Assembly (NCBI GenBank): GCA_964583975.1
Contig: CAZOXU010000001.1
Span: forward strand, 163,552 to 227,551
Origin: an uncultured Planctomycetales bacterium
GTDB taxonomy: Bacteria > Omnitrophota > Gorgyraeia > Zapsychrales > Fredricksoniimonadaceae
Direction: 5' to 3'
DNA: 64,000 nucleotides
Position numbers and translations under genes: made by a program. Numbering within the stretch: the first letter of the stretch is position 1; the number at the start of each line of letters is the position of its first letter. Of this stretch, positions 1 to 64,000 are shown one piece after another. The notes below the pieces were generated by a model. That model saw only the letters and a list, made by a program, of their open reading frames with translations, did not search any database and had not been told where the DNA came from.

Positions 1-781
1 TTTCAGCTTTTCTTGGGGCACCAAACAACTCGATAAATTTGTCACTGAACATTCGGTTCTTGGTACAGAAATCAAAGTACTTCATGTTCATTAAAAAAGA
101 GCCATCGTCTTTTAAATCAATGAGATTATCTAAAATTTGACGCGTGTATTTAGCCTCTCCGTAGGGCGCTAAACCCATGACCTTATACTCACCCGAGTTG
201 ACTTTAAACCCTAAAAATCCTGTAAAGGTTGAGTATAGTAGTCCCAAAGAATTTGGAAAATGTAGTTCTTTTAAGATCTCAATCTTATTTTGATTACCAA
301 CGCCATATGAAGCCGTCGCCCACTCACCTACGCCATCGATCGTTAAAAAAGCTGCTTTTTCAAAAGGAGATGGGAAAAAAGCTGAAGCTGCATGCGATTC
401 GTGATGGTCAAAACAAACCACCTTAACAGAACAGTTAAGTTCCTTTTGAATCAATGCTTGGATATTTAATTTCTTAAATACCCACTCCCTCACCACCTGG
501 GCAAAACGGTCAAATCCTTGGGGCGCATAATCAATATGCGTTTGGATAATACGTTGAAATTTCTTTTTAGGATTATCATAAAAAGCAATCAGATCCAAAT
601 CAGATACCTGGATATTGCCTTCTTTTAAACAATAACGTATGGCATTGATGGGAAAATTCGGATCGTGTTTCTTACGCGTAAAGCTTTCTTCGGACGCCGC
701 AGCCACAATTTGGCCGTCTACCATCAAGGTGGCTGACGCATTATGATAAAAACAAGCTATGCCTAATATCTTTTTACTCAT
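1..781 (-). CDS. Carbamoyltransferase (NodU/CmcH/NovN family), N-terminal part; the C-terminus runs off the window start
   Basis: Manual minus-strand translation from the ATG at 779-781 gives MSKKILGIACFYHNASATLMVDGQIVAAASEESFTRKKHDPNFP... This is the Kae1/HypF-like N-terminal domain typical of O-carbamoyltransferases and a paralog of the 11726..13435 product. Its ATG overlaps the TGA of the upstream gene (ATGA). It is absent from the ORF track because it is truncated by the window edge. Confidence 0.6.
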   Translation of the reverse strand, partial: MSKKILGIACFYHNASATLMVDGQIVAAASEESFTRKKHDPNFPINAIRYCLKEGNIQVSDLDLIAFYDNPKKKFQRIIQTHIDYAPQGFDRFAQVVREWVFKKLNIQALIQKELNCSVKVVCFDHHESHAASAFFPSPFEKAAFLTIDGVGEWATASYGVGNQNKIEILKELHFPNSLGLLYSTFTGFLGFKVNSGEYKVMGLAPYGEAKYTRQILDNLIDLKDDGSFLMNMKYFDFCTKNRMFSDKFIELFGAPRKAE

Positions 782-1533
782 TGCACATCTACGATCGAGT
801 CTTCTCGTAAAGACTTAGCGTACCCTTCTTTTCTGATAATATGTCGGTTAAGCTTAGCAATCTGGGGATTTTGATCGATAAATGCTTTAATCTGTTCAAT
901 CGTAAAAACGCCAGAGCGCAAAGACAAAGCTTCAAAAATCGATTTAATAACCTCAAAATCCTGAGGCTCATCAACAGTCAAACGATACTGGCTATCATCA
1001 GTCGCATTCTCCAAGATGTAAATCTTAAATGATTCAGGATGATTCTTAATATATGGCATAACATGTTCACGCTCTGAGCGCAGCCTAGCATTTTGATGCG
1101 CCTTTTCTAAAGCACTAAAAGAGACAATTTCTACACTCATGCCTTCAGCAAAACTTAAACCGGTACTCAGATAATCGACCTTTTTCTCTAAATATGTTTG
1201 CACGACCGCATCGCACAACGCAGGATCCATAAGGGGACAGTCCCCAGTTAACCTCACCACATGATCGGCCTGGTATTTTTGAGCAGCCAAGAAATATCTA
1301 GAGAGCACATCCTCTTGTGAGCCACGAAAGACTTTGACTCCCAAGAACTCAACGTATCGAACCAGACGATCATCATCAGGACTAACCGAGGTTGCTACCA
1401 CAATTTGGCCCAGAGATTTCGCAAAACTCAAACGATCAAGCAAGTGGCCAATCAAAGGTTTACCACACACCTCTTTCATCACCTTTCCAGGCAATCGTGT
1501 GGAATTCATTCTGGCTTGAATGATGGTTAGCAT
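778..1533 (-). CDS. CMP-sugar cytidylyltransferase (acylneuraminate cytidylyltransferase / SpsF-PseF-like family)
   Basis: N-terminus IIQARMNSTRLPGKV is the hallmark of CTP_transf_3 family cytidylyltransferases. The product is ~250 aa and sits next to PseB/PseC-like genes. Confidence 0.6.
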   Translation of the reverse strand: MLTIIQARMNSTRLPGKVMKEVCGKPLIGHLLDRLSFAKSLGQIVVATSVSPDDDRLVRYVEFLGVKVFRGSQEDVLSRYFLAAQKYQADHVVRLTGDCPLMDPALCDAVVQTYLEKKVDYLSTGLSFAEGMSVEIVSFSALEKAHQNARLRSEREHVMPYIKNHPESFKIYILENATDDSQYRLTVDEPQDFEVIKSIFEALSLRSGVFTIEQIKAFIDQNPQIAKLNRHIIRKEGYAKSLREDSIVDVQ

Positions 1534-1535
1534 AT

Positions 1536-3656
1536 TTAAACATCACCTGTTGTAATCAAGCTGTGGATCAAATTAAACACAGTCGTAACGTCTTGATCAC
1601 TCATCGCTGGGAATAACGGAATCGACAGACACTGACTGTAATATTTCTTCATATTGGGATAATCATCGACATTGGTCTGAAAAGTTTTGGTGTAAAAAGG
1701 TTGCATCACAACCGGAATATAATGCACCTGCGTAATAATATGTTTATCTCGCAATTTTTGCATAAACGCCTTACGACTCATCTTGATCGCTTCAAAATCA
1801 ATAAGCAAAACAAACAGATGAAAATTACTGACACTATCAGGTACAGATGCAGGCAGCACAATATGCGGGGTATTCTTAAAAATTGCGTGGTACTTGTTTG
1901 CAATCTCACGGCGGCGTTCGATAAAAGATGGCAGTTTTTTTAATTGCGATAAGCCTAAAGCACTTTGAATATCGGTTAAACGATAATTAAAACCTAGAAG
2001 CTGTTGTTCATAATACCAAGTGCCTGGCTTCGCCTGGAATAGCTCGTCATCATCATTGGTAATTCCGTGCGAACGTAATTTCTTAAGGGTCTTGTATAAC
2101 TTTGCATCATTGGTTAAAACAGCACCACCTTCGCCTGTTGTTATATGCTTAACAGGATGAAAACTCATAATGGCCATATCCGAGTACTGACACGAACCAA
2201 CTTCGGAATTCTTATATTTTGATCCCAAGGCATGCGAAGCATCTTCAATGATATAGATCTTCTTGCCGAATGCTTTTTCTTTGGCAGTCACGATTTTCTT
2301 AATCGCTTCCATATCACAACTCTGCCCCGCAAAATGCACCGGAATAATGGCCTTTGTTTTAGCCGTAATCTTCTTTTCAATCTCAGAGGGAATAATGTTA
2401 TAGGTCTTTAGATCGATGTCAGCAAAAACTGGCCTGGCCCCGCAATACACAGCGCAATTAGCCGAGGCCACAAAGGTATTAGGTGATGTAATAACTTCAT
2501 CACCGGCAGTCACGCCAGCTGCTAAGCAAGCAATGTGTAAGGCCGATGTTCCTGAATTCACAACCAGGGTGTGCTTAGAAGAACATACCTTGGCTAACGC
2601 AGTTTCTAATTCATTAATCTTAGGACCTTGTGTGAGATTACTCGATTTTAAGACGCTAACTACAGCATCAATATCTTCCTGCGTAATGCTTTGACGCCCG
2701 TAAGGAATAGAATCTAGTTTCGGATAAATATCCGCTAGCTGACCTTGCTTGATTTGCGAAGGAACGCCTTTTTGATAGTCTTGATAGAATAGCTCGATGC
2801 ACTCTTCCATTGTAGGACATTGAGCATCAAGTGCTTGTTGGATTTTGGTTGTGTCTAAGGCCATAAATTTGCGACGCTTGGCTTTAAAATCAAAATCATC
2901 AATCGAAGTAGAGTCGATCAATTGCTCATCCAATTGAAAACGCTTGGCAATCTGGCGCGCAAATTGGTATTTGGACAAATGCGTGCGACTCGCTGCATTG
3001 TAGGTGCCTTTAATATTCTTTTGGATGGCCTTGTCGATCATCTTGGCTAACTCAAAGGTATAAATCGATGAGAATTGGGCATCTTGAAATCCTTTGATGC
3101 GATTGCGATTGGAAAGTTCATTGATCACCCACTCGCCTAAACTAAATTTATTCTGAATATTCCAACCAAAAATATTGGTCCTCAATATAAGAGTATTGGG
3201 ATGCTTGGAAGCCTCCTTTTCTGCTTCAATCTTGGTTTGAGCATAATAATTTGAAGGAATCACCGCATGCTCTTCATTAATCAAATGTGTTTGCTCATCG
3301 TAAATAGCATCGGTGGAGATATAAATAAAATGACAATCTCTCCTGGCCAGAGCTTCCACAAGATAACGTGTGGCTAAAACATTGCTCTTATAGGCTAAAT
3401 CTTGGTTGGCTTCGCAGTACTCAATATTGGAAAGGGCTGCGCAATGGATAAGGACATCTGGTTGGAATTCATCGACTAGAGATTTAGCTTGCCCAGGGTC
3501 GGTTAAGTCCAGTTTCTTCAAGGCGATCCCATCAATACTGCAAGCATGTTGATAGTATAAGCCTAAAATGCTGTATTGATCCTTCAGACAATGAGCTAAA
3601 TTATTGCCTAAAAGACCGCTGATCCCGGTGATTAAGACTTTTTTTTTAGTTTTCAT
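1536..3656 (-). CDS. Bifunctional fusion: N-terminal RmlD-like NAD(P)-dependent sugar reductase/epimerase domain plus C-terminal DegT/DnrJ/EryC1 (PseC-like) PLP aminotransferase
   Basis: The N-terminal 300 aa show a GxxGxxG-like Rossmann start (LITGISGLLG), a YAQTK (YxxxK) motif and RmlD-like context. The C-terminal half has VNSGTSALHIA, GDEVI and SFHPVKHITTGEGG (lysine motif of the DegT family). Confidence 0.6.
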   Translation of the reverse strand: MKTKKKVLITGISGLLGNNLAHCLKDQYSILGLYYQHACSIDGIALKKLDLTDPGQAKSLVDEFQPDVLIHCAALSNIEYCEANQDLAYKSNVLATRYLVEALARRDCHFIYISTDAIYDEQTHLINEEHAVIPSNYYAQTKIEAEKEASKHPNTLILRTNIFGWNIQNKFSLGEWVINELSNRNRIKGFQDAQFSSIYTFELAKMIDKAIQKNIKGTYNAASRTHLSKYQFARQIAKRFQLDEQLIDSTSIDDFDFKAKRRKFMALDTTKIQQALDAQCPTMEECIELFYQDYQKGVPSQIKQGQLADIYPKLDSIPYGRQSITQEDIDAVVSVLKSSNLTQGPKINELETALAKVCSSKHTLVVNSGTSALHIACLAAGVTAGDEVITSPNTFVASANCAVYCGARPVFADIDLKTYNIIPSEIEKKITAKTKAIIPVHFAGQSCDMEAIKKIVTAKEKAFGKKIYIIEDASHALGSKYKNSEVGSCQYSDMAIMSFHPVKHITTGEGGAVLTNDAKLYKTLKKLRSHGITNDDDELFQAKPGTWYYEQQLLGFNYRLTDIQSALGLSQLKKLPSFIERRREIANKYHAIFKNTPHIVLPASVPDSVSNFHLFVLLIDFEAIKMSRKAFMQKLRDKHIITQVHYIPVVMQPFYTKTFQTNVDDYPNMKKYYSQCLSIPLFPAMSDQDVTTVFNLIHSLITTGDV

Positions 3657-3662
3657 CGAATT

Positions 3663-4700
3663 TTATTGTGGAATATCATCCATGGCCCAACGAGATTGCT
3701 CGATGGTGTAATCATCAGCGATTTGCTCAACTAAACGACTTAATTCAGCCACACTCAACCATTGATCATTGTCGCCAGAGTTAAAACAGAAACCTTCATC
3801 ACAAAGCTTACCCTTACTTTTTAATAATTCCTCGCGTAAGGTCTTCTCGGGTTGTACAACAAAACAATCTTTAAAGCGTACGGCATTACGAGCCTCATCT
3901 TCACTGATCAACATTTCATGGATTTTCTCACCTGGGCGGATACCAACGACTTCTTGTTTGCAATCAGGACCAATGGCAGTCGCCAAATCGGTAATTTTCA
4001 TTGATGGAATATGAGGAACAAAGATTTCTCCACCTTTCATACGGGTTAATGATTCAATAACAAAATAAACAGTTTGATCCAAGGTAATCCAAAAACGAGT
4101 CATGCGAGGATCGGTGATCGGTAAGACGCCACTTTTCACTCTTTCCTTAAAGAAAGGAACGACCGATCCGCGACTTCCTAAAACATTACCATAACGTACA
4201 ACTGAAAAACGTGTACCACCTTCGTTCGAATAAATGTTAGCGGCAGTAAAGAGTTTATCGGAGCATAATTTGGTTGCACCATACAAATTGATTGGATTAC
4301 AAGCTTTATCAGTCGAAAGCGCAATGACCTTCTTAACGCCATTTTCCAAACAGGCTTGGATAATATTCATGGCTCCGTCGACATTGGTCTTGATATACTC
4401 TTCAGGATTGCGTTCAGCCGCAGGCACTTGTTTGAGTGCGGCTGCATGGATGACATAATCAACGCCACGAAAAACACGATTTAAACGGCCAAGATCTCTA
4501 ACATCACCTAAAACATAATCGAGGCATGGATATTTATGTGGATTAAAATACTGCGACATTTCAAATTGCTTTAACTCATCGCGGCTAAAAACGATCAGTC
4601 GTTTAGGTTTAGCTTGAGTCAATACGATTTGTAAGAACTTCTTACCAAAAGAACCTGTTGCCCCTGTTACTAAGATTGTTTTTCCATTCAATAAGTTCAT
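3663..4700 (-). CDS. pseB: UDP-N-acetylglucosamine 4,6-dehydratase (inverting), PseB/FlaA1/CapD family
   Basis: KTILVTGATGSFGKKF...LIVFSRDELKQFEM...GDVRD matches the extended-SDR PseB/FlaA1 family signature very closely. Confidence 0.7.
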   Translation of the reverse strand: MNLLNGKTILVTGATGSFGKKFLQIVLTQAKPKRLIVFSRDELKQFEMSQYFNPHKYPCLDYVLGDVRDLGRLNRVFRGVDYVIHAAALKQVPAAERNPEEYIKTNVDGAMNIIQACLENGVKKVIALSTDKACNPINLYGATKLCSDKLFTAANIYSNEGGTRFSVVRYGNVLGSRGSVVPFFKERVKSGVLPITDPRMTRFWITLDQTVYFVIESLTRMKGGEIFVPHIPSMKITDLATAIGPDCKQEVVGIRPGEKIHEMLISEDEARNAVRFKDCFVVQPEKTLREELLKSKGKLCDEGFCFNSGDNDQWLSVAELSRLVEQIADDYTIEQSRWAMDDIPQ

Positions 4701-4704
4701 AGTT

Positions 4705-5274
4705 TTATTCCACCTTTGCTATCAATAAACCATCTTTAGATAATTCATGCATTACGTCTATGACCTTTAAATACTCGGCCCCTTCAACCTGTACATCTTC
4801 TTTTCCTATCAATAAAACCCCTTTGGAGGTCTGATTCGTCCACTCATTAATATAATGAGTCTGGCAATTAGCCAAATCAGCTTCCTTGACCACCATTTCA
4901 ATGAGTGTGGCTAAATCCACGGTCGCTAAGACCCAAAATTCCCGTTCGCCTTGGGCATACAAAGCGACCATCATGTCGCGTAAACACGTTTTAATGAGGG
5001 AAATCGAATTAAGAGTTTTGATGGTGTATTTAATGGATTTACGCATCTTTTCGCTAAATCCTTTAGAGGTAAGAATGTACTGTATCTTGCGGCTATTGAG
5101 CTGTTGAATACGAATGTAACCTTTAGCAATCATTCGCTTTAAAAGCATATTGGTCATCCCTAAAGAAATGTCCATCTGGGTAGAGAGATTGCGCTGATTA
5201 TTGGCTATTTGGGAACCAATAATATTGATTAATTCAAATTCCCGCTCGTTTAAAGAACTGTTTTTTATGTTCAT
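4705..5274 (-). CDS. Putative winged-helix (MarR-like) transcriptional regulator
   Basis: The 189-aa product has an N-terminal segment resembling a wHTH (NQRNLSTQMDISLGMTNMLLKRMIAKGYI). This is a weak call. Confidence 0.3.
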   Translation of the reverse strand: MNIKNSSLNEREFELINIIGSQIANNQRNLSTQMDISLGMTNMLLKRMIAKGYIRIQQLNSRKIQYILTSKGFSEKMRKSIKYTIKTLNSISLIKTCLRDMMVALYAQGEREFWVLATVDLATLIEMVVKEADLANCQTHYINEWTNQTSKGVLLIGKEDVQVEGAEYLKVIDVMHELSKDGLLIAKVE

Positions 5275-5388
5275 TGTTTGAACATTATAAAAATAACGAC
5301 CATTAAGTCAAGTCATTTTAAACTTGGAAACCCGAATTTATAGAAAGTTTTTGTTTCCCTTGCTCTATGTAAACCTCGATGCTAATCT

Positions 5389-6816
5389 GTGTTCACAATG
5401 AAGCAAAAACCCTTCTCTGTAATCATCTTAGGTGTTTTTTTAAGTTCTCTCCTTTTTTGGATTTATTTAATCTTTAACACTCAGCAGGTCCTGGAAAATG
5501 ATGCGATTGGCTACGAACAATTAGGCCGTCTCATCCATACTCAAGGCTACATTCCCTATTTTGAAACCGGCCCTAACCGTGAACCCTTTTACCCTTCCTT
5601 AGTTGCTTTATCAATGTATCTGGAACCCATGCTCAGCATCTCATACACTAAAATTATCGCCACTTTAAGCGTCATTTTCCTGTTCATAAGCCAACTTTTG
5701 ACCTATTGCCTTTTGCAGCGACTCAATGTCCGCCCTCTGATATGCGTCATTATTCTTATTTATTTCGGACTATCCCCGGCCTTAGCCAACACTGCGTTTA
5801 GCTTATACTCTGAAATCGCAGCCATTCCTTTTGTTTTGATGGCAGCCTGGTTGACCGCTCACTCGTTTGAAACCCTCCCTCGGCAGCGATCAGTTCACAA
5901 TTGCTTGATAGGCGTAGCGCTTGGATTGTTATTTATTACAATCACCTTGACCAAATCGATTTTCGAGCCAATTTTCTTCATTTTTGTGATCGTTTACTTA
6001 GGTTTTTTCTTAAAATCCTTGATCCAAAACAATAAGCGTATCCTTCTAAACACCTTGGTCCTTCTGTTAACCTTTTACACCGTTTATGCCATACCGATTC
6101 ATGCTTATAAGATGTTAAATAAGAAATATAACAATCACTATGCCATCACTGATCGAGGCAGTTGGGCTTTGTATGGCAGCTGTGCTCTTAAAACCGAGCC
6201 GCTTACCCCCAGGGGTTTCTTGATCGCGCTTGCTCACGTGCCTGGCAAAGGTGCTTGCACGAAATTCTTTACAATTGAGGAATGTTCATATTGGGAACCT
6301 AACGTTACGAGTGATTCGCTAGGTGCAGCCAAACTTGGTGAATTTCGAGCTATGAAAATACCTGAAGAAGAAGCGGATCAATTCTTTTTAACAGCTTCGA
6401 AGGATAGAGTAATGGAACATCCTTTTCAGTTCACTCTCTTATCAACTTTGGATTGGATTAAAATGTTTTTCTGGGAATCAACTAAAATTGGATTTGTAAC
6501 CTACCCACCATGGTTAGCCAAGATTCATGATACGGGTATTTTTAAAGATGGTTTGCGCCTATTGGTGTCCTTAGTCTCTTTGATTGCCTTCTTTGGCCTC
6601 ATAGGGTTCCTGCGAAGTCCTTTGGATTTTCGACGCTTGCCTACCACTGAGGCTTACCAATGTTTTAGCTTATTTGTGATTGTTTTATTTTACACAGCTC
6701 TTCATGCACTATTTAACACAGTGCCTCGATGGGCCTTGCCCATTGCGCCATTATATCTCCTTGCTATCGGCTATGCCCTGCAACACTGGTGGCCTCAAAC
6801 AAAAAAGCGATCTTAA
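5389..6816 (+). CDS. Polytopic membrane glycosyltransferase, GT-C fold (ArnT/PMT, GT39/GT83-like)
   Basis: The product has ~12 predicted TM helices. Its first loop carries an acidic motif (ENDAIGYEQLGRL...YFETGPNREPFYPSLVAL) resembling the ArnT/PMT family. Confidence 0.4.
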   Translation: MFTMKQKPFSVIILGVFLSSLLFWIYLIFNTQQVLENDAIGYEQLGRLIHTQGYIPYFETGPNREPFYPSLVALSMYLEPMLSISYTKIIATLSVIFLFISQLLTYCLLQRLNVRPLICVIILIYFGLSPALANTAFSLYSEIAAIPFVLMAAWLTAHSFETLPRQRSVHNCLIGVALGLLFITITLTKSIFEPIFFIFVIVYLGFFLKSLIQNNKRILLNTLVLLLTFYTVYAIPIHAYKMLNKKYNNHYAITDRGSWALYGSCALKTEPLTPRGFLIALAHVPGKGACTKFFTIEECSYWEPNVTSDSLGAAKLGEFRAMKIPEEEADQFFLTASKDRVMEHPFQFTLLSTLDWIKMFFWESTKIGFVTYPPWLAKIHDTGIFKDGLRLLVSLVSLIAFFGLIGFLRSPLDFRRLPTTEAYQCFSLFVIVLFYTALHALFNTVPRWALPIAPLYLLAIGYALQHWWPQTKKRS

Positions 6817-8507
6817 AACTGCAAAACTAATATTTCATCGGATTTAACAGCACTGACGAGGAAAGGTGCAAAAGCCACATCTTGCCTTTGCAAAACGATA
6901 CGTTGATCTTTAGGAATGATCTTAGCCATTTGAACAAACTCTTGGTCTTCGGGTCGTAATACTTCCCAAGAACTTTTCTTAAAATCAGGGGCATTAGCTC
7001 GAAATACGGAAAGGGTTGTCAAGGCAAGCGCGATTAAAATACAACCACGAAACACAACGGTTTGAAATCTCTTCACTGAAACTACAGATATAAACATCAA
7101 AAACAAAGGTACGTACAAGAAGCGGCTTTGTTGAGAGCCCATCCACCAGCACAACCATCCCATTACCACCCAAAAATGAAAAAGTAGAAATTGTCGATGA
7201 CGTAAGGACTGGATAAATAAAGAAAGAAAAAGTCCTAAACATAACAGATAAACCAAACCCAAAGGATAATCAAAACGATTGTTCACATTATCTTCAGGCA
7301 CGCCAATCAGCCACAAATGCTCGATGAAATTTGTCAACGTGCGCGTCATACCATAGGTGTTCTTAACATCAGTCAATTGTTGGGAATTATTTTTAATCGC
7401 CTGCCAGGCCAACGAATTCTGATCAATATTCTTGTTGATCATCACCATACCTGCCCCGAAAGGATAAAGCGGCGTTCCACTGTAATATAACGACTTAAAC
7501 AAAAAAGGACCTGCGATAACGAGACTTGCCAACACAAAGACCCCGACCATGCGTTTAAGTCTAGCTCGATACTCACGCCAATCGTCAGCAGAAATCAATA
7601 AACCTTCGGTGAATCCTAATTGAATATTCTTACCCCATATTTTCTTTAAAAGATAATAACTGACGATGATCGCAACCAAAATTAATCCAACTTCCAACGG
7701 TCGAAATGATTTAGACCAAATAAAAAAAGCAGCCTCGATCGCTGACAAAACCAAGCTCCCTCTTAAGAAACTATCGATGCAAGCCAAAAATAAATACGCT
7801 TCGGCAAGCCCCATCATCGCAGTACCTACTTGAATACCTACACTGTGGGCACCTAATACAGCAAAAACCACGAGCACCTTGCTTAGTAAATCGTTATTAC
7901 CTAAACGTCGCATCAATGACCAACACACTAAAACTAACCCAATGAGAAAAACGAACTGAGGCCACTTATTAGGTAATACATCAATCAACCAAAATGGTGT
8001 TAAAGCAAAATCCATGGGTAGAAGAAAGAAATCTGCCGATGACCATCGCAAGTGTTCGAAGGATCCCATAAGCAAGTGCTGACGCGGGATGGTGATATGA
8101 TAATTAATCACATCAAATTCTTGGGGTAAATGTGGTGCTAAGCGTGAGGCATACAAACCAACCAGAAGTATAAAGAAACATAACCCAGCCCCCAGCCAAA
8201 CAAAAATCTTGTTGGCTAGACTTAAAGCCCCAAAGTCAAGCCGTATCTTCTTTAACGCAGCAACAATGCTTGACCACTCTTTAATCAAGATCACTATGAA
8301 TAAGGAAAGAGTAGCGAGCCAGGCTATGGGAGACACGGTAGCTTTATGGCTCGAAAGAAAATAAAGCTCTATCCAATATAAGGGAAAACCAACAATCAGA
8401 AAGAATGTCGGGAAATGAACACTGTAGGTTAATGTTTTTTTAAAAATACAACCACCCTCCAGGCTAGGTAGGCAACCAGAATAACCAAACAATAGATATC
8501 GACCCAC
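6813..8507 (-). CDS. Large polytopic membrane protein (possible GT-C glycosyltransferase or polymerase)
   Basis: The 564-aa product is highly hydrophobic with many TM segments. No specific motif was recognised. Confidence 0.3.
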   Translation of the reverse strand: MGRYLLFGYSGCLPSLEGGCIFKKTLTYSVHFPTFFLIVGFPLYWIELYFLSSHKATVSPIAWLATLSLFIVILIKEWSSIVAALKKIRLDFGALSLANKIFVWLGAGLCFFILLVGLYASRLAPHLPQEFDVINYHITIPRQHLLMGSFEHLRWSSADFFLLPMDFALTPFWLIDVLPNKWPQFVFLIGLVLVCWSLMRRLGNNDLLSKVLVVFAVLGAHSVGIQVGTAMMGLAEAYLFLACIDSFLRGSLVLSAIEAAFFIWSKSFRPLEVGLILVAIIVSYYLLKKIWGKNIQLGFTEGLLISADDWREYRARLKRMVGVFVLASLVIAGPFLFKSLYYSGTPLYPFGAGMVMINKNIDQNSLAWQAIKNNSQQLTDVKNTYGMTRTLTNFIEHLWLIGVPEDNVNNRFDYPLGLVYLLCLGLFLSLFIQSLRHRQFLLFHFWVVMGWLCWWMGSQQSRFLYVPLFLMFISVVSVKRFQTVVFRGCILIALALTTLSVFRANAPDFKKSSWEVLRPEDQEFVQMAKIIPKDQRIVLQRQDVAFAPFLVSAVKSDEILVLQF

Positions 8508-8513
8508 GTAATC

Positions 8514-9890
8514 TTACGCATAAGCTTCTAACTTATCCTTTGGATGAGTCTTTTCAATGTGCTTAAGCACCATTTCATAGGTTTTGTGCCACTGATAATC
8601 TTCATTACACACTTGCTGGTGCCATGAGACCGCCACATGAACTGATTTACAATGCTCTAGGGCATCTAAAATCTGCAAGGTCCTCTCGACAAAATAGACG
8701 TTTTCAACACCCTGCGACTGGTAAATATTAAAATCCATAATGACCTGTGGGATTTCTACATAATTAAAAGCACAGTCATTCTTGTGATCGTAAGGATGAA
8801 AAAGACTAGCACATCCGTTACGAAAACCCACGCGATCATTCCAACCCAAGGTCGAGTCATACTTAAATAATTTATTATGAATATACGGCGTAATGTCTTC
8901 GTTAAATCGTAACCAATGCTGTCTGACCTTAGTTACTGGCTCTTGAAGCACATTTTCTAAAATTTCTTTTTCTTGGCGTGCTAATTTCTCATTAATGGCT
9001 GCCAAATAACTTCCATGCAAGCCTATTTCAAAGCCTTCTTTTCGTAACTCGCGCAGCTTCTCCTGCAATGGCTTATTCTTTAATAAATCATACGTAGGAT
9101 CAATGATCCATGTGCGCAAATCTTTACGAATGGCCTGAGCGTGTATATAGAATATTGAACGTCGATTCGACTGCTTTTCTATATTCTCCCAGTAATCAAA
9201 ACACCAATACGATGGCTTTGAAAACAAAAATTTGACTGACTGATTAAGGCTTCTTAAGGCATCGGGGCCTTTAAAAATAAAACGAAAGATATCATAGGTG
9301 TTCAAAATGCTTTGCTTAAGCATAAACTGGAGTGTTTTGGAAAGATAGTCCACATCATGCGATAATTCTATCTTGGCTATCGGAGTTGCTTTAAATGTGA
9401 GATGCGGGAAACTTTCTCGAATCAGAATTTCCAAATCATTGAATAACCAATTCACAATGGGAACAGTTAACGACTTCTTGTCGTGACGCGGATGCAAAAG
9501 GCAGTGACTTAAAGTCTTCTGCCCTTTCAACGATGCACGGTATTCTTCCAAACGCGAAAGAAACACAAAGGCATTCCAGAAAAGATCATAGGACAAGGCA
9601 AATCGAAGATCAGACGTTTTAGTGTCTTCAACAACGTAAATCTTCTCATTGATATATTGAATATTGCCTTGCGGAAGGATGTTGGATTTATTAACTAAGG
9701 TAACCTTCCCCCCTTGATAATCTTGAGTATAAAAAATGACATTCTCTAATTTGGAAACATTGATTTTGTTGCTATTAACGATATCAATACCTGCTTCAAA
9801 ACCATTGATACTCTTAAATTCTTCCAGAATATACTTAAGCCAATGTGTATTCTGAAGATCGGTAACAATATTTAAACCAGCTGTTTTCAT
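8514..9890 (-). CDS. Hypothetical protein in the glycan locus
   Basis: The 458-aa ORF has coding-like composition and no motif I can assign. Confidence 0.25.
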   Translation of the reverse strand: MKTAGLNIVTDLQNTHWLKYILEEFKSINGFEAGIDIVNSNKINVSKLENVIFYTQDYQGGKVTLVNKSNILPQGNIQYINEKIYVVEDTKTSDLRFALSYDLFWNAFVFLSRLEEYRASLKGQKTLSHCLLHPRHDKKSLTVPIVNWLFNDLEILIRESFPHLTFKATPIAKIELSHDVDYLSKTLQFMLKQSILNTYDIFRFIFKGPDALRSLNQSVKFLFSKPSYWCFDYWENIEKQSNRRSIFYIHAQAIRKDLRTWIIDPTYDLLKNKPLQEKLRELRKEGFEIGLHGSYLAAINEKLARQEKEILENVLQEPVTKVRQHWLRFNEDITPYIHNKLFKYDSTLGWNDRVGFRNGCASLFHPYDHKNDCAFNYVEIPQVIMDFNIYQSQGVENVYFVERTLQILDALEHCKSVHVAVSWHQQVCNEDYQWHKTYEMVLKHIEKTHPKDKLEAYA

Positions 9891-9893
9891 AAA

Positions 9894-10490
9894 TTATTTC
9901 TCACCATAAACCCAGGTATTTAAACCCACCTGAAAATAACCCGTGTGTGTCTGGTTATGTTTAAAATTCGCTTCTTTCAATAAAGAACGCAGCGAATCGA
10001 TTGAATACGTCGCTTGAATACCCTCAATTTCCTGACGACTGATCAATGATATGCTAGCTAAGACTTTTAATAGCTGGGATGTGCACGGATGAGGCGTTGT
10101 CAGTATAAAACGTCCATGTGGTTTAAGGACGCGATAGACCTGCTTAAAAAGGCTAGCTGCTTGTTCATGATTAAAATGCTCTAAAACACCTAGCATGGTT
10201 ACCACATCAAAGAAATTTTCCTGATAAGGTATCGGCTTATCTTTTTCAATGGCTTCTCGATGAATCTGGATTTCCCCATTATCTGGTAAATCACCCGTTG
10301 ATGAATCGATGCCAAATTTCTCTTGGAAAGATGTTTGCAGAAGAAAGAAAGGAACAAGTCCGCAACCAATATCCAATATTCTCCCCTGTCGGTAAGAAGG
10401 TAATATAAGACTATCAGCCTTTCTCGCCCTTCGCTGGGCTAAGAAATTCTCTAACAAACCCTTACCTCTGGTGAGATTTGTTTGATTCAT
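9894..10490 (-). CDS. Class I SAM-dependent methyltransferase
   Basis: Motif I ILDIGCG is present, together with downstream acidic and VLEHF-type motifs. Confidence 0.6.
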   Translation of the reverse strand: MNQTNLTRGKGLLENFLAQRRARKADSLILPSYRQGRILDIGCGLVPFFLLQTSFQEKFGIDSSTGDLPDNGEIQIHREAIEKDKPIPYQENFFDVVTMLGVLEHFNHEQAASLFKQVYRVLKPHGRFILTTPHPCTSQLLKVLASISLISRQEIEGIQATYSIDSLRSLLKEANFKHNQTHTGYFQVGLNTWVYGEK

Positions 10491-10493
10491 AGA

Positions 10494-11726
10494 TCAAATA
10501 AACTTAATTTTCTTCATGGCAAAGGCACACATCTTCAAGAGCAATAAACCATGACGGAAGCGCTGAATTTGAGTGGTGCCATATTGACGACTTTTATAAC
10601 GGATCGGCAGTTCAACAACCTTCAAATTTAGCTTTACGGCACCGAAAATCAAATCAAAATCACCAAACGGATCAAAATCACCAAAGTAATGACGATTGGC
10701 AACTAGCTCCTCATAATGATGCTTCAAAATGACCTTGGTCCCGCATAAAGTGTCTTTAAATCGCTGGCCTAGCAACCAACTAAAAAACATCCCAAAGAAT
10801 TTATTAGCGAGTAAATTCAGAAATCGCATCGCCTCATCTTCCATTGGATAAATCAAGCGACAGCCGTTAATGAATTCACCCTTACCACTTTTGATGGCCT
10901 CATAAAATTTCGGCATATCTTCTGGTGGCACGGTTAGATCAGCATCAAGAATCATTAGAATCTCGCATTGGGCTTTAGCAAAACCTGCGCGTACCGCATC
11001 ACCCTTGCCCTTACCTGGTTGTTTAAAGAGTTTAATATCTTTATCAGGATAAGCTTTCATGACGCGTTCTACTTCTTCGTAGGTACCGTCCTTCGAATGC
11101 CCCTCAACAAAAATAAATTCCTGATGTCCTCCAAATTTAGGTGTGCGCGTAATGGCGGCCTCGATATTCCCCTTCTCATTACGACAAGGAACCAGAATCG
11201 TTGTTGAATATTCCCTTTCCTCTTTAAATAATGGTCGGGCAATAATGAAATGATTAAGGGTCAGAGCATTAAACAAAGGTAATTTCGCGATGTATCGATT
11301 GATTAAATAACTAAAGCCCCAGATGTTGAAAGGAAAAAGAACGCAGCGTTCGGTTTTGATGGGTTCAAAGCCTGCCAAATGAAGAAAATTAAAAATATCC
11401 TGCCAAGTCAGCCAATTTTGGATTTTCTCAGGCTTTTTAAACCCAAGCTTTTCACCCAGCTTTAAAAGGTATTGCCACAGATAACTGTAATACTCGATGA
11501 TAATGCGGGTATCTTTGTGACAAAAGCCACGCAATTGTTCTAAATATTGCTGAATGTCATCGGTACTGCCAAGCGTTCCTTCCAAAACAATATAATCAAA
11601 TTTCTTTTCTCCTGAAGCCACACGTGGCTTGCCATCAGGGTCAATGGTCAGCACCTTCTTGCCTTGCGAGATGAAATACTGATACTGCTTAGCTCTTAAA
11701 TCATGATAATATTTTTTAAAGCTCAT
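10494..11726 (-). CDS. Glycosyltransferase family 2 (DPM1-like) with an extra N-terminal domain
   Basis: ILVPCRNEKGNI...FIFVEGHSKDGT...LDADLTVPPED shows the DxD-type GT2 motifs. Confidence 0.6.
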   Translation of the reverse strand: MSFKKYYHDLRAKQYQYFISQGKKVLTIDPDGKPRVASGEKKFDYIVLEGTLGSTDDIQQYLEQLRGFCHKDTRIIIEYYSYLWQYLLKLGEKLGFKKPEKIQNWLTWQDIFNFLHLAGFEPIKTERCVLFPFNIWGFSYLINRYIAKLPLFNALTLNHFIIARPLFKEEREYSTTILVPCRNEKGNIEAAITRTPKFGGHQEFIFVEGHSKDGTYEEVERVMKAYPDKDIKLFKQPGKGKGDAVRAGFAKAQCEILMILDADLTVPPEDMPKFYEAIKSGKGEFINGCRLIYPMEDEAMRFLNLLANKFFGMFFSWLLGQRFKDTLCGTKVILKHHYEELVANRHYFGDFDPFGDFDLIFGAVKLNLKVVELPIRYKSRQYGTTQIQRFRHGLLLLKMCAFAMKKIKFI

Positions 11727-13435
11727 TATTTAGTCACCAAAAAGTTACCTATAGCCAACACATCGAACTCAGTACGCAAGAAACAATCAATGGCATTCTC
11801 TGGCGTACACACTATAGGTTCATTCTCATTAAAAGATGTGTTTAACAATACCGGCACACCGCTAATTTTTTCAAACTCGCTGATTAATTCCCAATATTTG
11901 GGTGACACTCTTCGATTAACCGTATGCACCCGTGCTGTGCCATCATTGTGCGTGACAGCAGGCAAAATCTTTTTCTTATCTTCTAACACATCAGCAATCA
12001 AAATCATATATGGTGATTTCTGCCCCTTGGGCATAAGGAAATATTCCTGGGCTTTTTCTTCTAAGACTGACGGTGCAAACGGTCGAAACATCTCACGTCT
12101 TTTCACGCGTGAATTAAGCTTATCCTTCATCTGACTGTTGGTTGGATCAACTACAATACTACGATGTCCAAGAGCGCGCGGACCAGCCTCCATACGATCC
12201 TGGAACCATCCGACAATTTTACCCTGGGCAATATGCTTTGCTGTCTCTTGCGCAATATTGGAAGTCATAACGTATTTTACACCACGGGATCGAAGCGCTT
12301 GCTCGATTTCTTGCTGACCATACTCCATACCCAAATAGGCTGAATCAAAGACATGCTTACGTGGCTGATTTAAAACTTGATGATAATAGTACAAGGCGCT
12401 TCCCAAGGAAGTTCCTGCATCATTGGCAATCGGTTGGAAAAAGAAATTCTTAAAAGGAGTCTGCTCGACAATGCGTTTGTTCATTAAACAATTTAAGACG
12501 ACCCCACCAGTCATACATAAGTTATCTAATTTGGTACGTTGATAAATTCCATTGGCTAAATGAACCCCAGCTTTCTCAATAGTTTTTTGCAAAGCATAGG
12601 CCATATCATAGTGATGCTGGCTGTGCGCCTCACCCTTGGTGTGTCGCGGCCCAAATGTCGTTAAAAATTTCTCGCTCAACCACTGATTGCCACCATGCGT
12701 ATGAAATGATATGTAATCCAAATTCAATTGGTAGGTGCCCTCAGATAATAATTGGACGATGTTAGCAAAATCAGCAACGTAGGTGTCTTTACCATAAGCT
12801 GACATGCCCATGACCTTCCATTCATCAAAGAATGGCTTAAAGCCCAGATAATCAGTTATGGCAGCATACAAATGCCCTAGCGAATGAGGAACCTTGATCT
12901 CTAATAATTTCTGGATACCGTTTTGATCACCCAATGACATCATGGTACTGGTCGATTCACCGCGTCCATCAATGGTTAAAATCGCAGCCTTTTCAAAGGG
13001 GCTGACAAAAAAAGCACTGGCGGCGTGGGCCAGGTGATGTTCGATAAAATGAATTCGTGGTGTTTTGAGTAAGCTAAACTGTTCCTGGACCTTGCGGCCA
13101 ATATTATTCATCAATTGAACGCGAGTCAGAAAAGAAAGTTCGCCGCCACCAGACGACCCTTTTAAAAGATTAAGACTTTCAGGGAAATATTTAAAGAAGT
13201 GAGTCGCGTTGCCTAAAATTTCTCGGTTGGGAACCCAGAAAAATGTGATGTGATCAATATCTTGGATAGTTATCCCCTCTAATGCCAAACACTTAGCGAT
13301 CGCATTAGCTGGATATTTCCAGGTGTGCTTTTCACGATTTAAACGCTCTTCTTCAATGACAAATTTAATTTGCCCGTCCTTAATTAAGGAACAAGAAGCT
13401 TCGTGAGAATAGCTGCTGAGGCCTAAAATGTACAT
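11726..13435 (-). CDS. Carbamoyltransferase (NodU/CmcH family)
   Basis: The 569-aa product begins with the N-terminal YgjD/Kae1-like domain (MYILGLSSYSHEASCSLIKDGQI...EERLNREKH). The C-terminal carbamoyltransferase domain is present. Confidence 0.7.
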   Translation of the reverse strand: MYILGLSSYSHEASCSLIKDGQIKFVIEEERLNREKHTWKYPANAIAKCLALEGITIQDIDHITFFWVPNREILGNATHFFKYFPESLNLLKGSSGGGELSFLTRVQLMNNIGRKVQEQFSLLKTPRIHFIEHHLAHAASAFFVSPFEKAAILTIDGRGESTSTMMSLGDQNGIQKLLEIKVPHSLGHLYAAITDYLGFKPFFDEWKVMGMSAYGKDTYVADFANIVQLLSEGTYQLNLDYISFHTHGGNQWLSEKFLTTFGPRHTKGEAHSQHHYDMAYALQKTIEKAGVHLANGIYQRTKLDNLCMTGGVVLNCLMNKRIVEQTPFKNFFFQPIANDAGTSLGSALYYYHQVLNQPRKHVFDSAYLGMEYGQQEIEQALRSRGVKYVMTSNIAQETAKHIAQGKIVGWFQDRMEAGPRALGHRSIVVDPTNSQMKDKLNSRVKRREMFRPFAPSVLEEKAQEYFLMPKGQKSPYMILIADVLEDKKKILPAVTHNDGTARVHTVNRRVSPKYWELISEFEKISGVPVLLNTSFNENEPIVCTPENAIDCFLRTEFDVLAIGNFLVTK

Positions 13436-13569
13436 AGTATCTCTACTCTTTTAGCCAAAAAGGGGTCAAAACGCTTTTAATAAACAGTCAATATTAGAAG
13501 ATATATGCATGGATTGCAATCTAAAAAATTGAGCTTCTCGGGAGAAGATTCTGTTATATAATAGGCCCC

Positions 13570-14433
13570 ATGAATCCAAATGATTTATCTATTAATCCGC
13601 CTTTCACACATTCGTTTGAACTTTTTCCGCCTAAAACGGAAGAAGGTCATCAAAAACTTTTAGCGACCATTGCCAGCCTTGCTCAACTTAAGCCCAAATT
13701 TTTTTCCTGTACTTATGGTGCTGGTGGTAGCAGCCGCGGCAAGACCTTGGATATTGTGCAATATATTCAAGAAACCCATGGGATTCCTGCCATGGCGCAT
13801 TTAACCTGCGTGCTTCACACTAAGGATGAAATTAAAGCTATTTTACAAGACATGAAGAATCGCGGGATCAGCAATGTGCTAGCCTTGCGCGGCGATCCTC
13901 CTCGTGATAATCCCAATTGGACGCCCGGGCCAGAGAATTTCCAATACAGCTGTCAACTGGTCGCCTTTATCCGCGAACATTTTGGATCTTATTTTAAGAT
14001 TGGTGTGGCGGGGTTTCCTGAAGGGCATCTGCTAGCTGCCTCGCGTGATCTCGATGCGCAATACCTCAAATCCAAAATTGATGCTGGCGCTGACTTTATC
14101 ATCACTCAGTTATTCTTTAATAATCAGGATTATTTCGATTATGTGGCCCGACTCAGGAAAATAGGTGTGAACAAGCCTGTGATCCCAGGAATTCTACCTA
14201 TTACCGATTACAATGCGCTATTGCGATTCTGTGCACTGTGTGGAGCTTCCGTTCCAGCCCAAGTGCATGAAATCTTTAAACCTATTGTAGAAGATCCAGA
14301 AAAGACATTACAGGCAGGTATTGCTTTTGCAGTAAAACAAAGCCAGGAGCTCCTTAAAAGTGGCGCCCCTGGCTTACATTTCTACACGCTTAATAAACTC
14401 TCTCCTATTGATACTATCCTTCAACGTATCTAG
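13570..14433 (+). CDS. metF: 5,10-methylenetetrahydrofolate reductase
   Basis: FELFPPKTEEG, KPKFFSCTYGAGGSSRGKT, HLTCV and ALRGDPP are signature MetF motifs. Confidence 0.8.
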   Translation: MNPNDLSINPPFTHSFELFPPKTEEGHQKLLATIASLAQLKPKFFSCTYGAGGSSRGKTLDIVQYIQETHGIPAMAHLTCVLHTKDEIKAILQDMKNRGISNVLALRGDPPRDNPNWTPGPENFQYSCQLVAFIREHFGSYFKIGVAGFPEGHLLAASRDLDAQYLKSKIDAGADFIITQLFFNNQDYFDYVARLRKIGVNKPVIPGILPITDYNALLRFCALCGASVPAQVHEIFKPIVEDPEKTLQAGIAFAVKQSQELLKSGAPGLHFYTLNKLSPIDTILQRI

Positions 14434-16433
14434 AATTTCAAGCTCATCCCTGCTGTAAAATTACGCTCTGGTGCTGGAAAGAAATCCTTAATGCTAGAAG
14501 TCGTCGATTTGACTGCGGTCGAATAATACTTTTGATCAAAGATATTATTCACAGCAAAGAATATCTCGAGAGCCTGATACACATAGCTCAATTTACTATC
14601 TAACGTAAAATACTTCTTTAATTGAGGAGTAGCATTAAAAGTATCGTTGATCGCATAGCGCTCACCAACATAGGTACCAATAAGTGAAGCATTGTAACGA
14701 TCATACACGCCTAAGGTAAGCACTCCATTGGCCTGATGTTGGGCTACCATCGGGATACGATTACCATCAAAGGCTCCCCCATCAAATTCTGGATTTTGAT
14801 AATTATAACTGGTTGAAAAATCAATTTTGTTAACATTATTAATAGGAGGTAAAAGTTTCAAAAGACTAGTTGTTTGTCCTACTTCAACCCCTCGCCGGAT
14901 AGTACGATCATAGTTACTATTATCACCAAAACCCCCTCCAGCTGTTGGATCTACAAAGATTTCATTACGTAACTTTGTGATATATGGAGTCACATGCACC
15001 GTGACCGTATCTTTGAAATTATGTTTAACTCCAAGTTCATATTGCGTACCCGTCTGTTGTTTGAGATTGGTATTCAAGCCTGAAAATGAACTGTACCATT
15101 CATCGGTTGCCAGAAAACGAAAACTTTGCTGGATATTAGCAAAGACATTGGATCCTTTGGCATATTCATATTTCAAACCAACCATCGAAGCCTGCTTATC
15201 TGGAGCTTGTTTCTGGAAGCTCTGAGGTGAATTCTTTTGGTTAAAGGTGTACCAGGCTTTCTGATATCGAGTACCACCGGTTAAGAATAAGTGGTTCCAT
15301 ACTTCAAATTCGCTTGAAATATAGGCCCCATATTCTCTTTTGGAGATCGTGATATCATCCGTACTAAATCCACCTCCAAGAATATCTTGATCGGTGTTGT
15401 AATAATCAACGCCAGTCACGATATTGACTTCGTGATCCAATATCAATTTGTCAAAAATATACTTTCCTGTGAAACCTAATGTATTGCTATCACGCTTTGT
15501 GTCGATTCCTTGGCTAACAAAATTTGCATAGGTATCTCGATCACGGTAGGACGTATCCATGACCAAATGACCAAAATCTTCATCCAAAGGATTGATATCA
15601 AATGTTCCCTGGATCGCTCGATCTTTGGTGGAAGCTTTATCCGAAGGATTTCTTGAGCCACGTCGGCCTAATTGTTCTATTTCCGTACCCTTTAAACCTC
15701 CTGGAAGACCATAATCATCCTCATGCCATGTGGCGTCAAGGCCAACCTTAAGCCAATCTGAAGGTTTGGTGCTCAAACGAGTCTGGAAATTCTTACTTAA
15801 AACGTCGCTATTTTGGCGATAGCCATGTTGATCGTCGTAATCAGAGTAGGCATAATACGAAACATTCTTCGTGCTTCCTGAAACTTCAGCAGCAGTGCCC
15901 CGGCTGTCATAACTGCCATAAGTACCACTGATTTTCCCGGATAACTTTCCTTTTCCTTCTTTAGTAATAATATTCACAACTCCACCTACAGCATTATCCC
16001 CATAAAGCACCGTTCCAAAACCCCGAACAATTTCAATACGCTCAACAGAATCCAAAGGAATCTGCAGTAAATCAGGACCTGAAACATCTACAGGGTTAAC
16101 TTTACGATCGTTGACCAACATCAATATATTACGATTGGCTGTATCACCAAAACCGCGGATATCAATGGTAGCTGTTTTCACCGTACCGTTATCATAAATA
16201 TTGACTCCTAATTGTTGTGAAAGGATTTGAGCTACGGTGCTAGCATTGGAGGCTTCGATCATCTCTTGAGTGATGACAGTTACATCCGAAGACAATTTGT
16301 AATCATTTTGAGCCAAACGACTTGAAATGATGACAATTTTATTTAAATCATAGTTCTTTCCTTCATCAGCGGACGATACTGATGTTAAACCTACCGTCAC
16401 CACTAAACTTAAAAACCACTTAAACATTCTCAT
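14430..16433 (-). CDS. TonB-dependent outer-membrane receptor (BtuB-like by context)
   Basis: The product has a signal peptide and a plug-domain motif (SVERIEIVRG). It is 667 aa of beta-barrel-like alternating sequence with a C-terminal aromatic residue (..SLKF). A candidate cobalamin riboswitch sits in its 5' leader. Confidence 0.75.
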   Translation of the reverse strand: MRMFKWFLSLVVTVGLTSVSSADEGKNYDLNKIVIISSRLAQNDYKLSSDVTVITQEMIEASNASTVAQILSQQLGVNIYDNGTVKTATIDIRGFGDTANRNILMLVNDRKVNPVDVSGPDLLQIPLDSVERIEIVRGFGTVLYGDNAVGGVVNIITKEGKGKLSGKISGTYGSYDSRGTAAEVSGSTKNVSYYAYSDYDDQHGYRQNSDVLSKNFQTRLSTKPSDWLKVGLDATWHEDDYGLPGGLKGTEIEQLGRRGSRNPSDKASTKDRAIQGTFDINPLDEDFGHLVMDTSYRDRDTYANFVSQGIDTKRDSNTLGFTGKYIFDKLILDHEVNIVTGVDYYNTDQDILGGGFSTDDITISKREYGAYISSEFEVWNHLFLTGGTRYQKAWYTFNQKNSPQSFQKQAPDKQASMVGLKYEYAKGSNVFANIQQSFRFLATDEWYSSFSGLNTNLKQQTGTQYELGVKHNFKDTVTVHVTPYITKLRNEIFVDPTAGGGFGDNSNYDRTIRRGVEVGQTTSLLKLLPPINNVNKIDFSTSYNYQNPEFDGGAFDGNRIPMVAQHQANGVLTLGVYDRYNASLIGTYVGERYAINDTFNATPQLKKYFTLDSKLSYVYQALEIFFAVNNIFDQKYYSTAVKSTTSSIKDFFPAPERNFTAGMSLKF

Positions 16434-16439
16434 AATTTC

Positions 16440-16638
16440 TCCTTAAAATAAAAAACCCCCAACCGTAATTAAACGATTGAGGGCGTTCCCTGACAACCTT
16501 CTCAATATGCGCATCCTGTCCTGTTCTCTCGCAGGCATTCAGCTATTAAATATTCTTCAGGTGTTGGGACTTTCCTTATGATGGAATAACCCTAGCGGGA
16601 CTGTTCTTGATTCTCACAAGATTTCCCTGAACAATATG
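16440..16638 (-). promoter_or_regulatory. Candidate cobalamin (B12) riboswitch with an intrinsic terminator in the 5' leader of the TonB-dependent receptor
   Basis: The minus-strand RNA contains ..CAGGGAAAUCUUGUGAGAAUCAAGAACAGUCCCGCUA.. This matches the conserved AAGGGAA / GGUGnGAAUCC / GCnGUnCCCGC core of cobalamin riboswitches. Further on is AGUCCCAACACCUG (B12-box-like). Then comes a CCCUCAA..UUGGGGG hairpin followed by UUUUUUAUUUU and the RBS AAGGAG 7 nt before the AUG. Confidence 0.45.
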
Positions 16639-17148
16639 CTATTTTTTTACGCGGGCCAATGAAGCTTCGGTGGTGCGTTTTAAAATCCATTCAAAAGCTA
16701 AAAAGACAATCACACTATAGGCAACTGTACTTAAAAGAGTCGTTCTAAAAAAAGGTATGGCCATAAAATAACACTGCTTCAAACCATCCCATGTTTGAGG
16801 ATACAAGGTAAACCATGCACCAAAATTCGTAATAATAAAGAAAATGATAGATGACACGAGACTACCCGCGAAAACATTGGCTAAACTTTTACGATCTCGA
16901 ACAAATAATCCGATGGCGCTAATAATGAGCATGCTTCCCCAGGTGAAAAACATTGTATTGTGAAAACCTAGAAAAAGATCCGTAACAATCATGATGGTCA
17001 ATGGCAAGGCCAAAGCAATCCGTCGATCTAAATACATTCCACCTAACATTGCAACTGCTAACATAGCTGTAAACTGACTAGCATGAGGAACGCAACGCGT
17101 TACAACTCCTAACACAACGAGACATACGGCAAAAATGATATTAGTCAT
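16639..17148 (-). CDS. Small integral membrane protein (~5 TM)
   Basis: The 169-aa product is hydrophobic. It may be a transporter substrate-binding component, but the family was not recognised. Confidence 0.3.
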   Translation of the reverse strand: MTNIIFAVCLVVLGVVTRCVPHASQFTAMLAVAMLGGMYLDRRIALALPLTIMIVTDLFLGFHNTMFFTWGSMLIISAIGLFVRDRKSLANVFAGSLVSSIIFFIITNFGAWFTLYPQTWDGLKQCYFMAIPFFRTTLLSTVAYSVIVFLAFEWILKRTTEASLARVKK

Positions 17149-17226
17149 GAAAATCCTTTCCTTTGGGAAATCCTTCTTTGAAATATGGGCCTATTTTACA
17201 TATGGGTTTGCGACAGTCAATAGGAT

Positions 17227-17583
17227 TTATTCTTGAACGTAAGTGGTTGCTGCACTTAGAGCTATCTCTGCTTTTTTAAGTTCCTTGCCCAAATAAGCAA
17301 TGTGATCTTTTCTTCTAAACCATTCACAGCCATGCTTTTGCTCGTATTCAAAAATAGCAAAGTATAAATCCTGGACCTTTTTGCCTCGAAAAACTTTGAT
17401 AATTGTATGCCGCTTATCGCAAATGGCTACTTCAATTACGCCAGCTTTATGTTCGGCTCGAATCAGCACATAAAAACCAGTTGGATCCATTCTAAAATCT
17501 CGGATTGGATCATAGGCAGCGCAATTAATGATCTGGAGGTCTTTTGCTAGGGTTTGTTTTGACCACACATATTCTTTTGCCAT
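17227..17583 (-). CDS. Hypothetical small protein
   Basis: The 118-aa product has coding-like composition and no motif assigned. Confidence 0.3.
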   Translation of the reverse strand: MAKEYVWSKQTLAKDLQIINCAAYDPIRDFRMDPTGFYVLIRAEHKAGVIEVAICDKRHTIIKVFRGKKVQDLYFAIFEYEQKHGCEWFRRKDHIAYLGKELKKAEIALSAATTYVQE

Positions 17584-17587
17584 ATTT

Positions 17588-18766
17588 TTACCAAATAAAA
17601 CAGATACTTCCCAAGTCCTTGGTCATGACCACCTTGGCAATGCCAACAGCAACTACCAATAAAAAGATCACGAATGCAGCCATTATAAAACGATACAGAT
17701 CTCGATGATAGGTTTTAATAAGATCCAAAGCTTTGAGCGTCATCAGAAATGTGATTGGACAATAAAACAACGAGGTTCTAGGTACAGTAAAGGGGTATTT
17801 CTTTAAGGCCCCTAGGATGACTAATTCAATATATAAAGGAAAGGCCAAAAGTTCAACCGAGCTTAATTGGCGATTGCCCTTCGTCCAATTATGAAAAAAG
17901 GCCCAAGGAATATAGCCGATACCTAAGACCATAAATACAAGTCCTACCTTCTTCATCCAACGTGGTTGCTCGGTAAACCATCTGGAGAATAAATTCATGG
18001 TCCCTTCCCACCAGGTTCGCAAAAATTCCGGAAATGATTGAAAACTAATAGCATAATCATTAAATCCTTGGGTATCGGCATTAGCTTTGGATATCCTTAA
18101 ATCAAAGGCATACAGAGCAGCTAACACCATCAAACACACCGATATATACAACAATATCTGCATCCACGATTTTTGCTTTTCGCGAAGCATGTTATATAAA
18201 GGAAAGGCCATAAATATAAAAGCGGGATACGAAAAGAGTCCTAATAAAGGCAGAGCCATCAGCAAGGCTGTGTACTGACTGCGGCTTAAACTGCGAGCCA
18301 GATTAGTTTGATTATAAAGAAAGAGGACAAAACATCCTGAAACTAGAACATCCATGGAATATTGCTTAAGTTCGGCAGAATAATAAATCAGCGGGATCGA
18401 GGCCGTCCAACACAAGACAAAAACAAGATATTGGATATTATCTTTTAAGGCTAGTCGTCCTATTCTCATCCAAAGAGCAAAAGCCAATAACATGCTTAGA
18501 TATGGTAATAATCTCACACCCCAGACACTTAAATCAAAAGGCTGGGCAATCTTTTGGATGACACACAGGTAAAGCCGAGGAAAGATTTGAGCAACTTGAA
18601 GAGGCTTGGTAAAGAAATCTTCAGTCGAATTAAGCTGAACGCTTTTAAAAACGCTGATCTCATCTAACCACAACGGCCGACCGCGAAGATAATGAATCGT
18701 ACAGAGAACGACAAATAAGCAACATAAACTTAAGAACAATAGTAAAAATCTATCGATTTTTCTCAT
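17588..18766 (-). CDS. Polytopic membrane protein, GT-C-like (ArnT/PMT-type acidic loop motif RPLWLDE)
   Basis: The 392-aa product has many TM helices. It has an N-terminal ..RGRPLWLDEISVF.. loop reminiscent of GT-C DE motifs. Confidence 0.35.
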   Translation of the reverse strand: MRKIDRFLLLFLSLCCLFVVLCTIHYLRGRPLWLDEISVFKSVQLNSTEDFFTKPLQVAQIFPRLYLCVIQKIAQPFDLSVWGVRLLPYLSMLLAFALWMRIGRLALKDNIQYLVFVLCWTASIPLIYYSAELKQYSMDVLVSGCFVLFLYNQTNLARSLSRSQYTALLMALPLLGLFSYPAFIFMAFPLYNMLREKQKSWMQILLYISVCLMVLAALYAFDLRISKANADTQGFNDYAISFQSFPEFLRTWWEGTMNLFSRWFTEQPRWMKKVGLVFMVLGIGYIPWAFFHNWTKGNRQLSSVELLAFPLYIELVILGALKKYPFTVPRTSLFYCPITFLMTLKALDLIKTYHRDLYRFIMAAFVIFLLVVAVGIAKVVMTKDLGSICFIW

Positions 18767-18783
18767 GTATTGTCTGTAATGGA

Positions 18784-19221
18784 TTATTCGTCGTACTTCT
18801 TTGTTTTCAATTCCTCTAAAACTAATTTTACTTCATTAACAAGAATTTTAGAATCAATGGGTTTGTGCAAATAAATCTCTGCTCCGACTTCATAAAAATC
18901 AATAATATCTCCACCCACATCACTCAAAGACTGAAAAATGATAGGAATATTTCTAGTGCGGGGGTCTTTCTTTAATATAGTACAAACTTCAATACCATTG
19001 AGACCCGGCAAATGATAATCAAGGAGAATCAAATCAATTTTTTCTGCATTAGCTAATTTAATACCACTCTCACCATCAACAGCCGTTAGAACAGTACAAT
19101 TATTCTTTTGTAGAATTCGTTGAACAAGGGTTCGATCGACCTCATTATCATCTACAACTAAAACAGTGCCTAATTGAACACTGGATTTTTTGGTTTTAAA
19201 CATTTGAAATAAATTAAACAC
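18784..19221 (-). CDS. Single-domain response regulator (CheY-like receiver)
   Basis: VLVVDDNEVDR...LILLDYHLPGLNG...IPIIFQS contains the receiver-domain Asp pocket and the phospho-acceptor D in LLD. Confidence 0.7.
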   Translation of the reverse strand: MFNLFQMFKTKKSSVQLGTVLVVDDNEVDRTLVQRILQKNNCTVLTAVDGESGIKLANAEKIDLILLDYHLPGLNGIEVCTILKKDPRTRNIPIIFQSLSDVGGDIIDFYEVGAEIYLHKPIDSKILVNEVKLVLEELKTKKYDE

Positions 19222-19340
19222 TTTGCGCTCCTCATGATTTGTAGGGGCACGCTCTGCCTACCGCAAGCAGGATGCCATTTCCCTACGATTTGAAAGATAG
19301 CAATAATAGCATGCACATAAATTTTGAAAATCTAATTTAG

Positions 19341-19395
19341 AATTTTTTTTGAGGGCGAGGAAACCTCGCCCGTACGGGCTGGGTCTCCCAGCCCT
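19341..19395. repeat. GC-rich palindromic (REP-like) intergenic element, copy 1
   Basis: GGGCGAGGaaaCCTCGCCC and GGGCTGGGtctCCCAGCCC are tandem stem-loops. They are related to the elements at 28968-29012 and 35266-35325, which share GTACGGGC and GGGCGAGG..CCTCGCCC. Confidence 0.45.
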
Positions 19396-20817
19396 CTACG
19401 TTTCTTTAATCAATCCCGTTTTCGTAATGATATACGACTCTTGATAATCATCAAAGTCGGTATTGATTTCCCACAGATCGTGGCTAGTGCCGCAGCTGAT
19501 ATTGGATGCTGCTTGGATGCCCATCAAAATACTATGGTCTTGATTATTGTATTTAAATGCACCGTAACGGCCAATCACACTTAAACCTTCGATGACGGTT
19601 AAATGTTCCTGAATAATCTTAACCTTGTCCTTATAGCCTTTGTGGTAAACAGGATAACATCGGGGAATACGTTCTACATGTCCAGCTAAAATTCCGCCTT
19701 TGGCAAAATCCATTTGTGTCAATTCCTGGCTCGCTAAAGCAATCAATTCTTCCGAAGCAGAGCTCCAAATCTCATCCCCATCATTGCACCAGTACTCCAT
19801 AACCAAGATGGTAGTCTTGGATTCCCCATAAAGCCCGGGGGTCCAATTCCTAAAATTGGTAATGCGTCCGGTCTTGAATTCCGGTGACTGCACATAGATC
19901 CATTGATCGGGAAACAGATGAGTATTATTAACGTGTAAATAAACCAGAATGGTATTTCTAAATTTCAAAGCAGCCGCAGCCTCCTTAACCTTTGAAGGCA
20001 CATTAGCCAGGCGACTCACCAACAAGGTTAACGGCATCGTTGAGACAATGTGATCATATCCGCTACAGACCTTGCCATCACTCAAGACCAAGGTGTTGGC
20101 ACGACCTTCCTCTACAACAATCTTTTCTACCGGCGTTTGATAGTGTATTGTGCCCTTATGTTGAACAATGAAAGCTGCCATGCGTTCATAAAGCGTGCCT
20201 GTACCTTGATTCGGATAGGCAAATTGGTCCAAAAGAGAACGGTGTTTTTTCGTTTTATTGGCATTGATGGCGTTTTTGACCACCTCGAGCATAGAAAGTT
20301 TTTTGATGCGCTGTGAGGCGAAATCAGAATCAAGCTCATTACAGGGGATACCCCATAATTTCTCGCTATAGGGCTTAAAGAATATCTCAAAGAGGCGCCG
20401 ACCAAAACGGCCCGTCACCCAGGATTCGAAATTCCCTTCCTGCCGGGTGGGAAACATCATTTCCTTCACATAATAGGCAAAACACACCAACGCCTTCCAC
20501 AGCCCCAAATTCTTAAAGGCATTGAGGGGACTTAAGGGGTAATTATAAAATTTGCGGTCGTAAAGAATGCGGGTAAGACGATTGACGATCTGGTAATCAT
20601 CCTTAAGAACTTCCAACCAAAGCTCATTGACTCTCTTGTCCTTGCTAAAGAATCTGTGAGGCCCTAGATCTGCCCGTTGACCCCACAGGGCGATGGTCTT
20701 AGCCATCCCACCAGGACTCTTGCCTGCTTCAAAAACTTCTACTTCTATCCCCTGCTTGGCTAGCTCATAAGCGGCTGTCAATCCAGCTGGTCCAGCTCCG
20801 ATGATTGCAATTTTCAT
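19396..20817 (-). CDS. FAD-dependent oxidoreductase (amine oxidase / phytoene desaturase-like superfamily)
   Basis: The N-terminal dinucleotide-binding motif KIAIIGAGPAGLTAAYELAKQG...FEAGKSPGGMAKT is present. Confidence 0.55.
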   Translation of the reverse strand: MKIAIIGAGPAGLTAAYELAKQGIEVEVFEAGKSPGGMAKTIALWGQRADLGPHRFFSKDKRVNELWLEVLKDDYQIVNRLTRILYDRKFYNYPLSPLNAFKNLGLWKALVCFAYYVKEMMFPTRQEGNFESWVTGRFGRRLFEIFFKPYSEKLWGIPCNELDSDFASQRIKKLSMLEVVKNAINANKTKKHRSLLDQFAYPNQGTGTLYERMAAFIVQHKGTIHYQTPVEKIVVEEGRANTLVLSDGKVCSGYDHIVSTMPLTLLVSRLANVPSKVKEAAAALKFRNTILVYLHVNNTHLFPDQWIYVQSPEFKTGRITNFRNWTPGLYGESKTTILVMEYWCNDGDEIWSSASEELIALASQELTQMDFAKGGILAGHVERIPRCYPVYHKGYKDKVKIIQEHLTVIEGLSVIGRYGAFKYNNQDHSILMGIQAASNISCGTSHDLWEINTDFDDYQESYIITKTGLIKET

Positions 20818-20857
20818 TCATTTCTCCTAAAGGCAATCTATCTTAATTAAATAAACC

Positions 20858-22837
20858 TTGCCAGGAAAGATTTTTAATAATAATATTTTTCTCATTGTGC
20901 GTTATCTCAAAACAGCCTCTATTTTCTTAGTACTCATTTTCCTTCCGGCTTTCATCTTCCCTTTCAGCGCTCATACAGATGGATTCTATATTGTCACGCT
21001 CAAGGGTAACTGGCTCGGTAATAATGAAGCTCCGGCTCTCATTATGCAAGGCCGGCCGTTCTTTGCTTGGTTGAATAGTTTTCTGGGATGGCATATCAGC
21101 AGCATTGAACAATTCACCTATTTAAGAATATTTATTTTCCTTACCAAAATGGCGGCCAGTTGGCTTGTATTCAAATTCTGCACTTCTTTGTCGATGAGCT
21201 ATCTGTGTTCCTTTGCCACGGCCTTCTTCTTTATTTTGCTGCCAGCCAATATTTTAAACGTACTTTGGACATCCAACGGTATGCCTGAGTCAATCGCCTT
21301 GCTCTTTGGCTTGACCTCCTATGTCATGCTGACAACCACCCTACTCAAGAAAAAGAATGCCATCCTTGCGGCTGCCTTATTCCTATGTTCACTCTTGACC
21401 TATCAACCCATGGCCATGATCGTATTTGCCATGATGTTTCTTAAAATGCTCTTTGCCCAAGAATCGTGGGCATCGACCCGAGCTTCGATCATCAAGGAGT
21501 GCTGCTTCTTTGGTGTGCTTTTGGCCGTATATTGGGCCATTGTCAAAATTGTCATCCTTCCTTACGGCAAGAACGTTCTGAAATTTCCCACGCTTAATTC
21601 GAATATTTACGACATGGAATTGGTCCACAATTTCTCTAAGAAATATGACTTGGCCTGTGAGCTTTTAAGAAACTCCTTGATCGGAACATGGGATGCACTT
21701 TTGCATAATCATCCACGCATTGAATGGCTGGCGATCGCAGCGTTTTGGATCGTAGCAGGGACTGTGCTGTTGATTTATAAGAAACGCGTGACGGGAATAT
21801 CGAACATCGCAATCCAAAAACTTGCCTGCGGTGTCATCTTATTTTTATTGGCCAATACACCCTCACTCATGCCTGTTAATTACACATCGATCATCGGCTA
21901 TCGCACCTTTCTGTCATCAAGCTTGATGGGCTTGGCGTTAGTCATCTTTTATTTTAACTATCTCGCCCGCAGCGTTGACAATCGTCCTTCTAAGAAAATT
22001 GTACATGCAGTGGTGGCTATTTATTTCTTAAGCATGACACTGACGGCCACATGGTTAATTCATCAAACCGTCCGCAATTACCGTAAAGAAAACCATTTCG
22101 TTCAAGCGATTGCCGCCAAAACGGATTATAGCCGTGTTGATACGGTTGCGATCATCCTTAACCGCCGAGGCGACTCGGTCATTGAATATGAACTGCCCTT
22201 TGAATTTGGCTTGACTACAACAACGACTGATCATATCCGTTTTATGTTTGAGAAATACAGTTTACCGCTTGGTAAGACACTCACCTTCCAAGAAGTCTTT
22301 CTAGATTGGCCTGTGGTGGCGGATGATCATATGCAGGTCGTTGATATGCCTTCTTTGCGGGGGGTCGAGCGCATTAAATATGCCAAGCCAGGGGTCAGGA
22401 TGAAGGTTCATTTATCAGCAGAGCCCCAAGCGAACATCTCAATTATCAACGTGTCTTCTACGGCTCATCCTTTACTCGTGTTTAAAGAGATCGACACTCA
22501 AACCCATAAAGAACGCTTCTGGACACTTAAACCCGGGACTCGACAAGAATATATTGAGGTTGAATTTATCGATAAACCTAAATTGACAGCGGGATATAAA
22601 CTGCAAGCCGTATGCGAGGATAGCAAAAAAAATCCCTGCCATTTTTCATGGCAGATCCAGACATCCAACGATCATCAACAGTGGCAAGATTTATCTTTTC
22701 AAACATCGAGGATCCCCAAACCCGAAATCTTCGAGCTGCCTTCCAGGGAAACCAGTAGGTATATCCGCTTTATCATCACCAAGGACAATCCCGATGACAC
22801 GCTGCTTATCCAAGCGGTGCAGTTGTTTAATTTTTGA
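20858..22837 (+). CDS. Polytopic membrane protein with a C-terminal beta-sandwich (discoidin/F5-8 type C-like) domain
   Basis: The N-terminal ~400 aa have multiple TM helices. The C-terminal ~150 aa are hydrophilic and end ..YIRFIITKDNPDDTLLIQAVQLFNF. This is a weak domain call. Confidence 0.3.
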   Translation: MPGKIFNNNIFLIVRYLKTASIFLVLIFLPAFIFPFSAHTDGFYIVTLKGNWLGNNEAPALIMQGRPFFAWLNSFLGWHISSIEQFTYLRIFIFLTKMAASWLVFKFCTSLSMSYLCSFATAFFFILLPANILNVLWTSNGMPESIALLFGLTSYVMLTTTLLKKKNAILAAALFLCSLLTYQPMAMIVFAMMFLKMLFAQESWASTRASIIKECCFFGVLLAVYWAIVKIVILPYGKNVLKFPTLNSNIYDMELVHNFSKKYDLACELLRNSLIGTWDALLHNHPRIEWLAIAAFWIVAGTVLLIYKKRVTGISNIAIQKLACGVILFLLANTPSLMPVNYTSIIGYRTFLSSSLMGLALVIFYFNYLARSVDNRPSKKIVHAVVAIYFLSMTLTATWLIHQTVRNYRKENHFVQAIAAKTDYSRVDTVAIILNRRGDSVIEYELPFEFGLTTTTTDHIRFMFEKYSLPLGKTLTFQEVFLDWPVVADDHMQVVDMPSLRGVERIKYAKPGVRMKVHLSAEPQANISIINVSSTAHPLLVFKEIDTQTHKERFWTLKPGTRQEYIEVEFIDKPKLTAGYKLQAVCEDSKKNPCHFSWQIQTSNDHQQWQDLSFQTSRIPKPEIFELPSRETSRYIRFIITKDNPDDTLLIQAVQLFNF

Positions 22838-23252
22838 CAAAATCTACCATCCATTCAATACCATATTTGTCTCTGAACATACCAAAATATGAGCCCCAAG
22901 GACTATTCTCCATAGGCATCTCTATGTTTCCACCTGCTGAAAGGCCATTAAATAATTTATCTGCCTCTTCTTTGCTTTCTGCACTTATGACAATCTTGCT
23001 TCTGTTTTCATTTTCGTTTGTGCGTCCCATAAATTCCGGCACATCGTTTGCCATTAACACACTGCCTTTACCAATGGGCAAAGCAATATGCATAATTTTA
23101 TTCTTCTCTTTTTCTGCTATTGGCATTCCCGAGACTGCCAGGTCTTTAAAACGTATGACTTTTGCAAACTCCCCGCCGAACACTGATTTGTAAAATGTAA
23201 ATGCTTCTTCGGCATCGCCGTTAAAATTAATGTGTGGATTGATTGTTGCCAT
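22827..23252 (-). CDS. VOC-family protein (glyoxalase/bleomycin-resistance/PhnB-like)
   Basis: The 141-aa product begins MATINPHINFNGDAEEAFTFYKSVFGG, which is PhnB-like. Confidence 0.55.
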   Translation of the reverse strand: MATINPHINFNGDAEEAFTFYKSVFGGEFAKVIRFKDLAVSGMPIAEKEKNKIMHIALPIGKGSVLMANDVPEFMGRTNENENRSKIVISAESKEEADKLFNGLSAGGNIEMPMENSPWGSYFGMFRDKYGIEWMVDFVKN

Positions 23253-23323
23253 AGCTTACCTCCATTTGTTCTGGGCGTGTCATCTGCCCACAACTATTTC
23301 TAGTTACAGGGCGTTGGTGTTGT

Positions 23324-23803
23324 TTAATCTTTAGCTGCTACCTCTAGTAACCCATCAAGATCAAGGGGCTTTGTATACATTTGAACCTCACCGTTCGCAT
23401 CCCGCGGCCATTCTTCCTTGGGCCTGTCTCTATAAATTTCGATGCCATTATTATCTGGATCTCTTAGATAAATTGCTTCACTCACTCCATGATCAGCAGC
23501 ACCTTCAATTGGCCAGTTGTGATCGAGCAATCTTTTTAATGCCCGGGCTAACTCACGACGATCCGGCACAAGGATTGCAAAATGATATAACCCAGTGGTA
23601 TTAGGTGCCGGCGAGGATCCTCCCTGGCTTTCCCAAGTATTTAAACCAATGTGATGATGATACCCGCCTACCGAAAGAAAAGCCGCGTTCTTTCCTATTC
23701 TGGTTGTGATATCAAATCCCAATATCTGCGTATAAAATTTAACGGCGCGCTCAAGGTCGGAAACTTTAAGATGAACGTGGCCTATATGTGTTTTTGAATG
23801 CAT
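23324..23803 (-). CDS. VOC-family protein (glyoxalase I / extradiol-dioxygenase-like)
   Basis: HIGHVHLKVSDLERAVKFYTQILGFDIT ... GIEIY is present. The likely true start is MHSKTH at 23803, with an AAAGGA RBS. The ORF-track start at 23842 lies inside repeat R1. Confidence 0.6.
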   Translation of the reverse strand: MHSKTHIGHVHLKVSDLERAVKFYTQILGFDITTRIGKNAAFLSVGGYHHHIGLNTWESQGGSSPAPNTTGLYHFAILVPDRRELARALKRLLDHNWPIEGAADHGVSEAIYLRDPDNNGIEIYRDRPKEEWPRDANGEVQMYTKPLDLDGLLEVAAKD

Positions 23804-23828
23804 AAACAGTCCTTTGGTACAAATCACG

Positions 23829-23879
23829 AGACATACAACCATTTCTTTCTCATTAATTAAGTAGTGTGGCCCCGGAACT
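23829..23879. repeat. Cassette-boundary repeat R1 (attC-like imperfect inverted repeat)
   Basis: gagacatacaaccatttctttctcattaattaagtagtgtggccccggaac. Arms GGGACACACAACTTA / TAAGTAGTGTGGCCCC are inverted around a T-rich centre. Confidence 0.5.
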
Positions 23880-24147
23880 ATTCGGCATTTTCTTCATAAG
23901 AATCAAGTGTTATTTGTACTGAATCTCCTCTAGAATTTGTTCCTGACGCCTCTCCATCAGAAATCTCTGCTCCATAAACATGCATATCTCCTCCATTGGG
24001 CCAATGGACATACCTCACTTCTCCATCTTCAACTTCTACAGAAACGGCATATGATCCACTCTCCGTGGTAACAGTAGCATCATATGTATCCGCAGATGCA
24101 ATTGATGTAAAGAATAAAAACAGCGATATAAAAATTGATAATTGCAT
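23878..24147 (-). CDS. Small secreted protein (signal peptide MQLSIFISLFLFFTSIASA)
   Basis: The internal ATG at 24145-24147 gives a clean Sec signal peptide. The ORF-track GTG start lies inside repeat R2. Confidence 0.35.
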   Translation of the reverse strand: MQLSIFISLFLFFTSIASADTYDATVTTESGSYAVSVEVEDGEVRYVHWPNGGDMHVYGAEISDGEASGTNSRGDSVQITLDSYEENAE

Positions 24148-24189
24148 ATTAATATGGGCTCTTAGTTCACATTTTTCACATATACATCC

Positions 24190-24246
24190 ATCTAGAAACA
24201 CACAACTTCTCTTTTTCTCATTAATTAAGTAGTGTGGACCCGGAAC
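24190..24246. repeat. Cassette-boundary repeat R2
   Basis: atctagaaacacacaacttctctttttctcattaattaagtagtgtggacccggaac. Confidence 0.5.
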
Positions 24247-24274
24247 ATATTTTGGGCACCATATTGGACGCTCG

Positions 24275-25105
24275 TTATCTACCCTCAGTCTTAACTTTCA
24301 AATTAGCATTAACAGGATTCAATGTAGAATCAAATTTGCCAACATTCACCTCGGGATTGATTCCTTTTATTCTAAGCACTTTCTCACTATCGCTGGAAAT
24401 ATATACCGTTTTGTTTTTCTTTGTATCACCACCTAAATATTCTGAGGCAGCAGCAATCATTACAGGAAACATCTTTCGCAAGTCACTAGAACTACCTGAA
24501 CTTGAAATCTCTGTTCTCCATAATTCTTTTTGCGTTTTATTTTCTCTATAAAACTTTAAGTCAAATGCATCCAAAACAATATCCTTTGCATAAGTTTCGT
24601 AAGTTCCAACATGAGAAGTTGCTCCTATTACACCATAAGAAGGGGTATAAACTGTAGTAGATTGCTGTGTTGTTGCTCCAAATAAGCTAGCATTATTCCC
24701 GTAAACATTCATGTTTCCTGTAGTGTTAGCTGCTCCAGTTGTTGTTGAAGATAATACTCCGGTTTTCCCATACACAGGCATAGCATAGGAATACACATGT
24801 TCTTTTGGATCACCAATTCCATAGCCAAGAAATATCACAATATTAGCTTCCTCTTCCTTATCGACCAATTCATATCCCTTCCATTCCAAGGCTATCTTTA
24901 CATAAGCAAGGTATTCTTTGAATTGGAGGTCATAATTATGCACATTCTGCATACCTGATAGGACAACACATTTCTTTTCAGAAACCTGCTCACTGCTGCT
25001 TATTGAATTTACAACTATAGGTATCTCCGGTGTGATATCTGCATACTGTACTGTCGAACAACCAGATAAAATTAAACATAGTAAAAACCCTAGCAATTCT
25101 TTCAT
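24275..25105 (-). CDS. Lipoprotein (lipobox LSGC), Ser/Thr/Gly-rich
   Basis: MKELLGFLLCLILSGCSTV gives a signal peptide with a lipobox. The remainder has low complexity and no enzymatic motif. Confidence 0.4.
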   Translation of the reverse strand: MKELLGFLLCLILSGCSTVQYADITPEIPIVVNSISSSEQVSEKKCVVLSGMQNVHNYDLQFKEYLAYVKIALEWKGYELVDKEEEANIVIFLGYGIGDPKEHVYSYAMPVYGKTGVLSSTTTGAANTTGNMNVYGNNASLFGATTQQSTTVYTPSYGVIGATSHVGTYETYAKDIVLDAFDLKFYRENKTQKELWRTEISSSGSSSDLRKMFPVMIAAASEYLGGDTKKNKTVYISSDSEKVLRIKGINPEVNVGKFDSTLNPVNANLKVKTEGR

Positions 25106-25164
25106 AATCCTCCCAAGATAATCAGTTCTAGCTTATTGATTAATCATACGTTAAAAAATACAAA

Positions 25165-25220
25165 ATCTAGGGACATACAACTTAACTTTTCTCATAAATT
25201 AAGCAGTGTGGCCCCTGAAC
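25165..25220. repeat. Cassette-boundary repeat R3
   Basis: atctagggacatacaacttaacttttctcataaattaagcagtgtggcccctgaac. Confidence 0.5.
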
Positions 25221-25261
25221 TAGCTAATGATCCAACGATGTCTTTGATGTATGCCCCTTAC

Positions 25262-25846
25262 TTATTTCTTTTTATCGCGGAAATTATAAATTGAACCACT
25301 AGCAACGACCGTGTCTCCACTCGCTGCATGAATTTCAGAATTCTCTTTAAAATAATTACTACACCCATAGCTATTTTCTAATTGTTCTAAAACATTTTTT
25401 CCCTGTCCCAAAACTTCTCGAATTTGTTGCGGAGAATACTCTGGTGTTTTTTTCAAATTTACATAAAAGTTCCCAATTTGCATGTCTAATGAATATTTTC
25501 CGAAACCATTATATTTTTCATAATTATCAAAAATGAATCTATACGTGTTTATATTAGAATTCCGTTCATCTCGATTACTTAAAATCTTCTCAATTTCTTG
25601 TACATTTGCTAATACTTCAGTATAAAAACGGCATTCAAAATTCTCAGATTGCGATTTCATAACGAATTGTGGTGTAATTGTTTTTGGATTAGATGAACCC
25701 ATTGATGGCCAAAATTTTAATGCCGATAATATTACGATAATAATAAATATCGCAATCTTTAACCGTTCAGGAATTAACTTCCAGATTTGGTTAATGAATT
25801 CTTGCATCTCATCTTTAAAATTATCTTTTGATTGTTTCTTTACCAC
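25262..25846 (-). CDS. Hypothetical protein with one N-terminal TM helix
   Basis: The 194-aa product contains the hydrophobic segment IAIFIIIVILSALKFWP. Confidence 0.3.
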   Translation of the reverse strand: MVKKQSKDNFKDEMQEFINQIWKLIPERLKIAIFIIIVILSALKFWPSMGSSNPKTITPQFVMKSQSENFECRFYTEVLANVQEIEKILSNRDERNSNINTYRFIFDNYEKYNGFGKYSLDMQIGNFYVNLKKTPEYSPQQIREVLGQGKNVLEQLENSYGCSNYFKENSEIHAASGDTVVASGSIYNFRDKKK

Positions 25847-25956
25847 ACTTGACTCCTTCTTTCCATATGAACTACTTCAATATTCTCGCTAGTACCTGAA
25901 TTCTAAAAATTATTATCCATTTCTTGAACAAATGAGCTTCTAGTTAAAACATCTAA

Positions 25957-26026
25957 ATCTAGGGACACACAACTTATCTTTTTCTCATTAATTAAGTAGT
26001 GTGGCCCCGGAACTTGGCCCCGGAAC
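25957..26026. repeat. Cassette-boundary repeat R4 (with an internal duplication of the ggccccggaac arm)
   Basis: atctagggacacacaacttatctttttctcattaattaagtagtgtggccccggaacttggccccggaac. The stop codon of the upstream cassette ORF lies within the repeat. Confidence 0.5.
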
Positions 26027-27047
26027 TATTTGTTCTCTCTACTTCAACTAAAGGCTTTATCCAACCCCAGAGTTCATCAAATGGAGCATCTTTGGGAAAC
26101 TTTCTATCTGGATATAATTTACATTGCATTAACATTTCCCACATAGCTTCACACGATCGTCTCGGATGCCTGGCTAAGAATGAATCGTAAAAGTTATGGT
26201 AAACCATAGAATGATGCGTATGAATAAAATCTTTCCAAGTTAATTCTAATGCTGTTTTATCTTTTATATCAATAATTTCGACCTCTTCTAATTTACGTTG
26301 ATGGACATCTCCCCATCCTTCTTTTAATAATCTAATAGCCTCAACATCCGTAGTTGGAGCGCTATAACCAAAAATAGTGAATATATAGGCATGACCCATG
26401 AATTTCTTTACTTCATCCCAGCAATTGCTAATAAAAGGATCTGCCGTGTAATTTTTCTTCATCACTGGATATAAAAGAGGAATGTTGGTGAATATTTCAT
26501 TGCATTTACTGCATCTCTGATTAACAACACCCATAATTTTGTCACTCATACAATAACCAACACCAACATTACCATGAAGAAATAGTGGGTGTGGCATATC
26601 CGCATACTTATAATTTCTACATAAACTCCAGTAAAGAAATGGATCCCAATTAAAAGTAGCAACTATATCTTTTGCTCGGAGACAAAGCACCAGGTGATCA
26701 TATAAGGTTGGAGTTGAAGGCAATTTTAAAGATACGAAATATCCATGCACCTTCTTTTCGATTTGAGGCAGTAGATCTAAGTATTTTGGATCGGCATGTA
26801 GCAAACTATATAGTTGTTCGAAATTCTCACTCTTATATTGAATATCCCATTGCTTTAGCAGAGATCCTAACTCCAAGACCTCAACAAAATCTGCCATTAA
26901 TGGTAAATTTTTCCCTTGTCGTTCTCCTTGAGGGAATGCAGCCCTACTGACGCCAGCACCTAATATGAAGAGGTGTGGCCTTCCAAAAGTAACATTTTGA
27001 ATTTCTTCCTCTTCTGTTCCATTTATGTCATGTACCTTATTAGACAT
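25992..27047 (-). CDS. SIR2-like (DHS-like NAD-binding) domain protein, possible defence-type cargo
   Basis: The N-terminal motif HLFILGAGVSRAAFPQG resembles the SIR2_2 GAGxS glycine-rich motif. The family assignment is tentative. Confidence 0.35.
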   Translation of the reverse strand: MSNKVHDINGTEEEEIQNVTFGRPHLFILGAGVSRAAFPQGERQGKNLPLMADFVEVLELGSLLKQWDIQYKSENFEQLYSLLHADPKYLDLLPQIEKKVHGYFVSLKLPSTPTLYDHLVLCLRAKDIVATFNWDPFLYWSLCRNYKYADMPHPLFLHGNVGVGYCMSDKIMGVVNQRCSKCNEIFTNIPLLYPVMKKNYTADPFISNCWDEVKKFMGHAYIFTIFGYSAPTTDVEAIRLLKEGWGDVHQRKLEEVEIIDIKDKTALELTWKDFIHTHHSMVYHNFYDSFLARHPRRSCEAMWEMLMQCKLYPDRKFPKDAPFDELWGWIKPLVEVERTNSSGAKFRGHTT

Positions 27048-27083
27048 CTGTAAGTAATCTTAATTATGTGCAAGTTTGCATAT

Positions 27084-27159
27084 ATTTAGGGACACACAAC
27101 TTATCTTTCTCTTATTAATTAAGTAGTGTAGCCCCGGAATTCTTTTGGCCCCGGAATTC
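27084..27159. repeat. Cassette-boundary repeat R5 (duplicated right arm)
   Basis: atttagggacacacaacttatctttctcttattaattaagtagtgtagccccggaattcttttggccccggaattc. Confidence 0.5.
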
Positions 27160-27175
27160 TTTATGATAAAGTCTT

Positions 27176-28099
27176 CTATTGAAAAATTAAATTATTTAGA
27201 TATTCTTCTCGTCTTTGACCATCAAACACGCCTCTTAATTGAGAGTTTTCTAATATTTTAAACAGAGAATCTCTAACAAAAAATTCAGTTTCATACAAAA
27301 TACCTTCTGACTGCTCACTTTGGCTAGCCACATCTCTCCCGTGAACAATTTTTGATCTTAATTTATAGGATCGCCTTACTTTTTCATAGATTTCTTTGGC
27401 TACCCCTTTCCTTGATCCTAGAAAAAAGGCTATTCTCTCTGAAATCTTATGAGTAATCTCACTATCACAACCAAAAAGAGATTCTAAGGCTACCCACAAA
27501 AGAAGAAATCTAACCTCCGGATAAGGAGCAGTTAATGCTTGGATGAGTGAATGTATAGGAACCCATAAACTGCTCTTCTTTGAAAGCGACTGTAAAATCA
27601 AATTTAAATCTTTAGCACAATTCAGCTCTACTCTTCCAAATTCATCTGTTGCATACCTGCTATTGGGTAAATAAGAAAATACCGAAGAGGCTTGTCGCAT
27701 AACTGGATAAGAATCAATATTTTCTACATGAAAAACTGTTTTTCCAGATATTCCTGTAGGTTTAACGATCCACATAGCTAGATTAGCGAATAATATGCTC
27801 TCAGTTGCAGCATCTTGCTTGGATCGTTGCTTTTCTCCTTTCCATTCCTTATCTACATCACCTAAAGAATCAGCTTGATATTCGCAAACAAACATAAATT
27901 CCGAATCTTCAAACCGTTCTTTTTGGATAAAACTCAAATAATTAAGCCCCTGCATATTTCGCAAACTATCGGGGATTTGAATAATTTTTACATTTCCTAA
28001 GTCAGCCCCCGAACTTAAACTTCTACAAAAATCTATAGGCTTGATTGTCATCCATTGAGCCATACTTTCTCCTCTTCTAAAGAATCTGGGGACATACAA
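27176..28099 (-). CDS. Hypothetical protein
   Basis: The 307-aa product has no motif assigned. Confidence 0.3.
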   Translation of the reverse strand: MYVPRFFRRGESMAQWMTIKPIDFCRSLSSGADLGNVKIIQIPDSLRNMQGLNYLSFIQKERFEDSEFMFVCEYQADSLGDVDKEWKGEKQRSKQDAATESILFANLAMWIVKPTGISGKTVFHVENIDSYPVMRQASSVFSYLPNSRYATDEFGRVELNCAKDLNLILQSLSKKSSLWVPIHSLIQALTAPYPEVRFLLLWVALESLFGCDSEITHKISERIAFFLGSRKGVAKEIYEKVRRSYKLRSKIVHGRDVASQSEQSEGILYETEFFVRDSLFKILENSQLRGVFDGQRREEYLNNLIFQ

Positions 28100-28137
28100 C
28101 TTATCTATTTCTTACTAATTAAGTAGTGTGGTTCCGA
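28083..28137. repeat. Cassette-boundary repeat R6
   Basis: atctggggacatacaacttatctatttcttactaattaagtagtgtggttccgaa. Confidence 0.5.
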
Positions 28138-28151
28138 AAATCTATTCACTC

Positions 28152-28880
28152 TTAATTCTCAATTTCTAATAGTTCTAAAATCTCTTTAGAAATCTCTCTT
28201 AGGCCAAATTTCTGTGCAACAAAACCTAAAGTTAATAATACAGTATCATAAGCAGTTTCAACAATTTGCATTTGATCATTTTTATATTGAATTGAATTTA
28301 CTCCTCCAAGATTAAAACTTCTTGGATTGCCTCCATAAATTTGCATTATATGTCCATAATGTGCATGGATATAACCTGAGAAAATTTTATAAACATTCAA
28401 ATTTCTCTTTCTAGTTCCTTCGTCTTCTTTAAGTCCTGATATGACCCTTACCATTGCATTATGAATCTTTCTAGTTTCGACATGTTCAGTTACAATTTCC
28501 CATTTACCATCAATATTTGCCTCAAAGAAAGCTTTAATAAACTGATCAACATGCTGAGACTTCTCAGGGTATTTCTCAAGTAAAAAATAAATTTCAGACG
28601 AGCAGTCATTAATACAACGAAAAAGCGCACTCATATCAATAAATAAACCATGATCACATAATACCTTCATGGATTGTATACTTTGAGTTGCCCTTATTGC
28701 TTTTAGAACAACAACCACTTCTATAGTTTGATTAGAATATTCGAATGTTTTCTTCTCAGACAGCCATGCTGGTTCTCCTATTGTTTGTCGTTGAAGTTTT
28801 TCTGTAATGGAAAACAACTTATTTAAATCCATAAATTCTCCGATATACACATTTGTGCTAAAGATAGGTAAAATTAGCAT
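28152..28880 (-). CDS. Hypothetical protein (last/first cassette of the array)
   Basis: The 242-aa product has an alternative start MDLNKLF at 28832. No motif is assigned. Confidence 0.3.
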   Translation of the reverse strand: MLILPIFSTNVYIGEFMDLNKLFSITEKLQRQTIGEPAWLSEKKTFEYSNQTIEVVVVLKAIRATQSIQSMKVLCDHGLFIDMSALFRCINDCSSEIYFLLEKYPEKSQHVDQFIKAFFEANIDGKWEIVTEHVETRKIHNAMVRVISGLKEDEGTRKRNLNVYKIFSGYIHAHYGHIMQIYGGNPRSFNLGGVNSIQYKNDQMQIVETAYDTVLLTLGFVAQKFGLREISKEILELLEIEN

Positions 28881-28921
28881 AAATTAACCAAAATTGACAG
28901 TACTTAGATAAGCACCCAGGT

Positions 28922-28960
28922 AAAACAAAAAAGCCAGCACGTTTTAGCGTACTGGCTTTT
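28922..28960 (-). terminator. Intrinsic terminator downstream of gap (hairpin + U-tract on the minus strand)
   Basis: The minus-strand RNA AAGCCAGUACGCUAAAACGUGCUGGCUUUUUUGUUUU forms a 9-bp stem followed by a U-run. Confidence 0.55.
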
Positions 28961-28967
28961 GGGAATG

Positions 28968-29012
28968 CGTACGGGCTGGTAATCCGCCCCTGTACGGGCG
29001 AGGTAACCTCGC
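28968..29012. repeat. GC-rich palindromic (REP-like) element, copy 2
   Basis: gtacgggctggtaatccgcccctgtacgggcgaggtaacctcgcccctac shares GTACGGGC and GGGCGAGGnAACCTCGCCC with copy 1. Confidence 0.45.
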
Positions 29013-29014
29013 CC

Positions 29015-30184
<1,170 letters not shown>

Positions 30185-30262
30185 CTATACTATCGCCTCA
30201 AATTTCCCGCTAGAAGCGGGTCAGCCTTTGGCTGAACGGGCATTATAATTTTGACATTTTTA

Positions 30263-30337
30263 CGGGGAGTAGCGCAGTTGGCTTAGCGCGCTTGCTTTGG
30301 GAGCAAGAGGTCCCGGGTTCGAGCCCCGGCTTCCCGA
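30263..30337 (+). tRNA. tRNA-Pro (anticodon UGG)
   Basis: The cloverleaf was folded by hand. Acceptor CGGGGAG/CUUCCCG includes one G-U pair. D-stem is GCGC/GCGC and anticodon stem CUUGC/GCAAG, with loop UUUGGGA giving anticodon UGG and G37. T-arm is CCGGG-UUCGAGC-CCCGG, the discriminator is A, and no CCA is encoded. Confidence 0.8.
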
Positions 30338-30373
30338 TTTTTCTCCAACTGGCAATATTATCCTTAAGATGCC

Positions 30374-33300
30374 ATGCGACATAAATGGATCACCATAAGT
30401 CTTGCCATTGTTTTTCTGTTAGGTTGCTTAACCTACTACGCTAATCGAGTTTTACTGCCCACCTTTGTTAAGAATCTCGCTATTGAAAATGCCCAGAAAT
30501 TCCTGCACCGTAAGGTGGAAATCGAATCGCTGCACTTTAACTGGCTGCGCGGGGTTATGGTTAACCGTATCAAGATCTATCAAAAAGACTCAACTACCAA
30601 CATCTTCTTCCAGGCTGAGCGAATCTCTTCAGCCATTGTCTTTATTCCAGGTATTAAGAAGCATTCGCTGGTCTTTCCTAACGTCAAAATTGAATCGCCC
30701 TCTGGGCATCTGATTCATCAAGCGGATAATCAGTGGAATTTCTCAGATCTCTTAAACGCAGCTCCAGAAGCTAAACCTGTAGAATCTCCTATAAATGTAT
30801 CAGTGGGTATGGTCACTATCACAGGTGGCAGGCTTCTTTTGGAAGATAATCAGCCGCAAGGCGTATGGAGTGAAGATATTGACCAAATCAATTTAAAAAC
30901 CGGCTTATCATTCTCAGGCATAGGCGTGTCGTTTGACGGATCCTTGGCTATTCCTAAAAAACAAGGGTTTATCTCTCTGGCTGGTACCTATTCTCCTTCT
31001 AACCAAACGCTTAAAACCGACATTAACATTAAAAATATCAAACCAGCCGATTACCTAAGCCTGGTGCCAGGCAAGCTGCCACTAACTCTCATGAGTGCTA
31101 CTATTAAAGAAGTCAAAGCCCAGGTGGATTATGCGCCTGAAAACATCAAGATCAATGGTGATTGGTCCATTAAAAACCTGGATGCCACTTTTGCCGAACA
31201 CAATGTCAAAGCTGATATCGATCTGACCAATGCCACTATTGGAATTAAAAAGAACGTTGTTAATCTTAAAGGCGGCTATTCTTTCACCAACACCCAAATC
31301 ACCACACCCACCCTTTTTGTAGCTGGATCGTTTAAAGCAACGGTTGATGACTTTTTGATGAACTCAATCGATGATATCACGATGAAAGCCACTGTTTCAG
31401 GCGATTCACTGCAAATTAAATTGCCTAACGAACAGACATTTTCTGGCCAACTACTTGCGCAAATCAACAATAGCCACTGGCAGAAAGATAAAGGAACCTT
31501 AGAAGGTCATATTACGCTGAATCAAGCCTCGATATCGTTAAGCGAACGAGAAAACATCACTGGCAGTCTGGAATTAAAAAACATTAAAGCACGTAAAGAT
31601 AAAACTTCCACGCATGCTGATCTGGATATCAATTTAAAACGTTTGGCCGTTCGCTTTCCTGGAAAAATCCTTAAAGGAGATCTTTTAGCTAATCATTTGA
31701 ATGTAAGTCTAGATGATAAAAATACCATCAAAATTAATACCGCTCTTGATTTTCAAAATATCGATGCCACGCTTGATAAAACCACCTTTGCGGGCTCAGT
31801 GCATTTAACCCAACTCAAATTAAGCTTTGATCAGACCCAACAAATCCTCGATGCTCAATCCAAAGGATCGCTTGATCAGATCACCTTAAAAATCGATGAG
31901 CAAAAGGCCTTGAATACAACCACCCGTTTTGATCTTCAAGTCAGCTATCCTCTGAAGAAACCTGCTGATTTAACCTATCAGGGTACTGTGGCGCTCGAAC
32001 AAACGAATGTGCAAGGTCTTCCCTTTGGAGATATTAAAAATCTTAATCTAAACGCTGATATCAAAACCGATGCAGCTGACATTAAAAAATTAACCTTGGA
32101 GGTCTTAGAGACACCTATTGCTGCTACGGGAACGGTTAAAAACTTCACCAAACCACTTTTGAATATCCAGGCCCGCTCAGAAAATTTTGATTTAAGCAAA
32201 CTCAAAACCCTGGCCCCTCATCTTTTAAAACCCTACGGTTTAAATGTGGATGGCCGAGGGGCATTCCAAGTTCAATTTGCCGGGCCAGCCTTGGATCCAT
32301 TAAGCGCCTCGATCATTGCTGAGGCTAAGCTTGAAAACGTCAATGTGGAAAGCTCTACACTGCATCAAAAACTTAACAATATCTCAGGGACCTTCAAAGC
32401 TGATGGCGAGACTTTATCCTGGAATGATTTTACAGCCACCTACATGGATAAGACAGCCACGCTCAACGGCCATTTAAGAGATTTCAAAAATCCAACGATC
32501 AGCACATCTTTGGCTATGGATGGCTTGGAACTCAATGGCGAGCTTGAAAAAAATGATTCGATCATTACCATCAAAAGCATTGCCGGCCACTATCTTTCTG
32601 CCCAGTTTAACAGTACGGGAACCATTGATGTCAGCTCCAAAACGCCTCAATTAAAACTCAACAATGATTTAAAGTTCAAACTTGAAGATCTTAGCAATTT
32701 CTTGCCTGCTCAAAAGAAAAGTTTAGATGGACTTAAGCTTTCAGGATTGATTGTCAGTAAAGCGACCCTCAGCGGGCCAGCTGCTAATTGGAAAGACTGG
32801 ACTGTTACCTTGCATTCCAGTAGCGATGCGATCAGTGCAGCAGGATTAAAATTTGAAAGCGTTAATCTTGATTTGAACCAAGACGAACAGCAGATCAAGA
32901 AATTTAATATTATTAGCAATTTCTATGACGGCAATTTAAATGTGGTTACAACGGCAGACTTGAGACCTGCCGCGATTCCTTTTGAAATAGCCATCCATTT
33001 AGAAAATACTAATCTGGCTAAGCTTAAGAACGATACACCAGCTAAGGACGAAGACTTACGCGGCTTTATTGCTTTTACCACCATGATTAAAGGTGATGTA
33101 AGTAACATGATGAATCTGACAGGTAACGGGGCTTTGAATATTTCGCAAGGCTATTTAATGAAGAAAGAATATACGTCGCTGTTTTTAATCTCAGAGCTTA
33201 ACAATCTGATTTTCACCGATGCCACGGCTAACTTCGATATTGCTAATCAGAAGGTCACAACCGAGAATTTTACTCTTAAAAGTGAAGGCGCCACCTTAAA

Positions 33301-33571
33301 TGGTAACGGCTGGGTTGGTTTTGATCATCGCCTGCAGTTTGAATTGCATCCTGAGTTTAATTCTAATGCCATTGCCCAGTCTGGCTCGCTTAAAAAAGGA
33401 CCGTCGGCCATTATTGCCCTGGCGGCTAGTAAGTATTTGACCATCAATATTGATGGGACCTTAGAAAAACCAGGCATCCACACCATCAAAAAGCCTACCG
33501 AACTCATCAAAAAGACTGGTGAGATCCTCAAAGACAATGTCGGGCAAATCTTAGAAGGTATTTTCCAATAA
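30374..33571 (+). CDS. AsmA-family (AsmA/TamB-like) large envelope-biogenesis protein
   Basis: The 1065-aa product has an N-terminal TM anchor (ISLAIVFLLGCLTYYANRVLLP) followed by a long repetitive beta-rich body typical of the AsmA family. Confidence 0.5.
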   Translation: MRHKWITISLAIVFLLGCLTYYANRVLLPTFVKNLAIENAQKFLHRKVEIESLHFNWLRGVMVNRIKIYQKDSTTNIFFQAERISSAIVFIPGIKKHSLVFPNVKIESPSGHLIHQADNQWNFSDLLNAAPEAKPVESPINVSVGMVTITGGRLLLEDNQPQGVWSEDIDQINLKTGLSFSGIGVSFDGSLAIPKKQGFISLAGTYSPSNQTLKTDINIKNIKPADYLSLVPGKLPLTLMSATIKEVKAQVDYAPENIKINGDWSIKNLDATFAEHNVKADIDLTNATIGIKKNVVNLKGGYSFTNTQITTPTLFVAGSFKATVDDFLMNSIDDITMKATVSGDSLQIKLPNEQTFSGQLLAQINNSHWQKDKGTLEGHITLNQASISLSERENITGSLELKNIKARKDKTSTHADLDINLKRLAVRFPGKILKGDLLANHLNVSLDDKNTIKINTALDFQNIDATLDKTTFAGSVHLTQLKLSFDQTQQILDAQSKGSLDQITLKIDEQKALNTTTRFDLQVSYPLKKPADLTYQGTVALEQTNVQGLPFGDIKNLNLNADIKTDAADIKKLTLEVLETPIAATGTVKNFTKPLLNIQARSENFDLSKLKTLAPHLLKPYGLNVDGRGAFQVQFAGPALDPLSASIIAEAKLENVNVESSTLHQKLNNISGTFKADGETLSWNDFTATYMDKTATLNGHLRDFKNPTISTSLAMDGLELNGELEKNDSIITIKSIAGHYLSAQFNSTGTIDVSSKTPQLKLNNDLKFKLEDLSNFLPAQKKSLDGLKLSGLIVSKATLSGPAANWKDWTVTLHSSSDAISAAGLKFESVNLDLNQDEQQIKKFNIISNFYDGNLNVVTTADLRPAAIPFEIAIHLENTNLAKLKNDTPAKDEDLRGFIAFTTMIKGDVSNMMNLTGNGALNISQGYLMKKEYTSLFLISELNNLIFTDATANFDIANQKVTTENFTLKSEGATLNGNGWVGFDHRLQFELHPEFNSNAIAQSGSLKKGPSAIIALAASKYLTINIDGTLEKPGIHTIKKPTELIKKTGEILKDNVGQILEGIFQ

Positions 33572-34147
33572 ACGGCGGAATTTCTTAAGAGCGCGGGCGC
33601 GATGAGAGATCTTAGCCTTGATTGAAGGATCTAATTCGCCAAATGTTTTCTTGTAGCGAGGCACGAAAAAAAGAGGATCAAAACCAAAGCCATTGCTGCC
33701 TCGTTCCTTGGTAGCAATTAATCCACTGCAGGTCCCTTCAACTGTTCCTAATTCACGACCCTTGCCATCCACCAAGGCAATCACGCAACGATAGCGGGCC
33801 TGGCGTTTAGACATAGGAACATTTTTAAGCATGCGAAAGAGTTTCTGGTTTTTTTGCTTCTCGGTCTTTCCCTCGCCAGCAAAACGGGCCGAGTAAATCC
33901 CAGGAGCATTATTTAAGACTTTAACTTCGATGCCTGAATCATCGGACATCGTCATCTTGCCGGTTAATTTAGCAATCTCACGAGCTTTTTTTAGGGCATT
34001 GGCTTTATAGGTCAGACCATCTTCAACAACATCAGGGAGATTGGGATGTTCTAAAAGGGAAGTAACTTTGAAACCCAAGTCAGCTAACAGCGCCTTGATT
34101 TCACCGACCTTACCTTTATTGCGTGAGGCAACGATCAGTTCTTTCAT
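33551..34147 (-). CDS. rdgB: Non-canonical purine NTP pyrophosphatase (RdgB/HAM1)
   Basis: [16 protein letters not shown] ... [10 protein letters not shown] are Ham1-family motifs. Confidence 0.75.
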
Positions 34148-34857
34148 ATTCCAGCGAGATTCTTCTTTTGAATAGCGAGTAATTCTTTAATGCCTTTTTT
34201 AGCCAGCTTGAGTAATGCAGCCATCTGCTTTTCTGAAAATGTGCCACCCTCACCTGTGCCTTGCACTTCCACAAAATCGCCACCTGCCAACATAACCACA
34301 TTCATATCTACATCGGCCTTCGAATCTTCGGCATAATTTAAATCTAAAACCGGAGTTCCTTCAAAAACGCCAACGCTTACGGCTGCGACATAATCTTTGA
34401 TCGGCAGGCTTTCAATCATACCTCTCTTTTTCATCCAACCTAAAGCCATAGCTAAAGCAATGAATCCACCGGTAATTGAGGCTGTACGTGTGCCACCATC
34501 GCCTTGAAGCACATCGCAGTCAATACGAATCGAGCGCTCACCTATTTTGGTCATATCCACAACGCTACGTAAGGAACGGCCAACCAAGCGTTGGATTTCT
34601 TCCGAGCGGCCAGAGGTCTTCTCGCGCTTGATGCGTGTACCGCATGATCGAGGCAGCATGCCGTATTCAGCAGTCACCCATCCTTTGCCTGAACCTTTTA
34701 AAAATGGTGGAACACTCTCTTCAACCGAGGCCGAGCAAATCACCTTGGTTTCGCCAAACTCAATTAAACATGAACCTTCGGCATTCTTCATATAATTCTT
34801 CGTCACCTTGATCTTACGCATTTGATCGGGTTTGCGTCCATCTGGTCTTTTACTCAT
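34144..34857 (-). CDS. rph: Ribonuclease PH
   Basis: The 237-aa product contains ..[18 protein letters not shown]...VTAEYGMLP.. in the RNase PH fold. Confidence 0.8.
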
Positions 34858-35252
34858 CGTCTTTTACCTTTCGGGAATTCTGCGGTCACTGTGGTGGCAA
34901 TGCCTCCGCGTGGATTCATCACAACTTCCACCTTCATCGAGCGTGGCTTGCAAGCTTTTACAAAATCATCGAGCAGCTTATTGACTAAATGTTCATGAAA
35001 AATACCGACGTTGCGGTATTCGACTAAATATAATTTAAGAGATTTGAGTTCTAAACATGTCTTGGCCGGTCTGTAACTGACATTGATTACGGCGAAGTCT
35101 GGTAAGGATGTTTTTGGACAGATGCAGGTGAATTCTGGGATACTTAAATCAACCACGTAATCTCTGTCTGCGTATTGATTCTCCCAGACTTCAATGGAAG
35201 GCATTTTTAATGCCCGGATGTGTTTTTGTTTGCCTTCATAAGAATTGCCCAT
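34854..35252 (-). CDS. queF: NADPH-dependent 7-cyano-7-deazaguanine (preQ0) reductase, unimodular type
   Basis: [14 protein letters not shown] and the QueF motif region are present in a 132-aa product. Confidence 0.8.
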
Positions 35253-35265
35253 GTTATTCCTTTTC

Positions 35266-35325
35266 GTAGGGGCAGGCCCCTGTGCCTGCCCGGCTTGAGG
35301 GCGACCACTGGGGGTCGCCCCTACC
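35266..35325. repeat. GC-rich palindromic (REP-like) element, copy 3, between queE and queF
   Basis: GGGCAGGCccctgtGCCTGCCC and GGGCGACCactgGGGGTCGCCC are stem-loops flanked by GTAGGGG..CCCCTAC. Confidence 0.4.
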
Positions 35326-36016
35326 GTAATTTCATAAATTTATGCATTTGAGGCAGTATTCTAACGTCTTTGAGAATTTTTGCACAAACATTTTGATGTC
35401 CCACACATCGCTCAACCACGCCCTTTTTCATATCCAAGAAATTAGGCTGCAAAATAAAAAGGATCTTTGGATCCACTTCAGCCACAAGCCGAGCTGCCTT
35501 CACAATTTCATTACGATCCGTATCTAACGAAATCACCACTTTGACAAAAACTTCTTTGGCCTTGGCGATTTTCAAGAAGGCTTTATGCTCCGACCAATAG
35601 GCCTTTTGCTTAGTTGAAGAAGGAAGCTTTAAGTCCATGGCAATTATATCGACATCTTTAATAATGCTTTTAAGCGCCTCGGGCAGCGTTCCATTAGTAT
35701 CAAGATATACTTTCTTCTTCGAACGTTTTAAAGCATGGCAGAAACCTCGCAAGAAATCGGCCTGTACGAGCGGCTCGCCGCCAGTGATACTTACCGAATG
35801 GCAACCTTCATATAATTCATCAACTTGAGCGAGGAGCTTCTCCTGACTAAAATTCTTATATTCACGCTTTCCATCACCGATCGAGGCAGGTGTATCGCAC
35901 CAGACACAATGCATATTGCATTCAAAAAAACGCACGAAGACCTGTGGCAGGCCGACATACTTGCCTTCACCTTGGATCGAACGAAATATCTCTAAGATTT
36001 TAGCGTTATCGGTCAC
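35321..36016 (-). CDS. queE: 7-carboxy-7-deazaguanine synthase (radical SAM)
   Basis: IFRSIQGEGKYVGLPQVFVRFFECNMHCVWCDTP is the QueE signature. Confidence 0.8.
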   Translation of the reverse strand: MTDNAKILEIFRSIQGEGKYVGLPQVFVRFFECNMHCVWCDTPASIGDGKREYKNFSQEKLLAQVDELYEGCHSVSITGGEPLVQADFLRGFCHALKRSKKKVYLDTNGTLPEALKSIIKDVDIIAMDLKLPSSTKQKAYWSEHKAFLKIAKAKEVFVKVVISLDTDRNEIVKAARLVAEVDPKILFILQPNFLDMKKGVVERCVGHQNVCAKILKDVRILPQMHKFMKLR

Positions 36017-36656
36017 TTACTCTCGCCTCCTCAAAACCTTTAGCTCTGAATCGACAGCTATCACAAGTCCCACATGGTCGGCTGCCGCCTTTATAGCAAG
36101 ACCAGGTTAATCTAACAGGGACTTTAAGTTTGACAGCAAGCTTAACAATTTGGGCCTTGGTCATATGAATGAGTGGTGTATCCACCCGGATCTGTTGATG
36201 CTCGACTCCTGCCTTTAATCCTTGAGCTAGCATGGCTTGATAGCTCTTAATGAATCGCGGGCGGCAATCAGGATAACCTGAATAATCAATGGCATTAGCA
36301 CCAATAAAAATATGACGTGCCCCGATAGCCTCGGCACACGAGGCTGCAAAACTTAAGAAAATAATATTACGCGCAGGCACGTAGGTGGCAGGAATGCCCG
36401 CTCGAGTCAGCGATTTGTTCTTAGGCAAAGAAATATTCTTATCTAACAGCGCAGAGCCTTTCCAAGGTAGATTAATCTTTACTAACGAATACGCACATCG
36501 GGCTTTTTTAGCCACAGCGATGGCTGATCGAATCTCGCGACGATGGCGTTGGCCATAATCAAAAATCACACAGTGACATGCGTAGCCTTTAGATCGGGCA
36601 TAGTAAAGCGTGGTTGCTGAGTCAAGGCCTCCGGATAAAAGCACTACAGCTTTCAT
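36006..36656 (-). CDS. queC: 7-cyano-7-deazaguanine synthase
   Basis: AVVLLSGGLDSAT is a PP-loop motif, and the C-terminal CGTCDSCRFR is a zinc motif. Confidence 0.8.
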   Translation of the reverse strand: MKAVVLLSGGLDSATTLYYARSKGYACHCVIFDYGQRHRREIRSAIAVAKKARCAYSLVKINLPWKGSALLDKNISLPKNKSLTRAGIPATYVPARNIIFLSFAASCAEAIGARHIFIGANAIDYSGYPDCRPRFIKSYQAMLAQGLKAGVEHQQIRVDTPLIHMTKAQIVKLAVKLKVPVRLTWSCYKGGSRPCGTCDSCRFRAKGFEEARVSDR

Positions 36657-36743
36657 AGGATCCTTGTCTTTCCCGAAAGCTTCAATCGGGAATCTAGTTC
36701 ACTGGATCCCCGATAAAAACATTCGGGGATGACAATTATTTTA
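36657..36743 (-). promoter_or_regulatory. Structured 5' leader upstream of queC (copy A of a duplicated element); candidate riboswitch/attenuator
   Basis: The minus-strand RNA has three stem-loops: CCCCGAAUGUUUUUAUCGGGG, AUCCAGUGAACUAGAU and UCCCGAUUGAAGCUUUCGGGA. These are followed by AAGACAAGGAuccuAUG. The same architecture recurs upstream of queD. Confidence 0.35.
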
Positions 36744-37106
36744 TTATTCATAATAGATAACGCTCGCTGTGTCAGATTCCCAAACCTGAACATGCTTGAG
36801 CTTTAAAGGACTACATTGTCGGGAAAATTCACGGTAAATATGACGGGCTAAATTCTCAGTGGATGGATTTAAATCTTTAAACGCAGGAAGATTGTTTAAG
36901 CACACATGATCTAAGGGGCCTAAGACTGCTTTTAATTTGGTTTTTAAGATCTTAAAATCGGTAAGTAAGCCAATATTGTTTAATTGATCACCAGTCACCA
37001 CCACTTCAATATGCCACGTATGCCCATGCAAATCTTTGCAAGGACCATCGTAGCCGTGAAGCTGATGGGCTGAAGCAATATGGTCTCGAACGGTTATTTC
37101 AAACAT
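36744..37106 (-). CDS. queD: 6-carboxy-5,6,7,8-tetrahydropterin synthase
   Basis: The 120-aa product has HGHTWHIEV, a zinc-binding motif of the PTPS/QueD family. Confidence 0.8.
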   Translation of the reverse strand: MFEITVRDHIASAHQLHGYDGPCKDLHGHTWHIEVVVTGDQLNNIGLLTDFKILKTKLKAVLGPLDHVCLNNLPAFKDLNPSTENLARHIYREFSRQCSPLKLKHVQVWESDTASVIYYE

Positions 37107-37220
37107 AAAACCTTGTCTTGCCCGAGTTTTTCCGCCAAAGGCGGATCCGCCTCTGGCGGAAGTCGGGCATCTAGTACACTAGATCCCCGATAAAAACATT
37201 CGGGGAGGACAATTAAGGTA
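37107..37220 (-). promoter_or_regulatory. Structured 5' leader upstream of queD (copy B of the duplicated element)
   Basis: The minus-strand RNA has CCCCGAAUGUUUUUAUCGGGG and AUCUAGUGUACUAGAU. It also has GCCCGA..(two CCGCCnnnGGCGG hairpins)..UCGGGC, followed by AAGACAAGGuuuuAUG. Confidence 0.35.
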
Positions 37221-38030
37221 CTAGAAGCTGTGTTTTTTAACGTTTTTAATATTGGTACCTAAGAATCGAACGGCACGGTACTTAAACATTTCTGGCTCAT
37301 CACTCACTAGATATAAATGATCGCACTTTCCCTTATTGCGTAACAAATTCTCGGCTTTTAAAATATTCTTAACTTCTAAGGCCACTTCCCTTGCTGAATC
37401 AACCAGGGTTACCTTTGGTCCCATGACCCGGGCGATCACCTTTTTAAGAAGCGGATAATGCGTACAGCCTAAAATTAACGCATCAACCTTTTTACCCTTC
37501 AACGGCTTTAAATATTCTTCAGCCACACGCCGGGTTATATCGTGTTCGAACCAGCCTTCTTCAACCAACGGGACAAATAAAGGACATGGATAACTAACCA
37601 CATCGGCCTTGGGTTCAAAATCGATAATTCGCCTGGCGTACTTACCGCTTTTGACCGTTGACTGGGTGGCAATAATACCAATTTTTCGAGACTTTGTCGA
37701 TAGTACAGCTTTCTTGGCCCCTGGCTCGATTACTCCTACGATTGGCACTGGACATTCTTTCTGTAATACATCTAAGGCCAGGGATGAGGCGGTATTACAA
37801 GCCACCACGATCATCTTGACCTTATGTTTTAAAAGTACTGCTACAATCTCACGTGAATAACGCAAAATCGTCTCACGAGATTTGGTTCCGTACGGCACGC
37901 GGGCAGTATCACCAAAATAAACAATATTCTCTTTAGGCAGTACGGAAAAGAGTTCTTTGACCACGGTCAATCCACCCAGACCAGAATCAAATACACCTAT
38001 AGGATTATTCGGATTAGTTCGATGAAGCAT
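37221..38030 (-). CDS. murI: Glutamate racemase
   Basis: IGVFDSGLGGLTV and the two catalytic Cys regions (VVACNTAS, ILGCTHYP) are present. Confidence 0.8.
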   Translation of the reverse strand: MLHRTNPNNPIGVFDSGLGGLTVVKELFSVLPKENIVYFGDTARVPYGTKSRETILRYSREIVAVLLKHKVKMIVVACNTASSLALDVLQKECPVPIVGVIEPGAKKAVLSTKSRKIGIIATQSTVKSGKYARRIIDFEPKADVVSYPCPLFVPLVEEGWFEHDITRRVAEEYLKPLKGKKVDALILGCTHYPLLKKVIARVMGPKVTLVDSAREVALEVKNILKAENLLRNKGKCDHLYLVSDEPEMFKYRAVRFLGTNIKNVKKHSF

Positions 38031-39048
38031 AGGTCAAAATACTGCGGGCGATAGATTCAGCTAATTTCTGACGGTATTCGCTGGAATTAAGCCTTCGTTC
38101 TTCTTGTTTATTAGTTAAAAATCCTGTCTCAACCAAAACAGCAGGTTGAACGGTATTACGCACCACAAAGTAACGGCAATGACGGGCGCCTCGGTTTGGA
38201 ATCGAGAGATCTTGGGAAATATTATGAGCTAAACGCATGGCTACTCTACCTGATTCGCGAACTTTAATCTGATACATCATATCAGCCACAATCGCATTCA
38301 ATGTATTATTGGATTCAGAATCAAGACTACGAACAAACATTTTTTCATTCTTCTGGCGCTGCTCTTCATCTAAATCACGTTTATTCTTGGTTTTAACATA
38401 GTAGACTTCCACTCCCTGAATCTTTCGAGAAGGCATGGAGTTTGCATGAATACTCACAAATAGATCAATGTCCTTATCTGTACCCATCTTAGTACGCTCT
38501 TCCAAGGTCGGGTAAGAATCAGATTCTCTGGTCATTAATACTTTTAATCCAGCTTCTTGTAAAAGAACCTTTAAACGCTTAGAAATATCTAAAACCACAT
38601 CCTTTTCTCTGACTCCAGCAAACCCCTTGGCTCCTGGATCTTTGCCTCCGTGGCCTGGATCAATCATGATGGTGCGTACCTTTAAACTAGTGGTTTCCAC
38701 ACTATAACCTAATTTCGAACGAACCGCGCCAAAAGGACCGATGACCTTGGATTCAAAATCACTGGGCACCAAAATGGTGCTGTTTTTACGACGAAGTGGA
38801 CCGCTTAAGGTTATTTTAGATTGGCCAATGAGAACAACAGCTGAACCGACCAAGGCCTTGGCCTTGTGGTCTTTATACTCAAGCAATATAACCTGGGTCA
38901 CATTATCAAACTGCCATTGGATATTGTAACGCTTACACACATCTTCTAAAGGAATGTCAGCTGTGGGAGTCACTGGCGGAACAGTGGCGCAACCGCCGAT
39001 GAAAGCAACGACCATGATAAGTAAGAATAATCTAAAATGATAAACCAT
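38014..39048 (-). CDS. N-acetylmuramoyl-L-alanine amidase (AmiC-like) lipoprotein
   Basis: The lipobox is FIGGC. The Amidase_3 motifs IMIDPGHGG and SIHANS are present. Confidence 0.75.
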   Translation of the reverse strand: MVYHFRLFLLIMVVAFIGGCATVPPVTPTADIPLEDVCKRYNIQWQFDNVTQVILLEYKDHKAKALVGSAVVLIGQSKITLSGPLRRKNSTILVPSDFESKVIGPFGAVRSKLGYSVETTSLKVRTIMIDPGHGGKDPGAKGFAGVREKDVVLDISKRLKVLLQEAGLKVLMTRESDSYPTLEERTKMGTDKDIDLFVSIHANSMPSRKIQGVEVYYVKTKNKRDLDEEQRQKNEKMFVRSLDSESNNTLNAIVADMMYQIKVRESGRVAMRLAHNISQDLSIPNRGARHCRYFVVRNTVQPAVLVETGFLTNKQEERRLNSSEYRQKLAESIARSILTYASSN

Positions 39049-39049
39049 T

Positions 39050-39787
39050 TTATGTTTGCACCGGATTCGTATGGATCGTCAAAAATATCACTGTTTCAGT
39101 TTTTTGCATTAATCGACCTTGCTTACGAAACACCAAACCCAGCAAGGGTAAATCTCCCAAAAGAGGGAGTTTCTGGGTCTTAGACATTTCTTGTTCCTGC
39201 ATCAGCCCACCAATGATGACAGAATACGTATCTTTTAGTTCAACCTCGGTCTGACTTTTTAAAATCACTGGGCTTAAAGGATCGCTGCTGTCTTTAATGA
39301 TCATTCCTAATTCAGGTAAGATTCGCAGTTTAGCCTCACCTGCAGGAGTAGTGATCCACGTCAAATCTAAATGGATAGTCGGTACTTTTTGAGGGTCAAC
39401 TGAAACGTCAATGGTGCGAGGTTCATTTTTCACCAAGGAGATAGGGCCAAAGTCATTTTGCATATAATGACCTACCGTGTCTAAGGCATCTAACAAAACG
39501 GTATAATCTTCGCTAGAAACCTCCCCCACACTAAGTCGATATCGCTTATCGGCCCAAACAGGATTATCAGCCTTTTTTAATTGCAAACTATGGAAATCTG
39601 CCACAATGGCTTCCCAGTCAATACCTTTACGATGCTCATCGTTAAGAATAATCTCAACAACCTTAGCTTCGATGGTGATCGTTTCTGAAACGCTCGTAGG
39701 AGCAGTAGCCTGCGCAATTTGTGTGTTTTGGGCAAAGAGAATCGTTGGAGTGATGAGACTGATAACAATAAAAGCTAAATACCGCAT
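39050..39787 (-). CDS. Short secreted protein carrying a secretin C-terminal signature (minimal secretin-like protein)
   Basis: It has a signal peptide (MRYLAFIVISLITPTILFAQ). The C-terminal ..SVIIGGLMQEQEMSKTQKLPLLGDLPLLGLVFRKQ...TETVIFLTIHT matches the conserved secretin motif (V/I)P(L/I)LGD(I/L)P(L/I)LGxLF ... (V/I)(I/F)(L/I)(T/V)P. The product is only ~245 aa. Confidence 0.4.
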   Translation of the reverse strand: MRYLAFIVISLITPTILFAQNTQIAQATAPTSVSETITIEAKVVEIILNDEHRKGIDWEAIVADFHSLQLKKADNPVWADKRYRLSVGEVSSEDYTVLLDALDTVGHYMQNDFGPISLVKNEPRTIDVSVDPQKVPTIHLDLTWITTPAGEAKLRILPELGMIIKDSSDPLSPVILKSQTEVELKDTYSVIIGGLMQEQEMSKTQKLPLLGDLPLLGLVFRKQGRLMQKTETVIFLTIHTNPVQT

Positions 39788-39800
39788 GGCATCTAGAATA

Positions 39801-40634
39801 TTAAATTTTCGACCACTTCGCAATGAAAAATCCTTCCATTCGACCATCGGGTATAATTCGCTCTTTGGACTCTAAAACCAGCCCCTCGGATTTGCGGGCT
39901 AACCATTCTACCACTTCTTCGTTTTCTTCCACAGCAAAGGTACAAGTACTATAAACTAATACGCCTCCTGGCTTCACCAATCGACTAGCATTGAGCATAA
40001 GTCCTTTTTGTTTATGGGCCATTTCTTTGATCTTACGTGGAGACCAATAGGCATAACTCTTGGGCTCGTCATATTTAAATCGCCCTTCCGAGGAGCAAGG
40101 CGCATCTACCAAGACCCTATCAAATGGTCGATCTTTAATGCGATATCGTCGTCCATCGACCATCGAAAGGGTCGCCTTGGCTCCGGTGGGCTCGAGCACG
40201 CTTTTAAGGCGATAGAATCGCCCTCGCACCGCTTCATTAGCCATTAAAACCCCTTCATTGTTCATAAGCGCTGCGATCTGTGAGGTTTTACTGCCAGGCG
40301 CTGCACATAAATCTAAGATCGTTTCCCCAGGCTGCGGATCTAAAAACATGACCGCTTTCATACTTTCAAGACCCTGCGGATAAAGCAATCCTTGTTCAAC
40401 CAACGATGAACTCATCAATTGTCGACTCTGGACGGCTGGAACGCTTAGGACAAGTGGAAAATCTGAGCTTATCGTAAAATCGACCCCTAGCTCTTTAACC
40501 TGCTCTTGCGCTTGCGCTACAGATAACTTCAAAGTGTTCACACGAAAATGCGTTGATGAAAGCGGTCGGCCAAAATGTTCAAAGGCTTCAGGGGGCAGTG
40601 TCGCTTGTAAGCGTTTTAAAAATAGTTCATCCAT
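39801..40634 (-). CDS. rRNA cytosine-C5 methyltransferase, NOL1/NOP2/Sun (RsmB/RsmF-like) family
   Basis: DLCAAPGSKTSQ (SAM motif), the catalytic DAPCS(S) and the TC-Cys region are present. Confidence 0.65.
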   Translation of the reverse strand: MDELFLKRLQATLPPEAFEHFGRPLSSTHFRVNTLKLSVAQAQEQVKELGVDFTISSDFPLVLSVPAVQSRQLMSSSLVEQGLLYPQGLESMKAVMFLDPQPGETILDLCAAPGSKTSQIAALMNNEGVLMANEAVRGRFYRLKSVLEPTGAKATLSMVDGRRYRIKDRPFDRVLVDAPCSSEGRFKYDEPKSYAYWSPRKIKEMAHKQKGLMLNASRLVKPGGVLVYSTCTFAVEENEEVVEWLARKSEGLVLESKERIIPDGRMEGFFIAKWSKI

Positions 40635-40708
40635 ATCAATTGTTAAAATATAGCATATTCTTGCCTTTATTCGAGACGTAATATATACTTTTATTGTCTT
40701 ATCACGTT

Positions 40709-41728
40709 ATGATATCTAAAAAAATAGGTCAATCCATTATTGAGTATGTCCTTCTGGCAATGCTGGTCATTGTTGGCACCATTGTCATGGGCCCCTATTT
40801 TATCCGTTCGATTGGTTCCCATTTTCATTTGTGGCAAGAAGCTGTTGACGACTCGATCGATGATCGCATGGTCCAGGCCAAAGGCGTTTCAATTCCCACG
40901 ATCTGTCAATGCGGCCCGCTTCAATCCGGAGCTTGCGGAGGCCATTTTCAAACTTCCAGTGCCAGCTGTCCGGTTGATTCTCGCTATTCTTACACTCCTT
41001 GTTCGCCGCCTGGTTGCGGGTTCACCTCTCCAGGATTTCAAGAAACATGTGTCTTAGATACTAATTTCTGCTGTGCTAACTACCGGCTTTGTTCTAATTT
41101 TTACAATCCAGGCAATCCAGGATGCTGTGGCCGAACTCCTTTAAATAATCCAGGATGTCTCAATAGGCCAGTGGGAGTTGAGTTAAATGCAGTGAATAAC
41201 CCTGGCACGGCCCCTAGCAATTACTCCAACTATTGTTGTTACAATGAAATGGCCCTTATCAATAACTGCTATCAAGATGCTGCTCATTATGCTTTTATTA
41301 AATGTCAACGTGTTCCAGGCCAATGTCAACCGATGTGTACCGGCACGCCTCATGCCCACTCGCATGCTTGTCCCGTTGGTACATTAACTCAAGATAGACC
41401 TTATACTGTGGTTCCAGGAGCTACTTGCCCCGCTCCCGGTGATGCATGTAATGAGATTTGTGATGTTGGGTATCAATGGAATGGTACTGCGTGTGCTACA
41501 CCAATGTACCAAATAGCTAGTAATCCCAATACAAATCCACCTGAACAAGAAACAAACTCCAATAATCTACCTCAAGGTCCTTGGTGCTTTAGCGGAATAG
41601 TCACTTCCATTACTTCAGCTGGAGTTGGATGTAACGTAGGACCCGACCCTAATCCAGGACAAGCTGGATCTGGATCAGGCGCCAATGCTGGACCTCCCGG
41701 ACAAAATTGCTCCTTAGTTGTTAATTAA
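40709..41728 (+). CDS. Cysteine-rich secreted protein with an Flp-pilin / class III signal-peptide leader (candidate hyper-modified pilin-like or RiPP-like precursor)
   Basis: From the ATG at 40709 the product begins MISKKIG|QSIIEYVLLAMLVIVGTIVMG, which fits the Flp prepilin motif G|xxxxEY followed by a hydrophobic helix. The ORF-track start at 40694 is a TTG 15 nt upstream. The mature region of ~310 aa has about 27 Cys (~9-10%), many NPG/PG repeats and Ser/Thr/Asn-rich stretches. Its stop overlaps the start of the kinase gene by 1 nt. Confidence 0.5.
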   Translation: MISKKIGQSIIEYVLLAMLVIVGTIVMGPYFIRSIGSHFHLWQEAVDDSIDDRMVQAKGVSIPTICQCGPLQSGACGGHFQTSSASCPVDSRYSYTPCSPPGCGFTSPGFQETCVLDTNFCCANYRLCSNFYNPGNPGCCGRTPLNNPGCLNRPVGVELNAVNNPGTAPSNYSNYCCYNEMALINNCYQDAAHYAFIKCQRVPGQCQPMCTGTPHAHSHACPVGTLTQDRPYTVVPGATCPAPGDACNEICDVGYQWNGTACATPMYQIASNPNTNPPEQETNSNNLPQGPWCFSGIVTSITSAGVGCNVGPDPNPGQAGSGSGANAGPPGQNCSLVVN

Positions 41729-42705
41729 TGTACTCAAAAACTTCTGCCTCGACCTCTCGCGGAATAAATCCTAAGCTCCTTGCTTCCCCGAAGGATATTA
41801 CTGAGCTCTGCAAATTTTTTAAAATAGGCAAGCTCCAATCTTATGAACAAGAAAAAGATATTCTTCGTTGTCACTTCAATGTATCGATTTTTGTCGTTAC
41901 AACTCAGGGTGAGTTTAGATTTAAGTTCTACCCTTCTCATAGAACCAAAAATATTCTATTCGAATATAAAATTAACCATATTCTGAGGGCTCATCGTTTT
42001 CTGACCCCTTCCATGTACGCTGGCTCTAATCATCGCAGCTTTTTTACCCACAAAAATCATCTTGTTACCTGCTATTCGTATATCGAAGGGTCTGTGTTAG
42101 ATAAAAAACATATCCAACGACCAAAAATCGTTGAACAAATTAACGCTGGCCTACTTTCTTTAAAAAATATTTTAGCTGCTAAATTGCGATCCATTCCTTG
42201 TGAGAGACAAGAAAATTTTGTTACCACCGTTCATATGCTAATCCAAAAACATCGGGCCATGTCTGCATCGAACAAAAAAAAGGTCATTGAAACATCGCTC
42301 CTGGAGATCTGCCGAACCTATCAACACCATCAAACGTTATTTACCCAACAATGGATACATAATGACGCTATTTTAAATAATTTTCTTATTTCTAAAAAAA
42401 CCATCTACACTCTAGATCTCGAACATATCCAGAAAACGTACATACTCACTGATTTAGCAAAACTCGTCATCTCGTGTTTGTCTTTTGATGCTTCCACCTC
42501 AACGATCAAAAACATCGTTAAGAACTACTTCGCTCAACATCAATTAAAACCTCAATATTTGATAGTTCTCGAGACTCTCATTAAAATGTATCTCATTTGG
42601 GAATATTTAGGGGCCTACCAAAACGCAGATATCCATCAACAACGTAAGAAATCTATTACTCAACTCATAGAGAAAATAAACGAAATCCCAGAGCTTATTA
42701 GGTAA
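41728..42705 (+). CDS. Protein kinase-like phosphotransferase (APH/choline-kinase/HSK-II fold)
   Basis: The catalytic-loop-like WIHNDAILNNFLI (HxDxxxxN) is followed by YTLDLEHI (DxE/DFG-like). The gene is translationally coupled to the upstream Cys-rich protein gene. Confidence 0.45.
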   Translation: MYSKTSASTSRGINPKLLASPKDITELCKFFKIGKLQSYEQEKDILRCHFNVSIFVVTTQGEFRFKFYPSHRTKNILFEYKINHILRAHRFLTPSMYAGSNHRSFFTHKNHLVTCYSYIEGSVLDKKHIQRPKIVEQINAGLLSLKNILAAKLRSIPCERQENFVTTVHMLIQKHRAMSASNKKKVIETSLLEICRTYQHHQTLFTQQWIHNDAILNNFLISKKTIYTLDLEHIQKTYILTDLAKLVISCLSFDASTSTIKNIVKNYFAQHQLKPQYLIVLETLIKMYLIWEYLGAYQNADIHQQRKKSITQLIEKINEIPELIR

Positions 42706-42706
42706 T

Positions 42707-43528
42707 TTATTCTCTTCTCTTAGCGCCTTCTAACCAAAGACCGTGAATAATCGCTTTTAGCTTCGAATCATCGATAGGGTCACTGTCTGAAACGATTGGC
42801 GCAGGTGAAGCTCGGTGACCAAAGGCCTTGACCAAAAGAGGACGTACTAATAAAGGAACTTGGACTTCACGAGGAGTATTTAGGTGAGGAATTTGTTGAG
42901 CAATGTCTAATGCACGTAAGAGCTTCTTGTCTTTCTTTAAAGCAACTGGAATGGATTGGGACAATTTGAGCATTGAATCAGAGAGAAATGGAAAAACGAA
43001 GCGACATCCATGCTTCTGGGCCACCTGGTGATGCGCCTGGGTATCAGCCATGGCCCAATCCCAAGCTTGGGTAAAGCGAGGGTCTTCTCGATCGAGCGCC
43101 TGATCACCCAACCACTGATCACTTCCCATTCCAGAGATAAAGGTATCTCCAGCTATTTGAGTATCATATTTCTTGAGTGCCGCATACACAACAGCCAGAT
43201 CGAGGTCTAAGAGAGGTTTGTCTGTCATCGGACAGAGAGCTTCAAACGCAGATAAGAATTCTACAGTCTTAACAGGTAAAATGTGATGTTCAATTCCAAG
43301 TGTCCGGGCACTTTGGATCGAACTTTGCACAGTTAAGGGATTAAAATCTTCAAACTGCACTGTTACAGCAACGATCTTAGCTCCGCAGTGCTGGGCCAAG
43401 CATGCCATAAGCATCGAATCAAAACCGCCGCTAAACATAATGGCCTTGCGAGTGCCTTTAATCTGACCGACACTCTCAATCAGTGTTTCTTGAAGGTTCA
43501 GAAGCGTTTTATCCCCTGCGTTAATCAT
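42707..43528 (-). CDS. PP-loop ATP pyrophosphatase, asparagine-synthetase C-domain-like (amidotransferase/adenylating)
   Basis: AIMFSGGFDSMLMA is an SGGxDS PP-loop. The product is ~270 aa and stands alone. Confidence 0.5.
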   Translation of the reverse strand: MINAGDKTLLNLQETLIESVGQIKGTRKAIMFSGGFDSMLMACLAQHCGAKIVAVTVQFEDFNPLTVQSSIQSARTLGIEHHILPVKTVEFLSAFEALCPMTDKPLLDLDLAVVYAALKKYDTQIAGDTFISGMGSDQWLGDQALDREDPRFTQAWDWAMADTQAHHQVAQKHGCRFVFPFLSDSMLKLSQSIPVALKKDKKLLRALDIAQQIPHLNTPREVQVPLLVRPLLVKAFGHRASPAPIVSDSDPIDDSKLKAIIHGLWLEGAKRRE

Positions 43529-44255
43529 TGCTTATGTCCTTAAACAGCTGTCCTTTCCATCCCTGCTTCACATTTAAAGCAGCCATATACTTAAAAAATT
43601 GAACCAATTCCTTACGCGAAGCTGCAGTTTTAAAATCAGCGTGATGAGTCACTACCCCTGCAATCGAATGAGCAGCCACACTCTTAACGAGGTTAGCAAT
43701 TACTTCCGAGGCTTTATAAACACTGGTTTCACCCAAATCATATCGACTAAAAGAGACTTGAACTGACAAATCAATGAAACGTCGCTTGATTCCTCTTGAA
43801 GGATAGCCTGCAGAGAAAATCTTAAAGCCTTCTTCTTTGAGAATCCGTAAGGTGCGTTCATCATAGCCATGATATGGTGGGACAAAGGCGCGAGTGAAAT
43901 ATTCTCCAAAAGCTTGCTGCATCTTTCTTAACCCTTGTTGAATATCTTCACGCTGAGATTTTAGTGATCGCAAAGGTCCAAACTCATATTTGGTGCCGAT
44001 CTTCTTAGAATAATTCTTATGCATCCATCCATGCTGGACAATATCAAGTAAATGGGGATTTCTGGCCTTGGCTTGGCAGAGAAATCGAACTGTCGGTTCA
44101 TCAATTTTGCCCGGGATCACGGCATGAATTACAGGAATCTTATGCTTGATCGCTAAATCAAAGAAGTAACGAAACTCTCGATCCAGCGTCCAGGGATCAT
44201 CGTTCCTGATAAAAAAACGTGCACTCGTCATATTATTAAGTATACTATTTTTCAC
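43521..44255 (-). CDS. Polysaccharide-deacetylase-like (NodB homology / CE4-like) hydrolase
   Basis: FIRNDDPW (DD motif) and VQHGWMH (His pair) are spaced as in NodB-domain motifs 1 and 2. This is a tentative call. Confidence 0.35.
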   Translation of the reverse strand: MKNSILNNMTSARFFIRNDDPWTLDREFRYFFDLAIKHKIPVIHAVIPGKIDEPTVRFLCQAKARNPHLLDIVQHGWMHKNYSKKIGTKYEFGPLRSLKSQREDIQQGLRKMQQAFGEYFTRAFVPPYHGYDERTLRILKEEGFKIFSAGYPSRGIKRRFIDLSVQVSFSRYDLGETSVYKASEVIANLVKSVAAHSIAGVVTHHADFKTAASRKELVQFFKYMAALNVKQGWKGQLFKDISND

Positions 44256-44261
44256 AAAACA

Positions 44262-45461
44262 ATGCGCGTCTTATTCCATTACACTCATAAACAAACCCTC
44301 GGACATACCACCAGAAGCGTTGCTCTTTGCAATGCTATTTTACATCATAAAGCTGATCTTCTGATCCTCCAAGGCGGGGTGCCGCAGCCTTTTATTCATT
44401 TTCCCAAAGGCGCTCGAGTCCTAGATATTCCTTCACCATTTGATGATCGTCGCAGTTTTCAAACGCTTCCAGCTGCTGTATCAGCAGCTCAACGGGCCCA
44501 ATTTATCCTCAAAGTGGCAGAAGAATTTGCTCCCGATGTTTTTATTACAGAATTCTTTCCCTTTGGCAGAATGGCCTACATGTCCGAACTTCTGCCGACC
44601 TTACGCACCTTACGTAAAAAAGGCACTCGCATTATAGCTAGTATTGGCTATCCCTTTCTGGCGGAATTAAATCGGATCGAGGATCCTAAACAAGCTGAGC
44701 TTCAGCAAGCCCTCTTTGCCTTCTATGATCGATTCTTAATTCATACACCTAAGGATCTCGAGACTCCTTACATCAAAAAGAGCATTGCCTCGCCAACGCT
44801 TGCCAAGTTATACACCCGAGTCCTCAAGGATTTAGCGAAGAAAATTGTTTATACAGGCTATGTCTACCCTGAAAAAATCATGACTGGTGGCGGTCAGCTG
44901 CCGACGTTTAAGAAATCAACGAACACCATTGTTGTTTCGCGTGGCGGTGGTGCGGTTTATCCTAAACTTATTACAGCAGCGATCGAAGCGCAACGTCAAC
45001 TGGATCAAACCTACCAAACCATCCTTGCCTGCGGGCCAACCACCACCGAGGCAGAAATGAAGTTATTTCAATCTTACATTAAGCCTCAAGATAAAAATCG
45101 TATCCATCTTGTCAGTCACCTGGATAATCTCGATGATCACTTAAGTCAATGCCATGTTTCGGTGAGTCTGTCGGGATATAACACCTCGGTGCAATTGATG
45201 CGCCATGGCACACCATCGGTGATTGTCCCTTACAGAAATACCCTTGCTAAAATCTCAACGAGCGATCAGGTTGCTCGAGCTGCACTTTTGCAAGCAAAGT
45301 TTCAAAGCACCATCCTTGATTATGAGAGCTTAACTGAAAACTCCCTTGCTAGCGCCATCCAAAAACAGATAAGCCAGCCACGACCCAAGGCCGCACCTGC
45401 CAACTGGTTTAAAGGCGCTGATCATTCGGCACGTATTATCGTTGAAGATACTCGAGATTGA
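44262..45461 (+). CDS. GT-B fold glycosyltransferase (GT1/GT28-like), paralog of 62600..63826
   Basis: The N-terminus is MRVLFHYTHKQTLGHTTRSVAL. The internal VVSRGGGAVYPKLITAAIEA block is shared almost verbatim with the 62600..63826 product (VVRGGGAVYPKVIAEAIRA). Confidence 0.4.
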   Translation: MRVLFHYTHKQTLGHTTRSVALCNAILHHKADLLILQGGVPQPFIHFPKGARVLDIPSPFDDRRSFQTLPAAVSAAQRAQFILKVAEEFAPDVFITEFFPFGRMAYMSELLPTLRTLRKKGTRIIASIGYPFLAELNRIEDPKQAELQQALFAFYDRFLIHTPKDLETPYIKKSIASPTLAKLYTRVLKDLAKKIVYTGYVYPEKIMTGGGQLPTFKKSTNTIVVSRGGGAVYPKLITAAIEAQRQLDQTYQTILACGPTTTEAEMKLFQSYIKPQDKNRIHLVSHLDNLDDHLSQCHVSVSLSGYNTSVQLMRHGTPSVIVPYRNTLAKISTSDQVARAALLQAKFQSTILDYESLTENSLASAIQKQISQPRPKAAPANWFKGADHSARIIVEDTRD

Positions 45462-46422
45462 ATTTCTTTAAAAAACCATGGTAGGCAAAACAACGAGGAC
45501 AATCGCCCTTGGCTGCAGCTTCACTATGTTGCTTTCTGATCGGATCTAATTGCTCAGGCAAGGATCCATCAAAGCCAACCTGGCCCGCTGGTGAGAGATA
45601 AAGACACGGATAAACATTACGCCTGGAATTAATAAACAACGATTTGGCAGGTGTAGCACAAGCTCGAATACATTGCCTTCCACCTTCTAATAAAACCATG
45701 CTGGCTTCAACCAATTTCCTATCGACTCCTGGATAGTTATCTTTAAGGATCTCATTAATCTGAGCTTGCACGCTTCGAACCATGTCAGGGCCTATGGCTG
45801 CTAATGTATCTGTATTAAGCATCGAATGGCGATGATAATAATCTTCAACACCTGATTCCATGATCTTAGGTGAAAATCTGGCTTTAAACTGGCGAGCTAA
45901 TTGATAGACATCCTTGATCTCAAGATAATTGAGTTGATTGATCGTAAATTTAAATTCCATCTCAACATCTTGGCCATGATTCTCTGCGAGCCATTGAATG
46001 GTCTTGATCGTCTTGGCATAAGCTCCTGGCCCACGCAAACGATCGTGGGTAGCTGGGAGGCCATCAATGCTGATACCCATATCTATCCCCTTCAAGAACG
46101 GGCCATAATTCGTAAAAACCCGACGGACGCCTTCAAAATACGCTGCATTGCTGTACACCCCAAAACTTCGAATGGCTCCTTGAGTACGCAATAAAGATAA
46201 CGCTTTTAACAAACGACCACAGTTACGATTTAAAAATGGTTCGCCACCTGTAATCGATACCGAGAAAATCTGATAACGTTCTAAGAGCTCACGCATCATG
46301 CGTACAACCATCGAAGCGGTCATTTCATGGCGCTCTTTTTCCGCCCATATGCCACAATGCTGACAGTGCAGTTGGCAATGATTGGTTATTTCAACGGTGA
46401 CATTCTCAAGTACGGGCTTCAT
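45436..46422 (-). CDS. Radical SAM / SPASM-domain enzyme (peptide-maturase type)
   Basis: The cluster CQLHCQHCG (CxxxCxxC), GGEPFL and C-terminal Cys arrays CIRAC...YPCLY...GDCPRCF are SPASM-like. Confidence 0.65.
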   Translation of the reverse strand: MKPVLENVTVEITNHCQLHCQHCGIWAEKERHEMTASMVVRMMRELLERYQIFSVSITGGEPFLNRNCGRLLKALSLLRTQGAIRSFGVYSNAAYFEGVRRVFTNYGPFLKGIDMGISIDGLPATHDRLRGPGAYAKTIKTIQWLAENHGQDVEMEFKFTINQLNYLEIKDVYQLARQFKARFSPKIMESGVEDYYHRHSMLNTDTLAAIGPDMVRSVQAQINEILKDNYPGVDRKLVEASMVLLEGGRQCIRACATPAKSLFINSRRNVYPCLYLSPAGQVGFDGSLPEQLDPIRKQHSEAAAKGDCPRCFAYHGFLKKFNLEYLQR

Positions 46423-47407
46423 TTTCCACCATTCGACCTAAGGCCAGGGCCCGGTTTATATTTCTTTCATAAAAAGGACATGTCAGACAAGCTTTAAACA
46501 TTTTCTGGACATGGCCATATTTTCCTAAACTACGAAGTTCATTCATCTGCTCTGATAGCCAAAATTCCTTAAAACCTGATTGATCAAAATCACTACTTCG
46601 CATCTTAGCAATACGGTAGCAATAACTATAGTTATCATCGACATTCACAATCGAGTGAAACCAGCCATTCAAGCAGCTCGGAGGAGTCCGCTTAATCTCT
46701 CCTCCCATATCTCCAGGATGTCCTTCAGGCAAAGCAAATTCCTTGTTATACGGCACCTCATTCATTCGTCCGTAATAAACTGAATTGACTCGCAATTGGG
46801 CAGCTAGCTCTCTCATTTTCTGGTGTTCGTTAATATTGCCTGTATGAAGAATGTAGGCAATTTCGATATGAAAATCAGGCTTGATCGAGTCACGCAGGGC
46901 CACAAAACGTCGAATATTATTAATCACCCGATCAAAAAGGTCCTTGCCTTGCAAATCGATAAAGTGCTGGCGATCGACCGCGCCTAGATTGACCACCACA
47001 TGATCGCCTTTAATAATTTCATCACATAACTCTTCTGGAAAGGTGGCGTTGGTAAACAGCTTGACGCTCAGCGGCTTCTCTGCCAAATAGCGCATCATGT
47101 CTTTAAACAAAGGATGTAAGGTTGGCTCGCCTGAACCGACAATTTGAATTTGATCTACATTAAGCTCAACCGCATCATCAACAATCCCCACAAATTTCTC
47201 CCAGGGAAAATGATGTGCTTTCTCTAAATGAGCTGGGTTACCATTACCGTGGATCCAACAATACTGACAAGTTAGATTGCACGAATTGGTAAAACCTATC
47301 CCTATCACCTCAGGACCAATATAGGCTTTATTATCACGGGCCCCGGCAATCCTCAATAAATACCGTCGTTTTAATTCTGCAGCATCAATAATCATTGTTG
47401 TCCTCAA
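46406..47407 (-). CDS. Radical SAM enzyme, tandem paralog A (with a C-terminal 4-Cys auxiliary motif)
   Basis: CNLTCQYC and GSGEPTLHP are present. The C-terminal Cys residues are in CLNGWF, ..YCY.. and KACLTCPFYE. The N-terminal MIIDAAELKRRY..RIAGARDNKAYIGPE is shared by the four tandem copies. Confidence 0.65.
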   Translation of the reverse strand: MRTTMIIDAAELKRRYLLRIAGARDNKAYIGPEVIGIGFTNSCNLTCQYCWIHGNGNPAHLEKAHHFPWEKFVGIVDDAVELNVDQIQIVGSGEPTLHPLFKDMMRYLAEKPLSVKLFTNATFPEELCDEIIKGDHVVVNLGAVDRQHFIDLQGKDLFDRVINNIRRFVALRDSIKPDFHIEIAYILHTGNINEHQKMRELAAQLRVNSVYYGRMNEVPYNKEFALPEGHPGDMGGEIKRTPPSCLNGWFHSIVNVDDNYSYCYRIAKMRSSDFDQSGFKEFWLSEQMNELRSLGKYGHVQKMFKACLTCPFYERNINRALALGRMVENEART

Positions 47408-47416
47408 TAAAACCCA

Positions 47417-48319
47417 TCACGCAAAATTTCTACCTACTCCTTGAACCTGACCCGATTTTCCTAAAAGACGTAATTTCATCATTTCTGGTGATAGCCAGAA
47501 CGCTTTTAAAGAATCCTGGTCAAAATCACTGCCAGAATCTTTATAACAACTATTAAACTTACCGTCCGATGTCAGTAATACAAAAAACCAACCATTTAAT
47601 CCTCTGGGAGGATTTTCTTTGCGATAAATATCTAACTCAGGATATTCTGACAAGGCAATGTTTTGATTATATGTATATGGCCTCATTTTTTGAAAATCGA
47701 CCAAATTAACTCCTAGTTGAGAACTCAACTCTTTCATCCGTTGCATTTCATTAACATTCAAAGCATTAACGATATAAGCAATTTCAATCTCAAATTCAGG
47801 TTTATGAGCATCGCGCATCAATACTAACTGTCGGATATTGGCTACCACTCTGTCAAAAAAATCTTTTCCCTGCAACTCGTGATAATGTTGTTTATCCACT
47901 GAACTAAGATTAACAATTACCTTATCAGCCTTGATGACATCTGAACAAAAATCAATAGGAAAGGTCGCATTGGTGAATACTTTTACATACAGTGGTTGAT
48001 TTTCTAAATGTCGCATCATATCTCGAAAAGATGGATGGATCGTGGGTTCTCCTGTTCCCATCACAGTCACCTGATCAACATTAAGATCAACACAATCACG
48101 AATGGTTTCAAGAAATCTTTCCCAAGAAAGGAATTGGGCTTTATTAAAATGAGCTGGATTTCCAAGAGAGTGATCAGCATAACAAAACTGGCATCTAATG
48201 TTACAGGCATTGGTAAGTTCGATCGTAACGATTTCAGGGCCAATGTAAGCTTTATGATCGCGCACACCCATCAGGCGTCGTTCATAGCGGCATTTTAACT
48301 CTGTAGCATCAATGATCAT
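47417..48319 (-). CDS. Radical SAM enzyme, tandem paralog B (C-terminal Cys motif lost)
   Basis: CNIRCQFC and GTGEPTIHP are present. The product ends ..GKSGQVQGVGRNFA without the CxxC. No frameshifted continuation is visible. Confidence 0.6.
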   Translation of the reverse strand: MIIDATELKCRYERRLMGVRDHKAYIGPEIVTIELTNACNIRCQFCYADHSLGNPAHFNKAQFLSWERFLETIRDCVDLNVDQVTVMGTGEPTIHPSFRDMMRHLENQPLYVKVFTNATFPIDFCSDVIKADKVIVNLSSVDKQHYHELQGKDFFDRVVANIRQLVLMRDAHKPEFEIEIAYIVNALNVNEMQRMKELSSQLGVNLVDFQKMRPYTYNQNIALSEYPELDIYRKENPPRGLNGWFFVLLTSDGKFNSCYKDSGSDFDQDSLKAFWLSPEMMKLRLLGKSGQVQGVGRNFA

Positions 48320-49296
48320 ACCTTATTCTCTTCTAGCGCAGCCTGCGCACGTTGAATATTCTCATCGTAAGATGGACATTTTTGACAAGCTTTGTATTTT
48401 TTCTGTGTATGTCCATATTTTCCCAAAAGCCGTATCTTATCCATATGAGACGAGAACCAATATTGTTTCAAAGACCACTTATTTAAATCTCCGAAACCCA
48501 GCTGAGAAATCATATAACAGTTAGTAAAATTACCGCCGGACATAATGAGAATATAAAACCAACCATTCAAACAAGCCTCGGGAGACCTTGCTCCATCACT
48601 CGTTAAATCTCGACTCAAGCTTTCTGGCACGATAATGTCTCGGTTATACTCAGTGACAATCATTTTTCTATAATCCACCCGATTGACACCTAGCTCGTCT
48701 GCCAAATCGTTCATCTGTGGTATTTGATTAAAATTAACTGTGTTCACAATATAAGCGATTTCTATTTTAAAGCCGGGTTTGGCAGCATCGCGCATAGCCA
48801 CAAGACGCTTAATATTGGCTACGACTCGATCGAATAAGTCTTTGCCCTTCATCTGAATATAATGTTCTCGATTAACAGCACTGAGATTAATGATGACATG
48901 ATCGACCTTAAATACCTCGGCACAAAGATCCAAAGGAAACGCTGCATTCGTATGCAATTTAATGTACAAGGGTTGATTCTCCACATGTCGCATCATCTGC
49001 CGAAATGATGGATGTAAGGTTGGCTCACCTGAGCCAACAATAGTCATTTCATCAACTTTCATCTCAACACAATCATCGACAATCCCCTGAAACTTTTCTA
49101 GAGACAAAAAATGGGCCTTATCAAAATGAGCTGGATTTCCAGGCGCATGTTCGGTGACACAAAACTGACAGCGCACATTACAGGCATTGGTGAGCTCGAG
49201 CGTTACATTTTCAGGTCCAATATAAACCTTATTATTACGCACTCCGGAGATGCGTTGGGTGTGTCGATGTTTTAATTCTAGAGGATCAATAATCAT
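48316..49296 (-). CDS. Radical SAM enzyme, tandem paralog C (C-terminal CxxC retained)
   Basis: CNVRCQFC and GSGEPTLHP are present, with C-terminal CLNGWF ... KACQKCPSYDE. Confidence 0.65.
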   Translation of the reverse strand: MIIDPLELKHRHTQRISGVRNNKVYIGPENVTLELTNACNVRCQFCVTEHAPGNPAHFDKAHFLSLEKFQGIVDDCVEMKVDEMTIVGSGEPTLHPSFRQMMRHVENQPLYIKLHTNAAFPLDLCAEVFKVDHVIINLSAVNREHYIQMKGKDLFDRVVANIKRLVAMRDAAKPGFKIEIAYIVNTVNFNQIPQMNDLADELGVNRVDYRKMIVTEYNRDIIVPESLSRDLTSDGARSPEACLNGWFYILIMSGGNFTNCYMISQLGFGDLNKWSLKQYWFSSHMDKIRLLGKYGHTQKKYKACQKCPSYDENIQRAQAALEENKV

Positions 49297-49304
49297 AATA
49301 TTCT

Positions 49305-50246
49305 CTACTGATCAACCAACTGATGATTGAGACGAAACTGTCTTTCAAATGCCCTGATTTGACCATTCTTTCCTAATAGCCGCAATTTCATCATTTGAGT
49401 CGAAAGCCAAAAGTCTTTCAAAGAGTACTTATCAAAACCCCCTAGACTCCCCTCAGGAATTTGATAAAAAGGATCAAAGTTACCCTCTGTTCCAACTAAT
49501 ATATAAAACCAACCATTCAAAGATGATGGAGGAAATATGATTTCTTCATATTCTGCTTCTGTTTTTAAATCTTCAGGTATGGCTACAGACTGGTTATATT
49601 CATGTACTTTCATCTTTTTAAAAAAGACGGAATTAACACCTAATTCTGCGACGAGTTCCTGCATTCTTTGTTTTTGATGAATATTCATCATGTTCATCAC
49701 ATAATCAATCTCAATATGAAACCCTGGCTTCATGGTATTGCGCAAGGCAACCAAACGTTTAATATTGGCAATGACTCGATCGAAAAAGTCTTTTCCTTGT
49801 AATAGCCGATATTGTTCTTGATCAACGGCGCCGAGATTAACCACAACGTGGTCGCCTTTGATGACATCGGAACAATAATCTAAATCAAAAGCTCCGTTGG
49901 TAACTAGAACGACCCTGATGGGTTGTTGTTCTAAATGTCGCATCATCTCTCTAAAGGATGGATGCATGGTTGGTTCCCCTGAACCTATCAGGGTGATCTG
50001 ATCAACCTTTAATTCCACACAATCACGGACTATTTCCACAAATTTCTCCCATGACAAAAAACGGGCCTTATCAAAATGAGCCGGGTTTCCAGGAGAATGA
50101 TCGGTAATACAGTACTGGCATCGAAGATTACAGACATTGGTCAGTTCCAATGTCACAATCTCAGGTCCGATGTACACTTGATGATCGCGTACGCCTGCAA
50201 TCCTTTGCAAGTATCGTTGTTTTAATTCCGCAGCATCAATGATCAT
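49305..50246 (-). CDS. Radical SAM enzyme, tandem paralog D (C-terminal Cys motif absent)
   Basis: CNLRCQYC and GSGEPTMHP are present. The product ends ..GKNGQIRAFERQFRLNHQLVDQ. Confidence 0.6.
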   Translation of the reverse strand: MIIDAAELKQRYLQRIAGVRDHQVYIGPEIVTLELTNVCNLRCQYCITDHSPGNPAHFDKARFLSWEKFVEIVRDCVELKVDQITLIGSGEPTMHPSFREMMRHLEQQPIRVVLVTNGAFDLDYCSDVIKGDHVVVNLGAVDQEQYRLLQGKDFFDRVIANIKRLVALRNTMKPGFHIEIDYVMNMMNIHQKQRMQELVAELGVNSVFFKKMKVHEYNQSVAIPEDLKTEAEYEEIIFPPSSLNGWFYILVGTEGNFDPFYQIPEGSLGGFDKYSLKDFWLSTQMMKLRLLGKNGQIRAFERQFRLNHQLVDQ

Positions 50247-51352
50247 ATTTTTTTCTTAAAAAAAGCACGACAGATTTGAATAGTCTGCTCGGCTTTGTCT
50301 TGGCTCATGAAAGAATGCAATGGCAGATGCAAAGCACAATCCCCATACCATTGACTGACAGGATATCGATCTTTCTTTAATCCTTTAAAAACCTTCATCT
50401 GGTGAAGAGGCAAATATGGCTTTTGGTACATCACCCCTTCTTGCGTTAAAAAATTAGCTAATTTGTCTCTATGCGAAGAACATATCACAAAATTCTGGGC
50501 TACACCCACTGTATCAGGCTGGTCTTTAAAGATTGTCAGGCTCTTAATAGAACCCAATTCCTTTTCATAAAGCGATTTGATCTTATGACGAGAATTGATG
50601 ATTTCTTTTAAGTGAGCAAATTTAACGCGTAAGGCAATCAGATCCAAAAAAGCCATCGGTGCAAATCGCTGCCCGAGCTTCAAAAGTTCTGCATCATCGC
50701 GCCAGTCTTCCATCCAATGACGGATGCGATTTCCTCCATCATGATTAAAAACTACCATCCCACCCCCACCCCCGCATGAAGATAATGGCTTATAGTAAGA
50801 AAATGAAAACACTGAAATATCTCCAAAGCTTCCTAACATGCGCCCCTTATAGCGCGAACTTTCTGCCTGGCATACATCTTCAATAAAGGCGATCTTCTTA
50901 GCTCGAGCCAGTTTGCTGATACGCTCAATATCACACGGACGACCAAACATATGGGCTGCAACGATGGCCTTGGTTTTCTTAGTAATGGCCTTCTCTAACA
51001 AAGCAGGATCTATTTGCAAATCATCCTTACTGGCATCCACAGGCACGGGTGTGGCCCCACAATAAAACACAGCTAAGGCAACTGCCTGGTAGGTCAAATT
51101 TGGCACAATGACTTCATCGCCAGCTCCTACGCCAGCGAGCAGCAAAGCCATTTTAAGCGCATCGCTGCCTGAGTTGACCGCTACAGCTTCTTTCACGCCA
51201 ATGTAACGAGCAAATGTTCGTTCAAATTCGCGAAGTGCAGGCTTAATATCATTAAGCCCTTTCATAGCCTTAAGAGCTGTTTGCATTTCCATAGCATACT
51301 CACGGCTTAAGGCCTGCTCAACTAAGAGACTTTCATATCTTATAGCTGCCAT
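50243..51352 (-). CDS. DegT/DnrJ/EryC1/StrS-family PLP-dependent aminotransferase
   Basis: VNSGSDALKMALLLAGVGAGDEVIVP and SFSYYKPL (lysine motif) are present. The likely start is MAAIRY at 51352. The ORF-track start at 51379 overlaps the upstream gene further. Confidence 0.65.
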   Translation of the reverse strand: MAAIRYESLLVEQALSREYAMEMQTALKAMKGLNDIKPALREFERTFARYIGVKEAVAVNSGSDALKMALLLAGVGAGDEVIVPNLTYQAVALAVFYCGATPVPVDASKDDLQIDPALLEKAITKKTKAIVAAHMFGRPCDIERISKLARAKKIAFIEDVCQAESSRYKGRMLGSFGDISVFSFSYYKPLSSCGGGGGMVVFNHDGGNRIRHWMEDWRDDAELLKLGQRFAPMAFLDLIALRVKFAHLKEIINSRHKIKSLYEKELGSIKSLTIFKDQPDTVGVAQNFVICSSHRDKLANFLTQEGVMYQKPYLPLHQMKVFKGLKKDRYPVSQWYGDCALHLPLHSFMSQDKAEQTIQICRAFFKKKI

Positions 51353-52364
51353 GCAACGCTCCCATGATCTTATGATCAATTTCCTCGATCTGCTTGCACA
51401 GATCGATGTAATTCATGACACGTGGTTCAAAACGACGTCCTGGTGGTGTTTGAACAGCTTGTAGGGCATTAAAATTGCTGATGCTGCGATAAGAGCAGCT
51501 CGGATGGTTGGTGACATATTCATGCAAGGCCTTAAAATATCGCACGCCCTGCGGCAGCAAATCACCGGATGAACTTTGAGAAAAATCCATCAGATACAAA
51601 TGTTCGCGCACCTCTTCTGGAAAAGATAGCAATAACCAATTGGCTAGGATCTTGCCGCTCGGCACAGACAATAAATCCCATGTACCGCGAGCCGCTTCAC
51701 TATATCCGCGACCGATCAACCCTTGCCGTCCCTCTTTTAATTCCCAGGCACAGGCCCTACGATACTGATCTAAGAAAATCTTGGCCGCCTCGCTATCCCA
51801 TACTTCAAGAAAGGCTGGATGCACTTCCAAAGACTTTAATCCCATCGAAGCTAATAATTTTACATTTTCAAAAAGTTTGGCAACACTCGATGGATGCACA
51901 ACCATGGTAGCCGTCATAGGTCCCTTGGCGTTAATAGCTAGGTTCACACCACGCAAAATATCTCTGTAATAGTATTCACCAATACCAGGACGATTGCGTT
52001 GGGTGGTAGCCTCATCGCCATCAATACCCACTTCCAAATTAACGTTATGCTGCACGAAGAAATTCATGAGGCTAGCATCAAGCAAGGTCGCATTGGTTTG
52101 TACGGAAATGTAGCGAGCTAGTTCCTGCTGGCGGATCACACTAATCATCTCTTTGAGCCTGTCTGCATCCATTAACGGCTCACCGCCTGAAAAAACAAAT
52201 TCCGCCGGAACAACTGGGCGGATGTATTTTAAAATATTTTCGAATGTCTTTAACTCAATGACCTGGCTCTGAGATCGGTATTTATAAAAACAATAGCCGC
52301 AGCCGAGATTGCAGCGGTCGGTAAAGAACAACCAGACATGGTTGATATTATTAAGCATGGCCAA
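51333..52364 (-). CDS. Radical SAM enzyme, anSME-like N-terminal core, paralog 1 (no SPASM Cys array)
   Basis: FFTDRCNLGCGYCFY and FSGGEPLM are present. It is a paralog of the 52351..53454 product. Confidence 0.6.
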   Translation of the reverse strand: MAMLNNINHVWLFFTDRCNLGCGYCFYKYRSQSQVIELKTFENILKYIRPVVPAEFVFSGGEPLMDADRLKEMISVIRQQELARYISVQTNATLLDASLMNFFVQHNVNLEVGIDGDEATTQRNRPGIGEYYYRDILRGVNLAINAKGPMTATMVVHPSSVAKLFENVKLLASMGLKSLEVHPAFLEVWDSEAAKIFLDQYRRACAWELKEGRQGLIGRGYSEAARGTWDLLSVPSGKILANWLLLSFPEEVREHLYLMDFSQSSSGDLLPQGVRYFKALHEYVTNHPSCSYRSISNFNALQAVQTPPGRRFEPRVMNYIDLCKQIEEIDHKIMGALHGSYKI

Positions 52365-53454
52365 ATCTCTTTAATTTAAGTTTCAAGTGCGTACGTGTTA
52401 AAAATCGCATAATGTCATTAATGGCCCAGGTATTCATATATTGGCGGCCCATCATTGTGTTCATTAATTCAAAGTTGTGACAAACATGTTCACGATACGG
52501 CAGGCGCTTGTGTTGCTGATGCATTTGTTCATAAGCTTCGGTGTAAATCGCCATGATCTCAGGTCGAAACTCGCCGGTTGTCGCATCCCACAGATTAAAC
52601 TCAATGCGTTTTTCTTCAGGCAGACACAGAAAAGGATCGCCTCCGAATAAATACCCGGGTGGATGCAGGCTTAAATCCATGACTCCGGGCTCAATCCACT
52701 CGACATCTTCATTCACATACATCCCATGGCGAAGCTCAGGACGGCGAGCTAGGCTCAAATAGTTTTGTTTAAAAAGCGCGACCGTTTCAGGGGTCCAAGG
52801 CATGAAAGCTGCTGGCGTGATATCAATATGCGGGATTCCTAGCTTCACTAAGAAATCCAAACCTTTTTCCATATGTTGCACTTCGTGCGGATGCACCGTC
52901 ATGGTTGAGCCGCACGAGATGCCTGCAGCCACACATTTTTGGATGGTATCAGTTAATTTCTTAAACGAAGCTGGTTTTAATCCGCAACGATGCTCGGCCG
53001 TTGTTTCAAAAGCCCCATCAATACCAAACTCAAGGCTGACTTTTAATCGACGTAACTCTTCAATTGAGGCATCATCAATCAATAAACCATTGGTTTGAAT
53101 ATGCAGTGAGGTGTTCTTGAAACGATGGTGGGCTTCATTAAGGATCTTAAAAAGATTCTCTTTGGCTAGAAAGGCTTCCCCACCGCTAAAGATCAGGGTT
53201 GAAGGAGCTGTTTGTTCTCTTTCAAACAATAAAAAAAGCTGTTCGACAGCAGCCATGGAGATTTCCCGACCGTGCATGTGTCTAAAGAAACAATAGTCGC
53301 AATGCAAATTGCAACGCTCGGTCACATAAATCCAGGTGTAATGGACCTTAAATTTCTTATGCGTCTTTTCTTGAATCAATGAAGTAACGGATTTTTCCAT
53401 TAGTGGTCCTTGGAATGCTTCCTTGATGCGTTCTGACATCGATGCAGCGGTCAA
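52351..53454 (-). CDS. Radical SAM enzyme, anSME-like N-terminal core, paralog 2
   Basis: YVTERCNLHCDYCFF and FSGGEAFL are present. The ORF-track N-terminus overlaps the upstream gene, so the true start is probably an internal Met (e.g. MEKSV..). Confidence 0.6.
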   Translation of the reverse strand: MTAASMSERIKEAFQGPLMEKSVTSLIQEKTHKKFKVHYTWIYVTERCNLHCDYCFFRHMHGREISMAAVEQLFLLFEREQTAPSTLIFSGGEAFLAKENLFKILNEAHHRFKNTSLHIQTNGLLIDDASIEELRRLKVSLEFGIDGAFETTAEHRCGLKPASFKKLTDTIQKCVAAGISCGSTMTVHPHEVQHMEKGLDFLVKLGIPHIDITPAAFMPWTPETVALFKQNYLSLARRPELRHGMYVNEDVEWIEPGVMDLSLHPPGYLFGGDPFLCLPEEKRIEFNLWDATTGEFRPEIMAIYTEAYEQMHQQHKRLPYREHVCHNFELMNTMMGRQYMNTWAINDIMRFLTRTHLKLKLKRFGHA

Positions 53455-54523
53455 TGCCGGTGGCCTTCACGATAGCCTGTATTAAGGCTGCAGCTGCTCG
53501 AGGCTTTTTATCGACTAGATTTACTATAAGTTTATCATAATATTTCAACGGATGCTTGTCTAACACGAAGAAGAACCGTGGGTGGCCCAGGGAATCATTG
53601 ACCGCCCGAATCAGCTCTTGTTTCAACACCACAACCCCGTTGATGAGAAGGCTGTCCTCGGTTCTACTTAAAACCTTAATGCCCAATGCTCCTCGGTGGC
53701 GAATCAACTCAACGCGATCTCCCAGGCGATAACGGATAAAAGGCATGCTGGTGTTATTCAAATCGGTCACCAGAAGATCGCCCGAGCCACTCTGGCTAGT
53801 CTCGCCCGAGGCGCTTAGCACCTCTAACAATAAATCATCAGCCACAACTCTCATGTACTGGTCAGCAGGTTTAAGCGCCACTGCTAATCCTGAGATTTCC
53901 ATAGCTCCGTAATGATCGTGGATATGAACGCCTCCCATCTTTTCAATACGCTGGCGGTATTGCGGCCACAGCGGCTCGCCATTGACCAAACAACGCTTAA
54001 TCGAATGGTTTTTTCTCAATAGAGCAAAAATATCAAAAAGCTGATTAGTGTAAGCATTGATCATGGTGGGCTTCAAAGCCTTGATCAAACCAATGGCTTC
54101 TTTAAGTCGTTCAGGAGTACTTGTGGAACCTAAAGGAATAACTCCACAGCCTGCCGCTTTAAAACCAGCTTCCATCAAACGGCCACCGCTATTAAGTTCA
54201 TACGAACACAGATTCAGGCACAGCATACCCTTTTTAACACCCACCAGTCGATAGAGTTTAACCAACCGAGCCAGATGTGCTGCGTAGGCTGGCTCGCTAT
54301 GGGCAATCATCATGCGTGAAGACGATGATCCTGAAGTAGCTGCCAAATTAAAAGCATTACTTATCAGGCCTGACTCGGCAAATCGCTTCATTTCACTTCT
54401 GCCAGTAATTGGCAATTGTTTAAAATCCTCCCAAGAACGTATCTGCTTTCGATAATAACGGTCTTTCTTAGCAAAGACCGATACTAATTGGGCCGCTTGC
54501 TTTAAATTTTTAGCATTAAACAT
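53357..54523 (-). CDS. Adenylate-forming enzyme, PaaK / coenzyme F390 synthetase / CapK-like
   Basis: TSGSSSSRMMIAH resembles the P-loop-like (S/T)SG(S/T)(S/T)G motif of the PaaK-family ANL superfamily. The ~390-aa size fits. This is a tentative call. Confidence 0.4.
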   Translation of the reverse strand: MFNAKNLKQAAQLVSVFAKKDRYYRKQIRSWEDFKQLPITGRSEMKRFAESGLISNAFNLAATSGSSSSRMMIAHSEPAYAAHLARLVKLYRLVGVKKGMLCLNLCSYELNSGGRLMEAGFKAAGCGVIPLGSTSTPERLKEAIGLIKALKPTMINAYTNQLFDIFALLRKNHSIKRCLVNGEPLWPQYRQRIEKMGGVHIHDHYGAMEISGLAVALKPADQYMRVVADDLLLEVLSASGETSQSGSGDLLVTDLNNTSMPFIRYRLGDRVELIRHRGALGIKVLSRTEDSLLINGVVVLKQELIRAVNDSLGHPRFFFVLDKHPLKYYDKLIVNLVDKKPRAAAALIQAIVKATGIDRCIDVRTHQGSIPRTTNGKIRYFIDSRKDA

Positions 54524-54526
54524 AGG

Positions 54527-55960
54527 TTATAAGGTTACCTCGGCTAATAATTCTTTGGAAATTGCAGGTTCATGGCTCTTGTCTGGCTCGCTAGAGTATA
54601 TCATTTTATAAAAATGAATCTTCGAATACCTGCTTAAGTCCATACCATCCCTCTGCATCAGAATGATCAAGGTCTTTAATCGTTCGTTTTTTTGACTTCC
54701 CTCTGGCATGGCCAGAATACCATTGATCATACTGGTAAATCGAAAAGCTTCCATCTGTTGCTTTAAGACCTTAAAACTGATCAACTCTTCCTGATCACCC
54801 TTAACACCGTAGGCTTCGATGGTAGCTACTCTTGCCTCGGTGATTCGATTAGCAAATGTTGGATAACATGCAAAAGGCCAGCCCGCTATTGTTTCTTTAA
54901 ACCCAAAAAAGCAATTAACCATCAACAAGACTGATCCAACGCCTATGATAATTTTCTGGTCTAAAGCAGATTTCTTAGATGGATTATAATTCATTTTCTC
55001 GGGATTGCTTTTGCTTATCCTAGCTAACAAACCATCCCAATTAATAAAGGCAACATAACAAATTAGCAGATTAAAAAAACTGATCTTCATAAACACATAA
55101 ATCATTGTATGAAAAAATAAACCTGCAGTGACAGCTATTGGTCGTAATGTGGGGAAAAATATAAACACCACAAAGAACAACTCAAAGATAATAATTCCTA
55201 AACTAGCCGCCTTATATAACACAGGATATTGGTCTAAACGAAAGAATGGCAGCCACCCATCGAGCTCAAACCATTTGGCATATAGATGATATTTTAAATT
55301 ATCGGACCAAGCCCAATCCGCCGATACAGCCAATTTCCAAAAACCCGGAAAGAAATAAATCATTGCTATCAAAAGCCAGATAAAACGTAACGGCAAGGCA
55401 TATTCAACCGAATTGGGAATTCTGCTCATCATTCTCTTCCGGGCTTGCCATAATGAGTCTATGGACAACACATCGGCACAACGTGAAGCGCTTAAGATCA
55501 ACATAAACCATATCAAATGATGGTTATGATCGACCTTGCCATAACATTGGCTGATGCCCATCACATAAATGCCACTGATAGCAGCGATAAAACAGGTCCA
55601 GCGGGCAAAGCATCCAAACATGGCCAAAATACAAGCAACTGTAAACACAAATAGGCTCTTCTCAACCAATGCAGGATTGATGGGAACAATGGATAACAAG
55701 GTGTTCATCCCTATCGGAACCACTCTCATCTCAGACGGTAATTGGCTAAATCCAATGCTTGTGGCCCATAAGCCCTGTAATTGTGTGAGAATGAAAAGAA
55801 ATAGGATGATACGAAATATGGCAAGGTTAAAAGGCGAGCCTTTCTCTGAGAAGAAATTCTTAACGACTGATTTTATCCGAGGCAGCAGACGCCATGGATC
55901 GCCATTCAATATGTATAAGAATAGGAAGAAAAAGAATACAAAAAATACGGTGAATTTCAT
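54527..55960 (-). CDS. HTTM-domain (vitamin K-dependent gamma-carboxylase-like) polytopic membrane protein
   Basis: N-terminal ..SPFNLAIFRIILFLFILTQL.. matches the HTTM L-x-x-F-R-I motif. The ~477-aa product has many TM helices. Confidence 0.4.
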   Translation of the reverse strand: MKFTVFFVFFFFLFLYILNGDPWRLLPRIKSVVKNFFSEKGSPFNLAIFRIILFLFILTQLQGLWATSIGFSQLPSEMRVVPIGMNTLLSIVPINPALVEKSLFVFTVACILAMFGCFARWTCFIAAISGIYVMGISQCYGKVDHNHHLIWFMLILSASRCADVLSIDSLWQARKRMMSRIPNSVEYALPLRFIWLLIAMIYFFPGFWKLAVSADWAWSDNLKYHLYAKWFELDGWLPFFRLDQYPVLYKAASLGIIIFELFFVVFIFFPTLRPIAVTAGLFFHTMIYVFMKISFFNLLICYVAFINWDGLLARISKSNPEKMNYNPSKKSALDQKIIIGVGSVLLMVNCFFGFKETIAGWPFACYPTFANRITEARVATIEAYGVKGDQEELISFKVLKQQMEAFRFTSMINGILAMPEGSQKNERLKTLIILMQRDGMDLSRYSKIHFYKMIYSSEPDKSHEPAISKELLAEVTL

Positions 55961-56835
55961 TACGCTCCGGCTGCTTTGGCTTTCTTTAAAATAAATTCCA
56001 GGGCTGGCACCTTGACTCGCAATTTGTGCGCCTGTTTGACCAGCGCTCCTGTTATAAAATCAAGTTCTGTCTTTCGATGCGCAAAGGCATCATCAGCAAT
56101 AGATCCCCGATGACGAATACCAGCTAAATCTCCCGTACGTACTCTAGAGATTAATTGCAGCGGATCAAAGGCAAGCCGTATCTTTAAGGCGCGAGCCACA
56201 CTACGGCCTTCTGCTGCTGCCTGGCGTACCAATCGCCAAATTTCTGGGTCCTTCGCTAAAACATCATATCCACCTGATGTGATGACTGGCAGAGGATTCA
56301 TCACTGCACTGAAAATCAATTTAGCCCAAACGATACTTTGTGGATTAGAGACCACTGATGTGTTTAAACCTGCCTCGGTAAAAAGCTGTCGAAACCACAT
56401 CGCAGCCTGAGAATCCTTCCCCTGATGAGGACTAACGAAGAATTCGCCCTGGTAATAAAACAAGGGTTTTCCACCAGGGATACCGATCGCTGATGTTGTC
56501 ACCCCACGGACAAAGGAAGTTGTGGGAAATAGGCGTTCTATGGAAGAGAGATTCAGGATTCCGTTTTGCAGAAAGAGAATTCTTTGAGCAGTGATTGTAT
56601 TTTTTAAAGGTATTAATGACGACTCAAGATCGTAACATTTGGTGGAAACAATCAAACCATCAAAGGATTTCCCCTTTAAGGCTTTAGCATTCGTAACGAT
56701 ATGACGTCGATTTTTAACACGGGCTGAAGGATCTAAACCTACAACGTTGGTAAATTGCTCGAGACGTTCAATTAAAATTCCACCTAAAGCCCCACAACCG
56801 ACAACAAGGATACGTCGCTTTGCCACCTTGCTCAC
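55960..56835 (-). CDS. NAD(P)-binding oxidoreductase, 2-dehydropantoate 2-reductase (ApbA/PanE/KPR)-like
   Basis: RILVVGCGALGGILIERL is a GxGxxG Rossmann motif. The ~290-aa size and C-terminal helical domain are consistent with the KPR family. Confidence 0.45.
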   Translation of the reverse strand: MSKVAKRRILVVGCGALGGILIERLEQFTNVVGLDPSARVKNRRHIVTNAKALKGKSFDGLIVSTKCYDLESSLIPLKNTITAQRILFLQNGILNLSSIERLFPTTSFVRGVTTSAIGIPGGKPLFYYQGEFFVSPHQGKDSQAAMWFRQLFTEAGLNTSVVSNPQSIVWAKLIFSAVMNPLPVITSGGYDVLAKDPEIWRLVRQAAAEGRSVARALKIRLAFDPLQLISRVRTGDLAGIRHRGSIADDAFAHRKTELDFITGALVKQAHKLRVKVPALEFILKKAKAAGA

Positions 56836-58016
56836 ACAAGCTCCTTCTCATTGTAAAAAATAATGCCTTCATCCTCAAAAAATGATTTTGGAGTATACCA
56901 GCCTTCCTTCAAACCTTTGCGATAAAAGGCTGTGCCAGGCAATATCACTAAGCGATTGGTTGTCACCGCAACCTCTGACCCTAATTCTTCTAAAACTGAT
57001 AAGGTCATTTTCTTATCAAGATCTGTTTCACCAGGATTTCCCACTGTAATTAACACTTCCACCCTTAAACCCGCTTCTTGAGACCAGCGCACCGCATCGA
57101 GGATTTCCTGACGGCTATAAACCTTACCAATTCTCCGTAAAACTTCGGGCGAAGCTGACTCGACTCCAAAATAAATCTCCCGGCAATGAGAACGTCCCAT
57201 CAGTAAAAGTGTTTTCTGGCTTACTGAGTTAATACAGGCGGAACAACTCCAATAAAACTCACCCTTAATTTTTCGTAAACCTTCGCATAAGGCGGCCAGA
57301 CGCTTATGATCAGCGGCAATGTCTTCATCAAGGAACTGGATGTTTTTGACCTTATGGACTTCCACAAGCTCACGGATTTCTTGCAAAACATTTTCAACGC
57401 TTCGATTACGAACCTTACCTCCCCACAGTACATTGCGATCACAATACACACAATGATACTGGCATCCGCGGGCAGTCATAATAAAGGCTGGCTGAAATCC
57501 CTGCTTATGAAAATAAGGGCTGATAAAAGGAATTTGATCTAAATCATGGTTGGAATGTTTTGGCGTATGAATGACCTTGCCATCTTCGAGAAAAGATATG
57601 TTTGGAATCTTCTTCCAAGAGGCAGTCTCTTGAGGCGCTTGCAATATGGCTGGGATCACAAATTCTGGATCATGCGATACAACAATATCAGCCAATCCCC
57701 GAGTCAGCATTTCTTCAGGAAATGAAGAGGCGAAAGATCCGAAAGCAATAATCAACTGTGGGGATTTCTTAGCAGCGCGGGCCTTTTCTATGTGACGAAA
57801 GGCATTGATCTTATTGCCAAAGAAAACCGCATAACAACAAATATCAGCCTGCCCTTCCTTAGGGGTTTGGCCTTTCATATCTGACATGAAATCAATATAT
57901 CTAGCCTCAAACCCTTTATTCTGTAGGGCTAGAAATACTCCCCCAGCCGTATAACTAACCAATAAAGGCCCACAGCACGGCGGGCGGCTATTAGCTTCTA
58001 TAATCACGTCAATCAA
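56832..58016 (-). CDS. Radical SAM enzyme with an N-terminal B12-binding-like domain (class B, cobalamin-dependent type)
   Basis: RGCQYHCVYCD (CxxxCxxC) sits in the middle of the protein. The N-terminal ~150 aa are Rossmann-like with a CCGP segment. Confidence 0.5.
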   Translation of the reverse strand: MIDVIIEANSRPPCCGPLLVSYTAGGVFLALQNKGFEARYIDFMSDMKGQTPKEGQADICCYAVFFGNKINAFRHIEKARAAKKSPQLIIAFGSFASSFPEEMLTRGLADIVVSHDPEFVIPAILQAPQETASWKKIPNISFLEDGKVIHTPKHSNHDLDQIPFISPYFHKQGFQPAFIMTARGCQYHCVYCDRNVLWGGKVRNRSVENVLQEIRELVEVHKVKNIQFLDEDIAADHKRLAALCEGLRKIKGEFYWSCSACINSVSQKTLLLMGRSHCREIYFGVESASPEVLRRIGKVYSRQEILDAVRWSQEAGLRVEVLITVGNPGETDLDKKMTLSVLEELGSEVAVTTNRLVILPGTAFYRKGLKEGWYTPKSFFEDEGIIFYNEKELV

Positions 58017-58888
58017 GATGCGCTCCTTTGGCTTCTTCTCGCATTGAAATTAAAATAAAATTGCATCTTCTGCTTGGGATTCCACTGCATACTTAAGTAC
58101 TCTAATTTTAAATCATGAAAAATTTGATAAAAATCAGCTATAAACCGTGCCACGTTTTGTCGCGGATCAAATATCTTTAACAAAGTGACAAACTTCCTGG
58201 TCTGATAACGCATGTCTGCTCTTAAAGAACGACCCTTCGGTGAATATTTCACACAAATAAGGAATTTCTCTGAAAGAAGTCCTTTTTGACGTAATAGATC
58301 ATATTTTAACATTTCCCCTCGAGCGAACTCTCCAGAGAATTTCTCAAACAATTCTTCTAAATTAAATAGGCCAAAATAAACCTTAATCGTGGCCTGACCC
58401 TCATGGTCCCAATCGATCCCTGAAAACTCTATTCGTTTAAACAGGCTTTGATCTTTTTTGAATGCAGCCTGTGGGATATTTAGAAGCGTGAATGATTTCG
58501 CAATATGCTCGACCTTTTGGGCTTGCAACTGCTGACGTCCATAAAAGTTATAAATCTTGATGCGACCAACGCCTTTACCCGATGGATAATCCGCTAAGCC
58601 AATCCCAAAACATTTTTCTGTTGTATTTGTATAAAGCAAATCCTCAATCAGTGGTATTTTTCGGCGGCACGCAGCGAACCATTTTAAAACATCTTGCCTG
58701 CCAAGCCCTTCAATCGATAATCTCATACGATCTAATCTAAGACCATCGACCACTTCACAGGAAATTTCAAATTTCTCATCGGGTATTTCAAGTTTTTCGT
58801 AGGCCCGCAAGTATTGGGCAAATTCTCCAGAACTGTCGCAACTCAATGCGTCAAAGAACTTTGTTCTGAAATCTTTAGGAATTTTCAC
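58013..58888 (-). CDS. Hypothetical protein (cluster-specific, unknown fold)
   Basis: The 291-aa product has no motif assigned. It sits between two radical SAM genes with 4-nt and 15-nt spacing. Confidence 0.3.
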   Translation of the reverse strand: MKIPKDFRTKFFDALSCDSSGEFAQYLRAYEKLEIPDEKFEISCEVVDGLRLDRMRLSIEGLGRQDVLKWFAACRRKIPLIEDLLYTNTTEKCFGIGLADYPSGKGVGRIKIYNFYGRQQLQAQKVEHIAKSFTLLNIPQAAFKKDQSLFKRIEFSGIDWDHEGQATIKVYFGLFNLEELFEKFSGEFARGEMLKYDLLRQKGLLSEKFLICVKYSPKGRSLRADMRYQTRKFVTLLKIFDPRQNVARFIADFYQIFHDLKLEYLSMQWNPKQKMQFYFNFNARRSQRSAS

Positions 58889-58903
58889 AGTGACCTATAA
58901 ATT

Positions 58904-59800
58904 TTAGACAGCAGTGCTGGCCTGTCGTGATATCCAACTATTGGAAGACATCGTATCTCTATACATTTTAGGCAGCCCTATGCAGTCAGTCCCTTTACAA
59001 CAGGCATAACTTTGATACTCACAAGCCTCAAATCTTTGATCAACAAACTTATCAATGATGCCAAAAGTAATGGGCTGTCTATTATCATGGTATTTCTTAT
59101 AAGGTTCATCTAAAAGACAGGCGGGGAAAAATTTAACACAGATCCTCCTATTGTGACTCAGAAGATATTTGATTGTCTTATTAAGATAGGGTCCGGTTAA
59201 TTCATAAGGCAATAATAATTCGGGTGCCTGCACAGTCATAGGCACGTATCCCCAAAAATGCATTCCCAGGATATTATCAAACCCTTGAAGAAATTCTCCA
59301 ATTTCTGGCAATACCTTGTAATTTTGCGAACTCATGACCGTATTAGTAAATACCGTCAGATCTAGTTCCCTAAGATTTTCCAAAGCTTTGACTGTTTGAG
59401 CATGAGCTCCAACTCGACCAGTGATCTTGTCAGAAAGATCATAATCAGCGCTATGGAAAGAAACAAAATAATGATTAATGCCGGCATTTTTAAGTTGTTG
59501 GGCTTTTTCGATTTTAGATAAGGCCCTGGCATTGGTTTGAATCATAATATTCTTAAATCCCTTGTCCCGGGCTACAGCAGCATATTCGGGCAATTCCTCA
59601 TTGATCGTCACTTCCCCGCCAGAAAAAACAACACCCGAATATTTACCCTTAGGGATCAGGTCTAAGGATTTCTTAAAAAGAGGCAACGACACTTTGCGCA
59701 AATCTACGAGCTGTTCTTCGCTGCCTTCAATAAAACAGATCCCGCATTTGCTATTACATTTGTGTTCAATGACAAACACTAGATATTCATCTAAGTTCAT
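58904..59800 (-). CDS. Radical SAM enzyme with a C-terminal Cys-rich (twitch/SPASM-like) segment
   Basis: HKCNSKCGICF and FSGGEVTI are present. The C-terminal segment is CEYQSYACCKGTDCIG. Confidence 0.6.
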   Translation of the reverse strand: MNLDEYLVFVIEHKCNSKCGICFIEGSEEQLVDLRKVSLPLFKKSLDLIPKGKYSGVVFSGGEVTINEELPEYAAVARDKGFKNIMIQTNARALSKIEKAQQLKNAGINHYFVSFHSADYDLSDKITGRVGAHAQTVKALENLRELDLTVFTNTVMSSQNYKVLPEIGEFLQGFDNILGMHFWGYVPMTVQAPELLLPYELTGPYLNKTIKYLLSHNRRICVKFFPACLLDEPYKKYHDNRQPITFGIIDKFVDQRFEACEYQSYACCKGTDCIGLPKMYRDTMSSNSWISRQASTAV

Positions 59801-59818
59801 CTCATACCCTTCCTGAGC

Positions 59819-60679
59819 TTAAAAAACATTGTAGTAACTGCTTTTACTAAATACTGGGCCTTGTGGTCCTAAGGCGCAATCAAAAGCCACATCATATAAC
59901 AAATGGTTAAATTTAACTTTATTCGACTTCATAAAATCCAAAATATGTGAAGGATAAGCGAAAAATTCTAAGAAATATAACAGTTGATCGACGTTCACTC
60001 TTGAGAAGTAAATCCCGTCCGTATTCTTCTTATGGGCTACGCATATTTTGTGGCATGACATTAATTTTCTAATCAAAACATGCTTTAACAGAGCGACCCT
60101 ATCTTTGGCAAAGAAAACACCCTGCTTAATTTTATAAATAAACGGCTTTGCCTCTTGTGGCATCAAATAAAAATCGTAATAGTTTTCAAACACAATGCCA
60201 TCTTGCCCCCAACAGTAACTCGTTCCCTGGGATATTCCAGATCTTCCTTCCATATACAGATGGACATTTTTAATTTGTCGGGATTTTAAAATAGCATCAG
60301 ACAAATCAATTGAGAACATCAAATAAGGCTGATTTTCAATGCTAATGTCAGCAAATTCGGGAATTTTAAAGTGTGATCGAAGGGTTTTAAGGACATGTTC
60401 GACTTTTTTGCGTGGATCTTTGCGGCCATTATTATAAAAGTAGAGCTCCCAGGTGAGGTGTCGGTTATCCCATTTAACTCCCCAAACGGTATTCCATGGA
60501 CCCAAAGAGTCTTGTAGCCTTTTGCTGACGTTTAAGAAATCTTTTTGGTAAGTGCTATGCAGTAAAGAGTTCTGAAAAATTAGATCTGAGGAAAGTTTAC
60601 CCTTAACAGGCTTAATCGGCACATAGGGGTTATGACAATAATCATAATATTCCCAATTTTTCTTCATAACAGGATCCAT
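59819..60679 (-). CDS. Hypothetical protein (cluster-specific)
   Basis: The 286-aa product has no motif assigned. It is divergent from the prepilin peptidase gene. Confidence 0.3.
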   Translation of the reverse strand: MDPVMKKNWEYYDYCHNPYVPIKPVKGKLSSDLIFQNSLLHSTYQKDFLNVSKRLQDSLGPWNTVWGVKWDNRHLTWELYFYNNGRKDPRKKVEHVLKTLRSHFKIPEFADISIENQPYLMFSIDLSDAILKSRQIKNVHLYMEGRSGISQGTSYCWGQDGIVFENYYDFYLMPQEAKPFIYKIKQGVFFAKDRVALLKHVLIRKLMSCHKICVAHKKNTDGIYFSRVNVDQLLYFLEFFAYPSHILDFMKSNKVKFNHLLYDVAFDCALGPQGPVFSKSSYYNVF

Positions 60680-60775
60680 TCTACAAGTAAATCCCCACTT
60701 AAGAACACCCTTCTAATATTAAATATTATAACATATAATACGGCTGTTTATTAATGCTTCGAGGAGGAACATCGC

Positions 60776-61648
60776 TTGGAATCAACCATTGTCTTTTCTT
60801 CTATTATCCTCATTGTCGGTTTATTGACCATACTTTCCGATTTAAAAAATAAGAAAATTTATAATAGTCATCTTATGATTGGATTCGTTCTAGGCCTCGC
60901 AGGGATCGTTTATACCTCAATTTGGACCCAGGAACCGGTGGTCTTTCATATCATTAACGGTATTATCGCCTTTATAACTGGGACCTTTCTCCATCGGATC
61001 AGTATATGGAAAGGCGGAGATGCTAAATTATTTGCACTCTACGCTTTTCTCATGCCTGCCATCGAACCTAATCCCTTGCCTTCGAGCGTCATCAATCTGT
61101 TCGCCTGCTCTTTTATTGCCGGGACGATGGTCATCCTGCCTTTCTTAATAAAAGATACCTTTTTAAATTATAAAGCTATATTAAGAAAAATCACTTCTCC
61201 TGATCAACGCAAGCCACTGCTCACAGCTATTGGTATAACCTGCTTCTACTCCTGGATTTTCTTTCCTCTTTATTATTTCGCAGGGTTTATCCGCATTCCT
61301 GCGCTATCAATGCTCATTACCTATTTTATTTTTTACATTGTCCGCCGCTATATAAAAAAGGCCCCCATAACACGTCAGACCCAAAACATATTGATCGGCT
61401 GTGGTATTGCTCTGGGATTCTTAATGCGTTTTTGGTTAAGTCCTTCTTCTTTATCCTGGCCAATCCTAGGCTATTCTATTCTTAAAATAGTTGTCTTTTC
61501 CACTCTAGCGGCTGGCATTTACATAGTCATTGATTTTTTTAGTAAACAATATCACGATCGTGTTGCTTTTGCGCCTTTGTTGTTTATAGGCTGTGTTCTG
61601 AGTTATACTCCCTTTATAACCTGGATCATGCATCTTAGACATTTATGA
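60776..61648 (+). CDS. A24-family prepilin peptidase (TadV/CpaA-like Flp-type leader peptidase) with an extended C-terminal membrane domain
   Basis: The two catalytic-Asp motifs of A24 peptidases are present: LSDLKNKKIYN (D-x-x-x-[RK]-x-I-P/Y-N) and WKGGDAKLFA (GGD[AV]KL). The start is a TTG with a GGAGG RBS 8 nt upstream. The product is 290 aa versus ~150 aa for a typical TadV. Its stop overlaps the start of the next radical SAM gene (ATGA). Confidence 0.55.
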   Translation: MESTIVFSSIILIVGLLTILSDLKNKKIYNSHLMIGFVLGLAGIVYTSIWTQEPVVFHIINGIIAFITGTFLHRISIWKGGDAKLFALYAFLMPAIEPNPLPSSVINLFACSFIAGTMVILPFLIKDTFLNYKAILRKITSPDQRKPLLTAIGITCFYSWIFFPLYYFAGFIRIPALSMLITYFIFYIVRRYIKKAPITRQTQNILIGCGIALGFLMRFWLSPSSLSWPILGYSILKIVVFSTLAAGIYIVIDFFSKQYHDRVAFAPLLFIGCVLSYTPFITWIMHLRHL

Positions 61649-62643
61649 GACCATCTTCTCCTTTAGAAATCATCATTGAAATTACCGGCAAATGTCGTCT
61701 GGTTTGCCCCTACTGCACGGGCCCACGAAGCGCTGATGTTCCCTTAAAAGATATTAAATCGACCCTGGATGAAGCAGCCAGCCTAGGTGTTAAGGCTATT
61801 CGTATTACGGGCGGCGAGCCGCTCCTGCATCCTGAGATTAAAACCATCCTGACCTACGCTAAGTCTAAGAAATTTTCGGTCTTACTCAACACAGCGGCTG
61901 AAGATATCTCCCCCGCTTTAATGAAGACTCTTATTGCTACCGTTGATGTGGCCTTAATTTCTCTGCAAGGATATGATGAAAAATCTAACGCCGCCTATAC
62001 GCGCTCGCGTCTGGCTTATTTGGATAAAATCAAAAATATCTTTCTCTTAAAATCGTATCTGCCAACCTTGTGGTTGGCCACTGTCATTACTCCAACCATG
62101 GCCGACTCTTTCGACCGATTCGTGCCGCTTATTAAAAAGATCAATCCAGTGGCTTGGACACTTCTGCGACCGATTAGCGATGCCAATGAAGACCTTCAAC
62201 ACATGGATCTAGCTTTCTATCGCGGACTCACACTTAAAATCATGCGAGCCAGAAAAGACATCAATGTTTTTATAGCCAACCCCATCCCGCTTTGTATTAC
62301 AGGAAATTTGACCATCGGCAAGGAAGCATTTTTCGGAGCAAACTTTGATGACGGTCATGTACGCATTGTGCGTAGCGCCCAAGGCTACTACAAACCCAGT
62401 TATTTTATTGAGAAGAATTTAGGTGATACGATCAAGGCTGCTTGGGCGCATCCTTTTTTAAATGATATTGACCGAACAGATTATTTACCTGATTTATGCC
62501 AACGCTGTCCGGTGCTTGATACCTGTCGTGGCGGCTGTCGAGCCATGGCCCTGCGGGCTTATGGGAACGCTCTTGATAAAGACCCTCTTTTTGATCCTCT
62601 TAAAGCAAAGAAAGCTCTGTTAAGTGCTTCTCTAAAATCTTAG
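61645..62643 (+). CDS. Radical SAM / SPASM-domain enzyme, translationally coupled to the prepilin peptidase gene
   Basis: GKCRLVCPYCTG and ITGGEPLLHP are present. The C-terminal CQRCPVLDTCRGGCRA is a SPASM-type CxxC..CxxxC segment. Confidence 0.65.
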   Translation: MRPSSPLEIIIEITGKCRLVCPYCTGPRSADVPLKDIKSTLDEAASLGVKAIRITGGEPLLHPEIKTILTYAKSKKFSVLLNTAAEDISPALMKTLIATVDVALISLQGYDEKSNAAYTRSRLAYLDKIKNIFLLKSYLPTLWLATVITPTMADSFDRFVPLIKKINPVAWTLLRPISDANEDLQHMDLAFYRGLTLKIMRARKDINVFIANPIPLCITGNLTIGKEAFFGANFDDGHVRIVRSAQGYYKPSYFIEKNLGDTIKAAWAHPFLNDIDRTDYLPDLCQRCPVLDTCRGGCRAMALRAYGNALDKDPLFDPLKAKKALLSASLKS

Positions 62644-63826
62644 CCCCGCTAAACCATTCTTTAGGAATGTTACGAATTTTTGCTCGAGAAGTGCAAACTT
62701 TCTTGATGGAGCGAGCTAAACTTTCTGCGGTTAATTCTTGGTAAGGTACAATTTGTGCACCTAGTACATCTTTGAGCATTCTGGCTCGGGCTGGTTGTTC
62801 AGAATGAGATTTTGCTCCATAGCCTTCAAAAGGAACGATCACAGCCCTTTTGTGATGTTTAAGCAGCATGACTGAGGAATGGTATGAGGCAAGCGATACA
62901 CACGCATCGCTACTTTTAATTAATCCCTCATAATCGCCCAAGGATCGGCGTAATACTAAATTCTTGACCTTCTTTTTAGCCATCAGGGTCGAAAATAGAT
63001 ACCATTCCTGAGTGGTGGTTGATGGTCCTGTCACAACTGTAAAATAATAGTCTGGACCCAATAGCTCACTGGCCCGGATAGCCTCAGCAATGACCTTCGG
63101 ATAAACAGCCCCGCCTCCTCTTACAACAGCGATGCGATAAGCACCCTTGGCGACGGACGGCCGCGGTGAATTGACATCGGTATCATCTTTGACCACTTCT
63201 TGCTCAGGCAAAAGATAGCCTGCAAAGATGATCTTTTGTTCGTGTTCTTTGAAAAAATCTAAATAGCGTTGTCTCTCTTTAAGTGAAGATAAAGAATCGA
63301 CAATCCGATCTTTTTCCATCTCAGGTGAAAAAATAATTATTTTCTGAAACAGTTTTAAAATATTTTGACGCCATTCTTTTGTGCCTGTTAATAGTGGATA
63401 CCCTGCAACCGACCAGACAGCAGCTCCACCTTTGGAAGCCTCCACCAAAGAAGGAATCAATTCATACCGCGATTCTTCACGACCCAGTGGAAAAAATTCT
63501 GTGACAAAAAGATCGGGTTTCTGACGGGTAATAATATCTCGGCATAGTACAGAACGTGCCTCGGTATCGATGGCATTGGGTTGGATTGGTTCTCGAAAGC
63601 TATTTCGATCCACAAAAGCTTTAGGTAAGGAATAGATCTTGCCCCATTGCTCTAATTGAGACTTAGGCTGGGTAACTCCTGCTTGAATAAAAAAGAGGTT
63701 CCCTGATGGAAATCTCTTTTTAAAAACCTCACTGATGGCTGCCACACGAGAAGTATGGCCAAAACATTCGTAGTGAGAGAAATATATACCTATTTTTGGA
63801 TCAGCCTTAGTGACTAAGCCTCTCAT
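62600..63826 (-). CDS. GT-B fold glycosyltransferase (GT1/GT28-like), paralog of 44262..45461
   Basis: N-terminal IGIYFSHYECFGHTSRVAAI parallels LFHYTHKQTLGHTTRSVAL of the 44262..45461 product. The VVRGGGAVYPKV block is shared. Confidence 0.4.
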   Translation of the reverse strand: MRGLVTKADPKIGIYFSHYECFGHTSRVAAISEVFKKRFPSGNLFFIQAGVTQPKSQLEQWGKIYSLPKAFVDRNSFREPIQPNAIDTEARSVLCRDIITRQKPDLFVTEFFPLGREESRYELIPSLVEASKGGAAVWSVAGYPLLTGTKEWRQNILKLFQKIIIFSPEMEKDRIVDSLSSLKERQRYLDFFKEHEQKIIFAGYLLPEQEVVKDDTDVNSPRPSVAKGAYRIAVVRGGGAVYPKVIAEAIRASELLGPDYYFTVVTGPSTTTQEWYLFSTLMAKKKVKNLVLRRSLGDYEGLIKSSDACVSLASYHSSVMLLKHHKRAVIVPFEGYGAKSHSEQPARARMLKDVLGAQIVPYQELTAESLARSIKKVCTSRAKIRNIPKEWFSGAKILEKHLTELSLL

Positions 63827-64000
63827 TTAATATAATCTGGTTTAGGGATTGGAGAAGCTGCTCCCTTGGCATTACAGGCATCGCGCATTTCGTTATTAGC
63901 GATGTCTGAACATTTCTTTGATCCTTGAACGACATCATACCAAATATCAAAATCGCCTTCTTCCTGAGCAACGCTTCTTTTGTGCGCTAAAATACGACAC
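63823..64000 (-). CDS. Partial ORF of unknown function; its N-terminus lies beyond the window end
   Basis: Manual translation of the C-terminus gives ...CRILAHKRSVAQEEGDFDIWYDVVQGSKKCSDIANNEMRDACNAKGAASPIPKPDYIK*. The stop overlaps the ATG of the downstream glycosyltransferase (ATGA). Confidence 0.3.
   Translation of the reverse strand, partial: CRILAHKRSVAQEEGDFDIWYDVVQGSKKCSDIANNEMRDACNAKGAASPIPKPDYIK

Follow-up and report, generated by a model that had tools for sequence, protein, structure and literature searches.

Six co-oriented imperfect palindromes of about 60 nt lie within 4.3 kb of an Omnitrophota chromosome (23823–28144 of the 64-kb stretch analysed, hereafter the window), and one copy follows each of six AT-rich genes, 0–37 nt past the stop codon (Table 1). 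Such a count and placement, with one site to each AT-rich gene, speak for the reading that we tentatively favour and place a little short of probable, namely that the palindromes are lineage-private sites of junction or recombination, by which the array was put together from single-gene modules with an integron-like logic. Six such modules, each made of one horizontally acquired promoterless ORF and one lineage-private palindrome, would form an accessory array between gap and the gene of a membrane protein, and recombination between repeat copies would add, remove and reorder them, much as in integron cassette arrays or in the PeSL cassettes of T4-type phages.

Table 1. Features of the array and its flanks, in the direction of the array genes (RS, repeat search; CM, score under a covariance model trained on the six repeats)
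Feature	Position	Strand	Remarks
gap (GAPDH), backbone flank	29015..30076	-	96–97% identical GAPDHs used for locus comparison
gap intrinsic terminator	28929..28960	-	strong; 13-bp stem and T run; immediately upstream of array
Module 1 gene	28152..28832	-	226 aa from ATG, GGAG RBS; ORF reaches up to 28880; weak DUF5677 match; GC3 0.20
Repeat R6	28084..28144	+	RS 28081-28139; CM 79.7 bits; first in gene direction
Module 2 gene	27176..28063	-	295 aa; no Pfam match; matches phrog_28161; GC3 0.25
Repeat R5 with duplication	27084..27162	+	RS 27081-27139; CM 84.3 bits
Module 3 gene	25992..27047	-	351-aa SIR2-fold protein; GC3 0.30
Repeat R4 with duplication	25957..26027	+	RS 25954-26012; CM 90.6 bits; closest to consensus
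Module 4 gene	25262..25846	-	194 aa; one predicted membrane helix; no family match; GC3 0.24
Repeat R3	25165..25224	+	RS 25161-25219; CM 78.1 bits; 1-nt loop deletion
Module 5 gene	24275..25105	-	276-aa lipoprotein, LSGC lipobox; sub-threshold DUF4136 match; GC3 0.27
Repeat R2	24190..24250	+	RS 24187-24245; CM 81.3 bits; pattern match
Module 6 gene	23878..24147	-	89 aa; signal-peptide-like N-terminus; no family match; GC3 0.22
Repeat R1	23823..23882	+	RS 23819-23877; CM 74.1 bits; last in gene direction
VOC/glyoxalase gene	23324..23803	-	159 aa; PF00903; GC 0.44, near backbone
Second VOC gene	22827..23252	-	141 aa, YjdN-like; PF00903; no repeat either side
Multi-pass membrane protein, backbone flank	20858..22837	+	659 aa; convergent with array

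The array genes and their surroundings

The array genes are all on the minus strand, and no repeat precedes the first of them. A copy had been expected at every boundary between seven genes; the six repeats do part seven minus-strand genes, but eight genes had been listed and the covariance model finds no copy between the two VOC genes (23253–23323). GC3 is 0.20–0.30 in the six AT-rich genes versus 0.38–0.51 in the flanking genes, and by its composition the island is foreign. The last copy falls at the compositional boundary with the 159-aa VOC gene, which, lacking a repeat of its own, is probably not an array module. At its stop-codon end the 141-aa VOC gene shares 11 nt with the end of the convergent 659-aa gene.

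The array genes are unrelated, encoding a DUF5677-like, a HEPN-like and a SIR2-fold protein, a membrane protein, a lipoprotein and a small secreted protein. The original prediction of functionally unrelated genes is borne out by their differing family, fold and PHROGs matches, as are its two VOC/glyoxalase genes (by Pfam), its lipoprotein and small secreted protein (read from the translations), and gap and tRNA-Pro following the array. Near the array PHROGs gives only two family matches, both of function-unknown families, and no phage genes. Judged from the sequence only, the C-terminal part of the module 2 protein carries an Rx4H (RSKIVH) HEPN-like motif, and most array genes, read likewise, have their own Shine-Dalgarno sequence.

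The module 3 protein had been called SIR2-like. Sequence-family searches give this no support, whereas the predicted fold does: the AlphaFold2 model (pLDDT 89) has nearly only sirtuins and defence-associated SIR2 proteins among its top 50 Foldseek PDB matches. The ORF crosses the R4 duplication and stops within the R4 stem (25992–25994), and its last approximately 14 codons are encoded by R4 and differ from the homologues. Alignment with a 76% identical homologue at another locus, L003, runs up to ...PLVE.ER, after which comes R4 sequence, and no native 3′ end was found beyond R4. The ORF has lost its native C-terminus, with the 3′ end replaced rather than split, which fits a junction rather than a simple insertion. 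The stop codon of the 89-aa gene (23878–23880) likewise falls within a repeat, R1. L003 itself retains the SIR2-like gene and a remnant of the 141-aa VOC gene in the same order without any repeat; gene turnover at such loci therefore needs no repeats, which counts against the recombination-site reading.

A relative whose GAPDH is 96% identical has only 37 bp between GAPDH and a convergent PMT_2 gene, beyond which DUF4346, DUF6580, TonB receptor and MTHFR genes follow, the same backbone as in the window. The 659-aa gene holds the place of this PMT_2 gene, which directly abuts GAPDH. There is no room for the array at the same junction of the relative, and we counted its accessory nature in favour of recombination sites. 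In a second relative (97% identical GAPDH, on a short contig) a different co-oriented gene follows GAPDH. Logan contigs from SRR12487046 independently match the window at 100% over 30288–28401, 28399–26519 and 26010–23850, and the array is therefore not an assembly artefact. Nor, given the strong gap terminator, is it simply read through from gap.

Fold and conservation of the repeat

The arms of the repeat, GGG.CACAC.AACTTA and TAAGT.GTGTG.CCC, form 13 pairs with two conserved 1x1 mismatches, and enclose a T-rich, 16-nt loop that is conserved as well as the arms; the consensus, inverted arms and T-rich core had been described correctly, as judged by alignment and folding. The hairpin is weak (z-scores against shuffles, +1.4 to −2.2), which counts against a recombination site. 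Minimum free energies are −0.3 to −9.5 kcal/mol for the six repeats, versus −14.9 to −22.9 for six genuine attC sites under the same parameters. Both strands of the repeat are 90.9% paired and no compensatory change is found in the stem across the six copies, versus 11 such pairs in ten real attCs, so that the structure has no independent support and no strand preference, a further point against recombination sites.

The genuine attCs, so folded, show the canonical attC features. In the repeats, AAC adjoins the loop (3 bp away) instead of the stem base, its GTT partner is absent in five of the six copies (GTA in five, GCA in R3), and no copy has extrahelical (bulged) bases, an unpaired central spacer or an L box. 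A proxy attC covariance model, validated on a held-out class 1 integron of which it recovers all four intact attCs at 37–70 bits, reaches at best 11.7 bits anywhere in the window and 9.7 bits in the array, where it finds no attC. Failure of an attC model to find the sites had been named as an outcome that would speak against attC, and it is what the proxy model gives. By R-box position, weak folding, lack of bulges and spacer, and this miss, the repeats are not canonical attC sites.

We therefore consider it very unlikely that a genuine integron cassette array or CALIN is present, with the repeats acting as attC in folded single strands and IntI encoded elsewhere in the genome, although this was the reading originally proposed. 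Its cassette-like architecture stands: a site comes after each of the promoterless, co-oriented, unrelated short ORFs, and the sites are homogeneous, as is typical of attC sites in sedentary chromosomal integrons (Cury 2016, PMC4889954). An invariant ACAYACAAC motif, 6/7 of RYYYAAC, lies on the plus strand, the bottom strand relative to the genes. Throughout the window the plus strand is rich in C and the minus strand carries most genes; the would-be attC bottom strand would therefore fall on the leading-strand template, an arrangement shared by 25 of 30 sedentary integrons (PMC5371416). The sites as attC, and the CALIN in the IntegronFinder sense, do not stand: the defining features (GTT, basal AAC, bulges, spacer and L box) are absent in five or six of the six copies, and the energies, covariation and model scores above point the same way. 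Profile and tblastn searches agree with the prediction that the window holds no intI: PF00589 is matched by none of the proteins, and tblastn with IntI1 yields E = 0.27 at best.

The equal conservation of loop and arms suggests sequence-specific recognition, which speaks for a cis-regulatory element shared between cistrons (a terminator or attenuator, promoter, RNA-processing or RNA-stabilising hairpin, or operator). Such an element would resemble the promoter-terminator cassettes known as PeSLs, which likewise join ORFan genes to a GGGG...CCCC stem-loop and bring about shuffling (PMC2839356), and any recombination would be its by-product. The copies are always intergenic, near the preceding stop and 19–110 nt ahead of the next start codon, and the sense strand, as read directly, has several frames closed by stop codons, at which translation of any joined ORF would end. 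We nevertheless regard this explanation as improbable. The scans detect no sigma-70-like promoter in the repeats or intergenic gaps and no intrinsic-terminator-like site in any copy, but do detect canonical promoters at gap and tRNA-Pro (TTGACA-17-TATTGT and TTTACA-18-TATACT before them, respectively) and the 13-bp terminator after gap. The stem is weak, has a 16-nt loop and is followed by no T run, an Rfam search at E up to 10 matches no family, pairing is equal on both strands with no covariation, and an element used by the host would be expected at host genes too, whereas the other 58 kb hold none.

Copies and recombinases in the window and beyond

The six copies are found where the original prediction placed them by repeat search, by pattern matches and by the covariance model derived from the copies, which scores them at 74–91 bits (E 1e-18 to 1e-22). 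A 36-nt core pattern has four matches in the window at ≤3 mismatches and a 24-nt right-arm pattern has six, each against 0 in 100 shuffles. With filters off, the model finds no further copy above 12 bits (plus strand) in the remaining approximately 58 kb, with about 55 genes and about 50 intergenic regions; copies throughout the genome had been named as another outcome that would speak against attC, and within the 64 kb none lies outside the array. Four loci from other Omnitrophota have no copy. An exact degenerate pattern (about 42 bits), searched in 185,579 species genomes and in JGI metagenomes, has a single-copy cyanobacterial site as its sole match, the same in both; viral contigs give single weak matches only, and plasmid and phage collections nothing meaningful.

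This distribution bears on whether the repeats are a selfish or neutral hairpin element, similar to REP/REPIN, MITE or IS200/IS605 ends, which either colonised the gaps of the island or came with it from a repeat-dense donor genome, the cassette look being incidental. A MITE-like repeat family, like a shared regulatory element, had been offered as an alternative in the original prediction. In its favour, the imperfect palindrome spans about 50 nt and is G-rich at its outer ends, all copies have a single orientation, as for hairpins mobilised from single-stranded DNA, and GTAG, the heading motif of REP sequences, occurs in the right arm. Identities of 77–93% between copies are consistent with recent spread, and the foreign composition allows a donor of both genes and repeats. 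Against this, about 50 other intergenic regions and the four Omnitrophota loci have no copy, and no donor was found in the collections searched. The ATCTAG and GGAACTAT flanks are conserved parts of the element itself, and no target-site duplication is recognised around the six copies. Random insertion would not be expected to place one copy at each AT-rich gene and to stop at the compositional boundary; the SIR2 gene has had its 3′ end replaced, not split; and the window has no Y1/HUH or DDE transposase. We consider this explanation unlikely, though less so than the other two alternatives.

Variation among the copies returns us to recombination sites. The gene-proximal 21 nt of R1 equal those of R4 (21/21), whereas its distal arm is degenerate (13/19, with one deletion); R3 and R6 have the distal arm in common (18/19) and differ in the proximal part (15/21). 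The copies thus form a mosaic, which we counted for the recombination-site reading. We note that recurrent C/T changes could also give such a pattern, because four-gamete incompatibilities occur also 5 nt apart. The extra right arms predicted for R4 and R5 are tandem duplications of 13 nt (26002–26014/26015–26027) and 17 nt (27129–27145/27146–27162), which both begin at one alignment column, where the stem has its foot, and are apparently independent, again in favour of recombination sites. Counting against them, no recombinase, integrase or transposase (including Y1/HUH, DDE and RAYT) is encoded in the 64 kb. A dedicated recombinase encoded outside the window would be the candidate enzyme, or general recombination could act on about 60 nt at the identities given above. 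We infer that the repeats serve as substrates of recombination and that the modules arrived singly; the evidence comes from one locus of one organism, in which no circular junctions, alternative gene orders or second array were seen, and the mobility of the modules is therefore putative.

Comparison with known systems

REP/BIME/REPIN sequences and hairpin MITEs share with the repeats an imperfect palindrome of some tens of nucleotides just after genes, an orientation bias and GTAG in an arm. However, they occur genome-wide, whereas within the 64 kb the repeats keep to a single 5-kb island, with no target-site duplication recognised and no RAYT or transposase seen.

Integron arrays and CALINs, above all those with homogeneous attC families as in sedentary chromosomal integrons (e.g., Vibrio VCRs), are like the present array in having a site after each short, promoterless, co-oriented and unrelated ORF, highly similar sites within an array, some ORFs that end inside the site, and an accessory, compositionally foreign character; VOC proteins (here nearby), defence-like SIR2/HEPN proteins, secreted proteins, lipoproteins and ORFans are typical of environmental cassettes. 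Unlike attC, the repeats lack a basal AAC/GTT R box, an L box, an unpaired central spacer and extrahelical bases. They have a conserved 16-nt loop and a folding energy at most one third that of genuine attCs, and the proxy model, which generalises to unseen attCs, misses them; no IntI is encoded within 64 kb.

The pdif (Xer) modules of Acinetobacter plasmids are site-bounded modules of one to few genes in various contexts, and their recombinase, the housekeeping XerC/XerD, is encoded elsewhere. Dif-like sites measure 28 bp (11-6-11) and border their modules in alternating orientation, whereas the arms here are about 15 nt with a 16-nt spacer, all copies are direct, and there is no sequence resemblance.

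PeSL cassettes, found in hyperplastic regions of T4-type phages as conserved intergenic motifs with a GGGG...CCCC stem-loop (PMC2839356, PMC4122927), differ in carrying a strong sigma-70 promoter and an effective terminator, of which the repeats have neither, and in residing in phages, whereas the array is on a bacterial chromosome. As in the array, short conserved motifs flank single ORFan genes in one orientation; PeSL recombination, for which no dedicated integrase is known, excises or inserts a gene together with a chimeric motif (PMC2839356, PMC4122927).

Genes, surroundings and relatives of the array

All genes from 22827 to 30142 lie on the minus strand. Read in gene direction, they begin with gap, the GAPDH gene, continue with six genes each followed by one copy of a ~60-nt imperfect palindrome (R6 first, R1 last), and end with two VOC/glyoxalase genes, VOC159 and VOC141 (see table). 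The six repeat-bearing genes have a GC content of 0.30–0.385 and a GC3 of 0.20–0.30, compared with a GC3 of 0.38–0.51 in the flanking genes, and the overall GC of VOC159, directly past the last repeat, is backbone-like (0.44). The repeats are found from −39 to +37 nt relative to the preceding stop codon and 19–110 nt ahead of the next start codon. Three of the six modules look defence-related, by way of the SIR2 fold, the HEPN-like motif and the DUF5677 match. Three independently assembled Logan contigs of run SRR12487046 agree with the window at 100% identity over all junctions, and the array is therefore no artefact of binning or assembly; elsewhere it occurs only in identical contigs, all from one sample.

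Features of the array in gene direction (numbers give gene order; repeat coordinates are those of the covariance model), followed by features outside it
Feature	Position	Remarks
1, gap		followed by the terminator
Intrinsic terminator	28960-28929	strong
2, 226-aa protein		weak DUF5677 match
R6	28084-28144
3, 295-aa protein		Rx4H (HEPN-like) motif; phrog_28161
R5	27084-27144	17-nt tandem duplication, 27129-27162
4, 351-aa protein	25992-27047	SIR2 fold (predicted)
R4	25957-26017	13-nt tandem duplication, 26002-26027
5, 194-aa protein		predicted membrane protein
R3	25165-25224
6, 276-aa protein		lipoprotein
R2	24190-24250
7, 89-aa protein		secreted
R1	23823-23882
8, VOC159		no repeat between VOC159 and VOC141
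9, VOC141		stop overlaps end of convergent 659-aa membrane-protein gene
22-nt imperfect direct repeat	22814-22835, 23311-23332	82% identity; on both sides of VOC141
Radical-SAM cluster	45436-62643	at least 11 radical-SAM (PF04055) ORFs
L003, remnant of VOC141 start	11727-11760	33 nt; corresponds to window 23220-23252
L003, 21-nt repeat pair	7464-7484, 7776-7796	identical copies
L046, shortened aadA1 attC	7775-7794	~20 nt

The host backbone is recognizable on both sides. Named GAPDH homologues of 85–100% identity are Candidatus Omnitrophica or Omnitrophota, plus Brevinematales names at 86–87%. The genes to the right of the array (tRNA-Pro, AsmA, Ham1, RNase PH and QueF/E/C) form a backbone common to L001 and L003 (the latter GCA_964400365.1, CAYNTZ010000002.1), two loci of other Omnitrophota with SIR2-like homologues. 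In a relative whose GAPDH is 96% identical, a convergent PMT_2 membrane-protein gene lies 37 bp past GAPDH and is followed by DUF4346, DUF6580, a TonB-dependent receptor and MTHFR, in the same order as to the left of the array in the window. Because the window and this relative share their gene order there, the array reads as an accessory insertion at the gap junction. In a second relative (97% identical GAPDH), on a contig that stops at 2.7 kb, the gene that follows GAPDH is a different one and has the same orientation. Farther along the window, the unusually dense radical-SAM cluster includes two ORFs with SPASM or B12-binding hints. Genes for a DegT aminotransferase, an HTTM-domain protein, a ketopantoate-reductase-like protein and GT28 glycosyltransferases lie among its ORFs, and most of the cluster is on one strand.

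Past the last repeat of the array, the 3′ end of the 659-aa gene forms one copy of the 22-nt direct repeat (22814-22835), and the second copy is found on the far side of VOC141. A possible explanation is that VOC141 inserted separately and duplicated the terminal part of the 659-aa gene; the similarity could also be due to chance. L003 retains the remnant of the VOC141 start 0.7 kb downstream of its SIR2-like gene, and the order and orientation of the two are kept in both loci, with BrnT/BrnA between them in L003 and four genes in the window. Since L003 keeps this order around different genes and has no repeat, gene turnover at such loci happens without repeats, which speaks against any need for them; nor does such a repeat adjoin any SIR2-like homologue in L001 to L003. 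In other examined Omnitrophota contigs the SIR2-like homologues occupy variable regions with tRNA genes, adjoining AsmA. L003 also contains a pair of 21-nt repeats that resemble a tRNA 5′ end (AATGTCCCTGTAGCTCAGTTG) and flank a GIY-YIG ORF, a sequence arrangement which points to a small insertion surrounded by a split or duplicated tRNA gene.

The repeat family and the ORF fused into R4

The six copies are where the original prediction placed them, and a covariance model derived from them scores each at 74–91 bits. All are direct and co-oriented, and the consensus then given proves accurate, with the same arms and T-rich loop in the aligned copies. With filters off, the same model finds no further copy in the rest of the 64 kb, including the gap between VOC159 and VOC141, and core patterns matching four and six copies have no match in 100 dinucleotide-preserving shuffles. 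The element is laid out as GGG.CACAC.AACTTA, a 16-nt T-rich loop and TAAGT.GTGTG.CCC, i.e., a stem of 13 base pairs broken by two 1×1 mismatches, both of which are kept in the copies. The loop shows the same degree of conservation as the arms, and the flanks ATCTAG and GGAACTAT are likewise conserved among the copies and thus belong to the element; outside them, the only candidate target-site duplications are TA-type 2-nt matches, which are uninformative in AT-rich DNA. Pairing amounts to 90.9% on both strands with no compensatory change, and a strand-specific wobble, in which C-to-T changes keep G.T pairs on the plus strand only, was accordingly dropped. Folding of either strand gives −0.3 to −9.5 kcal/mol.

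The extra right arm that had been noted in R4 and R5 corresponds to tandem duplications of the gene-proximal end. Each duplication reproduces the sequence variant of its own element, and both start in the identical alignment column, one base inside the stem foot. They appear to be independent of each other, and either hairpin-induced slippage or a nick or crossover point would fit their origin. In addition, halves of different copies show mosaic similarity. Recombination or nicking at the stem would fit both the mosaic halves and the shared start of the duplications, which also have trivial explanations in recurrent transitions and in hairpin-induced slippage, respectively.

Several further resemblances were considered and set aside. 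A decayed seventh copy at 23253-23323 (with a CACAAC...GTTGGTG look) is supported by neither the alignment nor the covariance model, and the half-site GACAGTACTTA at 28886-28896, upstream of the first gene, is undetected by the model and treated as chance. The apparent Tn3-family terminal repeat (GGGG...TAAG over 36 nt) is a by-product of the CTTA/TAAG inner ends of the palindrome, and the Tn3 reading also fails for want of a 5-bp duplication, a transposase and a resolvase. An IS91-type GAAC/GTTC target beside the element, a sigma-54 −24/−12 look in TGGCCCCGGAACTTGG and a 4-codon mini-ORF in the loop are not conserved in register across the copies, and Xer/dif or pdif sites have a different arm and spacer geometry.

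One ORF runs into its repeat. The 351-aa protein agrees with its 76% identical L003 homologue up to ...PLVE.ER, whereupon the frame enters R4, passes the duplication and reaches a stop codon within the stem; past R4 the lost C-terminal codons do not reappear. The protein had been called SIR2-like, a label which sequence families do not return (its family has no Pfam, NCBIfam or PADLOC model) and which structure bears out. An AlphaFold2 model from a 22-sequence alignment has a mean pLDDT of 89, and a Foldseek search of the PDB places sirtuins or defence-associated SIR2 proteins at nearly all of the first 50 ranks, among them Sir2Af2, CobB, HerA-complex chains, DSR2, ThsA and KomC. A SIR2 fold is thus predicted for the family with high confidence. 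The protein and its homologues, P0001-P0120 among them, belong to a large family of 5,035 proteins at E ≤ 0.001, and the GAGxS, FNWDP, LHG and cysteine positions of the family are invariant.

Outside the window, a degenerate exact pattern over both repeat arms (~42 bits) has one site in 185,579 species-representative genomes and one in JGI metagenome contigs, which are the same single-copy cyanobacterial sequence and are taken as a chance match. In IMG/VR, two looser patterns hit single sites only, all at noise level by the copy-derived model, and BLAST of plasmids and phages with the repeat returned nothing meaningful. In four loci of other Omnitrophota, among them the two with the closest SIR2-like homologues, the copy-derived model detects no copy. 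As far as the searched collections show, the repeat family is private to this organism, with the proviso that diverged relatives would escape exact-pattern scans. Exact look-ups of two other cassette proteins returned only the same sample, and a homologue search with a concatenated query of five cassette proteins gave no match.

Comparison with attC sites

Integron detection rests on the attC signature, and IntegronFinder requires an attC covariance-model E < 1 and two or more sites within 4 kb. The original prediction was of an integron cassette array or a cluster of attC sites lacking an integrase (CALIN), with attC-like repeats. Its architectural part holds: the sites lie at the 3′ ends of co-oriented, mostly promoterless ORFs, as in cassettes. 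Its attC identity, judged by folding controls and a proxy model, is not supported.

In the folded bottom strand of an attC, the R box consists of AAC and GTT triplets at the base, with cleavage at 5′-RYYYAA|C-3′, and is joined by two extrahelical bases with ~6 bp between them, a central spacer that stays unpaired between the R and L boxes, and a variable terminal structure (PMC7439510, PMC4889954, PMC5371416). As positive controls we used 13 genuine attCs from plasmid-borne class 1 integrons, six of which (from the control sequence L043) were folded with DNA parameters and gave free energies of −14.9 to −22.9 kcal/mol. The aadA1, psp and qacL sites pair TAAC/GTTA at the base, followed by an internal loop; five of the six have an apical stem that is capped by a 3-nt loop and interrupted by two single-nucleotide bulges, 6 bp apart, and the R box of aadA2 is unpaired in its minimum-energy fold. 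AAC...GTT in the right order is present in all six controls versus none of R1–R5. R6 alone has a GTT, created by a C-to-T change that lies outside the stem. Opposite AAC the repeats have GTA in five of six copies and GCA in R3, the base facing the first A of AAC is always mismatched (A.A in five copies, A.C in R3), and the AAC sits 3 bp from the loop, not at the stem base. Folded in the same way as the controls, all six repeats have symmetric mismatches only and a 16-nt loop, with neither bulged bases nor an internal loop or central spacer.

Folding controls and a proxy model were used because a simple R-box scan (NNNNAAC...GTTNNNN with at least 6/7 pairs) was non-specific, finding one of six control attCs and chance matches in both sequences. 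The proxy covariance model was built from ten genuine class 1 attCs, which are 89% paired with 11 covarying pairs, a level reached by none of 500 shuffles; it is trained on mobile-integron attCs and is not IntegronFinder's own. On the held-out integron L046 (NZ_CP104589.1) it detects all four intact attCs (fosE, aac(6′)-Ib4, OXA-101 and VIM) at 37–70 bits on the right strand, the VIM and OXA-101 types being absent from its training set. L046 also carries an aadA1 attC cut down by an internal deletion between the R boxes (GTCTAAAACAAAGTTAGAT), which scores only 7 bits. In the window, this proxy for mobile-integron attCs has its best match outside the array (11.7 bits, E 1.4) and reaches 9.7 bits (E 4.9) within it; in the related Omnitrophota loci it finds no canonical attC. 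Membership of the repeats in the attC family is thus not supported, either by their folds and pairing or by a model trained on mobile-integron attCs.

That the window holds no intI, as originally stated, is confirmed. PF00589 has no Pfam match in the 55 ORFs of at least 150 aa, the two shorter array genes (89 and 141 aa) or the gap ORFs, Pfam identifies no integrase, other recombinase or transposase in any window ORF, and tblastn with IntI1 yields noise only (best E 0.27). Nor is a complete integron, with intI and attI beside the array, found within the 64-kb window. A true IntI-dependent CALIN would account for sites at the 3′ end of co-oriented, promoterless ORFs, but with R box, extrahelical bases, central spacer, proxy-model detection and intI all negative in the window we consider it highly improbable. 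Apart from generic resistome surveys, the literature search returned nothing on integrons or attC in Omnitrophota.

Proposed module joining and its likeness to known systems

The lack of regulatory signals bears on other explanations. Rfam 15 finds only tRNA-Pro in the window at the gathering threshold, and, with E relaxed to 10, nothing at the repeats in 22500-29200. None of the copies coincides with a sigma-70-like promoter or an intrinsic terminator, and the gaps are also free of promoter-like sites. The same scan finds consensus promoters before gap and tRNA-Pro and a terminator after gap, which indicates that the genome uses such signals; their absence from the repeats therefore counts against ordinary regulatory roles and a PeSL-type cassette. 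That the repeat is a cis-regulatory element is, on this evidence, very unlikely. PeSL cassettes differ in having a consensus sigma-70 promoter and a stable terminator stem-loop in the motif.

REP, BIME, REPIN and MITE families are known by many dispersed intergenic copies, and MITEs by terminal inverted repeats with a target-site duplication. The repeat shares the inverted arms, yet in the surrounding 58 kb it has no dispersed copies, and no target-site duplication is recognized. A REP/MITE-like element, possibly imported with the island, is an unlikely reading, though one to be taken seriously, and would make the finding ordinary.

We tentatively propose, at somewhat less than even chance, that the modules are joined through the repeat, which would serve as a junction or recombination site. 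This reading draws on a single private site following each compositionally foreign, promoterless and unrelated gene, the absence of copies at host genes in the 64-kb window, the position of the last copy, with its distal half degenerate, at the compositional boundary, the fusion of one ORF into its site, and a close relative with no room for the array at the junction. For recombination at the repeat, we infer the enzyme, the strand, the crossover point and actual mobility. A minor share of the probability is assigned to none of the named readings.

A more specific and quite unlikely version is an Omnitrophota cassette-capture system other than an integron, in which a recombinase encoded elsewhere would recognize the ~60-nt site, by its 15-nt imperfect inverted arms with fixed mismatches and the conserved 16-nt AT-rich spacer, and would stack promoterless single-gene modules, defence-type genes included, beside housekeeping genes. 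To our knowledge, integrons are the only well-characterized system for accumulating single-gene cassettes at a site in the chromosome; if such a capture system were true, integron logic would have been invented independently in a candidate phylum. Cassette arrays have recently been reported as stores of anti-phage genes, and the three defence-like modules link the array to these reports.

In sum, the array is a solid observation at one locus, whereas the integron label is not. In an uncultured phylum, a cassette-like array whose site is devoid of every attC hallmark would imply either that attC-based surveys miss a class of cassette platforms, or that short private repeats can by themselves organize gene turnover by modules in bacterial chromosomes, the role that PeSLs have in T4-type phages. 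Should the sites be recombination substrates, the array would be a novel variation on cassette arrays in a candidate phylum, and one that is invisible to attC-based tools. The joining of modules through repeats, as proposed here, follows the same logic as integron cassettes and PeSL cassettes.

Follow-up and report, generated by a model that had tools for sequence, protein, structure and literature searches.

The locus analyzed here carries type-IV-filament parts with an A24 prepilin peptidase, and radical-SAM (rSAM) enzymes that include relatives of the PqqE, PapB/anSME and Hxs types. The window, which is the whole 64,000-nucleotide stretch of DNA that was analyzed, comes from a member of Candidatus Omnitrophota and contains most of a supercluster kept across many lineages of that group. 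No island enzyme of the window, all rSAM assignments included, reached a curated NCBIfam cutoff, and neither an RRE/PqqD-like domain nor an oligosaccharyltransferase was found within the window.

Organization of the locus

ORF calling and translation of the 64-kb window gave 23 ORFs between 40694/40709 and 63826. A sequence-only reading of this DNA had described 23 genes running head to tail; they fall instead into six strand blocks of both orientations (in order, two genes on the plus strand, two minus, one plus, 15 minus, two plus and one minus). The inventory of 23 ORFs and their domains was borne out by Pfam and NCBIfam matches and motifs. The first five genes, and a secretin gene lying outside the span covered by that reading, are:

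39050..39847, minus strand: short secretin, 265 aa (Pfam Secretin 2.6e-16)
40709..41728, plus strand: 339-aa Cys-rich protein (leader motif, helix, Cys-rich domain, family alignment)
41728..42705, plus strand: APH-fold kinase (Pfam APH 8.4e-11)
42707..43528, minus strand: PP-loop ATPase, Asn-synthase-like, without a glutaminase domain (Pfam Asn_synthase 9.2e-12)
43521..44255, minus strand: DUF2334/CE4-like deacetylase (Pfam DUF2334 6.2e-16, Polysacc_deac_1 1.6e-6)
44262..45461, plus strand: GT-B glycosyltransferase GT28_a (Pfam Glyco_tran_28_C 5.7e-11)

The Cys-rich protein and its secretin neighbor

The 339-aa protein, whose start is likely the ATG at 40709 rather than the TTG at 40694, consists of a 7-aa leader (MISKKIG|QSIIEY), a helix over residues 10-51, a Cys-rich beta domain at about 66-270 and a disordered, variable tail. 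The leader and its hydrophobic helix are present and kept in homologs, as proposed for an Flp class III signal peptide, but with only seven leader residues the resemblance holds at the motif level only, and Pfam Flp_Fap, TadE, N_methyl and Class_IIIsignal gave no match to the protein even at E<=10. Mature Cys content, put earlier at about 10%, was counted as 8.1% (27/332).

The proposal that this protein is a Cys-crosslinked, RiPP-like substrate was not supported. Its family numbers at least 372 clusters sharing the GQSIIEY leader, long helix and Cys-rich domain, with seven invariant and more than 10 near-invariant Cys in the family alignment, and the AF2 model predicts a folded domain with confidence (pLDDT 79.7 overall, >90 over most of residues 66-270), for which no known fold was matched. 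Its constant partner is the short secretin and not the island: the secretin was the neighbor in all Cys-rich loci compared (relatives' loci are numbered with an L), with homologs 55-65% identical adjoining the gene in L001/L004, L002/L003 and L012, and partial or fragmented matches beside it in L005 and L013. The Cys-rich gene adjoins the island in some lineages only. A syntenic ortholog in a close relative (L001) has no adjoining island, the far island end in L014 is without the protein, and the island is on the same contig for only about 4 of the 15 family members that lie on long contigs. The folded domain, the large family and the linkage to secretin rather than island speak against the 339-aa protein as a RiPP core. 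A folded protein of the surface or pilus is likelier than a peptide rebuilt by the island enzymes, and our preferred reading is a folded pilin-like protein, rich in disulfides and either accessory, at a tip or secreted, with which the A24 peptidase is shared.

The stop of the Cys-rich gene and the start of the APH kinase overlap by 1 nt, and a 41% identical APH homolog lies downstream of the Cys-rich gene in L002/L003 only. In this lineage the Cys-rich protein may carry sugar or phosphate groups without being the rSAM core substrate. The PP-loop ATPase has a 51% homolog in L002 and an Asn_synthase gene is found in L014 and L015 too; the deacetylase is kept in L002, L014 and L015. GT28_a is 62-63% identical in L002/L006 and lies 3.5 kb inside the locus, so that the two GT-B genes do not mark its two edges as had been described.

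The fifteen-gene minus-strand block

45436..46422, minus strand: rSAM1, twitch-like, a highly conserved island marker (Pfam Radical_SAM 1e-15)
46406-47407, minus strand: tandem rSAM paralog 1, C-terminal Cys cluster motif kept
47417-48319, minus strand: tandem rSAM paralog 2, C-terminal Cys cluster motif lost
48316-49296, minus strand: tandem rSAM paralog 3, C-terminal Cys cluster motif kept
49305-50246, minus strand: tandem rSAM paralog 4, C-terminal Cys cluster motif lost
50243..51379, minus strand: DegT-family PLP sugar aminotransferase (Pfam 2.2e-77)
51333-52364 and
52351-53454, both minus strand: rSAM pair with PapB/anSME-type maturase-like cores (NCBIfam PapB 1.6e-25 and 1.3e-22 for the pair)
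53357..54523, minus strand: PaaK-like adenylate-forming ligase (NCBIfam DVU_1553-family CoA ligase 6e-22, PaaK 4e-21)
54527..55960, minus strand: HTTM-domain membrane protein, accessory (Pfam HTTM 6.2e-9, above gathering score)
55960..56835, minus strand: ApbA/PanE-like NAD(P)H reductase (Pfam ApbA and ApbA_C, the N- and C-terminal domains)
56832..58016, minus strand: B12-binding-type rSAM, accessory (Pfam Radical_SAM 3.8e-22, weak B12-binding match)
58013..58888, minus strand: conserved unknown protein, 291 aa (homology only)
58904..59800, minus strand: HxsC/HxsC4-like rSAM (NCBIfam HxsC4 1.2e-22, HxsC 6.8e-15)
59819..60679, minus strand: conserved unknown protein of 286 aa, whose gene opens the block (homology only)

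Across the whole locus, ten genes match Pfam Radical_SAM (1e-14 to 4e-22) and each has the CxxxCxxC motif in its translation, which agrees with the ten radical-SAM genes first reported. The four tandem rSAMs at 46406..50246 are indeed paralogs (51-53% mutual identity; L006 has one intact/degenerate pair of them), but Pfam SPASM was found in only two of the four; the other two have lost the C-terminal Cys. The PapB matches of the 51333..53454 pair are far under the cutoff of 340 and no SPASM Cys set is visible in it; the pair is 77-79% identical in L006. The HxsC-like rSAM (62% identical in L008) well misses its family cutoffs, with HxsC4 at 80.6 bits against 500, and the B12-type rSAM matches NCBIfam TIGR04013 (5.6e-34) below cutoff and is only about 22-24% identical to a 461-aa rSAM at the same position in L008, L014 and L015.

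Among the remaining enzymes, DegT is 71% identical in L006, and L014 and L015 each have a DegT gene at this position. The ligase (69-70% identical in L006 and L008) was read as PaaK-like because of its NCBIfam DVU_1553-family CoA ligase and PaaK matches, the Pfam AMP-binding match (3.4e-5) being under the gathering score. The reductase is 40-46% identical in L006 and L008, and an ApbA gene was called in L015 and L016 too. The HTTM gene is present in the contig of the closest relative and missing from most island versions (L006, L008, L014 and L015). Neither conserved unknown could be assigned: the 291-aa protein, with a 53% homolog adjoining A24 in L008, had no match in Pfam, NCBIfam, PADLOC or PDB, and the 286-aa protein, with a 63% homolog in L008, had no family or PDB match.

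The A24 peptidase and its coupled rSAM

60680..60775, intergenic: divergent region, 96-97 bp, separating the 15-gene block from the A24-rSAM pair
60776..61648, plus strand: 290-aa prepilin-type peptidase of the A24 (GxGD) family (Pfam Peptidase_A24 at 28.6 bits, gathering score 26.5)
61645..62643, plus strand: PqqE-like rSAM, CxxCx5CxxxC near its C-terminus (best PDB match PqqE, 1.9e-13)
62600..63826, minus strand: GT-B glycosyltransferase GT28_b (Pfam Glyco_tran_28_C 2.7e-5)
63827..64000, minus strand: C-terminal part of the following island gene, truncated where the window ends

Both catalytic Asp of the proposed A24 peptidase are in place, D22 and D82 (the latter in GGDAKLF) being invariant in 17 homologs, and the protein has a conserved C-terminal membrane extension. 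Its stop overlaps the start of the PqqE-like rSAM by 4 nt in every locus in which both are intact: the window (with its Logan copy L010), L006/L007 and L008. In L009 and L016 the pair is disrupted by a transposase or frameshifts, and in L009 an rSAM 69% identical follows an A24 C-terminal remnant. Among relatives the rSAM is 66-69% identical, against 47-50% for A24. The 97-bp divergent region is common to the pair and the 15-gene operon; the one extended -10 promoter-like site in it (60754-60725, minus strand) is a consensus match only, such sites being no commoner in this region than in shuffled sequence.

The A24 enzyme might simply be the general prepilin peptidase of this genome. The general idea that it is tied to peptide maturation was strengthened by the A24-rSAM coupling, by the divergent region and by 13 contigs, matched by length, on which rSAM1 and A24 homologs co-occur.

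Conservation and continuation of the island

More than 120 homolog clusters were found for rSAM1, of which the best approximately 110 are 53-88% identical and the named ones are Omnitrophota; A24 homologs of about 290 aa form more than 110 clusters, also Omnitrophota. The island core is kept at 40-79% identity in L006, L008, L014 and L015, and GT28_b is 58-62% identical in L006, L008 and L009. Accessories differ between genomes, those of the window being APH, HTTM and the B12-type rSAM.

The locus had been taken to end at 63826. In the bases that follow, a further conserved island gene reaches its C-terminal end (translation ...CRILAHKRSVAQEEGDFDIWYDVVQGSKKCSDIANNEMRDACNAKG..., matching L008 and L009 proteins); it is a homolog of a 261-305-aa signal-anchored, Cys-containing protein in L008, L009 and L016, and this continuation is syntenic with L008 and L009. 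Farther along in three relatives, the island encodes a small, highly conserved peptide whose G|FVSKE site (G-1/F+1/E+5) is pilin-like. The three genomes have four such peptides between them, all with a near-identical MKDEDGFVSKETI(L/F)KV(G/S)LSTVAALG and with tails that end HTN(I/V)TTHT(S)Y. Compared with prepilins, the acidic 29-aa leader is atypical and there is one Lys in the hydrophobic stretch. Beside the peptide lies a full-length HxsB (375 bits against a cutoff of 370), followed by HxsD, called by Pfam; T2SSF, T2SSE and MshEN genes come next in two of the three relatives (L009 and L016). The small peptide, HxsB, HxsD and T2SSE/F were seen in relatives only, because the window ends before them. 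This HxsB/HxsD module with its small pilin-like peptide, together with T2SSE/T2SSF, further strengthens the link between A24 and peptide maturation.

Proposed function

The pilin-leader peptide-modification system first suggested is supported in part: it gains from the A24-PqqE-like coupling and the HxsB/HxsD module and probably loses the 339-aa protein as its core. Tentatively, and with somewhat less than even confidence, we read the gene content as a type-IV-filament-linked maturation island of which the Cys-rich protein would be an A24 substrate and not a RiPP core. The data show the gene content, its conservation, the gene coupling, the family sizes and the predicted fold; the enzymatic steps and substrates, all of them, we infer. 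The filament parts would be the short secretin, the class-III-leader Cys-rich protein and A24, to which relatives add T2SSF, T2SSE and MshEN. The maturation part would comprise A24 with the PqqE-like rSAM, the HxsC-like rSAM and the two conserved unknowns, gaining the small pilin-like peptide, HxsB and HxsD beyond the window. DegT, the two GT-B enzymes, DUF2334, ApbA, the PaaK-like ligase, the PP-loop amidotransferase-like protein and further rSAMs may form a sugar/acyl tailoring arm.

A glycoconjugate, lipid-linked or of small-molecule type, is an equally plausible product of that aminotransferase, the two glycosyltransferases, deacetylase, reductase and ligase; in L016 the same arm has ketosynthases, ACP, MBOAT and PMT_2. 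The fallback of the sequence-only reading, glycosylation of a pilin or a pathway to an unusual sugar, is still live as a component of the explanation.

Under the maturation-island reading, membrane-inserted substrates with class III leaders would be acted on by the cytoplasmic rSAM and the glycosyl/acyl enzymes, A24 would cut after Gly-1, at G|FVSKE of the small peptide and G|QSIIEY of the Cys-rich protein, and the filament machinery and secretin would export or display the modified substrates. The window locus is one copy of a large radical-SAM/sugar/prepilin-peptidase island in many uncultured Omnitrophota lineages, and what it makes would be extensively modified: a small pilin-like peptide, a filament or a structure of the cell surface.

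Gene content and layout of the island

Pfam and NCBIfam scans of the translated ORFs bore out nearly the whole gene inventory that the sequence-only reading had proposed for the island. ORF listing and translation gave 23 ORFs between 40694 and 63826, ten of which encode Radical_SAM proteins with a CxxxCxxC motif in each (Pfam/NCBIfam scans and translations).

Island products found alongside the radical-SAM (rSAM) enzymes, with the evidence for each
HTTM protein, vitamin K-dependent gamma-carboxylase-like: Pfam, 36.3 bits against a gathering score of 27.7, residues 45-302
APH-fold kinase: Pfam/NCBIfam scan
PP-loop (Asn-synthase-like) protein: 273 aa
DegT aminotransferase: Pfam, 2.2e-77; the best NCBIfam matches (LegC, WecE, PseC) are all below their cutoffs
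PaaK-like ligase: Pfam/NCBIfam scan
ApbA/KPR-like reductase: Pfam/NCBIfam scan
DUF2334/CE4-like protein: Pfam/NCBIfam scan
Two Glyco_tran_28_C proteins (GT-B): Pfam scan
Peptidase_A24 protein: Pfam PF01478, 28.6 bits against a gathering score of 26.5, residues 11-119
Two ORFs without a family match: 58013-58888 and 59819-60679

Genes referred to by name (window coordinates, strand)
40709..41728 (+): Cys-rich protein, 339 aa
44262..45461 (+): GT28_a, first Glyco_tran_28_C protein
45436..46422 (-): rSAM1
46406-50246 (-): four tandem rSAM paralogs
51333-52364 and 52351-53454 (-): two PapB-like rSAMs
58904..59800 (-): HxsC-like rSAM
60776..61648 (+): A24 prepilin peptidase, 290 aa
61645..62643 (+): PqqE-like rSAM
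62600..63826 (-): GT28_b, second Glyco_tran_28_C protein

The layout differed from the head-to-tail array that had been described, the genes lying instead in six strand blocks (two genes on the plus strand, two on the minus, one plus, 15 minus, two plus and one minus). Nor does the locus close at 63826, since the final 174 bases of the window, read on the minus strand, code for the C-terminal end of one more conserved island gene, and the locus therefore runs past that coordinate. The gene cut by the window end (63827-64000, minus strand) is a homolog of a signal-anchored, Cys-containing protein of 261-305 aa found in three of the related loci used for comparison (L008, L009 and L016). In our scan, promoter-like sites were no commoner than in shuffled controls; terminator-like sites reached about twice the frequency of the controls, yet all of them lay inside coding sequence.

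None of the matches of the island enzymes reached an NCBIfam curated cutoff, and no Pfam or NCBIfam match to an RRE or PqqD-like domain was found among the 23 window proteins. Genes for nucleotide-sugar activation, dehydratases or oligosaccharyltransferases were absent from the 23 island ORFs, genes of this kind occurring only in a separate cluster at 778-13435, and TadA, TadB, TadC and TadZ genes were absent from the window. The 339-aa Cys-rich protein is the sole leader-bearing ORF in the window, and no short precursor peptide gene was present between 41728 and 60679, where the gaps between genes are at most 18 nt. The two proteins without a family match (291 and 286 aa) have no detectable relation to each other. 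A guess that the 291-aa protein, and perhaps also the 286-aa one, could be an ABBA-type prenyltransferase was dropped, with no match in Pfam, NCBIfam or the PDB and a single-sequence AF2 pLDDT of 36.

One reading of this inventory is a cluster making something other than a peptide, such as an unusual glycolipid, an amino-sugar-derived metabolite or a cofactor, with the A24 peptidase and pilin-like genes as neighbors by regulation or history only. The DegT match (2e-77), the two GT-B proteins, the DUF2334/CE4 protein, the ApbA reductase, the PaaK-like ligase and the PP-loop amidotransferase-like protein are all in keeping with such a product, as is the lack of a small ORF in the 41.7-60.7-kb stretch. 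The absence of nucleotide-sugar activating or dehydratase genes from the island speaks against it, and, with the evidence presented below, we consider this reading unlikely.

Radical-SAM enzymes

Pfam SPASM matches were found for the rSAMs at 46406-47407 (0.0034, below the gathering score) and 48316-49296 (1.9e-6), and the PqqE-like rSAM (61645-62643) has a CxxCx5CxxxC motif; the other seven window rSAMs gave no SPASM match. Three SPASM/twitch maturase-like enzymes and four tandem paralogs had been claimed. The paralogs are indeed present, and only two of the four retain the C-terminal Cys motif. Along the tandem array the motif is intact in the first and third paralogs and degenerate in the second and fourth. 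This alternation of C-terminal auxiliary-cluster motifs suggests duplication of an intact/degenerate pair, one such pair being present in the related locus L006.

Similarity to named families was distant throughout. The PapB match scored 90 bits against a cutoff of 340, the PqqE match 76 against 381, and the HxsC-like rSAM (58904-59800) scored 54.7 bits against 267.9 for HxsC and 80.6 against 500 for HxsC4 (all NCBIfam). The PapB-like rSAMs lack SPASM Cys sets, which favors a non-peptide product. On the other hand, the best similarities of the window rSAMs are to peptide maturases (PapB, PqqE, HxsB/C and anSME-type enzymes), and those to PapB, PqqE and HxsB/C count against a glycolipid or cofactor pathway. 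A defense-system scan of the window genes (PADLOC) returned generic viperin-type rSAM matches only.

The A24 peptidase and its coupled radical-SAM enzyme

The A24 peptidase belongs to the island. Across 17 homologs of 27-67% identity its catalytic residues D22 (SDLKNKKIYN) and D82 (GGDAKLF) never vary, and most of its homologs carry the PF01478 annotation. The stop of the peptidase gene overlaps the start of the PqqE-like rSAM gene by 4 nt, and this arrangement recurs with both genes intact in L006/L007 and L008; in L009 the pair is split by a transposase, and in L016 the rSAM is broken by frameshifts. A further short contig, L010, carries the sequence of the window itself. The PqqE-like rSAM is 66-69% identical in the relatives, as against only 47-50% for the A24 peptidase. 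The pair and the 15-gene block are transcribed away from each other, with 97 bp between them. A translationally coupled and conserved pair that shares a divergent control region with the main gene block is difficult to account for if the peptidase is a neighbor by regulation or history only. The leader of the Cys-rich protein, with Gly at -1 and Glu at +5, fits A24 specificity, and cleavage by this peptidase is predicted.

In L009 (1-8263) a DDE transposase gene (5813-7132) lies between a full A24 gene and an A24 C-terminal remnant (132-374), followed by the rSAM gene. The same locus holds the pair of genes for a Cys-containing protein and a small peptide twice, and therefore part of the module has been duplicated.

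The Cys-rich protein family

A k-mer-based homolog search returned four relatives of the Cys-rich protein and gave the impression of a tiny family. This was overturned by an exhaustive profile (HMM) search, which found at least 372 representatives at E<=1e-3 and 175 at E<=1e-10. The N-terminus of the window protein reads MISKKIG|QSIIEYVLLAMLVIVGTIVMG and shows a G|XXXXEY processing motif with a hydrophobic helix after it. E12 and Y13 do not vary among the four closest homologs and hardly vary in a set of 54; position -1 is Ala in one homolog. Sampled members share (K/R)xGQSIIEY, a helix with the sequence ...MGPYVLRSINAHFKLW(D/Q)(E/D)S.QDS, and the Cys-rich module, in which seven Cys are invariant and more than 10 near-invariant (54 members). 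The C-termini are hypervariable, with family lengths from 63 to 1162 aa. Two different members (P0255 and P0257) are recorded on contigs of the same length, 18,794 bp, which hints at tandem paralogs within one genome.

The leader had been called Flp-pilin-type. Its GXXXXEY motif and helix are present, and the corresponding HMM matches (Flp_Fap, TadE, N_methyl, Class_IIIsignal) are not. No pilin-family HMM matched the full protein (E<=0.01) or its first 60 aa (E<=10), with only a sub-threshold DUF3149 hit. The mature protein has 332 aa, compared with about 50-80 aa for small Flp/Fap subunits (Pfam PF04964), and its computed Cys content is 8.1% rather than about 10%.

A short secretin gene is the 5' neighbor of the Cys-rich gene in every locus that shows the upstream flank, with an RsmB/F gene between the two in three loci including the window. 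The window secretin (39050-39847, minus strand) is unusually short at 265 aa, and its start overlaps the 3' end of the RsmB/F methyltransferase gene (39801-40634, minus strand) by 47 nt; L002 lacks the methyltransferase gene. Scans of genomes and metagenomes with the family alignment added five further loci, mostly short or at a contig end. The L013 contig, which is palindromic or chimeric and carries duplicated, frameshifted secretin, amidase and Cys-rich leader genes, was left out of the downstream-context evidence.

The sequence-only reading had made this protein the dedicated substrate of a RiPP-like class, with the rSAMs, HTTM protein, kinase and glycosyltransferases crosslinking and decorating its Cys/Ser/Thr-rich mature part and the A24 peptidase removing its leader. 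In its favor, the gene lies at one end of the island, the APH kinase gene overlaps its stop by 1 nt, and APH homologs were found only in loci that also hold the Cys-rich gene. Cys-rich gene, APH gene and island are arranged alike in L002/L006 even though the sequences have diverged deeply (46% identity for the Cys-rich protein, 47% for A24), two further family members lie on contigs shared with island genes as matched roughly by size (13828 and 66858), and the G-1/E+5 leader agrees with A24 specificity.

The distribution of the two elements is nevertheless difficult to reconcile with a dedicated substrate. The island occurs in more than 100 lineages, and the four other island loci examined (L008, L009, L014 and L015) have no GQSIIEY-type ORF, L014 including the far end of the island. 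Conversely, the syntenic ortholog in L001 is followed by permease and pilin-like genes and no island, even though L001 is closer to the window than L002 is by its housekeeping neighbors. By a rough measure, about 11 of the 15 family members on contigs of at least 16.7 kb have no contig match to the island among the matches listed. The protein itself also argues against this role. Its invariant Cys fall in a confidently modeled compact domain, a pattern usual for structural disulfides rather than for a RiPP core; at 339 aa it is far above the size of rSAM RiPP precursors; and no RRE was found among the window proteins. Given the folded Cys domain, L001 and the island loci that lack the gene, the claim of a dedicated substrate is not supported, and we regard this model as very unlikely.

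Small peptides and filament genes beyond the window end in relatives

In L008, L009 and L016 the A24-rSAM pair is followed, in order, by GT28_b, the 261-305-aa signal-anchored Cys-containing protein, a peptide of 70-105 aa, an rSAM of 470 aa and HxsD. The sequence continues in L009 and L016 only, with a coiled-coil protein, T2SSF, MshEN and T2SSE. The 470-aa rSAM of L008 scored 375 bits over its full length against the HxsB equivalog cutoff of 370. The peptide candidates of the relatives thus lie in the part of the locus that is past the window end. Likewise, no HxsB is visible in the window, and HxsD was found in relatives only.

Small peptide genes in relatives
L008: 13845-14111 (-)
L009: 3379-3666 (-)
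L009: 9251-9520 (-)
L016: 13887-14099 (-)

The four peptides share MKDEDGFVSKETI(L/F)KV(G/S)LSTVAALG and differ within it at those two positions only. The putative processing site lies between MKDEDG and FVSKETI(L/F)KV(G/S)LSTVAALG, which places Gly at -1, Phe at +1 and Glu at +5, and it is followed by a TM-like segment of 19 residues with a Kyte-Doolittle mean of about 1.7 (calculated by hand). In the tail, which closes with C.(H/N)HTN(I/V)TTHT(S)Y, residues of His, Thr and Asn abound. A family search with the 70-105-aa peptides gave no match. Judged from these sequence features, the small peptide may be both a type-IV-pilin/Flp-like subunit and an HxsB substrate, and the four are candidate rSAM-modified mini-pilins. 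The presence of cutoff-passing HxsB, of HxsD and of a conserved peptide in one syntenic block of the relatives is a further point against a pathway without a peptide substrate.

Spread, core and accessory genes of the island

The names attached to the related loci place the sequence in Candidatus Omnitrophota. More than 120 homolog clusters were found for rSAM1, the best of which (about 110) are 53-88% identical, and more than 110 for the 290-aa A24 peptidase, mostly 40-55% identical and nearly all of about 290 aa. Thirteen contigs, matched by size, are common to the two homolog listings, and therefore rSAM1 and the A24 peptidase are routinely on one contig. Using tblastn of all 23 proteins against the loci of the relatives, together with their gene tables, we defined a conserved core of GT28_a, rSAM1, SPASM paralog(s), DegT, the two PapB-like rSAMs, the PaaK-like ligase, ApbA, the two proteins without family match, the HxsC-like rSAM, the A24 peptidase, the PqqE-like rSAM and GT28_b. 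Accessory genes are APH, HTTM and the B12-type rSAM in the window, and methyltransferases and a halogenase-like gene in L002 and L006.

L014 (12192-19512) and L015 (12171-14622) have PAPS-type sulfotransferases and arylsulfotransferases in the place of the window's APH kinase, so that the product of these island versions would be sulfated, compared with perhaps phosphorylated where APH is present. In L016 (1-7801), a contig with many frameshifts, the arm upstream of A24 has two ketoacyl synthases, an ACP, an MBOAT and a PMT_2 (GT-C) protein in place of those of the window, so acyl or lipid chemistry can form part of the variable arm. Tailoring genes that vary by genome in this way (L014/L015, L002/L006, L016) are in the style of natural-product clusters and would also suit a non-peptide metabolite.

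Such variation could also mean that the island is a composite of unrelated modules brought together in small, dense genomes, namely pilus and secretin genes, an HXS-like peptide system with a possible antiphage role and a pathway for surface glycans, which would share no product. Its arms vary independently among the relatives, it is broken into six strand blocks within 23 kb, the Cys-rich/secretin pair stands alone in L001, and HXS is a self-contained four-gene defense system in Proteobacteria (PMC13128918). Against this, gene order and adjacency have persisted at great evolutionary distance (about 47-50% identity for A24), and so have the A24-rSAM overlap and the adjoining genes without family match; island genes were placed on contigs with Cys-rich family members, on a rough size match; and PADLOC gave no more than generic viperin-type rSAM matches. 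We consider a composite origin quite unlikely.

The island is lineage-typical and not a recent import. A mobile or foreign origin was rejected: the GC content of the locus, 0.38-0.46, is unremarkable beside the 0.34-0.45 across the rest of the window, no tRNA, riboswitch or mobile-element marks were found at the borders, and the island is widely conserved within the phylum. The only tRNA of the window, tRNA-Pro (anticodon TGG; 30263-30337, plus strand), lies just before the gene of a DUF748 protein of 1065 aa (30374-33571, plus strand) that is syntenic with L001. A separate sugar cluster farther upstream (778-13435) encodes a CMP-sugar-type cytidylyltransferase, a 706-aa RmlD-DegT fusion, a PseB/FlaA1-like dehydratase, a methyltransferase, a methyltransferase-GT2 fusion and a carbamoyltransferase, and looks like a nonulosonic-acid or modified-glycan pathway.

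Comparison with known systems

Each of the component families is already known; it is the combination of HXS-like rSAM peptide maturation with pilin processing or modification that sets the island apart. In Proteobacteria, HXS involves a periplasmic effector with His-Xaa-Ser repeats that is matured by rSAM enzymes and processed at its N-terminus (PMC13128918). The relatives resemble it in having HxsD, an rSAM that scores above the HxsB cutoff and, beside that rSAM, a His-rich peptide, and the window rSAM resembles HxsC/HxsC4, though far below the HxsC cutoffs; the described HXS product is likewise N-terminally processed and acts outside the cytoplasm (PMC13128918). However, the peptide of the relatives is 70-105 aa long with a TM-like segment and an HTN/HTS tail and does not fit the description of HxsA (PMC13128918), the module is surrounded by sugar enzymes, an A24 peptidase and more than 10 additional rSAMs, and 99.7% of the described systems are in Pseudomonadota (PMC13128918).

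Features shared with Tad/Flp systems and type IV pili are an A24 peptidase with both catalytic Asp (compare TadV, CpaA and PilD), an adjoining secretin, the G-1 ... E+5(Y+6) site followed by a hydrophobic helix in the Cys-rich protein, and T2SSE/T2SSF beside the island in relatives. The differences are a Cys-rich protein with no Flp, TadE or N_methyl match and a 332-aa mature part whose Cys-rich domain has no known fold, a peptidase of about 290 aa with an extra conserved C-terminal membrane domain that is joined in an operon with an rSAM, and a window devoid of TadA/B/C/Z genes.

The multiple SPASM/twitch-type rSAMs recall rSAM/SPASM RiPP and cofactor pathways (PQQ, mycofactocin, ranthipeptides/PapB and sactipeptides), and the mycofactocin cluster, like the island, has glycosyltransferase and protease genes together. 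Unlike these pathways, the island has no equivalog-level match, RRE/PqqD domain or short precursor gene inside the window, and where they use a soluble leader peptidase it has a membrane-bound aspartyl peptidase of the GxGD type. Pilin, flagellin and S-layer glycosylation islands also have DegT, GT-B, deacetylase, reductase and amidotransferase-like enzymes beside pilin-like genes, and the window has a separate nonulosonic-acid-type sugar cluster upstream, but oligosaccharyltransferase and nucleotide-sugar activation genes are lacking within the island. No glycosylation island that we are aware of contains ten rSAM genes. The literature that we searched contained no description of an A24 peptidase paired with rSAM enzymes or of an rSAM-prepilin-peptidase RiPP, and neither the island nor rSAM clusters were mentioned in the Omnitrophota literature searched.

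Proposed role of the island

Taken together, the data fit a supercluster in which type-IV-filament parts are combined with an HXS-related module for peptide maturation by rSAMs and with an arm for sugar/acyl tailoring. Our preferred reading, which we hold tentatively, is that substrates with class III leaders would be modified by the island enzymes and cut by the A24 peptidase before export or assembly. The main substrate would be the small peptide. For the Cys-rich protein we propose a role as a folded accessory or tip protein, rich in disulfides, which would use the same peptidase; in this lineage it may be phospho- or glyco-modified through the coupled APH kinase.

It is also conceivable, although rather unlikely, that the island represents an undescribed Omnitrophota pathway in which pilin-like peptides, and perhaps larger proteins with class III leaders, are modified by HXS-related rSAMs and glycosyl/acyl enzymes, cut by a dedicated A24 peptidase genetically fused to an rSAM, and assembled or exported by a type-IV-filament machine. 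This would amount to a 'radical-SAM-modified pilus' or a pilin-leader RiPP class.

The Cys-rich GQSIIEY family is a new and abundant pilin-like class of at least 372 clusters with no known fold, and is worth a Pfam entry. Should the small peptide prove to be a pilin as well as a substrate of HxsB, the peptide chemistry of radical-SAM enzymes would be linked for the first time to the biogenesis of type IV filaments, and the A24 peptidase would gain the role of a RiPP leader protease. The Omnitrophota are uncultured, ultra-small and probably predatory or parasitic bacteria whose pili are thought to mediate attachment to hosts (PMC10066038). With ten rSAM genes in the window and more in the relatives, the island is likely to represent a major lineage-specific investment in the cell surface or an attachment organelle.

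Follow-up and report, generated by a model that had tools for sequence, protein, structure and literature searches.

The window, that is, the whole 64-kb stretch of DNA that was analysed, carries an open reading frame (ORF) for a large cysteine-rich protein with a pilin-like N-terminus, followed by an island of enzyme genes that extends for more than 20 kb. The parts of the target ORF are listed below; in peptide motifs, ↓ marks the cleavage site of the prepilin peptidase.

40709-41728 (+): target ORF; start at TTG 40694 or ATG 40709, stop at 41728; 339 aa from the ATG
40709-40729 (+): class III (Flp-type) leader MISKKIG, read from the sequence; prepilin-peptidase cleavage predicted after G7
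40730-40861 (+): pilin-like alpha-1 helix, residues 8-51; a hydrophobic transmembrane half, then the conserved motif MGPYxxRSxxxHFxLW..DDS
40886-41518 (+): Cys-rich head domain, about residues 60-270, with 24 of the 27 Cys
41519-41728 (+): N/G/P/S-rich low-complexity tail and stop codon; the protein ends in ...PPGQNCSLVVN, the island-linked C-terminal Cys motif

A sequence-only reading of this locus had described a 339-aa ORF with the leader MISKKIG↓QSIIEY, about 27 Cys, NPG repeats and a Gly/Ser/Asn/Pro-rich tail, all of which was confirmed: there are 27 Cys and five NPG repeats, CC pairs lie at residues 121, 139 and 176, and the final 70 residues include 11 N, 11 G, 10 P and 8 S. Both of the start codons that it had considered are present, and the ATG yields a 7-residue leader, in keeping with those of homologues (MIFKKLG, MLKTKG) and with the 5-7 aa that are most usual in the family. 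The reported overlap of 1 nt with a downstream kinase gene is likewise present as TAATG at 41726-41730, in which the target's TAA and the ATG of the next gene have one base in common.

The processing motif MISKKIG↓QSIIEYVLLAMLVIVGTIVMG consists of a short basic leader, G↓xxxxEY and about 20 hydrophobic residues, and a six-frame scan of the window for G-x4-E-(Y/F) followed by a hydrophobic stretch returned the target ORF as its sole match. Alignment to the Flp/Fap profile, which had been proposed as a check, left the target itself unmatched: Flp_Fap (PF04964) gave no match up to E = 10 with either the whole protein or its first 60 aa, and none of the pilin models in Pfam and NCBIfam, including TadE and N_methyl, was reached. 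For N_methyl (PF07963 / TIGR02532) the absence of a profile match is accompanied by a Q at +1, which is not of the G↓F/M-T-L-x-E type.

The genes on either side of the target ORF are as follows.

39050-39847 (-): short secretin-domain protein, 265 aa (Pfam Secretin 2.6e-16); adjoins the divergently transcribed rsmB and pilin genes
41728-42705 (+): APH-fold kinase-like gene (Pfam APH, E = 8e-11); its ATG overlaps the target stop by 1 nt
42707-43528 (-): PP-loop ATP-pyrophosphatase; Asn-synthase-type C-terminal domain without a glutaminase domain (Pfam Asn_synthase 9e-12, QueC 3e-6)
43521-44255 (-): DUF2334 / polysaccharide-deacetylase-like protein, conserved across islands
44262-45461 (+): GT28-family glycosyltransferase GT28a (Pfam Glyco_tran_28_C)
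45436-50246 (-): radical SAM rSAM1 and four tandem radical-SAM paralogues (46406-47407, 47417-48319, 48316-49296, 49305-50246)
50243-54523 (-): DegT aminotransferase, two radical SAMs (51333-52364, 52351-53454) and a PaaK-like adenylating ligase (53357-54523)
54527-60679 (-): HTTM membrane protein, ApbA-like reductase, B12-type radical SAM, unknown protein of 291 aa, radical SAM, unknown protein of 286 aa
60776-61648 (+): CpaA/TadV-type prepilin peptidase (A24) with an extra C-terminal membrane region (Pfam Peptidase_A24 28.6 bits, cut-off 26.5)
61645-62643 (+): radical SAM overlapping the A24 gene by 4 nt; closest solved relative PqqE
62600-63826 (-): second GT28-family glycosyltransferase

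The earlier designation of the first downstream gene as a kinase holds for its APH fold (E = 8e-11) and for the window copy, in which the catalytic residues are present (catalytic loop HNDAILNN of the HxDxxxxN form, K66, E79, D230), but less so for its relatives, as 24 of 26 homologues have Asn in place of the catalytic Asp, HN(N). The PP-loop enzyme is a core member of the island in ten further loci (L002, L004, L024, L026, L030, L031, L035, L038, L046, L047), and GT28a has 217 homologues at E <= 1e-10, those bearing organism names being Omnitrophota. Orthologues of the block at 50243-54523 were found at 285-684 bits in L046 to L050, with L050 also having an orthologue of the second GT28 enzyme. 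The A24 peptidase, encoded 19 kb downstream of the target, has both Asp motifs (D22; GGD82AKL) and 114 homologues, and it lies inside an island in L050 and L051.

There are about 11 radical SAM genes within 22 kb, several with SPASM matches, including two of the four tandem paralogues (46406-50246). Their closest solved relatives are peptide maturases (PqqE, SkfB, anSME, SuiB, CteB) and sugar or nucleoside enzymes (DesII, BlsE, viperin-like); these matches span the radical-SAM core only and so do not decide the chemistry. Neither small precursor-peptide genes in the island nor other class III ORFs in the window were found. Of Tad or type IV machinery the window contains only the short secretin and the A24 gene, with no genes for a pilus ATPase or platform.

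A cysteine-rich pilin-like family in Omnitrophota

A word-indexed protein search returned four proteins only and gave the target the appearance of an orphan, a status that was overturned by an exhaustive profile search with 372 cluster representatives (50% identity) of 63-1162 aa. All 19 genome loci of the family belong to Omnitrophota metagenome-assembled genomes, some of which are labelled Planctomycetales or "bacterium". Of 119 representatives, 83 have G at -1 and 31 have A, and 112 have Q at +1; E at +5 (117) and Y at +6 (107) bear out the conservation of E5 and Y6 that had been suggested as a check. Helix residues G28, P29, Y30, R33, S34 and D48 are conserved at 89% or more, and each of 22 Cys, out of the 27, recurs in 74% of members or more. 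Family members are recognised by a basic leader of 5-7 residues, (G or A)↓Q-S-I-I-E-Y, a helix of about 45 residues and a head, some 200 residues long, in which 22 Cys are conserved; given this conservation of leader positions and Cys across 119 representatives, the motif features of the target are not due to chance.

A structure predicted with AF2 from the 119 sequences (pLDDT 79.7, compared with a useless 38 from four sequences) has a helix at residues 6-51 with pLDDT above 90 and a compact head, with values below 50 at residues 274-290 and 318-326. The head has no Pfam family and no fold or sequence match in the PDB. The C-terminal parts of the family are variable: some members end in a short N/P/S/G tail, whereas others are extended by several hundred residues, in some cases with PA14 or Gly-rich domains. 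When 22 relatives were compared with Pfam, two had PA14 domains and five matched Flp_Fap weakly (best E = 1.3e-3); no match to the TadE or Tad profiles (PF07811 / PF13400) was found at E <= 1 in the target or these relatives. Judged by these comparisons, the protein appears to belong to an Omnitrophota-specific, previously undescribed family with a new type of Cys-rich head. Cysteine is nowhere mentioned in a study that discusses Omnitrophota and their Tad machinery (PMC10066038), although the literature was not searched for the family directly.

The claim that the target has an Flp-type leader is thus upheld by the conserved motif, the weak Flp_Fap matches of five of the 22 relatives, and the placement of relatives beside short Flp genes with the same leader. 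The family genes lie at pilus loci. In L018 and L022 the family member opens an operon and is followed by genes for a SurA-like PPIase, RcpC/CpaB, an RcpA-type secretin and a TadZ-TadA ATPase, with short Flp ORFs downstream that share the leader of the large member (KG↓QSLIEY). In L026 the family gene is divergent from pilM-pilN-pilO...pilQ, an arrangement repeated in L028 and L035 (where it is known from gene pattern and not from annotation), and in L021 it comes after T2SSK-like and PilM-PilN genes. The short secretin accompanies the pilin gene in 11 rsmB-type loci whose contigs extend that far, and also in L030, L038, L043 and L051.

These observations bear on whether the protein is part of a pilus at all. 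Its N-terminus could instead be an uncleaved signal anchor, or a pilin-type anchor as in the archaeal bindosome, for a Cys-rich domain in the periplasm or at the surface that takes part in redox reactions, binds metal or acts as a receptor. Such a protein would need no pilin-profile match, no familiar head fold and no pilus ATPase or platform genes in the window, and in archaea class III signals do serve non-filament surface proteins too. Odd numbers of Cys, seen in about half of the family members and in most of the island-linked ones, point the same way and do not fit with every Cys being in an intramolecular disulfide. However, G/A at -1, Q at +1 and E at +5 are almost invariant and form a prepilin-peptidase recognition pattern, the same leader is found on short Flp ORFs, Tad and pilMNOQ loci are recurrent sites of the family genes, the island has an A24 peptidase of its own, and CxxCH haem motifs were not found in the target. 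A role outside a pilus is therefore regarded as very unlikely.

The target is instead probably a large Flp/Tad-type pilin-like protein, a minor or tip subunit that the island may well process and decorate, although this is held with confidence only moderately above even. Its N-terminal helix would insert the protein into the inner membrane, the leader would be cut at G7↓Q8 by an A24 peptidase, plausibly the one encoded in the island, and the Cys-rich head would fold outside the cytoplasm with disulfides. The protein might then be exposed for adhesion, either in a Tad-like or type IV filament, as its minor or tip subunit, or as a surface protein with a pilin-type anchor; the major subunits are more likely encoded by the short Flp ORFs of Tad loci, whose leader is the same. 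The Tad-like pilus adhesin was accordingly the better supported of the two alternatives that the sequence-only reading had offered. Fast evolution, as is typical of surface proteins, is indicated by an identity of 43% between the target and its L001 orthologue, compared with 75-92% for the flanking housekeeping genes.

Association of the pilin-like gene with the enzyme island

The subfamily that includes the target shows a link to a conserved island, which exceeds 20 kb and encodes a CpaA-type prepilin peptidase. A pilin-family gene lies directly upstream of kinase homologues in 12 metagenome and four genome loci; a kinase-anchored scan placed it immediately upstream in 12 of the 16 loci with a visible upstream side, and in L036 a divergent Cys-rich class III protein occupies this position. 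Look-ups anchored on GT28 found the pilin adjacent in two of four cases, with the islands of L047 and L049 having no pilin gene within 10 kb. Both loci reached from the A24 gene (L050, L051) are islands with a pilin gene, of which L050 is on the same contig as P0004 and L051 has an A24 identity of only 29%. Moreover, 17 contigs of identical length are common to the match lists of GT28a and A24, and the A24-radical SAM pair recurs in L050. The C-terminal motif PG-x-x-C-x-hyd-x-hyd occurs in 19 of the 20 members that adjoin an island, whereas all 11 members without one lack it. These co-localisation counts ignore shared ancestry. The functional link to downstream enzymes envisaged in the earlier reading thus gains support from co-localisation in searches anchored on four genes and from the conserved CpaA-type peptidase.

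The link is not obligatory, as six species-level relatives have the pilin gene in the same rsmB/secretin chromosomal slot without the island, and two of the four GT28 islands have no pilin nearby. One might therefore argue that the protein is a stand-alone pilin or adhesin and that the product of the island, perhaps an envelope glycolipid or a cofactor, has nothing to do with it, the two being neighbours only via an ancestral variable chromosomal junction. The island enzymes are highly conserved, as would be expected of a housekeeping-like pathway, and the neighbouring genomes are so closely related (housekeeping identity of 75-92%) that synteny may be inherited. An unrelated island is harder to reconcile with adjacency of pilin, kinase and island in at least three upstream contexts (the rsmB/secretin block, pilMNO-Q, and L046), with a same-strand kinase gene that ranges from an overlap of 1 nt to a distance of about 10 nt (window, L002, L008, L013), and with a C-terminal motif that follows the presence of the island (19/20 vs 0/11). 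In addition, the island has the A24 prepilin peptidase among its conserved genes, and no class III substrate other than the pilin-like protein lies nearby. An unrelated island is thus considered rather unlikely.

Pilin length offers a further comparison. Across all family contexts it did not differ significantly with kinase presence (Mann-Whitney p = 0.17, with the kinase-adjacent L027 and L035 filed as kinase-less by the automated grouping). Restricted to the rsmB-type slot the contrast is suggestive, with 339-546 aa in seven complete island-bearing members (the window, L002, L008, L019, L030/L043, L038, L051) and 579-1162 aa in six members without the island.

Possible roles of the cysteines and of the island enzymes

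The other alternative raised by the sequence-only reading was that the many Cys act as crosslink donors for the radical SAM enzymes; whether homologues are always found beside SPASM radical SAMs had been suggested as a check. Here the Flp-like leader would guide a protein-scale precursor to radical SAM/SPASM enzymes, which would turn several Cys into thioethers like those of sacti- or ranthipeptides before A24 removes the leader. About 11 radical SAMs near the target, several with SPASM matches and remotely similar to PqqE, SkfB, anSME, SuiB and CteB, invite this proposal, as do four radical-SAM paralogues in tandem, the A24 peptidase coupled to a radical SAM in the window and in L050, and intergenic gaps below 100 bp that leave no room for another precursor-sized gene. 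Furthermore, SPASM enzymes do act on whole exported proteins, namely anSME on sulfatases and QhpD on QhpC.

The distribution of the Cys argues otherwise. The 22 conserved Cys are kept equally well in relatives with no island on the contig (L001, 272 kb; L006, 113 kb; L007; L010; L011; L014) and in the Tad-operon copy L018, and these six same-slot and Tad-operon relatives have no radical SAM within 6.7-10 kb downstream, so that proximity to SPASM enzymes is not a constant of the family. The Cys are thus probably structural, since their pattern persists in members without radical-SAM neighbours. No RRE or PqqD domain was found in the island proteins, the target lacks the anSME-type motif C/S-x-P/A-x-R by regular-expression search, and with 339 aa it exceeds the <~100 aa expected of a precursor. 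The island enzymes are far better conserved than their supposed substrate; DegT, two GT28 enzymes and a deacetylase-like protein, together with PMT_2, GT2 and GT9 in relatives, look like sugar chemistry, and for some of the island radical SAMs the match to DesII or BlsE equals or exceeds that to peptide maturases. A literature search returned no papers joining a prepilin peptidase, a radical SAM and a ribosomally synthesized and post-translationally modified peptide (RiPP). A RiPP-like precursor on this scale is highly improbable.

For a minor or tip pilin, the island could supply processing to the island-linked subfamily and would probably attach a covalent decoration, either to the protein or to a surface glycoconjugate that is its partner. 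The set of enzymes (DegT, two GT28, deacetylase-like, PP-loop amidotransferase-like, and sugar-type and SPASM radical SAMs) suggests that modification is glycan-type or C-terminal rather than by Cys crosslinking. All of the island enzymes look cytoplasmic but the head is expected outside the cytoplasm, so that it could be modified only before export or via a lipid-linked intermediate. A more far-reaching proposal, offered tentatively and with considerable doubt, is that the pilin-like protein and the entire island of more than 20 kb, counting the (pseudo)kinase, the PP-loop enzyme, two GT28, DegT, about 11 radical SAMs, the HTTM protein and the CpaA-type peptidase coupled to a radical SAM, form one system. 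A protein with a class III signal would be matured at protein scale, the prepilin-type leader serving as the handle or exit step of a multi-enzyme pathway that possibly acts at the C-terminal PG-x-x-C-x-hyd-x-hyd motif with its apparently unpaired Cys. If so, pilin maturation would take a new form here, distinct from classical RiPP chemistry and from classical pilin glycosylation alike.

Omnitrophota are uncultured, ultra-small and thought to be predators, parasites or symbionts, with Tad and type IV pili as prime candidate attachment organelles (PMC10066038). The family described here is abundant in this phylum, fast-evolving and C-terminally diverse (PA14, Gly-rich modules), which is the look of a host-contact adhesin, and its link to a radical-SAM/glycosyltransferase island with its own prepilin peptidase points to uncharacterised pilin processing or decoration. 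If the link is real, it would provide a testable handle on how Omnitrophota build their contact surface, and would give a large group of orphan radical SAM enzymes a substrate.

Comparison with known pilin and maturation systems

The short basic leader, G↓xxxxEY and hydrophobic helix are shared with the Flp/Fap major pilins (PF04964; Aggregatibacter Flp1, Caulobacter PilA), as are the operons of relatives with RcpC, RcpA and TadZ/TadA. Unlike these precursors of about 50-80 aa with no globular head, the target has 339 aa, of which 45 form a helix and about 200 a Cys-rich head that is followed by a tail; its relatives L018 and L022 are placed in Tad loci, whereas its own window has the short secretin and A24 only. 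An Flp-like N-terminus, G↓xxxxE(F/Y), on a larger protein encoded in Tad loci recalls TadE, TadF and TadG, pseudopilins that are processed by TadV/CpaA and are thought to be minor or tip components. L018 and L022 likewise co-encode the large member with short Flp pilins, a similarity of pseudopilin-like working and not of homology, as there is no sequence match (PF07811, PF13400), no counterpart of the Cys-rich head, and an apparent restriction to Omnitrophota. The architecture, which the sequence-only reading had called unusual, was therefore overstated in principle, because TadE, TadF and TadG are large proteins with Flp-like leaders too; what is new is the Cys-rich head itself.

Genes for accessory or modifying enzymes are found beside pilin or flagellin genes in other bacteria, such as Pseudomonas aeruginosa pilA with tfpO/tfpW-Z, and the Neisseria and Campylobacter islands with DegT/PseC-type aminotransferases and a PseA-like PP-loop amidotransferase. 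The present island resembles these in its variable accessory genes directly 3' of the pilin gene, in its DegT, glycosyltransferase, PP-loop amidotransferase-like and deacetylase-like enzymes, and in the correlation of the pilin variant with the accessory set present. It differs in that no O-oligosaccharyltransferase of the PglL/TfpO type was identified and in being known from its genes alone, and we know of no pilin-glycosylation island with about 11 radical SAMs, an HTTM protein and a prepilin peptidase.

With the SPASM maturation of sulfatases by anSME, and of QhpC by QhpD through thioethers, there is a likeness in the SPASM-type radical SAMs beside a Cys-rich, predicted exported protein and in remote similarity to anSME, PqqE and SkfB. 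Those systems differ from the present one, in which there is no target motif, the Cys are kept where the enzymes are missing, the short radical SAMs (300-367 aa) have no RRE, and the enzymes encoded with them look like those of sugar chemistry. Finally, Q at +1, G/A at -1 and a large globular domain behind a pilin-type helix are shared with archaeal class III proteins (pilins, archaellins and the sugar-binding proteins of the bindosome, with FlaK/PibD/EppA peptidases), which are typically heavily glycosylated; the present family is of bacterial lineage, has no Class_IIIsignal (PF04021) match and, unlike its archaeal counterparts, bears the bacterial Flp signature of E at +5 and Y at +6.

A leader-bearing cysteine-rich protein family

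40694 (TTG) or 40709 (ATG) to stop 41728, forward strand: open reading frame of the pilin-like protein, 339 aa from the ATG

Judged from the sequence, the ATG at 40709 is the likelier start, because the seven-residue leader that it provides resembles the leaders of homologues (MIFKKLG, MLKTKG), which most commonly have 5-7 residues. The N-terminus then reads MISKKIG-QSIIEYVLLAMLVIVGTIVMG (hyphen at the processing site). The protein has 27 cysteines, with CC pairs at residues 121, 139 and 176, and five copies of NPG; N, G, P and S prevail in its last 70 residues, and the last A of its TAA stop is the first base of the next gene's ATG at 41728. The sequence-only reading had described these same features (a Flp-type leader, a cysteine-rich body, NPG repeats, an N/G/P/S tail and a 1-nt stop/start overlap), and all were recovered when the sequence was read again. 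A six-frame scan of the 64-kb window found no second open reading frame with G-x4-E-[YF] and a hydrophobic run.

A word-indexed protein search returned four proteins, the target plus three relatives (64%, 46% and 43% identity), which suggested an orphan; this was overturned when 1.84 billion representatives were searched exhaustively with a HMMER profile, of which 372 matched at E <= 1e-3 (63 to 1162 aa long) and 175 still at E <= 1e-10. When one genome per GTDB species was scanned, 19 family loci were found, all 19 in Omnitrophota MAGs. Some of these MAGs are titled Planctomycetales or plain "bacterium" in their records.

Among 119 aligned members the processing site is near-invariant (-1 G in 83 and A in 31; +1 Q in 112; +2 S in 94; +5 E in 117; +6 Y in 107), so that the glutamate and tyrosine whose conservation the sequence-only reading had left to be checked are indeed kept. 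A conserved stretch, MGPYxxRSxNAHFKLW..DDS, follows, and 22 of the 27 target cysteines are kept in at least 74% of members, with C-termini varying greatly and some members carrying PA14 or Gly_rich_2 domains. An AF2 model built on this alignment (mean pLDDT 79.7) predicts a single long helix at residues 6-51 (pLDDT above 90), a compact, mainly beta, cysteine-rich head at about residues 60-270 (mostly 76-96, dropping to 57-70 around residues 151-170) and a tail that is ill-defined except for two short strands; type IV pilins share this general plan of a globular head behind a helix of such length. Compared with locus L001, a species-level relative, the target is 43% identical beside flanking housekeeping genes at 75-92%, which is how a fast-evolving surface protein behaves. 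On balance, the target is probably a minor or tip pilin of Flp/Tad type, rich in disulfides and processed by a prepilin peptidase, or else a pilin-anchored adhesin, in a new Omnitrophota family with an unknown head fold; the tip adhesin of a Tad-like pilus was one of two earlier proposals.

Pilus genes around the family

39050-39847, reverse strand: unusually short secretin-domain protein, 265 aa, beginning with a signal-like segment and matching the Secretin profile in its C-terminal two-thirds only
L022 15827-16417 and L018 20119-20343: clusters of short Flp-type open reading frames (51-75 aa, leader KG-QS(L/T)(I/L)EY) at the distal ends of Tad operons in Omnitrophota

The genomic context of the family, as read from gene order, points to pili. 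Tad operons in L018 and L022 begin with a family member (348 aa with 34 Cys and 298 aa with 38 Cys, respectively), behind which come a SurA-like PPIase, RcpC/CpaB, an RcpA-type secretin and a TadZ-TadA fusion ATPase; the cysteine spacing of the head is kept in L018, and the L022 member is divergent beyond the helix. The Flp-sized frames farther along bear the same leader (e.g. a 51-aa frame with HTG-QSLIEYAVVISLV), which marks it as the Flp signal native to these organisms. The short frames are probably the major pilins of these loci, which leaves the large cysteine-rich protein as a minor or tip pilin.

In L026 the family gene is divergent from pilM-pilN-pilO...pilQ, a layout that L028 and L035 share in gene pattern, and in L021 it comes after T2SSK-like and PilM-PilN genes. 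In the window and ten pilin-anchored loci (L001/L005, L002/L003, L006-L012, L014) it is divergent from rsmB or the short secretin, which stand behind a conserved rdgB-rph-queFECD-murI-amiC block; the rsmB/secretin arrangement is also seen in L030, L038, L043 and L051. The short secretin adjoins rsmB and the pilin gene in rsmB-type loci with long enough contigs, whether the enzyme island is present or absent, and may give the pilin-like protein a minimal pore through the outer membrane. Most related genomes keep a DUF748 protein (1065 aa, window 30374-33571, forward strand) where the syntenic block ends on its far side. A survey of Omnitrophota treats Tad machinery and nowhere mentions cysteine (PMC10066038).

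The adjacent enzyme island

41728-42705, forward strand: APH-fold kinase-like gene
46406-50246, reverse strand: four tandem radical-SAM paralogues with a common N-terminal extension, MIIDAxELKxRY...
54527-55960, reverse strand: HTTM (vitamin-K-dependent carboxylase-like) polytopic membrane protein
60776-62643, forward strand: CpaA-type A24 prepilin peptidase and PqqE-like radical SAM, the A24 stop overlapping the radical-SAM start by 4 nt
L051 11984-14113: GT28 glycosyltransferase-radical SAM/SPASM fusion, 709 aa

The island spans the window from 41.7 kb to at least 63.8 kb and further includes a PP-loop enzyme of the Asn-synthase C-terminal type, a DUF2334/deacetylase-like protein, two GT28 glycosyltransferases, a DegT aminotransferase, a PaaK-like ligase, an ApbA-like reductase and two proteins of unknown function, its radical SAMs numbering about 11 with one of B12 type. 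Whether homologues always neighbour SPASM radical SAMs, as the sequence-only reading had asked, received a mixed answer. Six species-level relatives occupying the same chromosomal slot (L001, L006, L007, L010, L011, L014) have no kinase or island in the 6.7-10 kb downstream of the pilin gene, and no contig of the length of L001's (272 kb) or L006's (113 kb) is among the A24 hits or the listed hits of GT28a, the first GT28 gene (best 120 of 217); the pilin gene is also absent within 10 kb of two of the four GT28-anchored islands (L047, L049). Conversely, in 12 of the 16 kinase-anchored loci of the metagenome scan that show the upstream side, the kinase gene is immediately preceded by a family gene on its own strand, a divergent cysteine-rich class III protein holds that place in L036, and the pilin gene stands at the island edge in the GT28-anchored loci L046 and L048.

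The A24 peptidase is a conserved island gene; seventeen contigs agree exactly in length between the GT28a hits listed (best 120 of 217) and the A24 hits. The peptidase has about 290 aa, including roughly 170 extra C-terminal membrane residues, and the A24-radical SAM pair recurs in a second genome (L050 10001-11889, on a 27-kb contig shared with relative P0004). L051, entered via an A24 homologue at only 29% identity, has A24 among radical SAMs, DegT and the GT28 fusion, followed by DUF2334, a 338-aa pilin-family gene, rsmB and a secretin. The adjacency thus recurs in at least three different upstream contexts, and for the target's subfamily a functional link to the island is likelier than its absence. 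That pilin and island form a new protein-scale maturation system is a tentative and rather unlikely proposition. In the literature searched, no description of prepilin peptidase-radical SAM coupling was found, nor any paper joining prepilin peptidase, radical SAM and RiPP.

The DegT, two GT28, deacetylase-like and PP-loop amidotransferase-like enzymes, together with the PMT_2, GT2, GT9, MBOAT and FemAB-like genes of related islands, are typical of unusual-sugar pathways, and such enzymes are also found in pilin and flagellin glycosylation islands. The single-protein fusion in L051 argues that the glycosyltransferase and radical-SAM steps share one pathway. The island enzymes look cytoplasmic, so that head modification would precede export, for which anSME, HMW1C and autotransporter heptosyltransferases are precedents, or else use a lipid-linked carrier. 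For a step in the membrane or facing the periplasm, the HTTM protein is the sole obvious candidate; in L046, L047 and L050, where AMP-ligase and ApbA adjoin, no HTTM protein was detected.

Asn replaces the catalytic Asp of HxDxxxxN in 24 of 26 kinase homologues (HNNAxLTN; homologues from the window, L002, L008, L013, L019 and L024-L045), the Asp being kept only in the window copy (HND) and L024 (HSD); the Lys, Glu, Asn and Mg-binding Asp are retained, and most copies may be pseudokinases or perform atypical chemistry. Among the tandem radical SAMs, the SPASM-bearing copies have a C-terminal CxxC(P) that is missing from those of 300 and 313 aa; these two may be degenerate. Apart from the island, a sugar-modification cluster lies at window 778-13435 (a 706-aa RmlD-like reductase-DegT fusion, a Polysacc_synt_2 dehydratase, a carbamoyltransferase, a methyltransferase-GT2 fusion and DUF7033).

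Head cysteines and the C-terminal motif

The island radical SAMs resemble, in their cores only, peptide maturases (PqqE, SkfB, anSME, SuiB, CteB) and sugar/nucleoside enzymes (DesII, BlsE, viperin-like), and the target cysteines had been proposed as crosslink donors for them. Such crosslinks are very improbable: island-less members and L018, from a Tad operon, conserve the cysteine pattern to an equal degree, so that it is not tailored to these enzymes, and no RRE/PqqD domain was found in the island proteins. The cysteines thus belong to the head fold as such and would most simply form disulfides in an exported domain, although even counts are not preferred in the family (odd in 53%).

Window 41690-41725; also L002, L008, L013, L019, L026-L039, L046, L051: C-terminal motif PG-x2-3-C-x-hyd-x-hyd-x-[YWFN]

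This motif ends island-adjacent members, with a cysteine 5-6 residues before the C-terminus (CSLVVN in the window; CTVSFTY, CQLTFTY, CFVTVQY and CMAILW elsewhere), and occurs in 19 of 20 island-adjacent versus 0 of 11 island-less members, counts that ignore kinship. Three members have the motif with a short extension and one has it in a shifted frame; the L027 pilin gene (about 6300-6590) seems frameshifted near its 3' end, the canonical ...GNPGTPGNACTAILQ* ending lying in another frame, likely through assembly or sequencing error. Odd cysteine counts accompany the C-terminal C-x5/6 (22 of 29, versus 41 of 90 without it, among 119 representatives; Fisher p = 0.005, ignoring kinship), a hint of one unpaired cysteine near the C-terminus. 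The motif may form a strand of the structure, act as a tag for recognition or be a place of modification. Where the gene lies in the rsmB-type slot, seven island-adjacent proteins are complete (window, L002, L008, L019, L030/L043, L038, L051) and have 339-546 aa, whereas the six island-less ones have 579-1162 aa, again in counts that ignore kinship.
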